This document shows, in pieces, positions 1-64,000 of a DNA stretch of 64,000 nucleotides. Positions within the stretch are counted from its first letter, which is position 1, and the number at the start of each line of letters is the position of its first letter. The translations under genes were made by a program, and so were the position numbers. The notes beneath the pieces are model-generated. The model saw only the letters and a list, made by a program, of their open reading frames with translations. It did not search any database and was not told the origin of the DNA. This DNA comes from Haliotis rubra (Eukaryota). The DNA lies in the NCBI RefSeq assembly GCF_003918875.1, contig NW_025766847.1, forward strand, positions 496,001 through 560,000, written 5' to 3'.

Positions 1-1307
1 CCATACCTTCCAGAAATTCAATTCTGCTCTTCCAATTGCAGCACCTAAAACTTCTGGGACATCTGAAAGTCAAGTATTTCACAGGTTCAAATCCTAGTAT
101 TTGTTGATAAAATGGCTTTCCCAGTTGTTGGAACGTCCAGGCAGCTCATGCCTTCACGAATCTTACTGATTTAAAATATAACAAAATGACATATACTGAT
201 TGTGGTATCTCCTCGCCAGAGTTCAGCAAGTCTTACTGTCTTCAGTCTACAATGACTACGCCTTCTGTAGGTCATTTATAAATATTTGGTCTTTATCTGA
301 AAACGTAATATCTTTAAAACCGGTTCCTTTGTATTCCATATGTGCTTTAGTATTTACAATTCAGTAATTCTATGTCTGTTTCGGGACTACAAATTGCAAC
401 TCTCCGGTGGAGGCAGACCCAGATAACGCACCCAGGAAGAAAGGACTTGTACATCGTGTAGCTTTATGGCGCTTGTTTATGAACTGTTTTCCATCTTCTG
501 ACATGAACCCTTTACACACATGAGATTTAATATAATATACCACCTCAAACCTAGCCTGTAACCAGTCTCGATTATCCAGTCAAACATACTCCATCCAGCG
601 TGAAAGGCGTCATAGCTGCGAAAACTAAATCAATGGATTACTGAAAACAATGGTGACACCAGGTGTTTTCGAAAAGGGTAAGCCCTGTTCTGCCCTACCG
701 GTGGCACCCGCCTCGTGTAAGCTATGTATGGTGGTCTAATATGTACAAGTTATGCTTTCTGCGCGAACAATTGGAAGAATATAGAGCACAGTCCAAATAC
801 TATTAACACAAAAGCGGCATAGTCGTTTTTCAAAAGCATATGACATTTCTTCTGAAAGGCCTTGAATGTTGTAACCCAGAAAAAAATAAGAGTGAGAGTC
901 GCATGACCTTCCAAACTCCCTTAAAAGTGCATGGTCGTATGAAAAGCTAAAGCAACATTGCTCTACGTAAATGAGAATAAGGACTTGGAAAGTTGGAAGA
1001 CATCCCTCTTGTAACCCACTCTTATGGTAGATCATGTCGCTCTGAATCTAAATATGAAACAGATGAGGCAGTTTCTCTGGTCTGTATTATTTTCAGTTCA
1101 TCTGTCTCATTTAGGAAGTCCGATCATTGAACTGTAATGGTTTTAGCCAATTTCCTATTTCGTAACTTCATATTTGAAAATGTGGCATCCTTCTATCTCT
1201 TGCCATTTTGAATCTTATGTAAATTTAATTCATGGTCTTGTACACGTCTTGTACAACTGTGGACGTTTATGGAGATATACAGATTTTCCTTTCAAATTTG
1301 GAAATTA

Positions 1308-1810
1308 TTATTATAGGATATTCATATAGCGCACATATCCTCGCAACTACTACATGCTCAAGGCGCTGGTATTTTTTCCCTCGATCATTGGATGTCAGTC
1401 TCAACGGCAAATCGTATTATCAATCTGAACTCCCCGGGGATCATACAACTCTTGCAGCCACTAGGCGCACCGTGTTATTGCGGCATTCTCATCCTTACAG
1501 GTACCCATTTACAGCTGGGTGGACTGGGACACATAGTCACAGTACTTTGTCCAAGTTCACTGCACGTTGCTGTACCCGCAACTAGGTGTTTGCACGTATT
1601 CATGTAGCCACCATCGGGTCATATACCAGGGGGATTCGTGGGTTCTTTAAGTGCACAGGGTTGTGTATTGTACACTAGGGGTTGTGACAACACTGAAAGA
1701 GTCTGCACAGAGAGTTGACTCCAAGGACAGAGATCAAGTTGACTCCAAGGTTTTTAGACCCGGTCACAGGTGGGCTCGATCCGTTAGCCAGCTCGCCCAC
1801 CACGCCACCC
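1308..1810 (-). mobile_element. tRNA-derived SINE-like element
   Basis: Minus strand begins GGTGGCGTGGTGG... with a degenerate B-box, has the central GGTACCCATTTACAGCTGGGTGGACTG motif shared with about 59858-59886, and ends in an AAT tail. Confidence 0.5.
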
Positions 1811-3316
1811 AAATGTCCAATATAGGTAAAGAAAAGACATTTTTTACAAATAATAGTGTGAGTTGAGTGTAAGTGCGAATATATGCATCAAGTACACACA
1901 ATTTCTGGATAACATCTTCAACGTGCAATTTTTAGCGGCGTTTAATATAGACGCTTTTACCGCTGTCAAATAACTTTACAAACTACACAAAGGCAGTTTT
2001 ATATCCTGTAGACACCCAAAAAAAACAATCGGTTTCATTTCGCAGCTATGCACATCAACAGACTACCCACCGGCGAGACATCCGACACCATAGGGGTTTG
2101 TGATGATGATTATTTGGAGATTTTACGTGCGCTTTCCGATATAATGCGTATTTCGCACACGGGTCCGCCAGGCCATTTAGTGTGCGGCCGAAAGGGGTTA
2201 TTATGACCGAAAGAGAGGGCAACGTGAACATGGTGAAGGGGGCATTCGGGTTGAGTATTTAATTTTCGTATGAATTTTGAATTTCGAACTTTGCCAGAAG
2301 TTGTGTTTGGGAGGGAGCGGAATTACGGAGTGGTTTGTTTGGTATTGTTGTCTTCTTTCTATTCTGTTTCTTTAGGTTATGTAGGCTAGTCTCAGACTGG
2401 GACTGGTGAGGTGTCAACATTTAGTGCTACAGCTTTTATGCCGAGTTATGGCAATCAAGCGAGTAATCAATTCTTTTATTTTTATCTCTCACATTTGTAA
2501 TCTCGGCATTTACCCTCACAGTTCTAAAGAACAGGTATTATCTTAACAACTATAACCATGAGATATTGTCTACATGTTTGTAAACAAGAGATCTATTATC
2601 TACTTATTATAAAAGAGAGATATATTATACAGATTCATAAACAAATGGTGTATGTCCTGACATCTATAGGCCAGAGATAGTATTTTTACATTTATAAACA
2701 ACAATAAGGTTCCCGACAGGAAACATTCAAGTGTTTTCTTACATTTTCATGAGGTCAAGAAATACAGAATTGTTGTTTTGTTCTGGGCTTGTTTTGGGGT
2801 TTTTTTGTTGCGTTTTGGATTGTGGTTTTGTTTTGTTTTTGTTCGTTTGGGGTTGGGGGTGCAGCCAAAACTGACAAACGCCAGTGATCACAATTCTCAT
2901 CATGTTATATAGGTAGACCGTAGGTGGGACAGTATAAACAATATATTCACCTTGATGCTAACAAATTAGTGTTATATAACAACGTATGGTTTGGATTTAC
3001 AATTTCTTTATTGTTTTCAACACGGCTTTTCTTGTTCTCTTCTTGCCCCTTCATCAGGTGAATGATTGAATGGTGTTGTCATGTGCTTTATTTAACGTCG
3101 CACGCACAACTAAGGTATATCGGCCACGGGTAAGTACACTTATGAAGAAATGAGGGGGAGCAATGAATGTGATTTACAAGTGCGTACAGGAGGCCAGGAA
3201 GTTAGTTTGCTACTTAACAACCAATCAGGCAATCGACACTTGGCACCAAAGGACCTGCTCCAGTTCGGTTACCGCGAGCTGTTACCCAGCCATTCAGACA
3301 ATGACGCTCAGTGTAA

Positions 3317-3548
3317 CTGTAACAACATTTTAAATAGCTGACGTCACGCCAATCAAGCAGTCTCCTGTGCGGCGCTGTGAATGACGCAGTACTACGAGAA
3401 TTGAGTTTCAGTGGCAGGATTAGACGTAATAATCCCTGTTAATCCATGTCATTCTCATCTGTGGGAGAACTGAGCTAACTGGCACTACTCTTCCGGACTA
3501 CTCCATGCCTCAGTGTCATGCAGGCAGGTATATAGAAGCAGAATGTCT
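3317..3548 (+). promoter_or_regulatory. Family promoter cassette, copy 1 (CTGTAACAACAT, CRE TGACGTCA 3339, CCAAT 3349, GGATTA-N7-TAATCC 3417-3435, GACTACTCCATGCCTCAGTGTCA, TATATAG 3529)
   Basis: The core blocks recur in order upstream of the other exon-1-bearing copies; the CRE is specific to this copy. Confidence 0.65.
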
Positions 3549-3622
3549 GGTCGGTGCAATGTACGTCCACCTCCATCGTCGTTTCAAGTTGTACGTTCAT
3601 TCTGCCATTTAACTAAGAAACC

Positions 3623-4274
3623 ATGTCAACACCCGCCTGTGCTGACCCGATCTGCTCCCTGTCTGCCACTAACGTGGCGTCTGCTACTGCCTTATGGAAG
3701 GACGACCCAGTGTCTGCATCCTTCCAACTCTTCAGTCTTATCGAAATGAAGGATAGATTCCTCAAGCAAGTCCAGGCCATAGGTATGTACATTTGTTTTT
3801 GTGAGTTTGTCATTAACGGGATATAATTACGTGATTTTTCTCATTCACTATTACATCATATTCTGCAAAATTGGTTTTATAAGTCATTATTTTATTCGTT
3901 ACTGCACAATCCGTCAAAATATATATAAATTGGCAGACTAAAACACTAAAAAGCATCTGTTTTTTATTTCAGATGCCTACATCCTGGAACTGTCCGAGAA
4001 GATCGTGAGAGATGCAGACAATGGCGGCCATGTTGGACATGGGTTACTTCTGCTCAACAGGAAGTGTGTAGCTGAAGGTGTCCGTCAGGTGTACCTACGA
4101 CTGGCCACACACAAGTGGAGACAAGTCAGGCAGTGCAACAACTTCATCAGACAAAACTACGAGAACCAGGACCATCTTTCAGCAGCTGATGTGGATGAGT
4201 CACATGACCACGAAGTCACCCAGATTGCTCGTGGACTTAGTATGGAGTGTTGTGAGTTCCAGCGGTCATGCTAA
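3623..4274 (+). CDS. Unrecognised two-exon gene family, copy 1 (exons 3623-3782, 3973-4274; 153 aa, MSTPAC...[40 protein letters not shown]...[15 protein letters not shown]...CCEFQRSC)
   Basis: ACCATG start, AG|GTATGT donor, TTTCAG acceptor, phase-1 intron of 190 nt, open to TAA. TATA at 3529. Same structure in the paralogs. Confidence 0.85.
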
Positions 4275-5403
4275 TTGGATGAAACAATTCACAAACTGTC
4301 ATTATTGTGTAGATCCTGTCTCCACTGACGACATCTTGCTTATTGTTGTTATTGTTAAATATAAAGTGCTGTCATGACTACATGTATTCTGTGAATGGGA
4401 GTTCTATATGTGAAAATAAAATTGTCATTCTCAGTCTTGTGTTAAGGTTACAGAACAACTGCGTTTCATCTCCAAAATAAATACCTCATGGGAAATGTAT
4501 TAAGCGTTGAAATTAATTTCAATCAGATGAGTCATCTTCCCGAGCCAAGCCTATTTCTTCCTCGACTATTCGCTAAAAATATATGCGGGGATATAGGACT
4601 ATTAGTAAACGTTGTACAAAATCAATCAATTATGGTTCCTTAAATTTAAACAAATATTTTCGAAGTTCAATCAACTCGCTCACTTACTTTATAGAATGAT
4701 TTGGTTATATTCTGATTCCTGATTGAGCGTTTCCAAAGAAAAGTAATCTGAAATATCATGGTTGAAAACTAGACTACGATATAGTCTTGTGTACACTATT
4801 GGCTTTGGAAACTCAAGACCAGCTGACATCATTGGGCCATACGGGAGTTGTGTATTCTACCTTTATAGCAGTGTATGGTAGAAACATGCATATAGCAACG
4901 CTACCTACCATGCTTCGTATTTCGGCTAGCTCAAATATCCAGCTGTATGTTTAAAACGCCCGGGGTAATCTTCCTGTCAACACAGCAATTTAAAACATTA
5001 TTTTGACATGTGTCATTTTCTGGATTACACCAGTAACACTATTCCGGTGTAAGGAGAAACAGATCAACAGCAGATGTGAACAGATACTACCCATTGGCGA
5101 AGCATACTACTGGTATAAATGTTATATAACCTAAAGTGTCAGATCTTGTCAAATCCAGCAACTCACATATCAGGGCATTTAAATGTGTCTGAGTTACTAT
5201 AAGTTATAAATTCTTTGTCCACCACCACCCTGTACTAGCACGTACTGCGACATTTATACTTAGCGTGGCCGTTGTGAGGATTGATTTACGCTCTTCAAGA
5301 TAGTCAGTTAGTTCAGATAAACAAACTCTGACTGGATCCCAACGCCTAAAATATGCTCTTGGTCCCTCCTTAAGTCACGTGATAGTGAAGGGATAACTCA
5401 AAC

Positions 5404-7938
5404 TTAAAGGTCACACATAAACCCTAGGGGTACAAATACATAAATCACTAACTGGCATCGTTATAAATGAAACCCCGTCATTGAAACTACTCATTTCGAC
5501 CTTTAATTGGCTTAAATCGACCTTTTTGACAACAGTGCACAATTCTCACCCGCGAACAGAAATTTCAACCAATCAGAGCGGCGCGCCTCTGTGACGTCAT
5601 ATGAGGAATAGCTTTGAAAGCCGATGCAGAATTCATCTACATTTTAGGGGGTAAATTATCGTGTTTACAGGCTTGTATAAACCTGAAATCGTGACAATTG
5701 TTGTTGAAAATGAAAGCTATATGTTCTCACAATCTACTGGCATTTAATTTTGTCTCCTGCTTTGCCTAGTTTCCGAGTTACAACTTGTTTTCATAGACGC
5801 TTCTGTCACAATTGATTGGTGTCGTTAAGCCCTATTTGTATAATGACTGATCCAAATTGATCCCATTTCTGTGTTTTTACCTCGATGTTTAATCATGTCA
5901 TGTAAAAAATCTGTTTGTATTCTCAAAACAGTGTCGGCCCATAAGTTTTCACATACAATACAGCAATTAATACTCCTTGTTGTAACCCGTGTTAGGTGGT
6001 ATAAACCTACGCGTTATTTGTCATCATTCACTTGATGGTCAGTAAATGAATTTATAACAGGTATAATTAGTGGTAATAATACACTTAGATTACCCGACAA
6101 AGGTTCCCATTTGGCATTTCTTGTGTCTGGAGTAAATATTCAACATTATAAACATCGATCAAAGGATTAACCGATAACACGCTGATTGATTAATTACTTT
6201 TATCTTACACAGCGGAATTGTCAAAGGTAGTGTTTATGTATGTAGATTTACTAATCTATACTGAATACACTCTGCCGTGTCGGTGTCTGCGTAAAACAAG
6301 GTCCTTCTTTCAAAGGATTAACCGGCAATACATTGATTGATTGCCCATTATTGGCTTACTAAATTACTGTTTTTAATGAAAGGCGGACATTATGCAATTA
6401 GTTGCCAGGTGTGCTATCTTGGGTGACCAATGAGACTATACACCAATACCTGAAAAAGATTTATCACTTTTTCGTATATTAAACTGTTAAAAGACACATC
6501 ATTTGGAATAGTTTTGTGGATATTGATAAACAAGGTAATGGCCTGATATTGTTCCTATAACTTTAATCTGTTTTAATTTTAATATTTGCATTTTGTTTTT
6601 ATTCATTTGTCGTAGCATTCAACAGAATCATTGTTTTCGCCGTGAAGTGTAATAGGACAGACAACATACACTAGAGTGTGTGTGTGCGAATTATGATTCA
6701 CATTGACAAACTATAAAATGTCTAGATATTACAGTTCTGTTATAAATTCACTATAAGTATCAGCAGATCGTCAGCTTTTTATTTAGTTTCAAAATGCATA
6801 AAAGTATGATAATAAACTAATTAGGTTTATAAGACCAAATATAAAGACGCATATTGACTAGTATCTACATACTGGTGAGTGGACATTAACCATGGGAATG
6901 TAGCAAGAAATTTATCGCGCAGTATTGTGACTTCGACCCCCACCTCGCTTCCGTGGAAGAAATCGTTATGTTATAAGTTGTGTCATGCAAAATCCGTTTG
7001 GTTATGATTCCAATACATATTTAACAACGAGTAGAAAGTAGTCTTGATTTTTAACTTGATGAAAACAAACTATAATCTCATTAATTCTAACAGATTTTTT
7101 ATTTTTAAAATGGCGGCGCCCTGTCGGGAACATCAGCCAGTCTGGAGGATAAATGCTATTTAGGTTTGTTTTCACCGAGTTACAAAATCAAAACTACTTT
7201 CTACTGGTAGTAAAATATGTATTTTATTGATGGCCAATAGGATTTTGCATGACATAGCGTATATCATAACAATTTCTCTCGTGGCAGCGAGGTGGGTGTC
7301 AATATAATACTACTTACAATATTATTGTTACTTCGACCACAACCTCACTTCCGAGGAAGAAATCGTTATGTTACAAGTTGTGTCATAGAAAATCTTTATG
7401 GTCATCAATCATATGCATATTTTACTACAACTAGTAAGTAGTTTTGATTCTTTAACTTCCGTGAAGCGATCTGAACACAAGTAAGATATCGTTTCAGGCT
7501 TCCACAACGCTCGCTTCGCACTCACAAAACATAACCCATTTAGCACGAACTGCGGGGTCCTGTGGAAATCTGTGCATGGGGACACCATCGCCCGACCCCT
7601 AGGAGCAATTGACGACAAAGCAACGATTCGGCATGTCGTCGTTGATGTCGAGAAATCATCAAAATGATGAGCGTGCTACACATTTTCTATACAACTAACT
7701 GAAAATCGTTCCTCATATGACGTCACTGCAGTGCTCTGGCGACAGAGTTACGTAACCTGTCTGTGGTTTCGTATGCGGGCGAGAGGAAGCAGGCGACTTT
7801 TGGCCACTTTTAATCGCTCGGTATTAATTAACCACAAGTTTTTAAAGAATAAATTTGGTGTTCCGCATAAGACTAACCACAAATCTTTCATATGTAATGG
7901 TTAAAGAGTAACAAAAACAAAGTTTAGTGGTTCTTTAA
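5404..7938 (+). mobile_element. Non-autonomous Kolobok-like DNA transposon
   Basis: TTAA at both ends (TTAA|AGGTCAC...GTGGTTCT|TTAA), short imperfect TIR, a second copy inverted at 40413-43391, internal ~130-nt inverted repeats at 6939-7300. Confidence 0.7.
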
Positions 7939-9507
7939 GTTCAATGGCTATTTTAACTGATGTATCAGTTGTATTATGATTTTTACTCTATGAAGATAAC
8001 ACTATTTGTTTGGTTTGCAACAAAGATCCTGTAGAAATGCAAAAGAATTTAGATAATTTTAAAAAATAGTTAGGTGTGGAAACTGAAAGGAAATGTTTAG
8101 GAAATAGACTACATGTATATTACAATTAGAGGAAACAAAACTATGAAATATACCATTAGAACTTAATGGAACAAATTTGGAAAGTGTGAATAAATCGGGC
8201 AATTGTCTCCCATAGATAAAATAAATTCAACACAGGAAGGAAAACCGTTATGCAACAAGCAACAAAAACTGTGTATTATATCCTCTAAATGGAAGATCAA
8301 ATAGCCTATCAATACAGTGTCATCTTAAACCTTTTGATGCATGAGGATCCTAATGATATTATACAGGCGTGAGGTGTGGGCTTCTGGGGACTAACGAAGT
8401 ATTGAGAATGTACATTTAGACTTTTTTCGTAAACGTCTTCCACTGAAAAGAGTGCGTCTGCCTAATGATATATGGCGAGCTTGGAAGAACACCTCTGTAC
8501 CTACAAGCGTACACACGTAACGTACTCGGCAGGAATGGTATCAGGAAAGACATCTAAACATTTAAACTTGCAGTATCTTTGAAGATCATTTCCTGTCACA
8601 AAACATGAATGAGTGGATTTGTTCATTAAGGAACCGGTCTTACGTACATTTGGCAGTCTAAACATTTTAATTCTGTTCATATTTTGCAGAAAATAGTGAT
8701 TGAAAGACTTATGACTCGAGACTTGTATTATAGAAAACTCCCTAGAAGATAGTGGTGTCCACTTATTCAATTTCAGACATTATGTCACAGACTACCAGTT
8801 CAACTAGGCAGACGGAATAATGTCCACATAATGGAACGAACCTCTAACCTGTGTCAGAATAACCGCGTTGGTGGTGAATACCATCCACCTTTAGCGAATA
8901 TAAAAACAACAAACTTTTAGTTTCACGAAATCGTGTTACAACTTGGTACTCTGTTTAAAAGAACAAATCTGTACTTAAGAAGTTAAGTAAAGTTTGTTCT
9001 CTACTAATCTTAAGCTACAAGTCTTCAATGTAAGCAAATAATTTCCAATTCGTATTTACCTCAGAGAATGATAAAACTATATCCGTGCAGTAAGACTCCG
9101 TTACACCTCACCTCAATACTTATGATTCTATTCTAGCGGAGATCATTTGGCGTGTTGTATATTGGAAATGTACTTTTCTTTGTTTGAATGTCACATGTAT
9201 GTTCTCTGCCAGGGCCTTTAAAACTGGAGTTTGAGGATGATATCCTACGGGAGACTACCTGGCTTATACATTAAAAGAGCATTAAGAGAGTCTTGAGTGT
9301 GGCTGTACCAAGGACAAGCGGTTCTGGGTACAGATATGGCTCAGTTGAAAAGATTCCCAGTACATAGATGTTTATTTACAATATCACGCATTGGTAGACT
9401 TGGCCATCACGTGTAATTTTGAATATTTACAAATAGCACTAGATGTCCATCAGTGTCCATCAGACATATATCTTCAACGTCAAGTTTCATGAGAGTCTCC
9501 CATAAAG

Positions 9508-10240
9508 CTAGCATGATCGCTGGAACGCACAACACTCCATACTAAGTCCTCGAGCAATCTTCGTCACCTCGTGGACATGTGACTCATCCACATCAGATGC
9601 TGAAAGATAGTCCTGGTTCTCGTAGTTTTGTCTGATGAAGTTGTAGCACTGCCTGACTTGTCTCCTCTTGTTTGTGGCCAGTCGTAGGTACACCTGACGG
9701 ACACCTTCAGCTGCACACTTCCTGTTGAGCAGAAGTAACCCATGTCCAATATGGCCGCCATTGTCTGCATCTCTCACGATCTTCTCGGACAGTTCCAGTA
9801 TGTAGGTATCTGAAATGAAACAGGAGAATATAAGTACTTGTACTGGTACATCAAAATAATACCCCACACTATACTACAACTTAATACAGTGATTCATATA
9901 CATGGGCAATATTTTAGAAGGAATTACTTCGCGCTCACGAAATATAGACGTTATTGGCCATAAAATGTGTCAATATTATACTCGCAACTTCTAAAATGCC
10001 ACTCAAAGATATTGTATGACGAAATTTAACCGGACAATTTGATTCAGAAAGAATTACCCCAGAATAAAACATGTACATACCTATTACCCGGACTTGTTCC
10101 AGGAATCTATCCCGCATTTCAATCAGACTGAAGAGTTGGAAGGATGCAGACAGAGGGTCTTCCTTCACCTGGACAGAAGATGGCGGCAGTTTAGTGGCAG
10201 CCGGTGAACAGATCTGGTCAGCACTGGTGGAGGTTGCCAT
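9508..10240 (-). CDS. Unrecognised gene family, copy 2 (exons 10240-10081, 9809-9508; 153 aa)
   Basis: Same phase-1 intron position (271-nt intron), intact frame to TAG, upstream cassette at 10327-10550, AATAAA downstream. Confidence 0.85.
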
Positions 10241-10326
10241 GGTTTCAAGTTAATTGCAATGATGTGTTTAAAAGAAGCACGGAGGACTGTTAGATATCCT
10301 TAGATGCGATATGAGTGGTGTCCATC

Positions 10327-10550
10327 AGACATTCTGCTTCTTTATACCTGCCTGTATGACACTGAGGCATGGAGTAGTCTGTGGGAGGAGAGGCAAGCTG
10401 TGTTATCCCATAGATGAGATTGGCAAGGATTATCCTGGTCAACCGCGCCTCACTGACCTAATCTCATCGTCCCCTCTCACTGAGAGTGCCGGTCTGGAAA
10501 GTGTTTGATTGGCAGGTGGATTATGGAGGTGTATAACATGTTGTTACAGC
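10327..10550 (-). promoter_or_regulatory. Family promoter cassette, copy 2
   Basis: Reverse complement contains CTGTAACAACATG, GAGATTAGGTCA, GATAATCC and GACTACTCCATGCCTCAGTGTCA...GGCAGGTATAAAGAAGCAGAATGTC. Confidence 0.65.
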
Positions 10551-11291
10551 AATACAGCAATGTTCAGTCACCGCTGGGTCGTCACTGATTGCTTTGATTG
10601 GAAAAGGACCACCTCAGTTATATTATAAGAGATGGTGTCATTGTGTATGTAGTGATGACTGATTGATTATTTGGTCGTTATCAAAGCGATTAGTGAAGCT
10701 TCTTATCATGTTACGTGTTTAATATAACCTCCTATCAACCTGGATAAACTATCTTATCATACCCCCAAACCATTGATTATATTGTTGATTTTGTCCGACA
10801 GACATTATATGCCTACAGTACAAGCTCCACCAGCAGACAACCTCGTGACCTCAGTATCACTGGTTATAAACTTTCTTGTTGTTGTTGTTAGGACACGTAT
10901 CAGTGATAGAATGTAGAATTTGTGATTTGTTAATTAAAAAAAAGAATGGCATGCAATTGACTTGTATATAGGCGCTTTCACATGCACATCATTTGGTTCG
11001 ACATTCTTTCAATAAGTAGATTTGGTTCTCATCTTGACTCACTCTGTTTGCATAAATCAACATCACGCATTATTGCAAGAAATTGAATCACGAGTGGTGT
11101 AAAATGTCAACAGTGATTACACTAATCAGTAATAGTGTGATTTGTTCATAAAACAAGCAAAATCAGGAAATCTAGTAACGGCATCCATTAATGCATTCAC
11201 CAATCATATTGACTTTGGTGTTACAACACACACATGCACACACACATAGAAATAAACAATCGGTGATTACAAAGGTGTCATCACTGCATTA

Positions 11292-11510
11292 CTGTAACAA
11301 CATGTCAATCACTAAGGTTCCTGCTCGACTCTTCCAATGAGACTGTGAGATTAGGTCACTGTGAGACTAGATCAGCCAGGATAATCCTCTACAGTCGCAT
11401 TAACTGAGAAAGCGGACTCCCCAATATACCTCATGTCCCGTTATGTGGAGTAGCTTGATACTACTCCATGCCTCAGTGCCACGCCGGCAGGTATAAAGAA
11501 GCAGAATGTC
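11292..11510 (+). promoter_or_regulatory. Family promoter cassette, copy 3
   Basis: Same blocks; TATAAAG at 11492. Confidence 0.65.
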
Positions 11511-11584
11511 GGAAAGATTCTTTATCTTAACTTGCAAGCAATCACCGAGTCTGGTTTAAACCTCGTTAAAGTTAACTTGAAAAT

Positions 11585-12499
11585 ATGGCAACCTCCACAT
11601 CTGCTGACCAGATCTGTTCACAGACTGCTTCAAAATTGTCGTCTGCTGCTGCATCATGTAACAACGACCCCGTATCTGCCTCCTTTCAACTCTTCAGTCT
11701 CATAGAAATGCAGGATAGCTACCTCGAACAAGCCCAGGCCATAGGTATGTACAGGAGTCAATCTGAAGTGATTTGTTCGCTTCCGTTCATCACTGTATGC
11801 AGAAATACTACTGCCAACAAAATAAGCTCAATAACTAGGTGACCGTCCAACGCGTATGAATTACTGTCTCATCTATAATGTACATGTACTTTGAAAAATA
11901 ATTTGGACCATAAAAACTTATAAACTTCTGTCTTGCTTCAGATACCTACATCCTGGAACTGTCCGAGAAGAATATGAATCACTGTATTAAGTTTAGTATA
12001 GTGTGGGTATTATTTTGATGTACCAGTTCATGTACTTATATTCTCCTGTTTCATTTCAGATACCTACATCCTGGAACTGTCCGAGAAGATCGTGAGAGAT
12101 GCAGCCAATGGCGGCCATGTTGGACATGGGTTACTTCTGCTCAACAGGAAGTGTGTAGCTGAAGGTGTCCGTCAGGTGTACCTACGACTGGCCACACACA
12201 AGTGGAAACAAGTCAGGCAGTGCTACAACTTCATCAGACAAAACTTCGAAAACCAGGACCATCTTTCAGCAGCTGATCTGGACGAGTCACATGACCACGA
12301 AGTCACCCAGATTGCTCATGTGGACTTAGTCTGGAAATCCCTTCAAGAGGATCCTGTAGAAGACAAATGGAGTGTTGTGCGTTCCAGTGCAACAACTTGA
12401 TCATGACTAGTTTCAGAGCTGAAGAGTCACATGAACGATGACACCCAGATTGCTCGTGGACTTAGTATGGAGTGTTGTGCGTTCCAGCGATCATGCTAG
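11585..12499 (+). CDS. Unrecognised gene family, copy 3, mosaic or garbled (exon 1 11585-11744; acceptors before 11942 and 12060; altered end at 12400, normal-type end repeated at about 12444-12499)
   Basis: Exon 1 is intact. The exon 2 start is duplicated, and the first acceptor leads to an early stop. The C-terminal region is interrupted by extra sequence. Confidence 0.6.
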
Positions 12500-12796
12500 T
12501 TTCAGAGAAGACAGAAAATGACTTGACGTTGAAGATATATGTCTGGACACTTATGGACATCTAGTGCTTTATGTAAATATTGTCATAACACTTGATGGTA
12601 TGGCCAATGCTACCAATTTTGTATTTATTTTGTAAATAAACATCTATATACTGAGTCTTTTCAGTTCAGCTGTTTCTGTTTTTAGAAGAAGAAGAGTTTA
12701 ATTTTGGACTTGAACAAATGTGTTCTTCGTCCCCAAAACACATGGTGTACAGGCCTGTAAAGGACAAAGGATATATTTACAGTCAAGTTATGGAGG

Positions 12797-13410
12797 CTGG
12801 ACAATGTATTGTGTTTGAGTTCTTACGTCAATAGAGAGTTTAATATATTTAGCTAAGTTTCGCATGGCAGATTTATTGGAATGTCTAAACAGTGACATAA
12901 ACTTAAAACACTTGGTTTCTAACCCAATAGAAGCTTTTAATATATAACTTTCTAAACTGTAAATATTGCCAGTGTCCCCCCCCAATTTTTTTATTGGAGA
13001 GCGGGTGGGGTGGGGGTGGGGGCTGGGGTGGGATTGACAACAAAATTGGCATGGTATATTTAGGACAAATGAAGATAAAACTGCTCATCTTCAACAGTGT
13101 GTTGTGTTTGAGTGCTTACGTCAATAGAGAGTTTAATATATTTAGCTAAGTTTCGCAAGGCAGATTTATTGGAATGTCTAAACAGTGACATAAACTTAAA
13201 AACACTTGGTTTCTAACCCAATAAAAGCTTTTAATATAGAAATTTCTAAACTGTAAATATACTCATGCCAGTAATGGTTGTCACCCCTTCAATTTTTTTA
13301 TTGAGAGCGGGAGGGCGTGGAGGTGTGGGCTGGGGGTGGGGAGGGGTGACAACAATTATTGGCATGAGTATATTTAGGACAAATGAAGATAAAATGATAC
13401 TCATCTTCAA
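12797..13410 (+). repeat. Tandem ~300-nt duplication, each unit with a G-run tract (G-quadruplex potential at 13003-13031)
   Basis: About 12810-13094 recurs at about 13103-13411; GGGTGGGGTGGGGGTGGGGGCTGGGGTGGG. Confidence 0.75.
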
Positions 13411-13418
13411 CAAAGATT

Positions 13419-13660
13419 TTATACCCTGGCTATTGCAATAATCACAAATACAATCTTCCCTTGGAATATTACTGTATCTACCAATTTCGCAGATGTTCGC
13501 ATTTGCGTGATTAATTTCTTATCACTAGCATTTCTAACTAGATCCAAATATAGTTCAAAACCAAAATTTTCTTTTAAAGTTTTGTAAAGAAATAGTTTAC
13601 CATTTGACTCTCTAAGTAAGATCTCCATTTCTGAATATAGATATCAATGAGACGTTGCTT
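13419..13660 (-). mobile_element. Decayed non-LTR retrotransposon ORF2 3' end
   Basis: KLFLYKTLKENFGFELYL...KLITQMRTSA resembles LINE ORF2 C-termini. Confidence 0.45.
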
Positions 13661-14875
13661 AACAACTTTACAAAAAATTATCAACATTTTCAATTGAAAA
13701 TTTAGCACACAATTATATTACTTGATGGCTTTCTTAATGTGTAAGCTGCGGAATCAGCTTTTGATTGTACCTTTTAAGAACTGAGGATTGTATGATTCGG
13801 TTGGTAAGTCGCGAATTGATTGGCCTGCTTGTTAGAATCATGGTAAATTTTCTGTTAATATTGTCCCACCTAACCTGACACACCACAGGAGGCTCCAATT
13901 TGAGCTATCCTTTCATGCAGTTATTTGAAGATAAACCGATTTGAAAGTATTTGTAGGACCTGGATACAGGCTAGATATTATATTGTCAAGATGAGTAATT
14001 CAGATAAATAAAAGTGGTTCTTGTAGTTCTAGCTGTGCAACATTTGCGACAAGCCGAATCACACCTCACCGTTTTAAACACGCTTAAAGGGAACTTTGTG
14101 GACATGTATAGGTGTATCTTATATTATGACAAACGGACATGTTAACAGATAAACAATCGATTGCTTTGTCATTCTTGGTATAAGCAGTTATCTGTGTTTA
14201 ACCTTTGGCTCGTAAAAGTAGACAAACATTGAGACAGTTCTATTTACACGTTTCGGTATGGAGTTTCTTAAACCGCCGTGAAGCAAGACAGAATAATGAA
14301 CATGTTAGCTATACAGAACTACACATGGTAGGTCAAGAATTAACAATTCTAGCAATTGTCATACACACGGGCAATACTGTCGTTCTTGGGACAAAGCAAA
14401 TCTCTGAGATATCTGTACTTAAACCACAATTGTGATGACCACCAGAAATTCAATACAATGGGTTACGTCCTTACACCCTTCCTCACACAATAACGACAAA
14501 TAGACCAGTCCAGAAACCAGTCCAAAACATATACAGTAGACTCAGTAGACTGAATAAACACATTTATCAAACTACTTTCTGGGCTTATGAAGCTGTACTG
14601 TCAAAACGAAAGGAATAAAGTCCTTAATATAGAATTTGATACAACTCTGCTCATGCAAGCAGTACTGTCAAAACAAAAAGTAAAAAGCCTTACATATAGA
14701 GTTAGATACTGTTTCTCAGATAAACTGTACAATGGCAGAGCTTCAGAGAGTAGAGTATATTACTTCTCAGATCGGAGGTCAGCAGGTTCCCTTTGGAGAC
14801 CGTCGCCAAACTGCCACACACTGGAAATTTATCATTTCTAACTTCTAAGGTCGCCTTACCACAGTAGGTGACTAT

Positions 14876-15127
14876 GTGAGAAATGCATCCCCACGCAGTC
14901 ACCCCAAGATTGAAGATGCTGAGAGTCTCCGCTTCGTGAGCAAGTTAAGAAACCGTTCCAGAGAAAAAGTTACCCCCATGCAGCAGATTTACAATGAGGA
15001 GCGGAACGCCCTTGACGACAATGATGCAGCACGTACTTTGAATTACCTGCCGTTCAAGCCATCGAAGAAGTCTTCCCAGACTGTGAGGTTAGAGGCTGCG
15101 TATTTCACTACAGCCAATGTATGCTGA
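14876..15127 (+). mobile_element. Possible MULE/FLYWCH-type transposase remnant
   Basis: SHP...FVSKLRNRSRE...PMQQIYNEE resembles the segment after the FLYWCH finger; frame is broken. Confidence 0.3.
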
Positions 15128-15580
15128 CAAAAGGGCAAACCCTTTGATTTGTTACAGACTACACGAGAGATGCTGGAGTGCAAGCTATAGTTCGTCGTGC
15201 AGCATGTCTTCCTCTCTTGCCCACTGCACAGACTTAAGAACCACTTAGAGAAATTGACTGTCGGCTGCACAGACTTAAGAACCACTTGTTAGAAGGTTGC
15301 CAAACCAAGCTACAGTTCCTATTTATTAGGTGAATAATGATAAACATATAAAAGGTTAAAAAATGTAGTTGATAAAAAGAGAACTGATTTGACATTTGTG
15401 GAGGGGGCAATATCAACAATATATTCACTGTTATACTTACCAACAAAACAAACAATCATCTTGTTTTTGCTGCCATTATATAGATTACAACACTACCGCA
15501 AACTTAATTATGTAGGATGATTAATAACGTAACGTTAACCATTTCCAAACAAACACATCTCATCGTACATTATTGCATTG

Positions 15581-15797
15581 CTGTAACAACATGTTATACA
15601 CCTCCATAATCCACCTGCCAATCCAACAGTTTCCGGTCCGGCACTCTCAGTGAGAGGGGACGATGAGATTAGGTCAAAGAGGCAGGATTAACCAAGATAA
15701 TCCTTGCCAATCTCATTTATGGGAGAACTTGCCACTACTCTGACAGACTACTCCATGCCTCAGTGTCACACAGGCAGGTATAAAGAAGCAGAATATC
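15581..15797 (+). promoter_or_regulatory. Family promoter cassette, copy 4
   Basis: Same blocks; GGATTA-N7-TAATCC 15685-15703; TATAAAG 15779; TCATT Inr-like motif about 30 nt downstream. Confidence 0.65.
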
Positions 15798-15885
15798 TCA
15801 TGTGTGCCGTTCATTATCTCAACTCAAGCAAGCTGCGAGTCAAAAAGTCACCTGTTGAAATTAAAGCCGAAACAAATTTGAAACC

Positions 15886-16554
15886 ATGGCAACTTCCATC
15901 TCTCCTGGCCAGATCTGTTCACCATCTAGCACTAAACTGTCGTCTGCTCCCTCATGGAAGGACGACCCAGTGTCTGCCTCTTTTCAACTTTTCAGCCTTA
16001 TCGAAATGCAGGATAGATTCCTGGAACAAGTCCAGGCCATAGGTATGTTCCTATATTAATCTAAAGTAACTCTCTAAAATCAAATTCTTTGGTTAAATAG
16101 GTCAAAATTGTGTAACCAACCATGATAATAGCATAAGATATATACAAAAGTGATGCATGGGTACAGGTGATTTGACTAACTGATTGGTCTGTTAGACAAA
16201 TCGCTGTCTTCACTTATACACCAAGTACTAATAAATATCTGTTGTATTTCAGATGCCTACATCCTGGAACTGTCCGAGAAGATCGTGAGAGATGCAGCCA
16301 ATGGCGGCCATGTTGGACATGGGTTACTTCTGCTCAACAGGAAGTGTGTAGCTGAAGGTGTCCGTCAGGTGTACCTACGACTGGCCACACACAAGTGGAA
16401 ACAAGTCAGGCAGTGCTACAACTTGATCAGACAAAACTTCGAGAACCAGGACCATCTTTCAGCAGCTGATCTGGACGAGTCACATGACCATGAAGTCACC
16501 CAGATTGCTCGTGGACTTAGTATGGAGTGTTGTGCGTTCCAGCGATCATGCTAA
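15886..16554 (+). CDS. Unrecognised gene family, copy 4 (exons 15886-16042, 16253-16554; 152 aa)
   Basis: ACCATGG start, conserved splice sites, intact frame, TATA at 15779. Confidence 0.85.
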
Positions 16555-17114
16555 CAGTATCTGACTGACTGAGTTGGTGAAAACTACATCAAGCTGAAGC
16601 TGCATCTTTATTCAGCAGTATATAATAGTAAATACTGTACCACGCTTGGAGTGTTGTTCGTTCCAGCGATCATGCTAGCAGTATGTAAAATACTCATGGG
16701 ATGACTTGATGTTGAAGATATACGCCTTCACCGATGGGCATCTGGTGCTCATTGTAAATATTCTTTGAAACTCATGGATGGAATCTTGTGAGTTTCAATG
16801 ACCAAGCCAGCTGGACAAAATACTCTTTAACGTATGTTGATGAGTCTGTTTTCACTGACTGAAATCTAGTGCTTGTTATAAACATTGTTAATACCCGGTG
16901 ATGTCATAGCATCATAACACATTATTTATGTATCTTTAATAAACTGTTTAACAGCCAGTGTGTTGTTGTTGGTTTGTAACACCACACATTATATTGCCAA
17001 CCATTATTGATAAACCGGGGCTGTACCAAATTTATTAGTTTCAAGTTCTTGGAGCTTGAAATCGAATCAAAACATTTCAGGATTAACAGGTGCAGCATAA
17101 TTTCATTCTGTACA

Positions 17115-17985
17115 TATACATGTTGAAATATATTCAGCAACACCCGTATTTTCTCAGACTGAACAACTTTAATAAACTGGTGCAAAACATGTGTCAAGGT
17201 TTCCATACCATATGAATTTTGAAGTGAAAATAAAGAGTTGAGGAGAAACATAGCCAAGATTAGCACGACATAATCTGTTTTATTTGAAGATCAGACAAAA
17301 TCTGAATGGAAAACAGCACATCACTGACATCCTACACTGGGTTGTTGTTCCACATTTCCATGACCATCCTCTGAACACAAAGCCAGTCCTAGTGGACGAC
17401 AATGCTAAGCCAAATTGTGCATATGTCATTGGTGAGTTCTACGTTAAGAGGCAGCAGCGAACCTATAAAACTCCCATAGAGCATTATGGGTTGCAGAATA
17501 TGCCAAAGAGATTTTCCAGTACAAAAGACTGATGTATTGGAACTCCATCAAGAATGGAATGCAATATCACAATGATAATATTATTTAATGTCTGAACACA
17601 GTCAATGCGGAGGTTTGAATCTTTAACACTGAGGAGAGTCAATGACGTTATTGCATTGGGCAGAGGTTACAACAGACATTGCTCTCGGTTATTGATACTT
17701 ATGGGATTTCTGCAGGATTGTGTGCCAGAAACTTGAAAATGAACGCACTTATTAACACTATACAACCATAGTTATCAGTGCTACAAAATGTGTCAATGTT
17801 TTGCAGCGTTCACGAATAACTAGTTTTTTCATTCTTTAAGCATTTTCATTGCCATTTATTTACTCTTTGACAATCAGATGATCCAGATAGCAAGTTAAAA
17901 AAGGATAAGTTCCTGGGCTAAGTTAAGGTAAAATATTGATACTATGAAAAATAAGGGTGTTGCAATACTTTTTCCATGTGTATAT
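17115..17985 (+). mobile_element. Tc1/mariner deletion derivative (copies at about 30665-31535 and partial 21096-21372)
   Basis: VVPHFHDHPLNTKPVLVDDNAKP...PIEH transposase remnant; imperfect TIR core GCAACACCC / GGGTGTTGC with TA ends. Confidence 0.6.
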
Positions 17986-18089
17986 ATTAGAGATTTAGAG
18001 AAATGCTCTCTACTTTGAAAAATAAGGAACACCTTTTGGTAACAATATGTTTTATATAACATGATTAAAACAAGGGTAAATGTTGACCA

Positions 18090-18233
18090 TCAGTCTGTCT
18101 TCACTTTGTCCTGAAACAATGGGAGAGCAAGTCGGGCCCACTGGTCGTGCCATCTCACTGACTGAAACGACTTCACATTGTTTCGCAGTTTCTTCAATTC
18201 TGACTGGTTGTCTGGAAATCCCTTCAGGAGATC
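18090..18233 (-). pseudogene. ALG1: Duplicated, intact ALG1 last coding exon ([10 protein letters not shown]...QDKVKTD*) with its acceptor
   Basis: Reads the same as 31640-31783 (offset 13550), inside the segmental duplication. Confidence 0.88.
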
Positions 18234-18461
18234 CTGTGAAGACAAGCATTGATTTTTGAGTTTTCACACATTTGATACCTGTAATTCTATTCTTGACACC
18301 ATGCTTGAACACTGAAGAAGCAGGTTTATAGTGAGAATGACTGTTCTTTTACACATGTGAGATATGAAGAAAGATCTTAATGGGACAAATAACTGATCTC
18401 TTATAATGATTTGCACACTCACTTGTCTCTACAGTTTAGTTAAGGGGTATTCTTTTCTATT

Positions 18462-19170
18462 TGACTCTCTAAGTCAGATCTCCAGTTCTAAACATAGATA
18501 TCAATGAGACGTTGCTTAACAACTTTACAAAAAATTATCAACATTTACAATTGAAAATTTAGCACACAGTCATATTACTTGATGGCTTTCTTAATGTGTA
18601 AGCCGGGGAATCAGCTTTTGATTGTACCTTTTAAGAATTGAGGATTGTATGATTCGGTTGGTTAGTCGCGAATTGATTGGCCTGCTTGTTAGAATCATGG
18701 TAAATTTTCTGTTAATATTGTCCCACCTAAGCTGACACACCACAGGAGGCTCCAATTTGACCTATCCTATCATGCAGCTATTTGAAGCTAAACCGATTTG
18801 AAAGTATTTGTAGGACCTGGATACAGGCTAGATATTATATTGTCAAGATGAGTAATTCAGATAAATAAAAGTGGTTGTGTCTTGGACGCGCGAGGAGGGT
18901 ACAGAAGATATTGAATGGCCGAGTGCTCCATGATTGACATTTTCATTTTGGGGGTTGCTCTATACAACTGATGTTTGCTAATGCTGTTTGAGCTTTTTGT
19001 CTGTATGCCACGATGTGTCACGTTTGTTAACACATTAAACATTAGGAAGACACTCTTAGTTCATTTCTGAGAAACTTTTCTTTACCTGTGAAAATCACAT
19101 CAGTGCAAAATCAGAAGTATGGTTGATACATAAATCTCAACAGATACAAGGATATGTGTATAATGAAATG
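18462..19170 (+). repeat. Duplicated junction pieces: about 18462-18875 matches 13603-14017, about 18881-19170 matches 28045-28334
   Basis: Direct sequence matches, fused end to end. Confidence 0.85.
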
Positions 19171-20040
19171 TATGCAACTACCCATACGTTGACCACGTGG
19201 GTAATAAGTTCCTTTATTACCCACGTGGTCAACGTATGGGTAGTTGCATATTATTCTCGTACGTCACACGAGTGTCGTATAAAGTTCCTTTATTACCCAC
19301 GTGGTCAACGTATGGGTAGTTGCATATTAATCTCGTACGTCACACGAGTGTCGTATCGCGTTGACCTGTGTCGTAACGACTTGACCTGAGATTCTAACGA
19401 TCTGATTGGATAACCGATGACCTCACAGTTAGGTCACATTCTGACGTAACTATTTTTTTCATTCTTAACAAACACGTGAATTCATTCATTCTACAACTTA
19501 AATGCATTGTGGGAATGTAAACATTGCGAACGTTGCCGTGTCGCTGTTTAATTGTGAGTCGAACTGAGACATTATATCTGTCGAAAAACATAAACGCAAT
19601 GTTTCCACCAGTGATGTTAGCCGAATGAAGCAACTGGAAACCAAGAAACGAGGTGCAACGGAGTAGTCTACTGTAGGAGGCTGTACGAGGCGATGACAAC
19701 TGACATGCATCGTGACGTCGGTTACCATGGCAGTGACGTCATTAGTGTGACGTCATGCAAATATTGTACTACAGTACAAAACTCTTCCGCAACCTCTTTA
19801 TGAAACCGGTTTCGGTTTGAAACCAAAAACATAACAAAAATACGCTATTTTGTCAATTTAAATGCATGTAAGACGTGGGTAATAAATAAAATACACACTC
19901 GGTCTCATTACATACGAATTATACGAAACTCGTGACCTTCCTATGTTATCTGACCTCGCTTTCGCTCGGTCAGATACCATAGGAAGGACACTCGTTTCGT
20001 ATAATTCGTATGTAATGAGACCTCGTGTAGTATTCTCTAT
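19171..20040. mobile_element. Non-coding element with terminal hairpins (tentatively Crypton-like, non-autonomous)
   Basis: Perfect 37-bp hairpin 19171-19250, subterminal IR TTTATTACCCACGT / ACGTGGGTAATAAA, ~65-bp hairpin 19895-20028, ends TATTCTCTAT; CpG-rich relative to flanks. Family assignment is from memory only. Confidence 0.5.
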
Positions 20041-20240
20041 ATATTAATCTGCAGTAACTCTCTAAAATCAAATTCTTTGGTTAAATAGGTCAGAATTGTG
20101 TAACCAACCATGATAATAGCATAAGATATATACAAAAGTGATGCATGGGTACAGGCTATATGGCTAACTGATTGGTCTGTTAGACAAATCGCTGTCTTCA
20201 CTTATACACCAAGTACTAATAAATATCTGTTGTATTTCAG

Positions 20241-20542
20241 ATGCCTACATCCTGGAACTGTCCGAGAAGATCGTGAGAGATGCAGCCAATGGCGGCCATG
20301 TTGGACATGGGTTACTTCTGCTCAACAGGAAGTGTGTAGCTGAAGGTGTCCGTCAGGTGTACATACGACTGGCCACACACAAGTGGAAACAAGTCAGGCA
20401 GTGCTACAACTTGATCAGACAAAACTTCGAAAACCAGGACCATCTTTCAGCAGCTGATCTGGACGAGTCACATGACCATGAAGTCACCCAGATTGCTCGT
20501 GGACTTAGTATGGAGTGTTGTGCGTTCCAGCGATCATGCTAA
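20241..20542 (+). pseudogene. Unrecognised gene family, copy 5: exon 2 and most of the intron only; promoter and exon 1 replaced by a hairpin-bearing insertion
   Basis: 20041-21372 is nearly identical to about 16053-17390. Upstream lies the 19171-20040 element instead of exon 1. Confidence 0.75.
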
Positions 20543-21876
20543 CAGTATCTGACTGACTGAGTTGGTGAAAACTACATCAAGCTGAAGCTGCATCTTTATT
20601 CAGCAGTATATAATAGTAAATACTGTACCACGCTTGGAGTGTTGTTCGTTCCAGCGATCATGCTAGCAGTATGTAAAATACTCATGGGATGACTTGATGT
20701 TGAAGATATACGCCTTCACCGATGGGCATCTGGTGTTCATTGTAAATATTCTTTGAAACTCATGGATGGAATCTTGTGAGTTTCAATGACCAAGCCAGCT
20801 GGACAAAATACTCTTTAACGTATGTTGATGAGTCTGTTTTCACTGACTGAAATCTAGTGCTTGTTATAAACATTGTTAATGATGTCATAGCATCATAACA
20901 CATTATTTATGTATCTTTAATAAACTGTTTAACAACCAGTGTGTTGTTGTTGGTTTGTAACACCACACATTATATTGCCAACCATTATTGATAAACCGGG
21001 GCTGTACCAAATTTATTAGTTTCAAGTTCTTGGAACTTGAAATCGAATCAAAACATTTCAGGATTAACAGGTGCAGCATAATTTCATTCTGTACATATAC
21101 ATGTTGAAATATATTCAGCAACACCCTAATTTCTCAGACTGAACAACTTTAATAAACTGGTGCAAAACATGTGTCAAGGTTTCCATACCATATGAATTTT
21201 GAAGTGAAAATAAAGAGTTGAGGAGAAACATGGCCAAGATTAGCACGACATAATCTGTTTTATTTGAAGATCAGACAAAATCTGAATGGAAAACAGCACA
21301 TCACTGACATCCTACACTGGGTTGTTGTTCCACATTTCCATGACCATCCTCTGAACACAAAGCCAGTCCTAGATGTGTAAAAAAGCCTAAAAATGCGCGA
21401 CTACGCGACAATGCGACAACGCGACATATTGGATATGTCGCATTGTCGCCCTCTTCGATTACCGATGCCCATGCGTAGAAAGTCAATTACACTACGCATG
21501 TGCAGGAAAAGTTATACTCTATTTCACACCTCACTGGTCTTTTGTTACCTCCAATGGTTTTTGAAATGAAGTAGTACTCGTAATGGCAATGGGGGCTGTT
21601 TTTCTTGAACTTAATGCAAATCTTTCATTGTTGCTTTGAAAATTATTTTATATATTGTAAATGTATTTAGCCAATCAAGTGTGTTTTAGCAGCAAGACAA
21701 ATTATTAGCGCTACTATTCATTGTAATGACGGCACACGGTGGCCCTGTCATTTAAGGCGGGGCAATTTGCTGTGCAGAGTTGTGTCTCTTAGTCACACCA
21801 GAAAACTAGAAAACTATGATCATAGGTTCGAATCCCAGCACCATACACATTCATCACTTTGCACATTTCACCAATA

Positions 21877-22460
21877 TCAAATCAAATCAAATCAAATTAG
21901 ACACTTGTATAGCGCTACATATCAGAGTATAGCGCTACATATCCAGAGTCCTGCTCATGTGCGCTTAGTCGAATGCTCGTTTGAAGAAGTTGGTTTGGAG
22001 ACAAGATCGGAAAATGTTGATATTTTCCGATTTTCTGACATTTTCAGGTAATCCATTCCAGAGTACAGCACCCGCTCTGCTAAATATTCTGTCCCCGTAT
22101 GTTGTGGTTCGGACAGATTGAACATCTAAGCTTTGCTGACTAGCTGATCTGAGTGACCTTCCAGGCTTCTGAAGGTTGACTAGTTCCAGGAGATAGAATG
22201 GAGTAAGACCATTAGTGGACTTGTAAACAAACACAAGAAGTTTGAATACAACTGTCTTTTACAGGGAGCCAGTGTAAGTCCTTCAGGACTGGTGTTATGT
22301 GCACATACATATGTGTGCGTGTTATGAGCCTGGCAGCTGTTTTGAACACGCTGTAACTTGTCCATGTACTTCTGCTGTATTCCATGGAGTAGACTGCTGC
22401 AGTAGTCTAGGCGTGATGTCACAAATGCATGGGTTAGGCATTTTACAGATTTACACATAT
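21877..22460 (-). mobile_element. L2/CR1-group LINE 3' fragment
   Basis: HAFVTSRLDYCSSLL...KLQRVQN; YGDRIFSRAGAVLWNGLP; (TTTGA)n tail; frameshifted. Confidence 0.8.
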
Positions 22461-22813
22461 CAAGCTGACAGGTTGTGAAAAAACTGAAATATTGTTAAAA
22501 TTCAGGCCACATCGGCAGAAACATCAGGTGATGTCCTCGAATGGGTCACTATGTTCGACAGTTTGGCTCCTGACAGAGTTTCTTGGTACAGTCCTGTCCG
22601 ACGCTGATGAATTTGTCCGACATCTGCCTCTGTTCAGCCAGCAGTGGATGGATACCAGGTAGAATGAGATGGTAATATCGCTTAACCATCCAGCACCTCA
22701 AAGACAGTTTAGGTCGACTTTACGCCATACTAATGGACTGTTATCATTATGATATTAAAAACGATGAAATCGCTTGGCAGAGTTGCGTACTCTTGGAGTA
22801 CCCGAAACCAACC

Positions 22814-22901
22814 CTCCCTCCCTCCCTCAGCTCAGCTCAGCTCAGCTCTGCTTCTCTCCACTCCGCTCCACTCACTGCACTCCACTCTACTCCACTCCAC
22901 T
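22814..22901 (+). repeat. Compound microsatellite (CCCT)n(CAGCT)n(CTCCA)n
   Basis: Seen directly. Confidence 0.8.
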
Positions 22902-24908
22902 CAAGGTTATAGGGAGTTTGGTAAATTAGCAAGGTATTTCATTACAATAATGTGTTGTGATGTATGTTTTTCAATTCTATTTGAATCCTATATAATTAAT
23001 CCCGGACATGCCATGATTCACAATATATCGATAATTTTCTCATACGATACTATACCCAGCGATAAACATGTACTTGTATCGTTTCAAACATACACCTACT
23101 AAATCATAATACTTTTCAGCAAAATGGCCAGTTTGAATACATCCATTCTATTAACCAAGGACTCTTAACCCACAGACTTCACGGCCACATGTACGTTCAT
23201 TTATTATTGTTCGATCCCTGGGTATCTCAGCCCTTTAAAAACATCGAAAACTAATTATTCTCATCAAAATGTCGCGTTGTCGCATTGTTGCGTGTCGCAT
23301 TTTATTAGTTACGGCGGAATTTACAAACTATCACAAGGATGATTATATTTCGATGTTTTTAAAGGGCTGAGATACCCAGGGATCGAACTCAGAGCAATAA
23401 TAAATGAACGTACGTGGCCGTGAAGTCTGTGGGTTAAGTGTTAATAAATAAAATAATTTTCAAAGCAACAATGAAAGATTTGCATTAAGTTCAAGAAAAG
23501 CAGCCCCCATTGCCATTACGAGCACTTCTTCATTTTAAAAACCATTGGAGGTAACAAAAGACCAGTGAAGTCTGAAATAGAGTATAACATTATCTGCGCA
23601 TGCGTAGACTAATTGACTTTCTACACATGCGCACCGGTAATCGAAAAGGGCGACAACGCGACAATGCGACATATTCAAAATGTCGCGTTGTCGCGTGTCG
23701 TGTTTTAGTCAATATGTTATAATACATACTATACTCAATATTTTAAGAAAGCACGACACGCGACAATGCGACAACGCGAGATTTTGATGAAATGTCGCGT
23801 TGTCGCATTGTTGCGTGTCGCGTTTTAGTCAATTTTTAGGGGGTTTTTTAACACATGTTAGATAGGGCGACAATGCGACAACGCAATATATTTGTCGCCA
23901 TGTCGCATTGTCGCCCTTTGGAGGAATAGAAAAATATTATTCAAAACGCGACATGCGACATCGCGACAATGGAACAGATGGCCGAAATGTCGCGTTGTCG
24001 CATTGTCGCGCTTTGGTTAATTTTGCTTCATTTTGCTTGTATTTGAGAAGGCGACAACGTGACAATGCGACAACGCGACAATGTCCCTTACAAGATTCCA
24101 TAACTAGTAGTGAACCCAAGCTCACTACTCTCCCCAATACTCCCCATGTACTTAGTTAGCGGTACCTAGTTAGCCTTACTTTCAAAACAATGCTATTATA
24201 TCAGGCTTCTCACCAAATTCAAGGTCGAACTATTTCTTAAATCAAATACTCCATCCATTTACGTTAACATAACTATGAAATCAAGATTTTACATCAAACT
24301 CAGCATTTTTATCAAAGTGAATATTCTTTTTTATAGGAAACCAAATTATTCATCAAAGTCGACATAAGTTTACAACAAAATCAACATAAGATGGAAATAT
24401 TATCGAGTAAAAAAGATTTCATCTTTGTTGATCAGTCTATACTCATACTATCAATTGCGCATGAGGGTGGCGCAGCAGAGGTAACGAACCAGTCATGAAT
24501 TCTGGGATATCATCCGGGTACTCACGGGAGAAAAACAATAACAAAAGCAACAACCAGTCCACGGAAATTGCTCTGGATCAGTGCCCCTTTAAGAAGCAGT
24601 TGCACCAAAACATCCAGTCTGTAAACAGAGAAGTTGTCATTCTTGGTTTTGCTTACTATATTAACAAACCAAGCTAGTATTGATTAATGTAATCAGTATG
24701 CGAGCATATTGTTGGTTTGCCACACCAATGGTGAGTATATTCATGCATTAATGCGTTCTCGTTTGATTGGCATTTTAGAAGTTGATGAATAACAAGAAAG
24801 ATACTTTATGGATAACAACTTCTTTATTATATTATGATGCGACGTTTTGGTATAGATTCTTATACCGTTGTCAGTCAAGAGTGAACACAAAACGTCGCAT
24901 CATAACAT

Positions 24909-26130
24909 ACTCGGCGTCATTAATGAAGGGTCAAGCTATTGGTAACACTATTTCTTAAAAGCTGTAAAATCTTCGTTTTTGTTAGAAATATACACGACTG
25001 AAGGTTTTACAAACTTTCTTAACGGTATAGAAAAACACATCAGTTCGTTAACGTCCGAAACATTTTGTTACAAATGGCACATTTTTTATTCAAATTGCCA
25101 ATATGGAAATCCACCTGCCACTTAATGTCAATGATTTGCCTGTGCATGGAAAGTGGAGGACAATGCACGTCACTGATGCTTTTTCAGTTTTTCACTGATC
25201 AGGTACCTGTTTCAAATCGCAGCTTAAAATGAGACGTTTTTTGACACTTGCTGAAAGGGGTCAAGCAATGGACCTTTTGGAATCTGGTCAAACTCAGCGG
25301 CAGGTTTCTGTCCGCTTTAATGTGAGTCAGGGTGCTATGGGTAGGCTGTAGCAGAGATTGCATGCAAATGGGTCCGTGGAATGTGCACGTCGACCAAGTC
25401 GCCCCAGAGTCACAGCAGACCGAGATAATAGGCACATGATAAACACAGCGTTACGTAACAGATTCCTTTACGCAGCAGATATTCAGACAGAACACTTCAA
25501 TGTTAACAATGTAAGGATATCCAGGAGCACCGTTCATCTACGTTTAAGGACAGCCGGACTCCGCTGTAGGCGACCTGCAGTTCGTCGACCACTAACACCA
25601 CATCACAGGTAGGCGCGTTTGAGATGTAGTAGACATCATGGCCGCTGGAATCAACATCCATGGCCGCGTGTGCTCTTCACAGGTGAAAGCGGATTCAATT
25701 TGTCCTTCCATGATGGTCGGTAGTGGATTTATCGTCGCAATGGAGAGCGAATCACAGATTCAACTGTGGCCCGCATAACCGATTTTGCGGGGAGTCTGTC
25801 ATGGTTTGGGCATAAATAACACCTACTGGACGTGCTCCACTGCACGTGGTCGACGGTAATCTTACTGGACAGCGTTATTGGGACGAGATTCTGACTCCTA
25901 TAGCAGTATCCTTCCCGCAAGCTATGCATGGCTTTTATGGTTGACCCTCTATACTGCAAGACAACAACGCTAGGCCTCATAGGGCCAGGATTGTCACGGA
26001 ATTCCTTAGGCAGCAGGGTGTAGAGCGGATGGAGGGGCCAGCATGCTCGCCAGACCTCAACCCAAGTGCGCATGCCTGGGATGACGACGTGTGTACACTT
26101 GTCACCCAACACAAGTGGATCTCCCTGTAC
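24909..26130 (+). mobile_element. Degenerate Tc1 transposon, 3' truncated
   Basis: HTH and RPSRPRVTADRDNR, RLRTAGLRCRRPAVRRPLT, LQDNNARPHRA, PACSPDLNP, with stops and frameshifts. Confidence 0.8.
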
Positions 26131-26161
26131 CCCGCAGAGTTCTACTAGAGGATTGAAATGC

Positions 26162-27940
26162 GTTGTTGTTGTTATTTGCTTTATTTAACGTCGCACGCAC
26201 AATTAAGGTATTTCTGCGACGGGGCAGTACACTTATTAAGAAATGAGGGGACCAAAAAATAGAAATTTTGAAAGAGCGGTGTTACTACCTTATTGTTTCA
26301 GGAAGTTGGATGAAGGTTGATTTTGTGTAGATAGTGATTAAGATTGCAATTTGCTAATCTTAATATGGTTATGGCAACATCAATTCGGCGTGTTTGGTGA
26401 TAATGTTTAGATTTTGTATTTAGTGTTTGTTGAATTTGGTAGAGTGGATAATGTTTTCCTATTATTTGCCAGTTATAATTGAATTTATTTATTATTATAT
26501 TGTTAACTTTATTTGTTAGGTCTGTTTTGGAGTAAGGTATTTATTATTTTATTTTTTGAGTGGAGTCCAAGTTTGGCAGCTTGGTCTCCCATTTTGTTGC
26601 CATGGACTCCGATGTGTGACGGGACCCAGATAAAATATATTTGATTATTTTTATTTTGGTGGTATAGTATTCTTCTGTATATGTTATTTATTAGATCTGG
26701 TCTTTTTGTTGTAGAGTAATTTTTGAGAGCTTGTATGGAGCTTAAGGAATCCTTTAAAATGCAGATGGTAGTGTTTGTTTGGTCAGATGTTGTTTGCAAG
26801 GCCTGAACTATGGCTGTGATTTCTGCTGTGAAGATACTGGAGTTTGCTGGGAGATTATTGGATTGTTTAAGGCTTTTGGGGGAATGTAGATACCAAAACC
26901 AGTATTGCCATTTTGGTCCTTGGATCCGTCAGTATAAATGTGAAGATTATCTTGTGGATTGTAATTTTGTTGTATGAATTCTTGCACTGTGAATTTATTA
27001 AGTATATACTGTTCAGTAAGTTTTGTGTTGGTCAAGTTTTTGGGCAGTAATGCTGGAGGAAGAGATTTGTAGTATGTGTTTGTATTACATTCTGTTGTAT
27101 ATACATCACGTTGTTGTTTAATTTCTTGTATTTTTTGTCCAAAAGGTTTTGGGTATTTGCCTTTATTGATAATGATTTTATTTTTAAGAGATGTTAGTGG
27201 TTTTCAGTTTTGTTTGTAATGGAGTTGTTAAGGGATCGAGTTACATATTTCATTGTACTTCTTTCCCATTCGAGAGTGAGGTCTAGTTCCCCGCATTCTA
27301 CCAATAATGCTTGGAGGGATGTTCCTGGGATGGCTCTAGTTATACATTTTAGTGCTTGGAATTGGATGGAATTAAGTTTATTTTAATGTGTTTGTGCCAT
27401 ATCTTGAAATATTTCGCAACCATAGAGAAATTTAGATTTGATGAGTGATTTATATAGTAGTAGTAATGTTTGTTTGTTGCTACCCCATTTACTGTGTGAT
27501 AGGTATCTAATAATGTTGAAATCTGACTTGCATTTTTCTTGTATGAATTGAATGTGTTTGTTCCATGTTAAGTGCTGGTCTAGGTTTAGACCTAGAAATT
27601 TTACTGCATCTGATTGCGGTAATTTTTGTTTGTTAACATAAAGATGTACGTTTTGTTTTCGTCGATGTTGTGCTTTGAATACTACAGTTGTTGTTTTAGT
27701 GGTAGAGAGTTGGAACCCCCATTGGTTGGTCCAGGTTCCAATATGGTTAAGTGCAGCTTGAATTTGTTTTTATGCTTTGTGTATATTTTTTTCATTAACC
27801 CATATTGCTCCATCGTCGGCAAACTGGGATTTGTTTATGTTTTTACTGAGGTTGTTGAATATATCATCAGCCATAAAATTGAAGAGGGTGGGTGAGATGA
27901 TACTTCCCTGGGGTGTGTCATTTTCTAGTGTATGGTTTTT
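26162..27940 (-). mobile_element. Decayed I-group LINE (RT C-terminus + RNase H)
   Basis: FLGLNLDQHLTWNKHI, WGSNKQTLLLLYKSLI, IYTDGSK, WVPSHIGVHGN..DQAAK; (CAA)n tail. The same 3' end occurs at about 3076 and 33390. Confidence 0.85.
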
Positions 27941-29123
27941 TAGATTTGATGGTCTATGGAGACCTCAAAGTCTCTGTCTGTTAGAGAGGCTGATACAAAA
28001 TTTAGAAGTGACCCTTTTAAACCTTTTCTTTGTAATAATTGTGACTTGGACGCGCGAGGAGGGTACAGAAGATATTGAATGGCCGAGTGCTCCATGACTG
28101 ACATTTTCATTTTGGGGGTTGCTCTATACAACTGATGTTTGCTAATGCTGTTTGAGCTTTTTGTCTGTATGCCACGATGTGTCACGTTTGTTAACACATT
28201 AAACATTAGGAAGACACTCTTAGTTCATTTCTGAGAAACTTTTCTTTACCTGTGAAAATCACATCAGTGCAAAATCAGAAGTATGGTTGATACATAAATC
28301 TCAACAGATACAAGGATATGTGTATAATGAAATGAATAACGAGTATTACAATTTTCTGGTCACGGTAGAATAGCAAGTTTTGTTCATAAATGATAAGATG
28401 ATGAAAGCAATAGATCAGTGTAAATATGTGTGTGTGTGTGTGTGTGTGTTTTATATGTTTAATCTTCCGCCTATATGGTTCGGGACAGCGAAACTCCCTA
28501 CAATTAGTGTCTTGATCACTTGCTATCTTGGTCCCGAGGTTAGCACAATTTCAATTGCTTCATATCAGTGCAGAATTCATCAATAATATACCACTATATA
28601 TGGCAGAAAGTTTCTGAACTTTCTTAGAACAAATTTCACAATATTAATTAACCTTTGAATGGTCCATATTCTTATTGGACCATTTATCCCAATTTATTCC
28701 ACTGAGTTTTAAGGGAAATTTTAATGGGAGGTCGAATTATATAGGTAAAAAGTATGAAATAGGTAAAGAGTAATAGAGATTTGGAATTTAATATAGATGT
28801 AGTGTAATAAATGGTTATTGTTATTGTTTTTGGTTTTGTGAACCAACCCATGTTCAAAAACATATTTATTAGGTGAATAATGATAAACATATAAAAGGTT
28901 AAAAAATGTAGTTGATAAAAAGAGAACTGATTTGACACTTGTGGAGGGGGCAATATCAACAATATATTCACTGTTATACTTACCAACAAAACAAACAATC
29001 ATCTTGTTTTTGCTGCCAGTATATAGATTACAACGCTACCGCAAACTTAATTATGTAGGATGATTAATAACGTAACGTTAACCATTTCCAATCAAACACA
29101 TCTCATCGTACATTATTGCATTG

Positions 29124-29340
29124 CTGTAACAACATGTTATACACCTCCATAATCCACCTGCCAATCCAACAGTTTCCGGTCCGGCACTCTCAGTGAGAGG
29201 GGACGATGAGATTAGGTCAAAGAGGCAGGATTAACCAAGATAATCCTTGCCAATCTCATTTATGGGAGAACTTGCCACTACTCTGACAGACTACTCCATG
29301 CCTCAGTGTCACACAGGCAGGTATAAAGAAGCAGAATATC
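29124..29340 (+). promoter_or_regulatory. Family promoter cassette, copy 6
   Basis: Same blocks; TATAAAG 29322. Confidence 0.65.
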
Positions 29341-29434
29341 TCATGTGTGCCGTTCATTATCTCAACTCAAGCAAGCTGCGAGTCACAAAGTCACCTGTGT
29401 CTGTTGAAATTATAGCCGAAACAAATTTGAAACC

Positions 29435-30103
29435 ATGGCAACTTCCATCTCTCCTGGCCAGATCTGTTCACCATCTAGCACTAAACTGTCGTCTGCTCCC
29501 TCATGGAAGGACGACCCAGTGTCTGCCTCTTTTCAACTTTTCAGCCTTATCGAAATGCAGGATAGATTCCTAGAACAAGTCCAGGCCATAGGTATGTTCC
29601 TATAATAATCTCAAGTAACTCTCTAAAATCGAATTCTTTGGTTAAATAGGTCAAAATTGTGTAACAAACCATGATAATAGCATAAGATATATACAGAAAT
29701 GATGCATGGGTACAGGCTATATGGCTAACTGATTGGTCTGTTAGACAAATCGCCGTCTTCACTTATACACCAAGTACTAATAAATCTCTGTTGTATTTCA
29801 GATGCCTACATCCTGGAACTGTCCGAGAAGATCGTGAGACATGCAGCCAATGGCGGCCATGTTGGACATGGGTTACTTCTGCTCAACAGGAAGTGTGTAG
29901 CTGAAGGTGTCCGTCAGGTGTACCTACGGCTGGCCACACACAAGTGGAAACAAGTCAGGCAGTGCTACAACTTCATCAGACAAAACTTCGAGAACCAGGA
30001 CCATCTTTCAGCAGCTGATCTGGACGAGTCACATGACCACGAAGTCACCCAGATTGCTCGTGGACTTAGTATGGAGTGTTGTGCGTTCCAGCGATCATGC
30101 TAA
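29435..30103 (+). CDS. Unrecognised gene family, copy 6 (exons 29435-29591, 29802-30103; 152 aa)
   Basis: Near-identical to copy 4, intact frame, TATA at 29322. Confidence 0.85.
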
Positions 30104-31639
30104 CAGTATCTGACTGACTGAGTTGGTGAAAACTACATCAAGCTGAAGCTGCATCTTTATTCAGCAGTATATAATAGTAAATACTGAACCACGCTTGGAG
30201 TGTTGTGCATTCCAGCGATCATGCTAGCAGTATGTAAAATACTCATGGGATGACTCGATGTTGAAGATATACGCCTTCACCGATGGGCATCTGGTGCTCG
30301 TTGTAAATATTCTTTGAAACTCATGGGTGGAATCTTGTGAGTTTCAATGACCAAGCCAGCTGGACAAAATACTCTTTAACGTATGTTGATGAGTCTGTTT
30401 TCACGGACTGAAATCTAGTGCTTGTTATAAACATTGTTAATACCCGGTGATGTCATAGCATCATAACACATTATTTATGTATCTTTAATAAACTGTTTAA
30501 CAGCCAATGTGTTGTTGTTGGTTTGTAACACCACACATTATATTGCCAACCATTATTGATAAACCTGGGCTGTACCAAATTTATTAGTTTCAAGTACTTG
30601 GAGCTTGAAATTGAATCAAGACATTTCAGGATTAACAGGTGCAGCATAATTTCATTCTGTACATATACATGTTGAAATATATTCAGCAACACCCGTATTT
30701 TCTCAGACTGAACAACTTTAATAAACTGGTGCAAAACATGTGTCAGGGTTTCCATACCATATGAATTTTGAAGTGAAAATAAAGAGTTGAGGAGAAACAT
30801 GGCCAAGATTAGCACGACATAATCTGTTTTATTTGAAGATCAGACAAAATTTGAATGGAAAACAGCACATCACTGACATCCTACACTGGGTTGTTGTTCC
30901 ACATTTCCATGACCATCCTCTGAACACAAAGCCAGTCCTAGTGGACGACAATGCTAAGCCAAATTGTGCACATGTCATTGGTGAGTTCTACGTTAAGAGG
31001 CAGCAGCGAACCTATAAAACTCCCATAGAGCATTATGGGTTGCAGAATATGCCAAAGAGATTTTCCAGTACAAAAGACTGATGTATTGGAACTCCATCAA
31101 GAATGAAATGCAATATCACAATGATAATATTATTTAATGTCTGAACACAGTCAATGCAGAGGTTTGAATCTTTAACACCGAGGAGAGTCAATGACGTTAT
31201 TGCATTGGGCAGAGGTTACAACATACATTGTTCTCGGTTATTGATACTTATGGGATTTCTGCAGGATTGTGTGCCAGAAACTTGAAAATGAACGCACTTA
31301 TTAACACTATACAACCATAGTTACCAGTGCTACAAAATGTGTCAATGTTTTGCAGCGTTCACGAATAACTAGTTTTTTCATTCTTAAAGCAGTTTCATTG
31401 CCATTTATTTACTCTTTGACAATCAGATGATCCAGATAGCAAGTTAAAAAAGGATAAGTTCCTGGGCTAAGTTAAGGTAAAATATTGCTACTATGAAAAA
31501 TAAGGGTGTTGCAATACTTTTTTCCATGTGTATATATTAGAGATTTAGAGAAATGCTCTCTACTTTGAAAAATAAGGAACACCTTTTGGTAACAATATGT
31601 TTTATATAACATGATTAAAACAAGGGTAAATGTTGACCA

Positions 31640-34600
31640 TCAGTCTGTCTTCACTTTGTCCTGAAACAATGGGAGAGCAAGTCGGGCCCACTGGTCGTGC
31701 CATCTCACTGACTGAAACGACTTCACATTGTTTCGCAGTTTCTTCAATTCTGACTGGTTGTCTGGAAATCCCTTCAGGAGATCCTGTGAAGACAAGCATT
31801 GATGTTTTAGTTTTCAAACATTTGATACCTGTAATTCTATTCTTGACACCATGCTTGAACACTGAAGAAGCAGGTTTATAGTGAGAATGACTGTTCTTTT
31901 ACACATGTGAGATATGAAGAAAGATCTTAATGGGACAAATAACTGATCTCTTATAATGATTTGCACACTCACTTGTATCTACAGTTTAGTTAAGGGGTAT
32001 TCTGTTCTACAGCCAACAGGTGACAACAATGGAATGGTGAACAGAGAATGTGACTGACAGTTGCCAATGTTGAACTCTACCCATGCATCGTTATTTCAGA
32101 ATACACTTAGTTATTGTTTGTCTTGCAAAAGTTTTCTGTCAAAATATGCAGCCAAACTTTATTTTTTCAATAAGCTAAAAACATGATGATAACTAGCTTT
32201 ATAATCAGGACAATCCAGCTTTTGAACTGTATTCCTTTCAAGTTTGAAATATTAATCTGCTGTAATATATTCACATTATAATGAAGTATAGTTACCTGTA
32301 ATTGGACTGACAACTGCTGACTGTCTTGGAACACCAGACCATTCTCTCCATGCTTGACCAACTCTGGCAGACTGGCAACACAAAACCACATGACAGTGCC
32401 ACATTAAACAAATTGTTTAAAATATCAAGTCATGCCATGAGTTTATGAAGAGTTATATTTCATCAGGAAGAAGGTCAGGCTGGATTCCTGTTTACACAAT
32501 ATTTCAGCAATACCATTGGGTCCATCACGTCACCTTGGACGACGAACATTGGTTGCTGGGGGCTTATTCTAACCCAGAACACCCATCAGGACACGCATAG
32601 GCTGCTCGAAGTCTTTTCTAACCAGGAATGCCCATAAGTAGGTTTCTGGGGTCCCTTACTAACCAGGAATGCCAATCAATAGATTCCTGGGTCCTATGCT
32701 AACCATCATTTGAAACCCTAGAAGGTCATTTGAAACACTAGAATGTCATTTGAAACATAAGAATGTTATTTATTGAAGTTGTTTCATGTTTGCCAGTGCT
32801 GAGTTTGGAAATGAATGCAATTAACTTACTCATTAGTGAGTGAGTGAGATCCCTTAAGTTGACTCATGACAAGCACAGGTTACTTTGGACCAAATCTACA
32901 CAACCAATCAGTTGTGTGTATTCACTGACCATTTAAAATCCACTGCACAAACTGGAAGGCCACATCCAAACATGTCCACTACTTTCATTGGTAGATCCAG
33001 CCCACTGGAGGACTTGTGAAGACACACGCCTATGTCAGCTGAGCCTGTGGGAGAAAGGAGAAACCTGCACACTATTGACGTATTTATACACACTTCTGTC
33101 TCCTTCGGTAGCAGACTCAACCCTTGTTACATACAAGAGGCACCTGCAGAGCCATGAGTTTTTATAGCTCAATTTGATTTTTCTGAGCAAACTTCAAATA
33201 ATCCATTAACAGGTTTCTCTCCAGAATGATAATTCAATGGATTGATAAATAAAGGGCTAGAGGGCTAGTTCCTGAGTGAAGAACTGACTAATTTAGATAA
33301 CTTAACCTGTGCTAATTGCATCCAGATACACAAAACCCTCCCAGCAAACATTCATGATGAAGTCATATGCACTGATCATGCTGATCTTCTGTTGTTGTTG
33401 TTGTTTGCTTTATTTAACATCGCACCCACAACAAAACAAAAACAACAAAAATACAACAACAGAGTATTAAGGGAAATTTGAATGGGAGGCCGAATTAAAA
33501 AGGTAAAAAATATGAAATAGGTACAGAGTAATAGAGATTTGGAATTTAATATATATGTAGTGTAATAAATGGTGTTTGTTATTTTTTTGGTTTTACACCC
33601 AACCCATGTTTAAAAACATATTTATTTAGTGAATAATGATAAACATATAAAAGGTTAAAAAATGAAGTTGATAAAAAGAGAGAATATTCGAAGTGTACAT
33701 ATATATTTGTCATCATAAAGTCTGTTTAATGCAACCCAACTTCTTCTGATTAGTTTAACAACATCTCACCCAATCTCAAACTATTAACACAATTTAGTTA
33801 AGCTCTGTCACCTGTGTAACTAATACTGAATAGTTAAAGAACATCTCACACAATCTCAAACTATTAACACAATTTAGTTAAGCTCTGTCACCTGTGTAAC
33901 TAATGCTGATTAGTTAAAAACATCTCACCCAATCTCAAACTATTAACACAATTTAGTTAAGCTCTGTCACCTGTGTAACTAATGCTGATTAGTTTAACAA
34001 CATCTCACCCAATCTCAAGCCAATAACACAATATAGTTAAGCTCTGTCAGCTCTTCTAAAATACCAATCAAACAGATAAGCTCTGTCACCTGTGTAACTA
34101 ATGCTGATTAGTTTAACAACATCTCACCCAATCTCAAGCCAATAACACAGGTTATTAGTCTGTCACCTGTGTAATCAATACTACTGTCAACAATCAGACA
34201 AAGCAAACAATGTGTTAGCCATGAGAGTTGAACAGCTGTGAGGGAAAAGTACCAAAGTAGTATTGTTTGTGCCAGTGTGATTTGTAAAGAAACATTTCAA
34301 TACATGATGTTCATTATCCAAACATCCTGCAACAGTATACTTTATCACTTGACATTTTACAATTAGTGTAGGCTAACATAAGAATATGTTCATTCATGGT
34401 CAGTAAAAACAGCACATGTAGTCAAATTTGACCTGTCTGTATTTATTACCTGCAATAATCCAGTTGTATATTCCCTGCTGCTTACAGCCAATGAATTTCT
34501 AACTATTTATAGATCACCCTAATATCAATGAGCTATACCAATACTAGCTATGAAACACCACTAGCTATTTCACCACCACTTTACAGCCAATGAAACACCA

Positions 34601-37600
34601 CTAACTATTTCACCACCACTTTACAGTCAATGAAACACCACTAACTATTTCACCACCACTTTACAGCCAATGATTTCAAACAATCAGTCAACACTAACTT
34701 TTCCTGTGCCAATGAAACATCATGGCTATTTCACCACCACTTTACAGCCAATGAAACACCACTAGCTATTTGCCATACAGTCAATGAAACTCACTAAATT
34801 TCACCACCACTTTACAAATGAAACACCACTTATTTTGTGACTAACTATTTCACCACCACTTTACAGTCAATGAAACACCATCTATCACCAATCTACCACC
34901 TACATCCAGCCACAGCCATGACTAGTTCCAGCCCAGAAACACCACTAACTATTTCACCACCACCAATCAGCAACATGTTTTTCCTCAGTTAGAACTGTGA
35001 TTAGCACATGATAATCCAATCAGTTGATTAGCCATGATAATCCTTGTTAATCCCATCTATTGGAGAACTCAGCTTGCCACTAATCCAACAGACTTCTCCA
35101 TGTCTCAGTGTCACACAGACAAGTATATAGAAGCAGAATGTCTGGTTCAAACCAGTCACATTCAAGCTTTGGATGTGAATTGTCAACTTGTCCTCCCAAA
35201 TCCATCCATTCTAACTCTGACACCATGGCAACATCCAGTTCCACCACCTGTGATCAGACCTGCTCCCTGGATAACTTGTCTTCTGCTGCTGCCGTATGGA
35301 AGGACGACCCAGTGTCTGCCTCCTTCCAACTTTTCAGTCTTATTGAAATGCAGGATAGATTCCTCAAACAAGTCCAGGTCATAGGTATGTATACATCTTG
35401 TTCTATAATCATTCATACCAACTAAGTGGTCCTTATAACCATATTTACTGTATTACCCAATATTCTCTTTTTATCCAAACATTCAATAAGCATAAAACTG
35501 TTGAAAAACGTGTACTCATTTCAGATCCCACTAAAGTACTAAAATATATTTCTGATTTCAGATGCCTACATCCTGGAACTGTCCGAGAAGATCGTGAGAG
35601 ATGCAGCTAATGGTGGCCATGTTGGACATGGGTTACTTCTGCTCAACAGGAAGTGTGTAGCTGAAGGTGTCCGTCAGGTGTACCTACGACTGGCCACACA
35701 CAAGTGGAGACAAGTCAGGCAGTGCTACAACTTCATCAGAAAAAACTACGAGAACCAGGACCATCTTTCAGCAGCTGATCTGGACGAGTCACATGACCAC
35801 GAAGTCACCCAGATTGCTCGTGGACTTAGTATGGAGTGTTGTTTCGTTCCAGCGATCATGCTAACAGTATCTGACTGACTGAGTTGGTGAAAACTACATC
35901 AAGCTGAAGCTGCATCTTTATTCAGCAGTATATAATAGTGCTTATTGTAAATACTGTACCATGCTGTTAAGTATTTTGTTTTTGTAAATAAACATCACAA
36001 TGTTCAGAGCTTCCTCTGTTTGTTTGCTCACAATGATCATTTATGTCACCTATAGCTTGTACACCTGCTCCAGATACTACTCACCAAGCAGGAGTGGATA
36101 GTCCTCAGATGTTAGCCATGGCAGACAGAACTTGACATGAGAGAAAGTCATCTCAGATATCTTCTTCATATAAAAGTCTTTCTGAGGACCTTTGCCTGTG
36201 GATAGACAACCTACTTTTGTAGGTACTTATTTCTGAAGTGCAAAGTAAAGAGTTCTGATCTTCAGAGATTCTGTATACTGGTAAAATTATTCAAAATGCT
36301 AAAACATATCTGTATGACCGCCAAATCGCCATAGTTACCAAACAGCGTAACATTTGGTGAGATACTGATAATGATAATCACTTTACAGTAGCCTGAAAAG
36401 AATGTCCTAACACTATTTTTCTCTTCATCAAATATATTAAAATTTGAAAAAGATATTCAGAGATGCCAACCCTGAATCTAATGAAAGTGGAGTCATGCCT
36501 AAATTTACAAAATTGTATACGGTAAAAAGAAAAAGGTTTTCATTCTCTTTAAGTAGTTATTTATAGAGAAAAAGGGGAGCAGATTTTGCATGTGGTTGGC
36601 ATCTCTGTATGATATTGTGCAGCCCGGCTGAGATTACTCTTTAGAACAGCAGGTTACAACAGACCCCTAATACCCACTGTGTAGTGTGACTTTAGTTGGA
36701 GAATTTACACTTTGAAATGCAAGCAGCCTCTACACACATGATGACCACTGTTTTCATGTCATCAGCTACACAGGTGAACCAAAGCCCGAAAACATGAGTC
36801 TTCTATAGGACCTACTCACCTGTAATCACACAGATCAGGTCAGGTAAGGACGAGGATTTTGTAGATACTGCCGCCTCATATTCTGCAAACGGGAATAGAA
36901 ATTCACTTTTTTCACTTGACAAAAATCCATTCACAACACATGATCCTTGTTCACACACGGTAAATAAAGCTGCTGTTGCATTTTATCATTGTAGGATATT
37001 TATATAGCGCATATATCCACCCCAACTCGTACATGATCATTTTCTCAAGTTCACACTTTCTTGATTCCCACACAGCTTGATTATTTGAAATGTTTATAGG
37101 ATTACTACATCTAATCTAATCATCTCTATGTTTCAACTACAGCATCAATAGTCATATTATAACAAACAATAAAATAGGTAGGTAGTATCGACGTCAGCAA
37201 CTGAGGCGAGCCAATCATCTCACTTTTACCGTTGTTACTTGGAAAACAGATTCACTAACACAGCCTAAATCTGCTTTACCCATTTTTCAATTCATAGTGT
37301 TAAAAACAGTAACATTAGAATAGTTCAAAACTAGTAACTTGTAGCTGATGTGTATACAGTAATCAGCTTGCACCATTGTTATAAGGTGTACGAGTTTCTA
37401 GTTAATTAGACTAATGGTATGTTACTGCAAAGCTTCCGATCTTGCCACAATGGCAGAGTGGTCAGCCGAATATTGTAAATTGAGTTGACAGTTGAAAGGT
37501 TAGCAAGTGTGGGTGTTTAGACGTCATATTCTTTTTCAATTTGTGTGAGTCTTCAAGGAATTTAAGGCTCTTAAGGGGAATTTTATGCATAGTTTGGATA

Positions 37601-40600
37601 CTTGAGAGTCCCAGATGAGTTCAAGACAAGGATGGGACACGCTCAGCACATCCATGTAGACCACATGGTTATGCATCCACATTTAGCGATAGAAATACAC
37701 ACACATCCTCAACTAAAATGAACTGAGCATCGTTCATTAAGCATTTCCGCATATTGTGCATGTGCATATTTACTTAATCAACATACGAAGTATATATGAT
37801 AAAGTAAGTTGTGTCGTGCTGACTTCTGAGGTACTGACTTACTTTCTAAAGCAGAGAGTAGGATACCAAAGTCTTCATCCTCTGTAATAGGAAAGGACAG
37901 ATTAGATTTCATTATGTACTTCCTATAGGAGTTGCAGTCAAATAACCACATGTCAAAATGAAAGCCTCATTTAGCTGATATCTCAGTTCTTTCATTTGAG
38001 AGACTATTACAGTGAGTGAGTGAGTGAGTATGGATTAAGGCTGCAGTATTCCAGTTGTATCAAGTGATTGAGTGAGTTGGGTTTTTAACCGCTTTTAGCA
38101 ATATTCCAGCAAAATCACGACGGGGAAACACCAGAAATGGGCTTCACACATTGAGCCCATGTGGGGAATCAAACCCAGGTATTCAGCGTGATGAGTGAAC
38201 GCTTTAACCGCTGAGCTAACCCACTGCCCCTAGTTATATCAAGGCATGTCAGCATAAACTTAGGAGGATAGCAACACACAGGTACGGTACTGACAATCCT
38301 AGAAAATTGGTGCAACCAGGATTTGAACACATAAACATAGGTTTTGAGTGATTTCGACAGAGCAATGGGTGAAACAGAACAACAATATTCCAGTCAAATC
38401 ACTGTCTGTCAGCTTATTGAGGAGAGATGCTCACAATATCTTGTTTTCCCACCAGAAACAAAGGGACATAATCCTGCACAGTTAGATGCAATGCTTTTCA
38501 CCACTGGGTCACTTATCCTCTCTCACATATGTACAGGTGACAGACTGATTATGAAGAAACAATCCACCAGTCTATCAGGTAAATCAATATCCTCCAAGCC
38601 ATTACAACAAACACACTGCAAGGTACAGAAGCTCACCTGTCCAGCTGGTACTACTGACAAGAAGTGCTGGCCTTGACCTTCGTTCCACTACACCTAACTC
38701 GTCTCTGCTGGTAAATACGGGATTCTCTGGCGACCTGCACAGCGCAATGTCATATGATCTCCATGTGTTGTGTATGAATGTCTGTCCACATCATGATAAT
38801 TCTCAGTCCAGTTGTTTCAGTTCAAGACATTTCCAACTATGTTAAACTCATAATGCTTATTTTGATATTACATGAATGTTTCTCTCCTACACCCTCTGTA
38901 ATTTTCATTACAAAAGTAAACTGTGTCTGTCTGTGTGTTGTGCTGCTGTAACATAAAGACTAGACAGAGCACAGTCAGATCTTCTGGTTTGTCAAACATC
39001 AGTCAGGTTAGTTGGCATGGGTTGAATGAAAATTGGAAACAGACAATTTTGGAAATAATACAAAATAGTTAGAAGTTTCAATCTCTAACCCAGAGCACTA
39101 ATATCCTCCAAATCATGTTTGATTCAGATCTGGAAAAGAGTGACAGTATACTTACTCTGCAGCAAACACAGGGTATTCCTGACACAGTCTGGAGAAGAGC
39201 TCATGTTTAGTAGAGACTGACGTAGCCTTGAATCGCTCTGGTGGTCGGTCATACAACGTCACTGCTCTGGGACAATTAGACAACCCTTGTTTTACAGGGC
39301 ATCAAAACATGGTACAGGCAGACTTTGAAATCTTTGTCTTAAAACTAGTCTACAAGCATAGCATAAACCTTATTTGAATGGCCATTGCAGCTTGTAACTA
39401 GTGCTGCTTACACAAGGATAAAATGATTGGTATGTTAGTTTTTCTGTCAGTCTTGTTCAGCTGAATTTGTATGAAACCTGAAGCACTGACAACTGGTTCA
39501 GAATGATGGACCTCAATGACTGCCAGTCAATGAGGAATGCCATCATGGGATTTCCATTTCACATAATGTAGTATAGTCTCTTTGTGCATGCTGCTGTGAA
39601 ATATCTTATAAAATGCATGGTGAACATAAAGTGTCTGAAACTATCCAGAGACAGTTTAGGTAAATGAACATGCACAAAACATAAGTTTAACCTCAGATGT
39701 CAGATATATATATCATAGTGAGTGAGTTTAGTGTTATGCTGCACTCAGCAATATTCCAGCTATATGGCGGCTATGGCTGGGATGATTCACCAATGCATCG
39801 ATGCATCGCAATATATTTAAGTTTGATACAGCTATCGTATCGTCAACTGGTGTATCGATACAAAACGATACACAACTTTTTTGGCAAAACAGTATTATCC
39901 TTAACATGTTACAGTACATATTTAGAGAAAAATACGCAAGTAAGATAGAGTTACTTGTTCGTTTATTACAATAGTGTTATTATTAAACACAAATACCTTG
40001 AAATAAATCATTTTAAATCTTGATACCGAGTCATTCTTTCAAGGTGTATGTATCGTGATACGTATCATATCGCAGGTAAAATATCACGATATGTATCATA
40101 TCGTGACATAGTCGTATCATCCCAGCCCTAATGGCAGCGGTCTGTAAATAATCGAGTCTGGACCAGACAATCCAGTGATCAACAGCATGAGCATCGATCT
40201 GCGTAATTGGGAACTGATGACATGTGTCAACCAAGCCAGCGAGCCTGACTACCCGATCCTGTTAGTCGCCTCTTACGACAAGCATGGGTTGCTGAAGGTA
40301 CATTCTAACCTTGACCTGCACGGGTCTATATATATCATCATAGATGACTAAACAATGATTAAACAAATAAAGGCATCCACTGATATTGAAGGGCGGTGGG
40401 GTAGCCCAGTGGTTAAAGAACCACTAAACTTTGTTTTTTGTTACTCTTTTAACCATTACATATGAAAGATTTGTGGTTAGTCTTATGCGGAACACCAAAT
40501 TTATTCTTTAAAAACTTGTGGTTAATTAATACCGAGCGATTAAAAGTGGCCAAAAAGTCGCCTGCTTCCCTCTCGCCCGCCATCGAAACCACAGACAGGT

Positions 40601-43600
40601 TACGTAACTCTGTCACCAGAGCACTGCAGTGACGTCATATGAGGAACGATTTTCAGTTAGTTGTATAGAAAGTGTGTAGCACGCTCATCATTTTTATGAT
40701 TTCTCAACATGAACGACGACATGCCGAATCGTTGCTTTGTCGTCAATTGCTCCTAGGGGTCGCTTATGACGCCGGCGCACACGGGAAGTTCATGGTCGTA
40801 CTGTCACTTGAGCATTAACAACATGTCTGAATAAGAAATAAGGCAGTGTCTGAATGCACATTCATGTTTATTCATTCAAATAAAAACAAGATATACTGTA
40901 TTTTGTTTACCTTGTGAAAAAGGCACTGATTTTACTTTGTATTGTAATGATCCCGTCTCTTCAAAATATCAGAGACAGTCTGTCTGCCGATTCCGTATGT
41001 TGATGCTAATGCTTTCTGTGTAGGTCGAGGTGTTTTATCAAAATCTTCTATCAGCTGCACTTTTTGTTGAAGGGTCAACTCACATCGTGCTCGTTTTGCC
41101 GGCCGAGGCATTTTGGCGATGCTGACTATTACACTACTGACATTATACGATTTTACCTTAAATACATGTACCCTCGAATCAACTAAACTCTTGCTGGTTT
41201 TTACAGTCAAACTGCCCATGTAAGTGACACGTACCACTCACTGATTAACAAGACACTGATTGACATTTCCCGTTTCTGAATAATCTCAGGAGTCAATACC
41301 CTCGAATCAACAACATGTAAACACTTGCTTGTTTTTACAGCCAAACTGCCCACTACATGCATTAATTACTCTATGTAAGTGTTACGTACCACTCACTGAT
41401 TAACAAGATGCTGATTAACACTTCCCGTTTCTGAATAATCTCGGGGGTCACAGCGAATTGTGTTGTTACATCATTTGGACCTAATCTCATCAAAGGGTTA
41501 CGCCGTCTTTCATGTGCCGGTTTTTACAGATTCGTTTTCATAACAACTTGTTTGTTGGGACTGAAAGACAATGCCGATATCCTGAATAGACAGATGCCGA
41601 TGTTTACAGATGTTTCTAAATGAAAAGAACGTGCATTTCTGCCGGGACTGAAACTTTGAGCCGATGTAGACAGAGTGCCGGTGTTTACAAAGGCCGGTAT
41701 TGACAGAGTCCACTGTAGTTTGTTTTCATCAAGTTAGAAAATCAAAACTACTTTCTACTCGTAGTTAAATATGTATTGGAATCATAACCAAAAGGATTTT
41801 GCATGACACAACTTATAACATAACGATTTCTTCCACGGAAGCGAGGTGGGGGTCGAAGTCACAATACTGCGCGATAAATTTCTTGCTACATTCACATGGT
41901 TAATGTCCACTCACCAGTATGTAGATACTAGTCAATGTGCGTCTTTATATTTGGTCTTATAATCCTAATTAGTTTATTATCATACTTTTATGCATTTTGA
42001 AACTAAATAAAAAGCTGACGATCTGCTGAGACTTATAGTGAATTTATAACAGAACTGTAATATCTAGACATTTTACAGTTTGCAAATGTGAATCATAATT
42101 CGCACACACACCCTAGTGTATGTTGTCTGTCTCATTACACTTCACGGCGAAAACAATGATTCTGTTGAATACTACGACAAATAAATAAAAAACAAAATGC
42201 AAATATTAAAATTAAAACAGATTAAAGTTATAGGAACAATATCAGGCCATTACCTTGTTTGAGGAATGTATCCATCAATATCCACAAAACTGTTCCAAAT
42301 GATGTGTCTTTTAACAGTTTAATATACGAAAAAGTGATCAATCTTTTCAGGTATTGGTGTATAGTCTCATTGGTCACCCAAGATAGCACACCTGGCAACT
42401 AATTGCATAATGTCCGCCTTTCATTAAAACAGTAATTTAGTTAGCCAATAATGGGCAATCAATCAATGTATTGCGGTTAATCCTTTGAAAGAAGGGCGTT
42501 GTTTTTACATGAACACCGACACGGCAGAGTGTATTCAGTATAGATTAGTTAATCTACATACATAAACACTACCTTTTGACAATTCGCTGTGTAAGATAAA
42601 GTAATTAATCAATCAGTGTGTTATCGGTTAACCCTTTGATCGATGTTTATAATGTTGAATATTTACTCCAGACACAAGAAATGCCAAATGGGAACCTTTG
42701 TCGGGTAATCTAAGTGTGTTACCACTTATTATACCTGTTATAAATTTATTAACTGACCATCAAGTGAATGATGACAAATAACATGTGTAGGTTTATACCA
42801 CCTAACACGGGTTACAACAAGGGAGTATTAATTGCTGTATTGCATGTGAAAACTTATGGGCCGACACTGTTTTGAGAATACAAACAGATTTTTACATGAC
42901 ATGATTAAATATCGAGGTAAAAACACAGAAATGGGATCAATTTGGATCAGTCATTATACAAATAGGGCCTAACGACACCAATCAATTGTGACAGAAGCGT
43001 CTATGAAAACAAGTTGTAACTTCGGAAACTAGGCAAAGCAGGGAGACAAAATTAAATGACAGTAGATTGTGAGAACATAGCTTTCATTTTCCACAACAAT
43101 TGTCACGATTTCAGGTTTATACAAGCCTGTAAACAAGATAATTTACCCCCTAAAATGTAGATGAATTCTGCATCGCCCCTTAAAGCTATTCCTCATATGA
43201 TGTCACAGAGTCGCGCCGCTCTGATTGGTTGAAGTTTCGTTCGCGGGTGAGAATTGTGCACTGTTGTCAAAAAGGTCGATTTAAGTCAATTAAAGGTCGA
43301 AATGAGTAGTTTTAATGACGGGGTTTCATTTATAACGATGCCAGTTAGTGATTTATGTATTTTTACCCCCTAGGGTTTATGTGACCTTTAAGGCATTTGC
43401 TCGTCATGCCAAGGAGATGGGTTCAATTCCCCACATAGGCACAATGTGTGAAGCCCATTTCTGGTGTCCCTGCCACGATATTGCTGGAATATTGCTAAAA
43501 GCAGCATAAAACCAAACTCACTCACTAACATTGAGAGACCTAACCTGTTCCTTAGATCCAGAACTGGTTCCTCATTCCAGGTGTATATACATAACTTTGA

Positions 43601-46600
43601 GGCATTGAACCTGGCATCAACCAACTAAGTTCACCCCCCACCCACCCCAACTTAATTCCTATGCCCTCCCCTCCACTAAACTCACTCAATATTTCAAACA
43701 ATCCAAACATAGTTCAGTTATATGCATAAAACTTTTGTTTACCCTCAGATATATTTTATAGATCCAATGTTTAATGATGATTACACAAGTAAAAACATCA
43801 AATAATTTCAAGGGACTTTAACTTAGATCCAGGATTGGTTACACCTTCCATGCATATATCCCCAAGTTTGCAGCATTAGCACCGATCTTAACAACAAATT
43901 CCACTCAACTCACTTTACACCCCAGTTGTCATGCAGGTCCTTCCTCATGGCTTCCGTCACACACAGGTTGGAATTTGCAAATCTTCCAAAGAATCTTTCA
44001 TACCTGAAAACAAAGGATTTTGTTATATTTCAAACTGTAATCACAATTCGATTGGTGGTTAGACCTAAACAGACACAATTGTAAGAGTAATATCTATAGA
44101 TATAACTGCTATTACAGGCCTTTTGAGAGATTTGGCCATAAAGCAGCCATATTGTGTTTGTGTGTAAAATTGTACTCAGTGGAAGTTTTAACCTTGAAGA
44201 CCTGAAGACTAACTGCATGAATATAACATACGAGGTCAGGCATTCTCTAAAAACACAATCGGTGAAGAAAATCAGGTAAATATGAAATGTTTCCAAATGA
44301 CTTCCACACTTGACATTAATGCATCAGCAAGTCTAAAACAAGAAATCACACTGACCACTTTGAGAAGGCCACGAGTGGATGAGACCTGCCCAGGCTAAGG
44401 CTGAGGATGGTGTAGCCATAGTTGTGCCAGTCTACCACAAGATGGCTGGATCTCAGTAGCGACACAAGCCAGCAGACGGCAATAGTTGGGATGGCAGGGG
44501 GGTTCTAGGGAGAACAGACAGACATCATCTTCAAGTGCCAAAGACAATAACCATCTGACGGCTGACAAAGCTGTTCCATCAACAAGTATGAATAACTCAG
44601 GAAGCTCCATGGTTTAGAATACTGATTACAAGCTGGAACTTTAACAACTTTGACTATCTAGTTTCAGCCTGACTTGCAACCTAGAAGAATGTTTCTTTAC
44701 ATAAACTGACATGCACTTGCAAAGTGATCATCAAACTGTCACCATAATGTCCACAGTAGGTGGCTTTGTGTTTGTAGTATTATTGTTCATAGCACAACAA
44801 ATAAATTTCATTTGATTTGCTAACCAGTGTTTTTCTTTAGCTTTTACGTTACTATTAACCTTATCATAAACAGGCCACTCCCAATAATAGACTACAGTTT
44901 CTTGTTTGGCTGATTATGGCCATGTATTGTGTTACTCCGGTTACCAAAGCCATATTAATGTACATTGTCCATCTCTCATATGTTAATGATTAAATAAGCA
45001 GTCTGTGAGGTCATTACTGTTGAATAAAATATTCCTAAGAATTGATTTCAATATTATTCATATTGCCATAAACAAATATTGCAGTTAATTCTTAAATATT
45101 TCCATTAATAGACTATATAAAGTATATTGTTCAACATCCCTCGTAAGTATTTCAAAGCCAATTATTCTATATTTAACATGAGGAAGAGTAATTCAATACA
45201 TATGATTCAATAATGTTTCATCAATGTAGTTTTGTAGTTTCTGTGAAAGTGTTTGATCATGCAACATGTTATATTTGTGATTACACTGTCGCACTTTCTC
45301 CATCCAAAACATGTAGAATCAGATTAAAATAAAATTCTTGTCCAATGAAACAGTGATGGACAGATGAGCATCTTACCTGCAGCAGTGTATATCCAGACTT
45401 AGGCAACAGGAGAAGAGTAAATCCAAGAACAGCTGATTGCCAGATGACTTTCAGAAAATAGCCTATGATTCTTGGAAACACTGTAAAAAATGAACCCAAC
45501 GTCAAAATGATTCATCTACTGAGTACAGCTTTAAACAATTTGTTGTTTAAAGCTGTACTCAGCAATATTTAGACCATACAGTGGAAGACAATACAGTGGG
45601 AGTCTGTAAATAACCGACTCTGTACTTGATAATCCAGTGAATGACATCGTGAGCACGGACCTACTAGATATGATGAAATTCATCAAGAAAGTGATGAGCA
45701 TGATCACTTGATCATTCTTTATAAACATATCAAAGCAGTGACAAATGTCAGTTTCCCCATATTTATAGTAGGTTATCATTGGTATGCTTTGAGGATCACA
45801 TTGTCAGAATATCCTTACATCTATTTCTCTGGGTTTTTTGTAATTTAAGAACAATTACAACAAAATGACTTCTAAGAGTTTTCTTTTCTGTGTGCAGAGT
45901 GACAATATTCATATGAAGAAATAACTGGAAACGCCTCTACCTTCAGGCTGGAATGCTCTCTTACACTAACTTTTCTTGAACTTCAACTCACTCAGACACT
46001 CACTGACTTTTAAATTCTTTCAAACTCATCAGTGTATTAAATAACATCATTATATATACATTTTGGATATGCATACCATGAAGAAAATGAGAAAGGTACG
46101 GCTTACCTCTGAACAGAGCAGGAGGTTCCATCATTGTGTGAACTGATATGTTTTCTTCATCTGTTACTTGTTTATGTGGAACTGAACCTTCATGTGAGTA
46201 AAAACGTAAAGTACATTTGCAAATATGTGATTATATACATACTGTAGTATTACTGCTGAATGCTCTAGTAGTTAAAGCCAAACGGTATACTATTAGTATA
46301 TATTTTCTAGTTAAAAATGTTCTATACCTTTCTCAAACTTGAAAAAACTCTTTCATAACCATTTGGATAACCAGTGATAACAAATTCCCTGTCTAGATGC
46401 TAGATAATCATTTTATCCAAAGTGCCTACTAGTGAATTCATAGTATATTTTAACATAAGCGTTCAGTGGAATTGTTTCCCAAAAGTAAAATACATTGAAA
46501 AGATTAGCCGAGGGCCACGATGCGGTCCTATGTACAGATATATACAATACAGTCACGAGCGATGCAGGGTTATGTCTTGACTGAATAGGACGGCATCGCG

Positions 46601-46871
46601 GCTCTAAAAAGATATGATAGTATCACCCGAGTCAAGGTCAGATCAACAAGAAATTATCTGTTTGTGATTTACCTCCATAGCCCACGATGTCCACCATGTA
46701 TCCTTCCTTTGCAAGTGACAATGCATGATACTGAATCCGTGGGCTACGTCCGATGTCTCCGAGTACAACAACGCAAGCTGCCTTTTTTCCTTTAACAACA
46801 TAATTTAGTAGCAGGTATAAAAATATCAGTATAAAGGGAAACCAAAACAAAAGTTGGAACGTATATAACAT
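31640..46871 (-). CDS. ALG1: Chitobiosyldiphosphodolichol beta-mannosyltransferase, 13 coding exons: 46871-46673, 46187-46107, 45480-45377, 44504-44356, 44003-43914, 39266-39156, 38734-38637, 37881-37843, 36882-36820, 36195-36085, 33044-32930, 32371-32296, 31783-31640 (1380 nt, 459 aa)
   Basis: Manually spliced at GT/AG sites into one open frame. N-terminal TM anchor, then [91 protein letters not shown] and [11 protein letters not shown], all typical ALG1 motifs. Confidence 0.96.
33745..34180 (+). repeat. Minisatellite, ~77-nt unit, about 5 copies
   Basis: ACATCTCACCCAATCTCAAACTATTAACACAATTTAGTTAAGCTCTGTCACCTGTGTAACTAATGCTGATTAG recurs. Confidence 0.85.
34540..34965 (+). repeat. Minisatellite, ~39-nt unit, partly garbled
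   Basis: TTTACAGCCAATGAAACACCACTAGCTATTTCACCACCAC recurs. Confidence 0.8.
34965..35143 (+). promoter_or_regulatory. Family promoter cassette, copy 7 (more divergent)
   Basis: TGATTA-N7-TAATCC 35025-35043, GACTTCTCCATGTCTCAGTGTCA, TATATAG 35124. Confidence 0.55.
35225..35878 (+). CDS. Unrecognised gene family, copy 7, antisense within ALG1 intron 10 (exons 35225-35384, 35562-35878); a 1-nt insertion changes the last codons to [13 protein letters not shown]
   Basis: Lies between ALG1 exons ending at 36085 and starting at 33044. Conserved splice sites, TATA at 35124, AATAAA at about 35987. Confidence 0.78.
38068..38230 (-). mobile_element. tRNA-derived SINE with ACTC tail
   Basis: A-box/B-box-like head; same family as the split copy at 40390/43388. 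Confidence 0.7.
39717..40325. mobile_element. Dispersed GTGA-tailed repeat interrupted by a hAT-like MITE (about 39772-40130)
   Basis: MITE TIRs GGCTGGGATGAT / ATCATCCCAGCC, 8-bp TSD ATGGCGGC / ATGGCAGC. Host repeat relatives at about 45540-45720, 56700-56915, 58030-58200 and 58569-58640. Confidence 0.65.
40413..43391 (-). mobile_element. Second Kolobok-like copy in ALG1 intron 5, inserted at TTAA within a SINE
   Basis: Reverse complement of 5404-7938 with the segment about 7071-7595 replaced; TTAA on both sides. Confidence 0.75.
40925..41717 (-). mobile_element. pogo/Tigger-like transposon fragment nested in the Kolobok-like copy
   Basis: [22 protein letters not shown]...[23 protein letters not shown] is a CENP-B/psq-type HTH; terminus TA|CAGTGGACTCTG at 41717. 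Confidence 0.7.
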
Positions 46872-47250
46872 TATAGATACTGAACATATCGTGAAAAATC
46901 CTGACGTGTAAATCTGTCAACAACGTAATACACGAAAACACGTGTCAACGTCAGATTGTAAACTTCCGGATGTTCCATACATCAATCCAAATTCATCATT
47001 TTTATTTTATATAAATGAAAACAGATAGGTTGTATTTCAACAATAGAAAGCTATTAGTAGCATATTACATTTCGGGCATATTTTATGTTGAAACAAAAAT
47101 GATCTACTTAATAGTTTGCTTTTCTTCTAAGCGACTCAAATTCAAGGGGAGATAAGTGCGGTTCATTATATGTGCCAACTTAGCAGACTGGAACTTGAAG
47201 ACACTATATTTTCATTTTTAGAACTTAGAACCGTTTAGTTAATTGCAGGA
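46872..47250. promoter_or_regulatory. Probable bidirectional promoter between ALG1 and ANKRD54
   Basis: Divergent start codons 380 nt apart; E-box CACGTG 46939, ETS-type ACTTCCGG 46962, TGACGT 46902. Confidence 0.65.
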
Positions 47251-55781
<8,531 letters not shown>

Positions 55782-55920
55782 TGTGTGGGTGTGTGTGTCT
55801 CCGTGTGTGTACGTCGTTTCATATGTGTGTGTCTGTGCATGCATGCGTGCGTGCATGCATGCGTGCGTGCACGCGTATGTCTGTATCTGCATGTGTGTAC
55901 ATAATGTATGTCTGGGTGTG
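55782..55920 (+). repeat. Imperfect GT/GCAT/GCGT microsatellite right after the ANKRD54 stop
   Basis: Alternating purine-pyrimidine tract. Confidence 0.8.
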
Positions 55921-58883
55921 AGAAAGTATGTGGTAACAAGTCACAGGACCAATAGATATACTTAGTCACAGTGTAATGCATATCAGTATAGTAGAGCTCA
56001 AATACCATTTGACAACAAAAATTATTCAAACACTACTAGGCAGTCATATTCATGAACACCTAAAATTACATTATTTAGATGACCCTGCAGCCAATATTTG
56101 GCATATTGATCTACCGTGCCTAAGTTAAACAATCTCGCAAAAGTCATTTAGACCAGTAATGAATAAACTGATAAACGTTTGAAGACAGATCACAGTAGAC
56201 TTCTGATCCAACCTTCAAATGTTCAGTGTTGATTACCCAGACAAAATGTTCTGCAACACTTCACTTACCAATATCTTTGTGTACCAAGACACAAGGACAT
56301 AAAGCACCTTTAATATGATTCTAGTTTCACTAAACATGAAGACTATATGCTTGTTGTATGTATGTATGCCTGTTTTTGGTGGCAGCAAGTTACTCCAACA
56401 ATGTTATTACAATGCTACTGCATTATGAGGGTGGAACGTGACCATTAATGTGTAACATAGGTCAAAACTTGTAAAAAGTCTGAAGGGACAAGATCCATTT
56501 TAGTTATTTTATGTAAACAATTTGTCTGGAATATTTTGAATTTGACAAACATACCTAAAGGTTTGAGAAACCTGTGCTTTCTAAAACTAGTTTTAGTAGT
56601 ATGGATATTTATGGCATTTTCATGGCAGAACTAAACATAGAAACATCTTTGTGTTTCACATTTACTTAGGTCTTGATTCCAGAGCCAAATCAACCCCTGG
56701 GGGTTCCAGGTTAGAAATGGCCCTAAGCAACATAAGCTGGTTGTGATAGGAAATTTAATGGATGGTCGTGACTTGGTTGATTGTGTGTCAACATACTCCT
56801 ATGGCATGGATCGTTGCTCACAGTATCAGTCACTGGATTGTCTGGTCCAGGCTGGATTATTTAGAGGGCACTGGCATATAGCAGCAATATAGCTGAGTGA
56901 TGCATTAAACAACAAACGCACAACTTCGCACATGGAGCCTGATCATCAGATTCGCTGTACTTCTATTTTATTGTTACTTGCAAGTTTAGTTAACTGTCAC
57001 AGAATTGTGAACATATTTGTACTTTTGTTCCTTATAGGCTTTTGAAAATTCACAATCTTTTTGAATGAATATCTTATATTTGTATAAGATATATTGTATT
57101 TCTTATGTATTATTCAAAGTTATATCTTGCTTGTTTATGCACAAAGTTGTATTTCACCCTTGTGAAACCTGATGGTCACTCATTACAAGGAGGATCTGCA
57201 TTTGATTCTGTTTTCATGTTGAGCAATAGCCTTGCACAGAAGAGGCTTGTCATTTGTTTAATTGTCTTCATGAACTTGAAAAAGTAGGATCATTTAAGGG
57301 CTGTGACTAGATTGCTGGCCTATGAGACTGAAAGACTTTAAGTTACCACGAAGGTATTGACATTGCTGAAGAAGTATTTACATGTATATCACTTTTATAC
57401 ATATTTGTTGTGTATTGTATATGAAACAAATATATAATTGAAAGTATGTTTTTGTCATCTTTTATGATCACTAAATCTATACAAATCAGATGTTATAGGT
57501 ATTCAGAACAAGCATAACACTCAATCTGGCGTTCATTATGACTTCAATCAGACACATGCTGAGCGAAGGAAACTAGTCTGTCAAGTGTCACATGCTGGAT
57601 TTATGGTCATTTCCGTTTACATGAAGACTATCAAGAGAATCTAGGAAATATGTACTCTTTTGAAGGGTGGATACAGCTTTTTGAGAAAGGGGATGTTCAC
57701 ACTTCATTTTCACGAGCGTTTGAATGGTCATTTAATAAAATCTCAGGACAAAAGGGTGGGAGGGTGCACCCCCTGCATGTTTGTCGGCTACACATCTTGT
57801 CCCTCACACAGCTGAGACACGTCTCAACAATAGAAACCATGACGTCATTTCAGATTCGTCACCTCCTCCCTACAATAGACTTGACACATTTGCTTTGGCC
57901 GAGTCGATGTAACTGACTGTAAGTATAGCAGACTACCGCTATACACTATGTTTCCGAGTGGATTTAGTACTGATCACAGCTGGAAGAACACGTCACTGTG
58001 ATAAGGTTACTGCTGTTTTCAAGTATGAGAACAGGTCCCTCGCAACCTATGCTTGTAAGAAGAGCTTACTTGATCGGGTGGTCATGCTCATTGGCTGCAT
58101 GTCATCGTATTCCAATTGTGTGGATTTATGATCCAGGTGTCAATCACTGGCTGATCTGGTCGAGAGTCAGTTATTTTCAGGCCAGCCTCATATAGTTCGA
58201 ATATTAAACAGACCAAACGTTGTATGGGGATAAACTTTGACTTTACTGATGACAAAACCAGTTCCCATCGATCCAATTCAAGAAACCTTCTGTAGCAGCA
58301 AAGAAACAGAAGCCTTGCGTGACCTGACCTTTCCCATATTGACAGTTTGTTGGATGTCACGCTTGGTTGTTGTACAGAATGCATTGCAAAACATCGGGGA
58401 CGTACCAGATCCTGACATTTGTTCAATGTATATATTCTGTTAGCAACTCAATATAACATAACTGTTTCAAATGTAGCAGGGTTTTCATATACTGTCGGTA
58501 GTATATATGCATGCAATATATGACGGTCTGGTCTTTTCAGACATTCCTAAACATCACAGTGAAAGGAGCCGTGAAGATCCGGGGTAGAATAGGTCTTCAG
58601 CAACCCATGCTTGCCACAAAAGGCGACCATGCTTGTCATTTGTTTGCTTATAACAAACTCCATTAATTCTTGCAAGGCCTCTGAGATATCCACCTCATGT
58701 TGGCTTACGAAGTAGCCATGGTACTCACTTCCAATGCGTGTGAATTAAAATACAACATATAAGGATAGAGTCTTTTTATTTAAAGGCTATTATTGGTAAT
58801 TCCTTAATTCAGATCAATAAGATATAGTCACCAGCATTGAAAACACACCACTTACACAAGTTGAGATTACTAAATAATAATAA

Positions 58884-59738
58884 TATACTCCTCACAAAAA
58901 ATTAAGCAAGAAGTATTTTCAGTGTAATATCTTTATCAATCTCGATAGCGATTTTTGCCGACATGTTACTGAAAGGTAAATATTCAAAGAATATATAACC
59001 TTTAGTGACTGTCAAATTGATTTATCTGATAACATTGACAACATCACATCACTCCACTCTTCACACATGCACCCTGATCGGTGTAAACCTACCTGTAATC
59101 ATTCTTCTTGCACAACAAGCGGGTCCTAACTTCATTTTCATGGATGATAATGCCCGTCCATGGATGATAATGCCCGAGAAAGAGTTGTTAACGATGTTGT
59201 TTAGATCAACATCACACATATGGCCTGGCCTGCAGGGTCACTTGATCTTCATTTCATTGAACATGCTTGGAACATTAAGTCGAAGTCGTGTTTACGGTCT
59301 CCATGTTCAGCCCCAGACACTGGATGACCTTGAGCAGGCGTTACAGAGTGAATGGCAGAACATTCTACAGCAGCAACTTTAAAGCCTCATTTGGTCAATG
59401 CAAAGACGTGTAGAAGTTTGCATTTGTGCTCATGGTGGTCATACGCGTTACTGAACACTGCTTCACTGTCCAAAACTGACTTGAACCTTAATGTTTACAT
59501 TTTGCTCCATCAATGCAGCACGTTTTGCACGACTGTTTCACGGGTACATGCTTTTGATTATTTGTAAGTCCATTATTGCTCAATAACATTTCATTTCATT
59601 TTGTTAATCGTGTGTACATGTTTCACTTTTCTATTGCATCATTCCATGATTTGCAATTTCAATAAATGAAAATGTAATGAGACTACAAATGTGTGGCACA
59701 TTTGTGGCACAACAAGCTTAACTTTTATTAGGAGTATA
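58884..59738 (+). mobile_element. Tc1 deletion derivative nested in the 58823-61394 element
   Basis: TIRs TATACTCCT...TTAAGC / GCTTAA...AGGAGTATA; FIFMDDNARP remnant. Confidence 0.75.
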
Positions 59739-60024
59739 CTAATAATGCTAATTTTTGCGCCTAGGATCCAACGCAATGCTGTTCTCAGATGTCACATTAT
59801 TACCCTGAAGGAATTGTACTTTCAAAGCAGCTATAGGTCCGTACATCCGCTTCTCAGGTACCCATTTTAAACAGCTTGGTGGACTGAGTGCAATATGGAC
59901 GAAATGCCTTGCCCAGGGAGAGACCACAGTATGAAACCCAGGTCACACATTTTGGGTGTCTCCACCGGGATTCGATCTCGGCCCTTTGGCGTGAGAGGCC
60001 AGCATGCTAACCACTACACCACTG
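59739..60024 (-). mobile_element. tRNA-derived SINE
   Basis: Minus strand GGTGTAGTGGTTAGCATGCTGGCCTCTCACGCC...TCGAATCCCGG head and central motif shared with 1308-1810. Confidence 0.6.
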
Positions 60025-61392
60025 TGCTAAAAGCACATGTAAGCAATTGATATTTTTTAGTGGATAATAACAGATGGATGACTGACAAAAACAACAACAC
60101 AGAAGAAACGCTCACTCATTTAATTGTTTCACAGTCAGAAAGGATCAAACACAATTTGTATTTGCCATTTGCATTCACACATGCAGTGCAACGTCTCTTC
60201 ATTAAGTCAATAAGCATCAGAATAGTGTTCTGGGGGATGGCATTCTACTCCTGGGGGATGGCACTCTACTCCTCAAGGTCCCGGATGTTTCGCATCTGTT
60301 GTCGCCGCGAAAGATGTTGACCAATTTCGTCCCACAAGTGCTCAATAGGGGATAAATCTGGTGACTTTGCTGGCCAATGAATTACCTGGATGTGTTGCTG
60401 GGCCAGATACTGCATGGAAAGTTTAGCTGTGTGTGCCCGTGCGTTGTCCTATTGAAAAGTATGGACATCTTGGTGGTGATTGAAGAATGGTACGACGTGA
60501 TTCTGAAGAATCTGGCCACGGTAGTAAAACAGTAAATAACTCTCCTTTGACAGACATGAATGCAGTCGTGTAATGTAACTTATTCCACCCCAGACCATGA
60601 TACTCTCACCATCCCAACGGTCTGTCTGAACGACACACTACGCATTACGTAGGTGAAAACGTGACTCGTCGGTGAATACCACACCATGCCAGTGTTGTAA
60701 CCCCCATTGAACATGCTTGTTAACCCATTGTATACGCTCATTACGATATCTGTCAATCAGAATTGGTCCAATGTAATAACATTAAGCATGGAGCCCCGCA
60801 GCGAGTAGACGGCGTCGCCCGGTGTCGGCGCTGATGACCCCACGTCGACCTTGAATTAGCTAATGCAGCAGAATTCGATCAGGGACATGGTCATGGACAA
60901 TATGGAAATCTTGACGGCGCGTCGTGACATGTTGTCAAGGTCGTGGAAGTCACGGGTGCTGCCTGTCTGCTGATGTCGTCTATGAAGCCTAACGATGGTG
61001 GAGTGGCTACATCCAAGTCGTCGAGCAATATCTCTGCTGCTGTGCCAACCTGAATCATGCCTAGTGCACGCTCTATTTCCTGAGGTGTCTCTGCCCTCGT
61101 TTCACAATCGTTAGTGAAGAAATGACAATTGTTTTTCATACACCTGCTTTTAAGGTCACAGTCAGCATAATTTCAGAACGAAATTCGCTTTTTTCATGGC
61201 GTGGGTGCATGTTGTTGCGTTTTTGAGTTACGATTATTATGTGAACAGGAACTCGTTTCTAAAACATTTTTTCAACTGGACATGCCCTGTGACTTCATGT
61301 TAGTCATATTCATTGTTAATTGTCATGCTGAAATCCATCTTTATGAAAATATGGACAATTTTAGACTGGTGCGTTTTCAATGCTGGTGAATA

Positions 61393-62908
61393 TATACTGA
61401 ACCTGAAAAGAAACGTCGCTTTTCAAAACCAAATGAAAGATTTTGTTTTTACAACATGGTGTTTATATTATGATTGTATCAGTTTGTTAACATGTTTTTC
61501 AATCCAAATTGACAGTTATTACCAACATCAGTGTGTTTTCTGATGAAAAGGCATATAACGCACCTAAAAAGGCAGACTTGGTAAAAGGTTTCGTATGACA
61601 TTCGTGAAAACGAAAATGCCCGTGCGTATCGTGACAACCCTACCAATGAAAGCGAGTGCCAAACGCGCCTGAAATCATTTTGTTTTTAATCAGTCGCCAT
61701 GGCACGACTTACGAGGGATCAGAGGAATCAAGTCTTGGGACAATTACAAGCTGGCCAGACTGCACTGAGGGTAGCCAATCATTTTAATGTTGATGTTGGG
61801 ACAACCTACCGACTGCAGGAGTGGTATCAGGTCACTAACAGCATCCAAGGCCGTCCACGCAGTGGGCGACCTTCAGTAACATCACAACGTCAAGACCGAC
61901 AGGTTGTGCGCCACCAACTGCAGTATCGCTTCCCCAGAGCGACGGAAACAGCACGCCAGACCATTGGGACTCACAACAGACCCATCAGTGCCGATACAGT
62001 GCGTCGACGTTTGCGCGGAAGAAACCTCTGCTGTCACAGGCCATATCGTAGTCCTGTCCTCACCGCTCATCACCGCCAAAACCGACTGCAATGGGAAACT
62101 CAGCATCGAAATTGGCGTTATCGACAATGGAGAACTTTACATTTTTCTCATGAAAGCCGATATTGTGTTTCGACAGTCGATGGAAGAGTGAGAGTATGGT
62201 GAAGGCTTGTATTGTTGAAATAGACTCGTGGGGTGGTCCAAGCATGATGATGTGGGATGCAATCGGTCTGAACCAGACAGTGGAAACCGTGGTGTTCCAG
62301 AATCTCGGTCCAGGATGAGGAAATCACATGACAGCTGCTCGCTATATTGACCAAGGCATAAGACCCCACGTTGTGCCACACTTTGGAAGTTACAGAAATC
62401 ATATCTTCCAGCAGGACAACGCTCTTGCCCACACTGCCGGAGTAACATTGGACTTCCTAAGACAACATGGCATCCAAACCATACAATAGCCTGCACTCAG
62501 TCCGAATTTGAGTCCAATAGAACACCTTTGGGGCGAGATTCAAAGAAGACTGAATGACCTCCACCCAAGGCCGACAACTGCTGCTTGACTCAATCAGGCA
62601 TTTCACAGAGTATGGACCCAAGTGCATATAGCCTTCGTCAGCCGGCTAATTCATTCCATGCACAGACGATGCAACACTTTCATCGATGCCCATAGAGGCC
62701 ACACACAATACTGACTTTGGGGTATCTTAATGGTACTATTCTTGATGATTTTGTTTGTTTGAACTCTAATTGTGATTCCCGACAATGTGGTAACCATAAC
62801 TGTCAAGTTTGAACTGAATCCTCCGTTTTGATTGTTAATTAGAGTGAATTAAAGTGTGTGCTTTAAGATACCGCTATCGTTGCGACGTTTCTTTTGTGGT
62901 TCAGTATA
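61393..62908 (+). mobile_element. Near full-length Tc1 transposon with disrupted transposase (61699-62714)
   Basis: TIRs TATACTGAACC..AAAAGAAACGTCGC; MARLTRDQRNQ HTH, RPRSGRP, FSHESRY, FQQDNALAH, SPNLSPIEHLWG; in-frame stops. Confidence 0.9.
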
Positions 62909-64000
62909 TAAAGGGGAACCCTTTCTTAGTTACCATCATATCAAAAATGGCGATGGTGTATTGGTGTCATTTGTACTAATTACACTCATAATTAACTCCT
63001 GCAACTTCAAGCATCACTCTCTCGGTGCAGCCATTTCCATCTCAGCACTGTTCACCTGACTGTTAGCACACATGATTTATTTTCTGCCTCAGATTTAGTC
63101 TTTTCTTCCAATAATTCTTTGTACGTATTATACAAGTGTAATATTTGCAATGTTTTTTAAGTTAGTTTCTTCATATATCTCGAGAACACAAAGACTTAAT
63201 AGTGCATTGACGAAAGAATATGTGCATTGGGTTAGAGTTCCTTACGTACCCCCCACCTAATTTTTTACATACCTGGGATCGATCTCGATGTCAGCGTACG
63301 TAAGGAACCCTTTCCTGTATATTGTATATATTAGCCACAAATTCAGGTGAGCCAAGAACAATATTGATCAACTGTTTCTTTCAATCATAACCTTAAAAGG
63401 GCCTCAAAATCTCCTTCAAAATGTTTTAGAGTAACCTCCCTTTGGTTTCAGTCAGTTGCCACTTCCGTCTAAAATTTACAATCATGCCAACTCATGAAAA
63501 CACACTTGGTGTTAGCCTTTCCTGTTGTAATGGCTGCTGCTAGGTAACTCTATAAGCGTGTCAACTATTTTAACTAATATTTCCAAGTTGCAAGAAATGT
63601 TTCGCTTTAAATCTCTTCTATCAGCCTCAAAGGAACAACTTGCACTGTGGCAGTTAGGTTTGATCCAAGCTATTGTGAATTCGACCATTGTGATTGTTTT
63701 ACTCCGTCGCATATAACGTTGAAAGTACGTTAAAATATATCAGGGATAAATTGGAGAAATTTCATTACATGTATTAAGAGCAACTGCTCTTTCATGTAAA
63801 TAAATATGTTGCTTATTGATTTGCTTTTCAAAGGCCAGCTGTTTCTTTGGGCGTTCTATTAAACTGACAGTGGATTTGGAGTCCCATTTCTCCATTGTTA
63901 CCAAGAAGATATGTCCATTTTAGTTGGGGCCTTTTAAGCAGCATGTGAAGAAAAACGTAGGGTCATTTTTGACAAGACGCCAATGACACAGACAAACATG

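What the first reader, a model, noticed from the sequence alone, without database searches (positions are those of the whole stretch)
3317..35143. Shared modular upstream cassette better conserved than introns, 5' UTRs or the protein N-terminus
Seen upstream of the six exon-1-bearing copies, in the same order. (1) CTGTAACAACAT, degenerate in copy 7. (2) GAGATTAGGTCA in copies 2, 3, 4 and 6. (3) An everted pair GGATTA-N7-TAATCC: exact in copies 1, 4, 6; TGATTA in copy 7; AGATCA in copy 3; TAATCC retained in all. (4) A ~50-nt block GACTACTCCATGCCTCAGTGTCAnnnnGGCAGGTATAWAGAAGCAGAAT. Established: TAATCC is the K50 homeodomain site (Otx/Pitx/Gsc), AGGTCA a nuclear-receptor half-site, TATAWA a TATA box. 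Inference: the paralogs act as a phylogenetic footprint of one co-regulation module. The CTACTCCATGCCTCAG part matches no motif I know.
Basis: partly seen in the sequence, partly recalled or inferred. Interest (0 to 1): 0.72.

Follow-up and report, generated by a model that had tools for sequence, protein, structure and literature searches.

The report
Conserved promoter of abalone orphan genes
Six neighbouring copies of a small abalone gene of unknown function keep the same ~220-base promoter, including a nearly unchanged 52-base stretch around the TATA box, and four abalone species share it. It is a real, selected control region, but of an ordinary kind.

Summary
The genome is Haliotis rubra. 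The genes are a two-exon, ~152-aa, mollusc-only family with no known domain.

The same cassette precedes every copy found in H. asinina (5), H. rufescens (2) and H. cracherodii (3). Among paralogs, the 52-nt core around the TATA box is 90% identical. Exon 1 is 78% identical; introns, 5'UTRs and flanks are at the random-alignment level of 52-55%. Exon 1 groups copies by orthology, so the paralogs are older than the rubra/asinina split. The core keeps ortholog-specific states, which points to purifying selection rather than gene conversion.

The core block occurs nowhere else in the 1.38-Gb genome.

- Only the core beats exon 1. The rest of the cassette is patchy (61%).
- AGGTCA is present in only 8 of 16 promoters.
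- The GGATTA-N7-TAATCC pair is not a cooperative P3 site.
- A conserved CCAAT box and an ETS-like TTCC site were missed.

The transcription start and the bound factors remain untested, because no RNA covered the genes. The scan has reported the same kind of conserved promoter for other abalone gene families on other DNA.

The parts
3317..3547 (+). Promoter cassette of copy 1 (motif 1 through the core block). The core is 3496-3547 and the TATA box starts near 3529.
   Evidence: nhmmer with the cassette profile: E = 2.8e-59.
10328..10549 (-). Promoter cassette of copy 2, head-to-head with copy 3. The core is 10328-10379.
   Evidence: nhmmer E = 7.7e-73.
11292..11510 (+). Promoter cassette of copy 3. 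The core is 11459-11510.
   Evidence: nhmmer E = 1.7e-40.
15581..15797 (+). Promoter cassette of copy 4. The core is 15746-15797.
   Evidence: nhmmer E = 9e-72.
29124..29340 (+). Promoter cassette of copy 6, 100% identical to that of copy 4 (recent duplicate). The core is 29289-29340.
34934..35142 (+). Promoter cassette of copy 7, the most diverged. The core is 35091-35142.
   Evidence: nhmmer E = 2.9e-46. It shares derived states with its H. asinina ortholog asi5 (A4).
3548..4274 (+). Copy 1 gene: inferred 5'UTR 3548-3622, exon 1 3623-3782, phase-1 intron (GT..AG), exon 2 3973-4274.
9508..10327 (-). Copy 2 gene: exon 1 10240-10081, exon 2 9809-9508.
11511..12499 (+). Copy 3 gene: exon 1 11585-11744, exon 2 from 12060. 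Exon 2 carries a 138-nt partial internal duplication (about 12304-12441) with a frameshift and an early stop.
   Evidence: (a contig skips 12303-12442).
15798..16554 (+). Copy 4 gene: exon 1 15886-16042, exon 2 16253-16554.
20240..20542 (+). Copy 5: an exon 2 alone, with an open frame and a splice acceptor but no exon 1 and no cassette. It serves as an internal control: the cassette goes with exon 1.
   Evidence: (no cassette hit nearby).
29341..30103 (+). Copy 6 gene: exon 1 29435-29591, exon 2 29802-30103.
35143..35878 (+). Copy 7 gene: ATG 35225, exon 1 to 35384, exon 2 from 35562. The C-terminus is altered: the frame changes after ..MECC and a stop follows 11 codons later.

Best explanation
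The cassette is the proximal promoter (~210 nt) plus the core promoter of a tandem cluster of small, mollusc-specific genes of unknown function in Haliotis rubra. Purifying selection has kept it since before the paralogs, and then the abalone species, diverged.

What the sequence shows. Ten conserved footprints lie in a fixed order. The spacing between them is flexible, except inside the core:
- CTGTAACA
- a CCAAT box (CCAATCA)
- an ETS-like CAGTTTCC(T/G)G
- GATTA
- CAGGATAATCCTTG, a K50-type homeodomain word
- ATGGG
- TGCCACT
- a 52-56-nt core with almost no indels, in which an invariant CTCAGTG lies a constant 15 nt (16 in two copies) before TATAWAG
- an Inr-like ATTCA about 33 nt after the start of the TATA box
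- the start-codon context AAACCATGGCAAC

What is inferred. RNA polymerase II starts about 30-35 nt after the TATA box, giving a 5'UTR of roughly 50-85 nt. The upstream words are sites for activators, plausibly NF-Y, an ETS factor and an Otx/Pitx/Gsc-type K50 homeodomain. The 30 nt just upstream of the TATA box bind a factor not yet identified. Because all copies carry the same set of sites, they should be switched on together.
For: The motifs are present and non-random.

The cassette always has the gene's orientation, including inverted copy 2. TATA-to-ATG distance is 93-113 nt in the window copies and 80-115 nt in the other copies measured. The exon-2-only copy 5 has no cassette.

The same cassette lies upstream of all 5 H. 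asinina, 2 H. rufescens and 3 H. cracherodii copies.

Paralog identity: core 0.90 and proximal part 0.61, against UTR 0.55, intron 0.53, distal flank 0.52, 3' flank 0.55 and baseline 0.50. Ortholog identity, rubra vs asinina: core 0.88 against pooled intron and flanks 0.63, Fisher p = 1.4e-18; proximal part 0.75, p = 2e-12.

Exon 1 groups copies by orthology: 84-92% between orthologs against 66-84% between paralogs. The paralogs are therefore old. The core keeps ortholog-group-specific states at columns 5, 32, 39 and 50 of A4, so it has not been homogenised since the species split.

The block is private to the cluster in the 1.38-Gb genome, so it is not a repeat or a transposon.

Exact TAATCC/GGATTA words number 1-4 per cassette, against 0.12 expected per 220 nt.
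Against: There is no transcript evidence. The four candidate RNA runs laid on 10050-16049 covered only an unrelated repeat near 13250-13376 plus one small exon-2 contig. No transcript-derived protein of the cluster type exists in the 5.8-billion-protein collection. The start site, and even expression, are therefore unproven.

Gene conversion does act in this cluster. Exon 2 is more alike within a species than between orthologs, so some of the core's similarity could predate the species split through conversion.

In ortholog alignments, 9.5% of other 52-column non-coding windows reach the core's identity.

Copies 3 and 7 have altered C-termini yet keep the cassette.

The cassette profile finds nothing upstream of the intronless paralog or of the second family array.

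No binding factor was tested.
Confidence: 0.85

Rival explanations
1. One reading: a module read by an Otx/Pitx/Gsc-type K50 homeodomain on the everted TAATCC pair, together with a nuclear receptor on AGGTCA, drives all copies. This refines the best explanation; it does not exclude it.
For: ATAATC is invariant in 16 of 16 promoters and exact TAATCC occurs in 13 of 16 at about -86 from the TATA box. The left arm GATTA is kept in 13 of 16. Cassettes hold 1-4 exact TAATCC/GGATTA words against 0.12 expected. ATAATCC is also conserved upstream of the intronless paralog in two species. K50 homeodomains prefer TAATCC (PMC13530268, PMC6004077).
Against: AGGTCA is present in only 8 of 16 promoters and absent from copies 1 and 7 and their orthologs. 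The pair is ATTA-N7-TAAT, not the cooperative TAAT-N3-ATTA P3 site, and OTX2 and PITX3 barely cooperate even on P3. A 6-mer cannot name a factor. No binding or expression data exist.
Confidence: 0.4
2. The similarity is an effect of concerted evolution. Gene conversion or recent duplication keeps copying the promoter between paralogs, with no selection on its sequence.
For: Exon 2 shows concerted evolution: rubra paralogs are 93-98% alike against 92-95% for orthologs. Copies 4 and 6 are a recent duplicate. In several cases rubra cores are closer to each other than to their asinina orthologs, for example rub2-rub4 96% against rub2-asi2 85%.
Against: Ortholog-specific states persist in the core: the rub7/asi5, rub4/asi4 and rub1/asi1 pairs each share states. 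The core is a 52-nt island flanked on both sides by sequence at or near random-alignment identity (UTR 0.55, proximal part 0.61). That is short for conversion tracts (established knowledge, not tested here). The same block is kept in four species. Ortholog divergence in the core is about a third of that in introns and flanks. The rubra-versus-asinina asymmetry fits a simple rate difference.
Confidence: 0.1
3. The block is transcribed: the start site lies upstream of it. It then acts in the RNA, as a short upstream reading frame beginning at the conserved ATG of CCATGCC, or as a small hairpin (TGCCT-N11-AGGCA).
For: An ATG is kept in 14 of 15 cores. An imperfect inverted repeat pairs in 93% of cells, with two double changes, in rub7 and asi2. 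The Gnomon model of asi4 starts its coding sequence inside motif 1.
Against: The upstream frame is broken in asi3 (in-frame TGA), in asi4 (GTG in place of ATG) and in cra2/cra4 (a +1 insertion). Covariation is not significant: 79 of 500 shuffles reach the observed score. Folding energy is unremarkable, z = -1.3. The A/T alternation at the fifth TATA position and the fixed distance to the ATG fit a TATA box. The asi4 model looks like a workaround for a lost start codon.
Confidence: 0.05
4. The cassette is part of a mobile element or repeat that happens to sit before each copy.
For: None beyond its repetition within the window.
Against: Both halves of the core occur only in this cluster in the 1.38-Gb genome. 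Near matches occur at control level. The relaxed composite pattern finds only unrelated hits.
Confidence: 0.01

Closest known systems
TATA-containing RNA polymerase II promoters with upstream CCAAT (NF-Y), ETS and homeodomain sites
   Same: A TATAWA box at a fixed place before the ATG, an Inr-like word about 33 nt after it, and upstream CCAAT, TTCC and TAATCC words within ~210 nt in the gene's orientation.
   Different: The start site is unmapped. The main CCAAT box lies 150-180 nt before the TATA box, further upstream than the usual NF-Y position (from memory). The most conserved part, 30 nt directly upstream of the TATA box, matches no motif I could name, and no motif library was available.
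K50 homeodomain target elements (Bicoid/Orthodenticle enhancers, CRX/OTX sites; PMC6004077, PMC13530268)
   Same: Several TAATCC/GGATTA words are clustered within ~100 nt, and one is almost invariant.
   Different: The arrangement is ATTA-N7-TAAT, not the cooperative P3 palindrome. No evidence of binding or of an Otx-like expression domain. Abalone factors were not examined.
snRNA-type promoters with a proximal sequence element at fixed spacing from a TATA box (from memory)
   Same: A 20-30-nt invariant element lies immediately upstream of a TATA box, with constant spacing and almost no indels across old paralogs and four species.
   Different: The genes here are spliced and protein-coding. 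There is no sequence similarity to any PSE that I know of. This is a resemblance in layout only; membership was not tested.
Conserved promoter words in other tandem abalone gene arrays noted earlier by this scan (s1-339738 LIM-homeobox array, s1-339789 ZNFX1, s1-339836)
   Same: The same genome and the same pattern: tandem paralogs keep short promoter blocks before a TATA box across four abalone species.
   Different: These are different gene families and different motifs on other DNA. I did not re-test those notes.

Membership tests
TATA-box core promoter (RNA polymerase II) | TATAWA(A/G) consensus word | tested here: met
   TATA[A/T]A is invariant in 15 of 15 non-redundant promoters from four species (A4).
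TATA-box core promoter (RNA polymerase II) | Transcription start 25-35 nt downstream of the TATA box | not testable with these tools
   The public runs laid on 10050-16049 gave no coverage of the genes, and no transcript-derived proteins were found. The only hint is a conserved ATTCA/AGTCA word about 33 nt after the TATA start.
TATA-box core promoter (RNA polymerase II) | Fixed orientation and short distance to the coding start | tested here: met
   The cassette has the gene's orientation in all 16 copies. TATA-to-ATG distance is 80-115 nt in the 12 copies measured. Copy 5, which has no exon 1, has no cassette.
K50 paired-like homeodomain site (Otx/Pitx/Gsc/Bicoid type) | TAATCC hexamer, conserved | tested here: met
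   ATAATC is present in 16 of 16 promoters and exact TAATCC in 13 of 16 at the same position.
K50 paired-like homeodomain site (Otx/Pitx/Gsc/Bicoid type) | Cooperative dimer arrangement TAAT-N3-ATTA (P3) | tested here: not met
   The pair is GGATTA-N7-TAATCC, that is, ATTA-N7-TAAT. The P3 definition is from PMC13530268.
K50 paired-like homeodomain site (Otx/Pitx/Gsc/Bicoid type) | Bound by a K50 homeodomain protein | not testable with these tools
   No binding data or motif-scoring library was available.
Nuclear-receptor response element | AGGTCA half-site conserved across the co-regulated copies | tested here: not met
   AGGTCA is present in 8 of 16 promoters. It is absent from copies 1 and 7, their orthologs, asi3, cra2 and cra4.
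Nuclear-receptor response element | A second half-site (direct or inverted repeat) or an A/T-rich 5' extension for monomeric receptors | tested here: inconclusive
   No second AGGTCA or TGACCT lies in any cassette. The 5' flank GATT resembles a monomer extension only loosely, and that comparison is from memory.
CCAAT box (NF-Y type) | CCAAT pentamer conserved, with flanks like CCAATCA | tested here: met
   The CAATCA footprint has a mean majority of 0.93 across 15 promoters. Exact CCAAT occurs at about -150 to -180 from the TATA box in 13 of 16 promoters.
Mollusc-specific orphan protein family (the genes served by the cassette) | Sequence relatives, and a shared intron position | tested here: met
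   There is no Pfam hit. Relatives are found only in Haliotis and in bivalves (Pecten, Mizuhopecten, Pinctada, Saccostrea), all annotated as uncharacterised. The phase-1 intron position is shared with the second Haliotis subfamily.

The most novel reading that the evidence does not exclude
The invariant 30 nt directly upstream of the TATA box (..ACTACTCCATGCCTCAGTGTCA..) is held at a constant 15-nt spacing from it and contains an imperfect palindrome, TGCCT-N11-AGGCA. It could be the site of an undescribed, possibly mollusc-specific, sequence-specific factor. With TBP, that factor would form a dedicated core promoter, PSE-like in layout, private to this gene family. This would explain why the element is better conserved than the coding exon 1.
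Probability: 0.3. Interest if true: 0.5.

Novelty: new member of a known kind. Interest (0 to 1): 0.33.

Why it matters
The finding gives a clean, cross-species-validated promoter of ~220 nt, with ten discrete footprints, for a non-model mollusc in which almost no cis-regulatory elements have been defined. It could serve as a compact test promoter for abalone transgenesis or reporter work. The 30-nt element next to the TATA box is a defined bait for finding its binding factor. The genes themselves are a mollusc-only family of unknown function, so the promoter is at present the best handle on when and where they act. Conserved promoters among tandem paralogs are expected, however, and this scan has found several in the same genome.

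Tried and rejected
- Transcription start mapping. One run search gave four small candidate RNA runs. Laid on 10050-16049, they covered only a common repeat at about 13250-13376 and one 163-nt exon-2 contig that lacks copy 3's 138-nt insert. Nothing can be said about start sites. Both caps are used.
- Transcript contigs through protein look-ups. All cluster-type proteins are RefSeq gene models. The only Logan contig (L045) belongs to the intronless paralog and may be genomic DNA.
- Gene identity. Pfam found nothing above cut-off. The PDB sequence search found nothing. The ESM Atlas gave no usable hit. The AlphaFold model from a 10-sequence alignment had pLDDT 47 and was all-helical. That is too poor for a fold search, so none was run.
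- Literature by LOC or XP identifiers: no papers.
- Homology of the cassette to the upstream DNA of the intronless paralog (L038/L045) and of the second family array (L048, L039). nhmmer found no hit. Only short words are shared: ATAATCC and GGTATATA in L038, and GGCAAGTATAAAG in L048.
- Other genomic targets of the block: none.
- RNA or DNA hairpin in the core: covariation and folding energy are not significant.
- Upstream reading frame: rejected, because the frame is broken in four copies.
- Joined models. Exons were searched separately by reference, and full-length queries used the intronless paralog's ORF or stored RefSeq proteins.
- Masking and refusals.

Full report
**What is in the window**

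The window is G000:C1957:496001-560000 of a 1.38-Gb, 2855-contig genome. It has no N runs. A RefSeq protein of Haliotis rubra (P0007, LOC124280894) has the same first ten residues as the N-terminus translated from copy 2, so the organism is the blacklip abalone or something extremely close to it.

tblastn with the two exon peptides of copy 1 finds seven copies of exon 2 and six of exon 1. The copies are c1 (+), c2 (-), c3, c4, c6 and c7 (+), plus c5, which has only exon 2. Each complete copy has an exon 1 of ~157-160 nt, a phase-1 GT..AG intron of 177-315 nt, and an exon 2 of ~302 nt.

**Checking the observation**

- CTGTAACAACAT with up to 1 mismatch gives 6 matches against 0.87 expected; no shuffle reached that.
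- GAGATTAGGTCA gives 5 matches against 0.28 expected.
- The 16-mer of the block gives 6 matches against 0.28 expected.
- GGATTA-N7-TAATCC with up to 2 mismatches gives 8 matches against 2.6 expected, and 5 of them lie in cassettes.

The order is the same in all six copies. The orientation follows the gene, including the inverted copy 2, which sits head-to-head with copy 3 about 740 nt away. Copies 4 and 6 are a recent duplicate, with identical cassettes and introns 94% alike, so there are five independent paralogs, not six.

**Is the cassette better conserved than its surroundings?**

I cut each copy into segments using the multiple alignment and the splice sites. I aligned every pair globally, with shuffled sequences as the baseline.

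Mean identity among the five non-redundant paralogs of the window:

| Segment | Identity |
|---|---|
| 52-nt core | 0.90 |
| Rest of the cassette (proximal part) | 0.61 |
| Whole cassette | 0.68 |
| 5'UTR | 0.55 |
| Intron | 0.53 |
| 350 nt further upstream | 0.52 |
| 3' flank | 0.55 |
| Exon 1 | 0.78 |
| Exon 1, first 81 nt | 0.70 (0.48 as protein) |
| Exon 2 | 0.82 (0.87-0.97 without copy 3) |
| Shuffled baseline | 0.50 |

It is right for the whole cassette against introns and UTRs. Against the N-terminal coding sequence, the whole cassette only ties.

**Other species**

I fetched the corresponding loci of three species.
- H. asinina (L042) has five copies, in the same + - + + + order as the window.
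- H. rufescens (L043) has two copies.
- H. cracherodii (L044) has three complete copies.

Every one of these copies carries the cassette.

Across 15 non-redundant promoters, the footprints with at least 80% majority are, in order:
1. CTGTAACA
2. CAATCA, as part of GCCAATCA
3. CAgTTTCCtG
4. CgGCaCT
5. GATTA
6. CAgGATAATCCtTG
7. ATgGG
8. TGcCaCT
10. AtTCA
11. the start context AAAcCATGGCAAC

It occurs in 8 of 16 promoters.

The spacing between footprints varies. ATAATCC-to-TATA distance is 65-111 nt and motif 1-to-TATA distance is 188-212 nt. The core itself has almost no indels. Two H. cracherodii copies have a single T inserted just before the TATA box, and one H. rufescens copy is shorter by 3 nt near the core's 5' edge.

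**Selection or conversion?**

Exon 1 groups copies by orthology. The pairs rub1-asi1, rub2-asi2, rub3-asi3 and rub7-asi5 are 90-92% identical, and rub4-asi4 is 84%. Paralogs are 66-84% identical. The five paralog lineages therefore existed before H. rubra and H. asinina split.

Exon 2 behaves differently. Paralogs within a species (93-98%) are more alike than orthologs (92-95%). Gene conversion therefore acts on exon 2.

In the core, several states are specific to an ortholog group and shared across species:
- column 5 T and column 32 A in rub7/asi5
- column 50 A in rub4/asi4/cra2/cra4
- the A/T choice in the TATA box in four of five ortholog pairs (A4)

The core has therefore not been homogenised since the species split.

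Between orthologs, the core is 88% identical against 63% for pooled introns and flanks (Fisher p = 1.4e-18). The proximal part is 75% (p = 2e-12). A caveat: 9.5% of other 52-column non-coding windows in the ortholog alignments do as well as the core. The strong signal is thus the conservation across old paralogs, not the ortholog comparison alone.

Conversion before the split cannot be excluded. But a 52-nt island between sequences at or near random identity (proximal part 0.61, UTR 0.55) is much more easily explained by purifying selection.

**Is the block used elsewhere?**

It is not.
- The 18-mer with up to 2 mismatches gives the six cluster sites plus 31 scattered hits, against 22 for the reversed-pattern control.
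- The TATA half gives the six cluster sites plus one other hit, against 0 for the control.
- A relaxed composite of the invariant positions finds the six cluster sites plus six unrelated hits, four of them one repeat.

The block is therefore neither a repeat nor a genome-wide regulatory word, and there are no 'other targets'.

**The genes**

No Pfam family matches, nor does any PDB sequence or any usable Atlas cluster. A profile search of 1.84 billion proteins finds weak relatives only in other molluscs (Pecten, Mizuhopecten, Pinctada, Saccostrea), all 'uncharacterized'. It also finds a second Haliotis subfamily (P0015/P0024). That subfamily forms arrays of at least 20 near-identical copies, with starts mostly about 2.4 kb apart, on contigs C69 and C2770.

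The AlphaFold model is all-helical but of low confidence, pLDDT 47.

The intron sits at the same codon in the second subfamily. The single intronless paralog on C2178 (L038, 60% identical over exon 2) is therefore derived.

The cassette profile does not detect the upstream regions of L038, of its ortholog L045, or of the P0024 array. These regions do share short words at comparable places. L038 and L045 have ATAATCC about 105 nt before a GGTATATAAA box. L048 has GGCAAGTATAAAG. I treat these as hints of an older common promoter layout, nothing more.

**How it most likely works**

Shown by the sequence:
- a conserved TATAWA box, 93-113 nt before the ATG in the window copies (80-115 nt in the others measured)
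- ordered upstream footprints
- strict association with exon 1

Inferred:
- a start about 30-35 nt after the TATA box, near the conserved ATTCA/AGTCA word
- activator sites upstream

From established knowledge, TAATCC is the preferred word of K50 homeodomains (PMC13530268, PMC6004077), CCAAT that of NF-Y, and GGAA (here TTCC) the ETS core.

The pair GGATTA-N7-TAATCC has the two TAAT cores pointing away from each other, 7 nt apart. Paired-like homeodomains cooperate on TAAT-N3-ATTA. Cooperation is lost with one extra base, and OTX2 and PITX3 hardly cooperate at all. I therefore read the pair as independent monomer sites.

The 30 nt between the upstream words and the TATA box are the best conserved part, and I could not assign them. 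They contain an imperfect palindrome (TGCCT-N11-AGGCA), but covariation and folding energy are not significant. Reading the conserved ATG as an upstream open frame fails in four copies.

**What could not be done**

No motif library was available, so the factor names rest on recalled consensus words. Exons were searched by reference, and full-length searches used the intronless ORF or stored RefSeq proteins.

**Verdict**

This is a real, selected, family-private promoter with a strikingly rigid core. It has the ordinary promoter architecture, with an unassigned element next to the TATA box. Earlier notes of this scan describe the same phenomenon for other abalone gene arrays on other DNA. The pattern is therefore not rare in this genome.

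Noticed in passing
window exon 2 of all copies (e.g. 3973-4274, 16253-16554) compared with L042: Exon 2 evolves in concert: paralogs within a species are 93-98% identical, more than orthologs at 92-95%. Exon 1, the intron and the flanks of the same genes follow orthology or are randomised. The gene-conversion tracts appear to be confined to exon 2.
   Followed up: partly
window 12304-12441 (copy 3, exon 2): A 138-nt partial internal duplication of the exon's 3' end, with a 2-nt frameshift, gives copy 3 a different C-terminus and an early stop. One public contig matches the form without the insert.
   Followed up: partly
window 35840-35878 (copy 7): The C-terminus of copy 7 is altered after ..MECC: the conserved xFQRSC end is lost and 11 other residues follow. 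Its H. asinina ortholog is intact.
   Followed up: no
window 20240-20542 (copy 5): An orphan exon 2 with an open frame and a good splice acceptor, but no exon 1 and no promoter cassette. The hairpin noted by another first-stage finding (19895-20028) lies just upstream.
   Followed up: no
L038 (G000:C2178:1422012-1425317), ORF 1366-1809: An intronless paralog on another contig (60% identical over exon 2), with its own TATA box and an ATAATCC word that is conserved in another abalone (L045). The intron position is ancestral, so this copy lost its intron or is a retrocopy that gained or kept a promoter.
   Followed up: partly
G000:C69:10000-52000 and G000:C2770:377000-388000 (L046-L057): A second, distantly related subfamily (158 aa, P0024) forms tandem arrays of at least 20 copies that are 95-99% identical, with starts mostly about 2.4 kb apart. 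The function is unknown. Its TATA region reads GGCAAGTATAAAG, like the cluster's core.
   Followed up: partly
window 13250-13376: A short, very common repeat, covered at high depth by many unrelated contigs in all four runs laid. It is probably a SINE or MITE fragment.
   Followed up: no
window 51167-54342: A long tandem array of a 31-nt unit, about 76 copies at 81% match. A 40-nt repeat (34550-34830) rich in CACCAC lies just upstream of copy 7's cassette.
   Followed up: no
L042 13539-13837 (H. asinina copy 4): The canonical start codon is lost. The RefSeq model instead begins its coding sequence inside motif 1 of the cassette (165-aa product), which is probably an annotation workaround.
   Followed up: no

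What the first reader, a model, noticed from the sequence alone, without database searches (positions are those of the whole stretch)
3623..35878. Seven-copy cluster of an unrecognised two-exon gene for a ~153-aa helical protein, entangled with the 3' end of ALG1
Seen: six copies have an ATG in good context, the same phase-1 intron and a TATA cassette; a seventh has exon 2 only. Four are fully intact (copies 1, 2, 4, 6). The protein has a variable Ser/Ala/Cys-rich ~25-aa N-terminus with no signal peptide, then a 3/4-spaced hydrophobic helix ([27 protein letters not shown]), a GGHVGHG turn, a second helix ([21 protein letters not shown]), an acidic/His patch and a CCxFQRSC end. Inference: an intracellular helical-hairpin protein expanded for dosage or inducible expression. 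From memory it loosely resembles uncharacterised lophotrochozoan proteins with an 'EGVRNMxYEYA'-like motif; this is unverified. I cannot assign a named domain.
Basis: partly seen in the sequence, partly recalled or inferred. Interest (0 to 1): 0.85.

Follow-up and report, generated by a model that had tools for sequence, protein, structure and literature searches.

The report
Abalone helical-hairpin orphan gene cluster
This stretch of blacklip abalone DNA holds seven copies of a real, spliced gene for a small intracellular two-helix protein from a mollusc-only family with no known function. The second exon is kept nearly identical between copies, while the first exon has diverged over a long time.

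Summary
Seven copies of a two-exon gene lie at 3623-35878, and they are the only copies in the genome. Four are intact (c1, c2, c4, c6). One is exon 2 only (c5). Two have a damaged C-terminus (c3, c7).

The genome is Haliotis rubra. RefSeq already carries c2 and c4 as 'uncharacterized protein' LOC124280894 and LOC124280906. I found no protein entry for c1 or c6.

The protein has no hit in Pfam or the PDB. It does belong to a mollusc family found in abalone, scallops and oysters. Members share a core motif, a C-terminal motif and the same phase-1 intron. H. rubra also has an intronless paralog and an array of at least 21 copies of a 158-aa sister subfamily.

AlphaFold2 gives a confident long alpha-hairpin, with an acidic helix against a basic helix, and a disordered N-terminal tail.

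The new result is mosaic evolution. Exon 1 defines five paralog lineages older than the split from H. asinina. Exon 2 is homogenised within the species, which points to gene conversion.

Copy c7 sits in an ALG1 intron, and the same is true in H. asinina. The promoters share a TATA box and enriched TAATCC sites. A spliced exon1-exon2 contig exists in a related species.

The function is still unknown. My best guess is an oligomerising scaffold or adaptor.

The parts
3529..4421 (+). Copy c1, intact, 153 aa. TATA at 3529, exon 1 3623-3782, intron 3783-3972, exon 2 3973-4274, AATAAA at 4415. No matching protein entry was found in the public collection.
   Evidence: (best database hit only 86% identical)
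9508..10346 (-). Copy c2, intact, 153 aa, the only inverted copy. Exon 1 10240-10081, exon 2 9809-9508, TATA near 10346. It is identical to RefSeq LOC124280894.
11492..12499 (+). Copy c3. Exon 1 11585-11744, exon 2 from 12060. A 138-nt scrambled partial duplication brings a stop at 12398-12400, so the conserved C-terminal motif is lost. A decoy acceptor lies at 11942.
15779..16554 (+). Copy c4, intact, 152 aa. Exon 1 15886-16042, exon 2 16253-16554. It is identical to RefSeq LOC124280906.
20241..20542 (+). Copy c5, exon 2 only. The duplication junction at 20040 (matching 16052) lies inside the intron, so the promoter and exon 1 are missing.
29322..30103 (+). Copy c6, intact, 152 aa, two residues different from c4. 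Exon 1 29435-29591, exon 2 29802-30103.
35124..35878 (+). Copy c7. Exon 1 35225-35384, exon 2 35562-35878. One extra base near the end shifts the last 7 codons and removes the invariant arginine motif. It is nested in an ALG1 intron on the opposite strand.
15320..18459 (+). Duplicon that carries c4. It is 98.1% identical to 28863-32009 (the c6 unit). Its part 16052-17392 is 98.4% identical to 20040-21372 (the c5 unit). Its distal end copies part of the ALG1 3' region.
31392..46916 (-). ALG1-type glycosyltransferase gene. Recognisable exons lie at 46641-46916, 32911-33126 and about 32178-32436, with the 3' end near 31392. The region is colinear with the H. asinina 460-aa gene that carries Glycos_transf_1.
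25732..27769 (-). Remnant of a probable retroelement (degraded ORFs that I judged RNase H / reverse-transcriptase-like by eye) in the spacer between c5 and c6.
   Evidence: ORF translations only; not tested further

Best explanation
This is the complete Haliotis rubra cluster of one subfamily of a mollusc-restricted, uncharacterised gene family. Each gene is small. It has a TATA promoter and two exons split by one phase-1 intron whose position is conserved from abalone to oysters.

It encodes a soluble intracellular protein of about 17 kDa. The parts are a disordered Ser/Thr/Ala-rich N-terminal tail, a roughly 90-residue antiparallel alpha-hairpin with an acidic helix 1 packed on a basic helix 2, an acidic His-rich linker, and a short C-terminal helix ending in [FC]-C-x3-R-x2.

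The cluster evolves as a mosaic. Exon 1 (the tail and the first half of helix 1) has diverged into at least five paralog lineages that predate abalone speciation. Exon 2 (the rest of the hairpin and the C-terminus) is kept nearly identical among the copies within the species, and I attribute this to gene conversion. Birth and death continue, with the c4/c5/c6 triplication and the damage to c3, c5 and c7.

Inferred, not shown: the hairpin is a shared oligomerisation or partner-binding module, and the paralog-specific tails give each copy a different regulation or target. Homogenising exon 2 would keep the copies able to co-assemble or to bind the same partner. Expression is probably cell-type-specific and driven through the conserved TAATCC sites, which are the type bound by K50 homeodomain factors such as Otx and Pitx.

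My confidence that the genes and family are real and that evolution is mosaic is about 0.9. My confidence in the scaffold/adaptor mechanism is about 0.3.
For: - Copies and models.
- Identity with RefSeq H. rubra proteins.
- Family members in Haliotis, Pecten, Mizuhopecten, Argopecten, Saccostrea, Ostrea and Crassostrea, all unnamed and without Pfam domains.
- Conserved intron position: alignment A4, where genomic ORFs of oysters run into the intron just before D-S-Y-I-Q, and the subfamily B unit.
- Fold: (hairpin pLDDT 93-98), with charges of -5 and +5 on the two helices.
- Mosaic evolution. Exon 1 dS between paralogs is 0.3-0.97, against 0.02-0.13 in exon 2. Exon 2 dS is 0.02-0.07 within H. 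rubra (c2 excluded) but 0.09-0.15 to H. asinina whether or not the pair is orthologous. Exon 1 dS is 0.11-0.27 for orthologs and 0.42-0.71 for non-orthologs. The exon 1 tree pairs c3 with asinina P0006 at 99/98, while the exon 2 tree is a star. High identity starts about 28 nt before the acceptor and, for c1, ends at the stop codon.
- Synteny with H. asinina, including c7 inside ALG1.
- Promoters: 17 of the window's 36 TAATCC sites lie in the six 400-bp promoters. The site is also present in the H. asinina orthologs and the intronless paralog.
- Spliced form: a 236-nt contig at depth 449 joins exon 1 to exon 2 with GT..AG ends. It comes from a run that covers exons only.
Against: - There is no functional evidence at all: no named homolog, no specific structural relative, and no supported homodimer.
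- The synonymous-site counts are small, about 57 sites in exon 2. Strong constraint on the exon 2 nucleotide sequence could mimic part of the signal.
- The spliced contig comes from a related species, in a run only guessed to be RNA.
- H. rubra's own guessed-RNA run showed almost no coverage.
- The K50 homeodomain reading rests on a 6-mer motif alone.
- The third helix is modelled with low confidence (pLDDT 54-61).
Confidence: 0.6

Rival explanations
1. Dosage or inducible stress and immune gene battery. The copies would exist to give fast, high-level expression of a protective cytosolic protein after heat, hypoxia, desiccation or infection.
For: The genes are compact, with TATA promoters and one short intron. 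There is an intronless paralog with its own TATA box. The sister subfamily is amplified to at least 21 near-identical 2.4-kb units. The spliced contig has high word depth in one run.
Against: No heat-shock element, NF-kB, AP-1 or metal-response motif is conserved in the promoters. Five of the copies are old, differentiated paralogs rather than recent dosage duplicates. No condition-specific expression data could be obtained.
Confidence: 0.15
2. Germline- or embryo-specific amplified gene family, comparable in behaviour to ampliconic testis coiled-coil genes. Copy number and gene conversion would be driven by gamete or early-embryo dosage, or by genetic conflict.
For: The family forms tandem arrays with homogenisation. 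It forms clusters in several molluscs. The N-terminal tail has dN/dS near or above 1 between some paralogs.
Against: The paralog-specific tails are retained between H. rubra and H. asinina, which argues against a rapid arms race. There is no tissue information.
Confidence: 0.12
3. Metal- or redox-binding small protein that uses the GGHVGHG turn, the ESHDHE patch and the C-terminal cysteines.
For: The abalone subfamily has six histidines and six cysteines, concentrated in the turn, the linker and the tail.
Against: Apart from one cysteine in the C-terminal motif, kept in about three-quarters of the aligned sequences, these His and Cys positions are not conserved in the scallop, oyster or subfamily B relatives. 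The invariant or nearly invariant positions are G89, K101 and R151.
Confidence: 0.05
4. Not a functional gene family: transposon ORFs, pseudogenes, or falsely duplicated haplotypes in the assembly.
For: c3, c5 and c7 are damaged. c4 and c6 differ by only 1.9% over 3.1 kb, which is close to allelic divergence. Retroelement debris lies between them.
Against: The helix 1 part has dN/dS of 0.03-0.25 between paralogs. The intron is conserved across Mollusca. The orthologous cluster in H. asinina is syntenic. A spliced contig exists. There are no transposon domains. The truncated c5, with different flanks between c4 and c6, does not fit a haplotype artefact.
Confidence: 0.03

Closest known systems
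RefSeq models 'uncharacterized protein' LOC124280894 and LOC124280906 (H. rubra), with orthologs in H. asinina, H. cracherodii and H. rufescens
   Same: They are the same genes. P0008 is 100% identical to c2 and P0062 is 100% identical to c4. The orthologs are 75-86% identical, with the same length and exon structure.
   Different: They are only automatic predictions, with no name, domain or study behind them. I found no protein entry matching c1 or c6.
158-aa abalone sister subfamily (P0016/P0022), plus the scallop and oyster 130-210-aa 'uncharacterized proteins'
   Same: They share the core motif L-x-[RK]-[RK]-x4-G-[VI]-[KR]-x2-[YF]...K-W, the C-terminal motif [FC]-C-x3-R-x2-end, the phase-1 intron before the D codon, and tandem clustering.
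   Different: Identity is only 18-28%. Subfamily B has a long acidic insert and forms a regular 2.4-kb array of at least 21 copies. The scallop proteins carry repeated acidic N-terminal tails. The TAATCC promoter sites were not seen in the one subfamily B unit I read by eye.
ESCRT-III / PspA / Vipp1 alpha1-alpha2 hairpin, and other long alpha-hairpins (ING N-terminal domain, prefoldin)
   Same: The predicted hairpin has similar length and geometry. VIA-align Z is 10-12 at rmsd 1-3 A. The Foldseek top hits are Vipp1, at E 0.25 or worse.
   Different: There is no sequence or profile similarity. The Z values form a flat list typical of any long hairpin. The protein is much shorter than ESCRT-III and lacks helices 3-5 and the MIM. 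This is a resemblance in shape only.
Tandem multigene families that evolve by exon-limited gene conversion (concerted evolution)
   Same: Paralogs within a species are more alike at synonymous sites than orthologs between species, and the tract boundaries are sharp.
   Different: Here only exon 2 is homogenised, while exon 1 of the same genes keeps its old orthology. I know of no description of this for this family. That statement rests on my own knowledge and on four literature searches by identifier or accession that found nothing.

Membership tests
Mollusc 'hairpin' family (unnamed; abalone, scallop and oyster uncharacterised proteins) | Significant sequence similarity across the hairpin and the C-terminus | tested here: met
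   phmmer E-values range from 1e-10 to 4e-4 to scallop, oyster and subfamily B representatives. Profile E-values range from 1e-19 to 1e-50.
Mollusc 'hairpin' family (unnamed; abalone, scallop and oyster uncharacterised proteins) | Invariant or nearly invariant G89, K101 (in K-W) and R151, the third residue from the C-terminus | tested here: met
   Alignments A2 and A4. The residues are present in c1, c2, c4, c5 and c6. R151 is lost in c3 and c7.
Mollusc 'hairpin' family (unnamed; abalone, scallop and oyster uncharacterised proteins) | Phase-1 intron immediately before the D of D-x-Y-[IL] | tested here: met
   Window copies, subfamily B unit, and oyster genomic ORFs that run into the intron. 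The paralog on contig C2178 is the exception and has no intron.
ESCRT-III (Snf7, PF03357) / PspA_IM30 (PF04012) | Match to the family profile at or above the Pfam gathering score | tested here: not met
   Neither family was hit by any of the 37 family members, even at E up to 1.
ESCRT-III (Snf7, PF03357) / PspA_IM30 (PF04012) | A structural match that stands clearly above unrelated helical proteins | tested here: not met
   Foldseek E is 0.25 or worse. The VIA-align Z list is flat at 10-12 and is shared with designed hairpins, colicin, SMC and others.
GOLGA2L5 (PF15070) | Pfam gathering score of 29.2 bits | tested here: not met
   The score is 18 bits at E 0.0014, which is coiled-coil noise.
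Transposon-encoded ORF | Transposase, reverse-transcriptase or integrase domain, or terminal repeats around each copy | tested here: not met
   There are no such Pfam hits. The copies sit at syntenic positions in H. asinina. I did not search for terminal repeats.
Secreted abalone helical proteins (lysin / sp18 type) | N-terminal signal peptide | tested here: not met
   There is no hydrophobic N-terminal core. KD9 is at most 0.82 for c2 and c4 (the two window copies scored), and KD19 is at most 0.55 over the whole protein. This is a heuristic check, not SignalP.

The most novel reading that the evidence does not exclude
The family is an undescribed, mollusc-wide protein module that would merit a new Pfam entry. 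Its hairpin is a self- or partner-assembly unit. In abalone it would be kept interchangeable between paralogs by exon-2-limited gene conversion, while anciently diverged N-terminal tails give each paralog its own role. The subfamily would be a direct target battery of a K50 homeodomain factor (Otx or Pitx type), marking a specific larval or sensory cell type such as a ciliary band or photoreceptors.
Probability: 0.2. Interest if true: 0.6.

Novelty: new variant of a known kind. Interest (0 to 1): 0.4.

Why it matters
Taxon-restricted gene families make up much of the unexplained part of mollusc genomes. This family is small and easy to work with. It is present in abalone, scallops and oysters, all farmed species, and it is amplified to dozens of copies in abalone.

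It also gives an unusually clean natural example of gene conversion confined to one exon. The same genes show old orthology in exon 1 and within-species homogenisation in exon 2. That makes a direct test possible of whether homogenisation preserves a shared interaction surface.

It does not yet bear on any long-standing open question, because the function is unknown.

Tried and rejected
**Sequence and family searches**
- Pfam on the single protein and on all 37 family members found nothing above noise.
- PDB searches by sequence and by profile found nothing.
- The ESM Atlas search by features gave no usable hit for three family members.

**Structure searches**
- Foldseek against the PDB and VIA-align wide returned only generic hairpins.

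**Complex prediction**
- Complex prediction on a homodimer of residues 27-153 gave no verdict, with a score of 0.00. This is evidence neither for nor against binding.

**Literature**
- Full-text searches for 12 LOC or UniProt identifiers and two run accessions returned no papers.

**ALG1 exons**
- Pfam and PDB searches on single ALG1 exon fragments gave no hit because the fragments are too short. ALG1 was confirmed instead through synteny with the annotated H. asinina gene.

**An unexplained contig**
- In run X10, 27 letters sit upstream of exon 2 in one contig. I could not find them in the window or in the whole assembly, so this stays unexplained.

**Readings considered and rejected**
- BH3-only protein: rejected by eye, no G-D core.
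- C-terminal prenylation (CaaX or Rab CC/CXC): rejected by eye, and the terminal cysteine is not conserved.
- Mitochondrial presequence: rejected because the tail is acidic.
- Heat-shock regulation: rejected because there is no heat-shock element.

**Taxonomy of unnamed relatives**
- The ENA relatives P0011 and P0013 come from one unlabelled assembly, so their taxon could not be identified.
Full report
**What is there**

The spliced product of copy 1 (3623-3782 joined to 3973-4274) is a 153-aa protein. tblastn of this protein against the window finds seven loci and no others. A six-frame search of the whole assembly finds no further copy of this subfamily.

Reading each locus gives these models:
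- c1, c2 (the only inverted copy), c4 and c6 are intact, at 152-153 aa.
- c3 has a scrambled 138-nt partial duplication in exon 2. It brings a stop at 12398-12400, before the conserved C-terminal motif.
- c5 is exon 2 alone. A duplication junction (16052 matching 20040) lies 10 nt inside the intron.
- c7 carries one extra base that replaces the last seven codons.

**Which genome, and what is already annotated**

Two database proteins named 'uncharacterized protein' of Haliotis rubra match the window exactly. LOC124280894 is identical to c2 and LOC124280906 is identical to c4. The window is therefore blacklip abalone, and two of the four intact genes are already automatic RefSeq models. No entry identical to c1 or c6 turned up. 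The best hit for c1 was 86% identical, and the fully listed 90% cluster holds no c6.

**The family**

Pfam, the PDB by sequence and by profile, and the ESM Atlas give nothing.

An exhaustive phmmer search of 1.84 billion representatives gives 11 hits. Profile searches add more. One of the 11, a 1274-aa fish 'tenascin-like' protein at E 9.8e-5, I set aside as a chance match. Every other named hit is a mollusc 'uncharacterized protein'. The species are:
- four Haliotis species;
- the scallops Pecten, Mizuhopecten and Argopecten;
- the oysters Saccostrea, Ostrea and Crassostrea.

The alignments show three shared features:
- a core motif L-x-[RK]-[RK]-x4-G-[VI]-[KR]-x2-[YF]...K-W;
- a C-terminal motif [FC]-C-x3-R-x2-end;
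- G89, K101 and R151 invariant or nearly invariant.

The phase-1 intron just before the D of D-x-Y-[IL] is shared by a 158-aa abalone sister subfamily. By inference it is also shared by oysters, because their genomic ORF predictions run into the intron at exactly that point.

H. rubra also holds:
- an intronless 148-aa paralog with its own TATA box on contig C2178;
- at least 21 near-identical 2.4-kb tandem units of the 158-aa subfamily on contigs C69 and C2770.

Consecutive LOC numbers in oysters, and two copies nested in an AAA-ATPase gene in Crassostrea angulata, show that clustering is typical of the family.

**The protein**

With a 37-sequence alignment, AlphaFold2 gives the following:
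- helices 29-69 and 74-121 at pLDDT 93-98;
- a disordered tail at residues 1-25;
- a disordered acidic linker at 122-129;
- a third helix at 131-152 with low confidence (pLDDT 54-61).

Helix 1 has a net charge of -5 and helix 2 of +5. The whole protein is 17 kDa with pI 6.0. No hydrophobic stretch could serve as a signal peptide or membrane segment.

Structure searches return only a flat list of generic long hairpins: Vipp1/ESCRT-III, ING, prefoldin, designed hairpins and colicin. Foldseek E is 0.25 or worse and VIA-align Z is 10-12. The fold is a plain alpha-hairpin and points to no specific relative.

**Mosaic evolution (the main new result)**

Between paralogs in the window, synonymous divergence differs sharply by exon:
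- exon 1: dS 0.3-0.97;
- exon 2: dS 0.02-0.13.

At the DNA level, c1 and c4 are 76% identical over the promoter and exon 1 and cannot be aligned in the intron. They are then 95% identical from 28 nt before the acceptor to the stop codon.

Comparison with an orthologous H. asinina locus shows that this is not just slow evolution:
- Exon 2 dS is 0.02-0.07 among H. rubra copies (c2 excluded), but 0.09-0.15 to the H. asinina copies whether or not the pair is orthologous.
- Exon 1 dS is 0.11-0.27 for orthologous pairs and 0.42-0.71 for non-orthologous pairs.

The exon 1 tree supports the same picture. It pairs c3 with asinina P0006 (99/98) and c1 with P0001, places c2 beside P0007, and groups c4/c6 with a H. 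rufescens protein. The exon 2 tree is an unresolved star. An intact H. asinina ortholog of c7 also exists (P0067).

So at least five paralog lineages, each with its own N-terminal tail, predate the H. rubra / H. asinina split. Exon 2 has been homogenised within the species since then. Gene conversion limited to exon 2 is the simplest explanation. The inverted copy c2 is the least homogenised.

Within exon 1, the helix part is under strong purifying selection (dN/dS 0.03-0.25). The tail is near neutral between paralogs (0.3-1.6).

Two caveats apply. Exon 2 has only about 57 synonymous sites. The between-species comparison uses only two H. asinina copies.

**Context**

ALG1-type exons lie on the minus strand at 46641-46916, 32911-33126 and about 32178-32436. 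The stretch 31392-45661 is colinear with the H. asinina locus. There, a 460-aa gene with Glycos_transf_1 runs on the minus strand, and the c7 ortholog sits in one of its introns on the plus strand. The link with ALG1 is therefore real and conserved, but it concerns c7 only.

H. asinina has a single c4-type gene between the c3-type gene and the ALG1 3' end. H. rubra has three units:
- c4 (15320-18459);
- a 5'-truncated c5;
- c6 (28863-32009, 98.1% identical to the c4 unit).

Probable retroelement debris lies between c5 and c6. The end of the c4 unit copies part of the ALG1 3' region. The truncated middle unit with different flanks argues for a real triplication in the H. rubra lineage rather than a haplotype artefact. 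Spanning long reads were not available to settle this.

**Promoters**

The six promoters share three features:
- a TATA box 93-113 nt before the ATG;
- an almost invariant 45-nt block just upstream of it;
- CCAAT boxes.

They also share TAATCC/GGATTA sites. Seventeen of the window's 36 such hexamers fall in these six 400-bp promoters. One position, at about -190, is conserved in all six copies and in the two H. asinina promoters examined, and the intronless paralog carries a TAATCC site at -232. From established knowledge, TAATCC is the site of K50 homeodomain factors such as Otx, Pitx and Gsc. This is a lead and not a demonstration.

No heat-shock element, NF-kB, AP-1 or metal-response motif is conserved.

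**Expression**

Two runs of the probable source species, or a very near one, cover introns and spacers and so are genomic DNA (X1 and X3).

A run of a related species (X17, guessed to be RNA) covers only the exons. It holds a 236-nt contig, at word depth 449, that joins exon 1 to exon 2 with the intron removed at GT..AG.

A guessed-RNA run of the source species (X10) holds only a thin exon 2 contig. That contig is preceded by 27 letters found nowhere in the assembly, which I cannot explain.

An oyster Logan contig encodes the full spliced 133-aa homolog.

**How it most likely works**

Shown:
- The genes are real.
- The hairpin is under strong purifying selection.
- The tails are paralog-specific and old.
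- Exon 2 is homogenised within the species.

Inferred:
- The charge-complementary hairpin and the C-terminal helix form a common assembly or partner-binding module.
- The disordered Ser/Thr-rich tails provide paralog-specific regulation or targeting.
- Homogenisation keeps the modules interchangeable.

I give this mechanism about 0.3. A homodimer prediction gave no verdict, which counts neither way. The rivals are a stress- or immune-inducible battery, a germline or embryo amplicon, and a metal-binding protein. They are listed in the rival explanations with the evidence for and against each. An artefact, transposon or pseudogene reading is largely excluded.

**Novelty and verdict**

The family has no Pfam entry, no solved relative, and no paper that I could find by identifier. 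However, two of the genes are already public predictions, and the fold is simple.

What is new:
- the family is defined across molluscs, with a conserved intron;
- evolution is exon-limited and concerted;
- c7 is nested in ALG1, and this is conserved;
- the promoters carry a TAATCC signature.

Interest is moderate until a function or an expression domain is known.

Noticed in passing
window 19895-20028: A 61-nt inverted repeat, 90% complementary with a 12-nt loop, lies 12 nt upstream of the duplication junction (20040) that truncates copy c5. It may be a hairpin or a transposon end involved in the rearrangement. Another first-stage note (s1-335152) flagged the same element.
   Followed up: partly
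window 51167-51580 and 51930-54342: A 31-bp minisatellite with about 13 and 76 copies, 81-85% matches. It flanks a short ORF with an ankyrin-repeat-like translation at 51740-51964.
   Followed up: no
G000 contig C69:9600-53600 and C2770:377700-387900 (loci L012-L015): At least 21 near-identical (95-99% at the protein level) head-to-tail 2.4-kb units. Each carries a two-exon gene for the 158-aa sister subfamily, with the same phase-1 intron as the window genes.
   Followed up: partly
L008 (G000 C2178:1422015-1425317), ORF at 1363-1806: An intronless 148-aa paralog, 60% identical over exon 2, with its own TATA box and a TAATCC site. An ortholog from another abalone is on Logan contig L017. The 200-aa database ORF there starts inside the TATA box, so it is probably too long.
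   Followed up: partly
window 12058-12304 (run X10 contig): A contig of a guessed-RNA run matches c3 exon 2 from the acceptor onward. It is preceded by 27 letters absent from the window and from the whole assembly. These could be an alternative 5' exon in an assembly gap, another allele, or a chimeric contig.
   Followed up: partly
window 61690-62199, 58999-59379 and 25352-25609: ORF fragments that look like Tc1/mariner-type transposases, judged by eye from the translations. They are scattered outside the cluster.
   Followed up: no
window 5403-7072 vs 43392-41716, and 7593-7938 vs 40762-40413: An inverted pair of repeats of about 1.7 kb, 95-97% identical. One arm lies between c1 and c2 and the other inside ALG1 introns. 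They are probably copies of one mobile element.
   Followed up: no
L021 (Crassostrea angulata CM046778.1): Two oyster family members (133 aa each) are nested, on the opposite strand, inside a 1012-aa double-AAA gene with a nucleolin-binding domain (NVL-like). This echoes c7 nested in ALG1.
   Followed up: no
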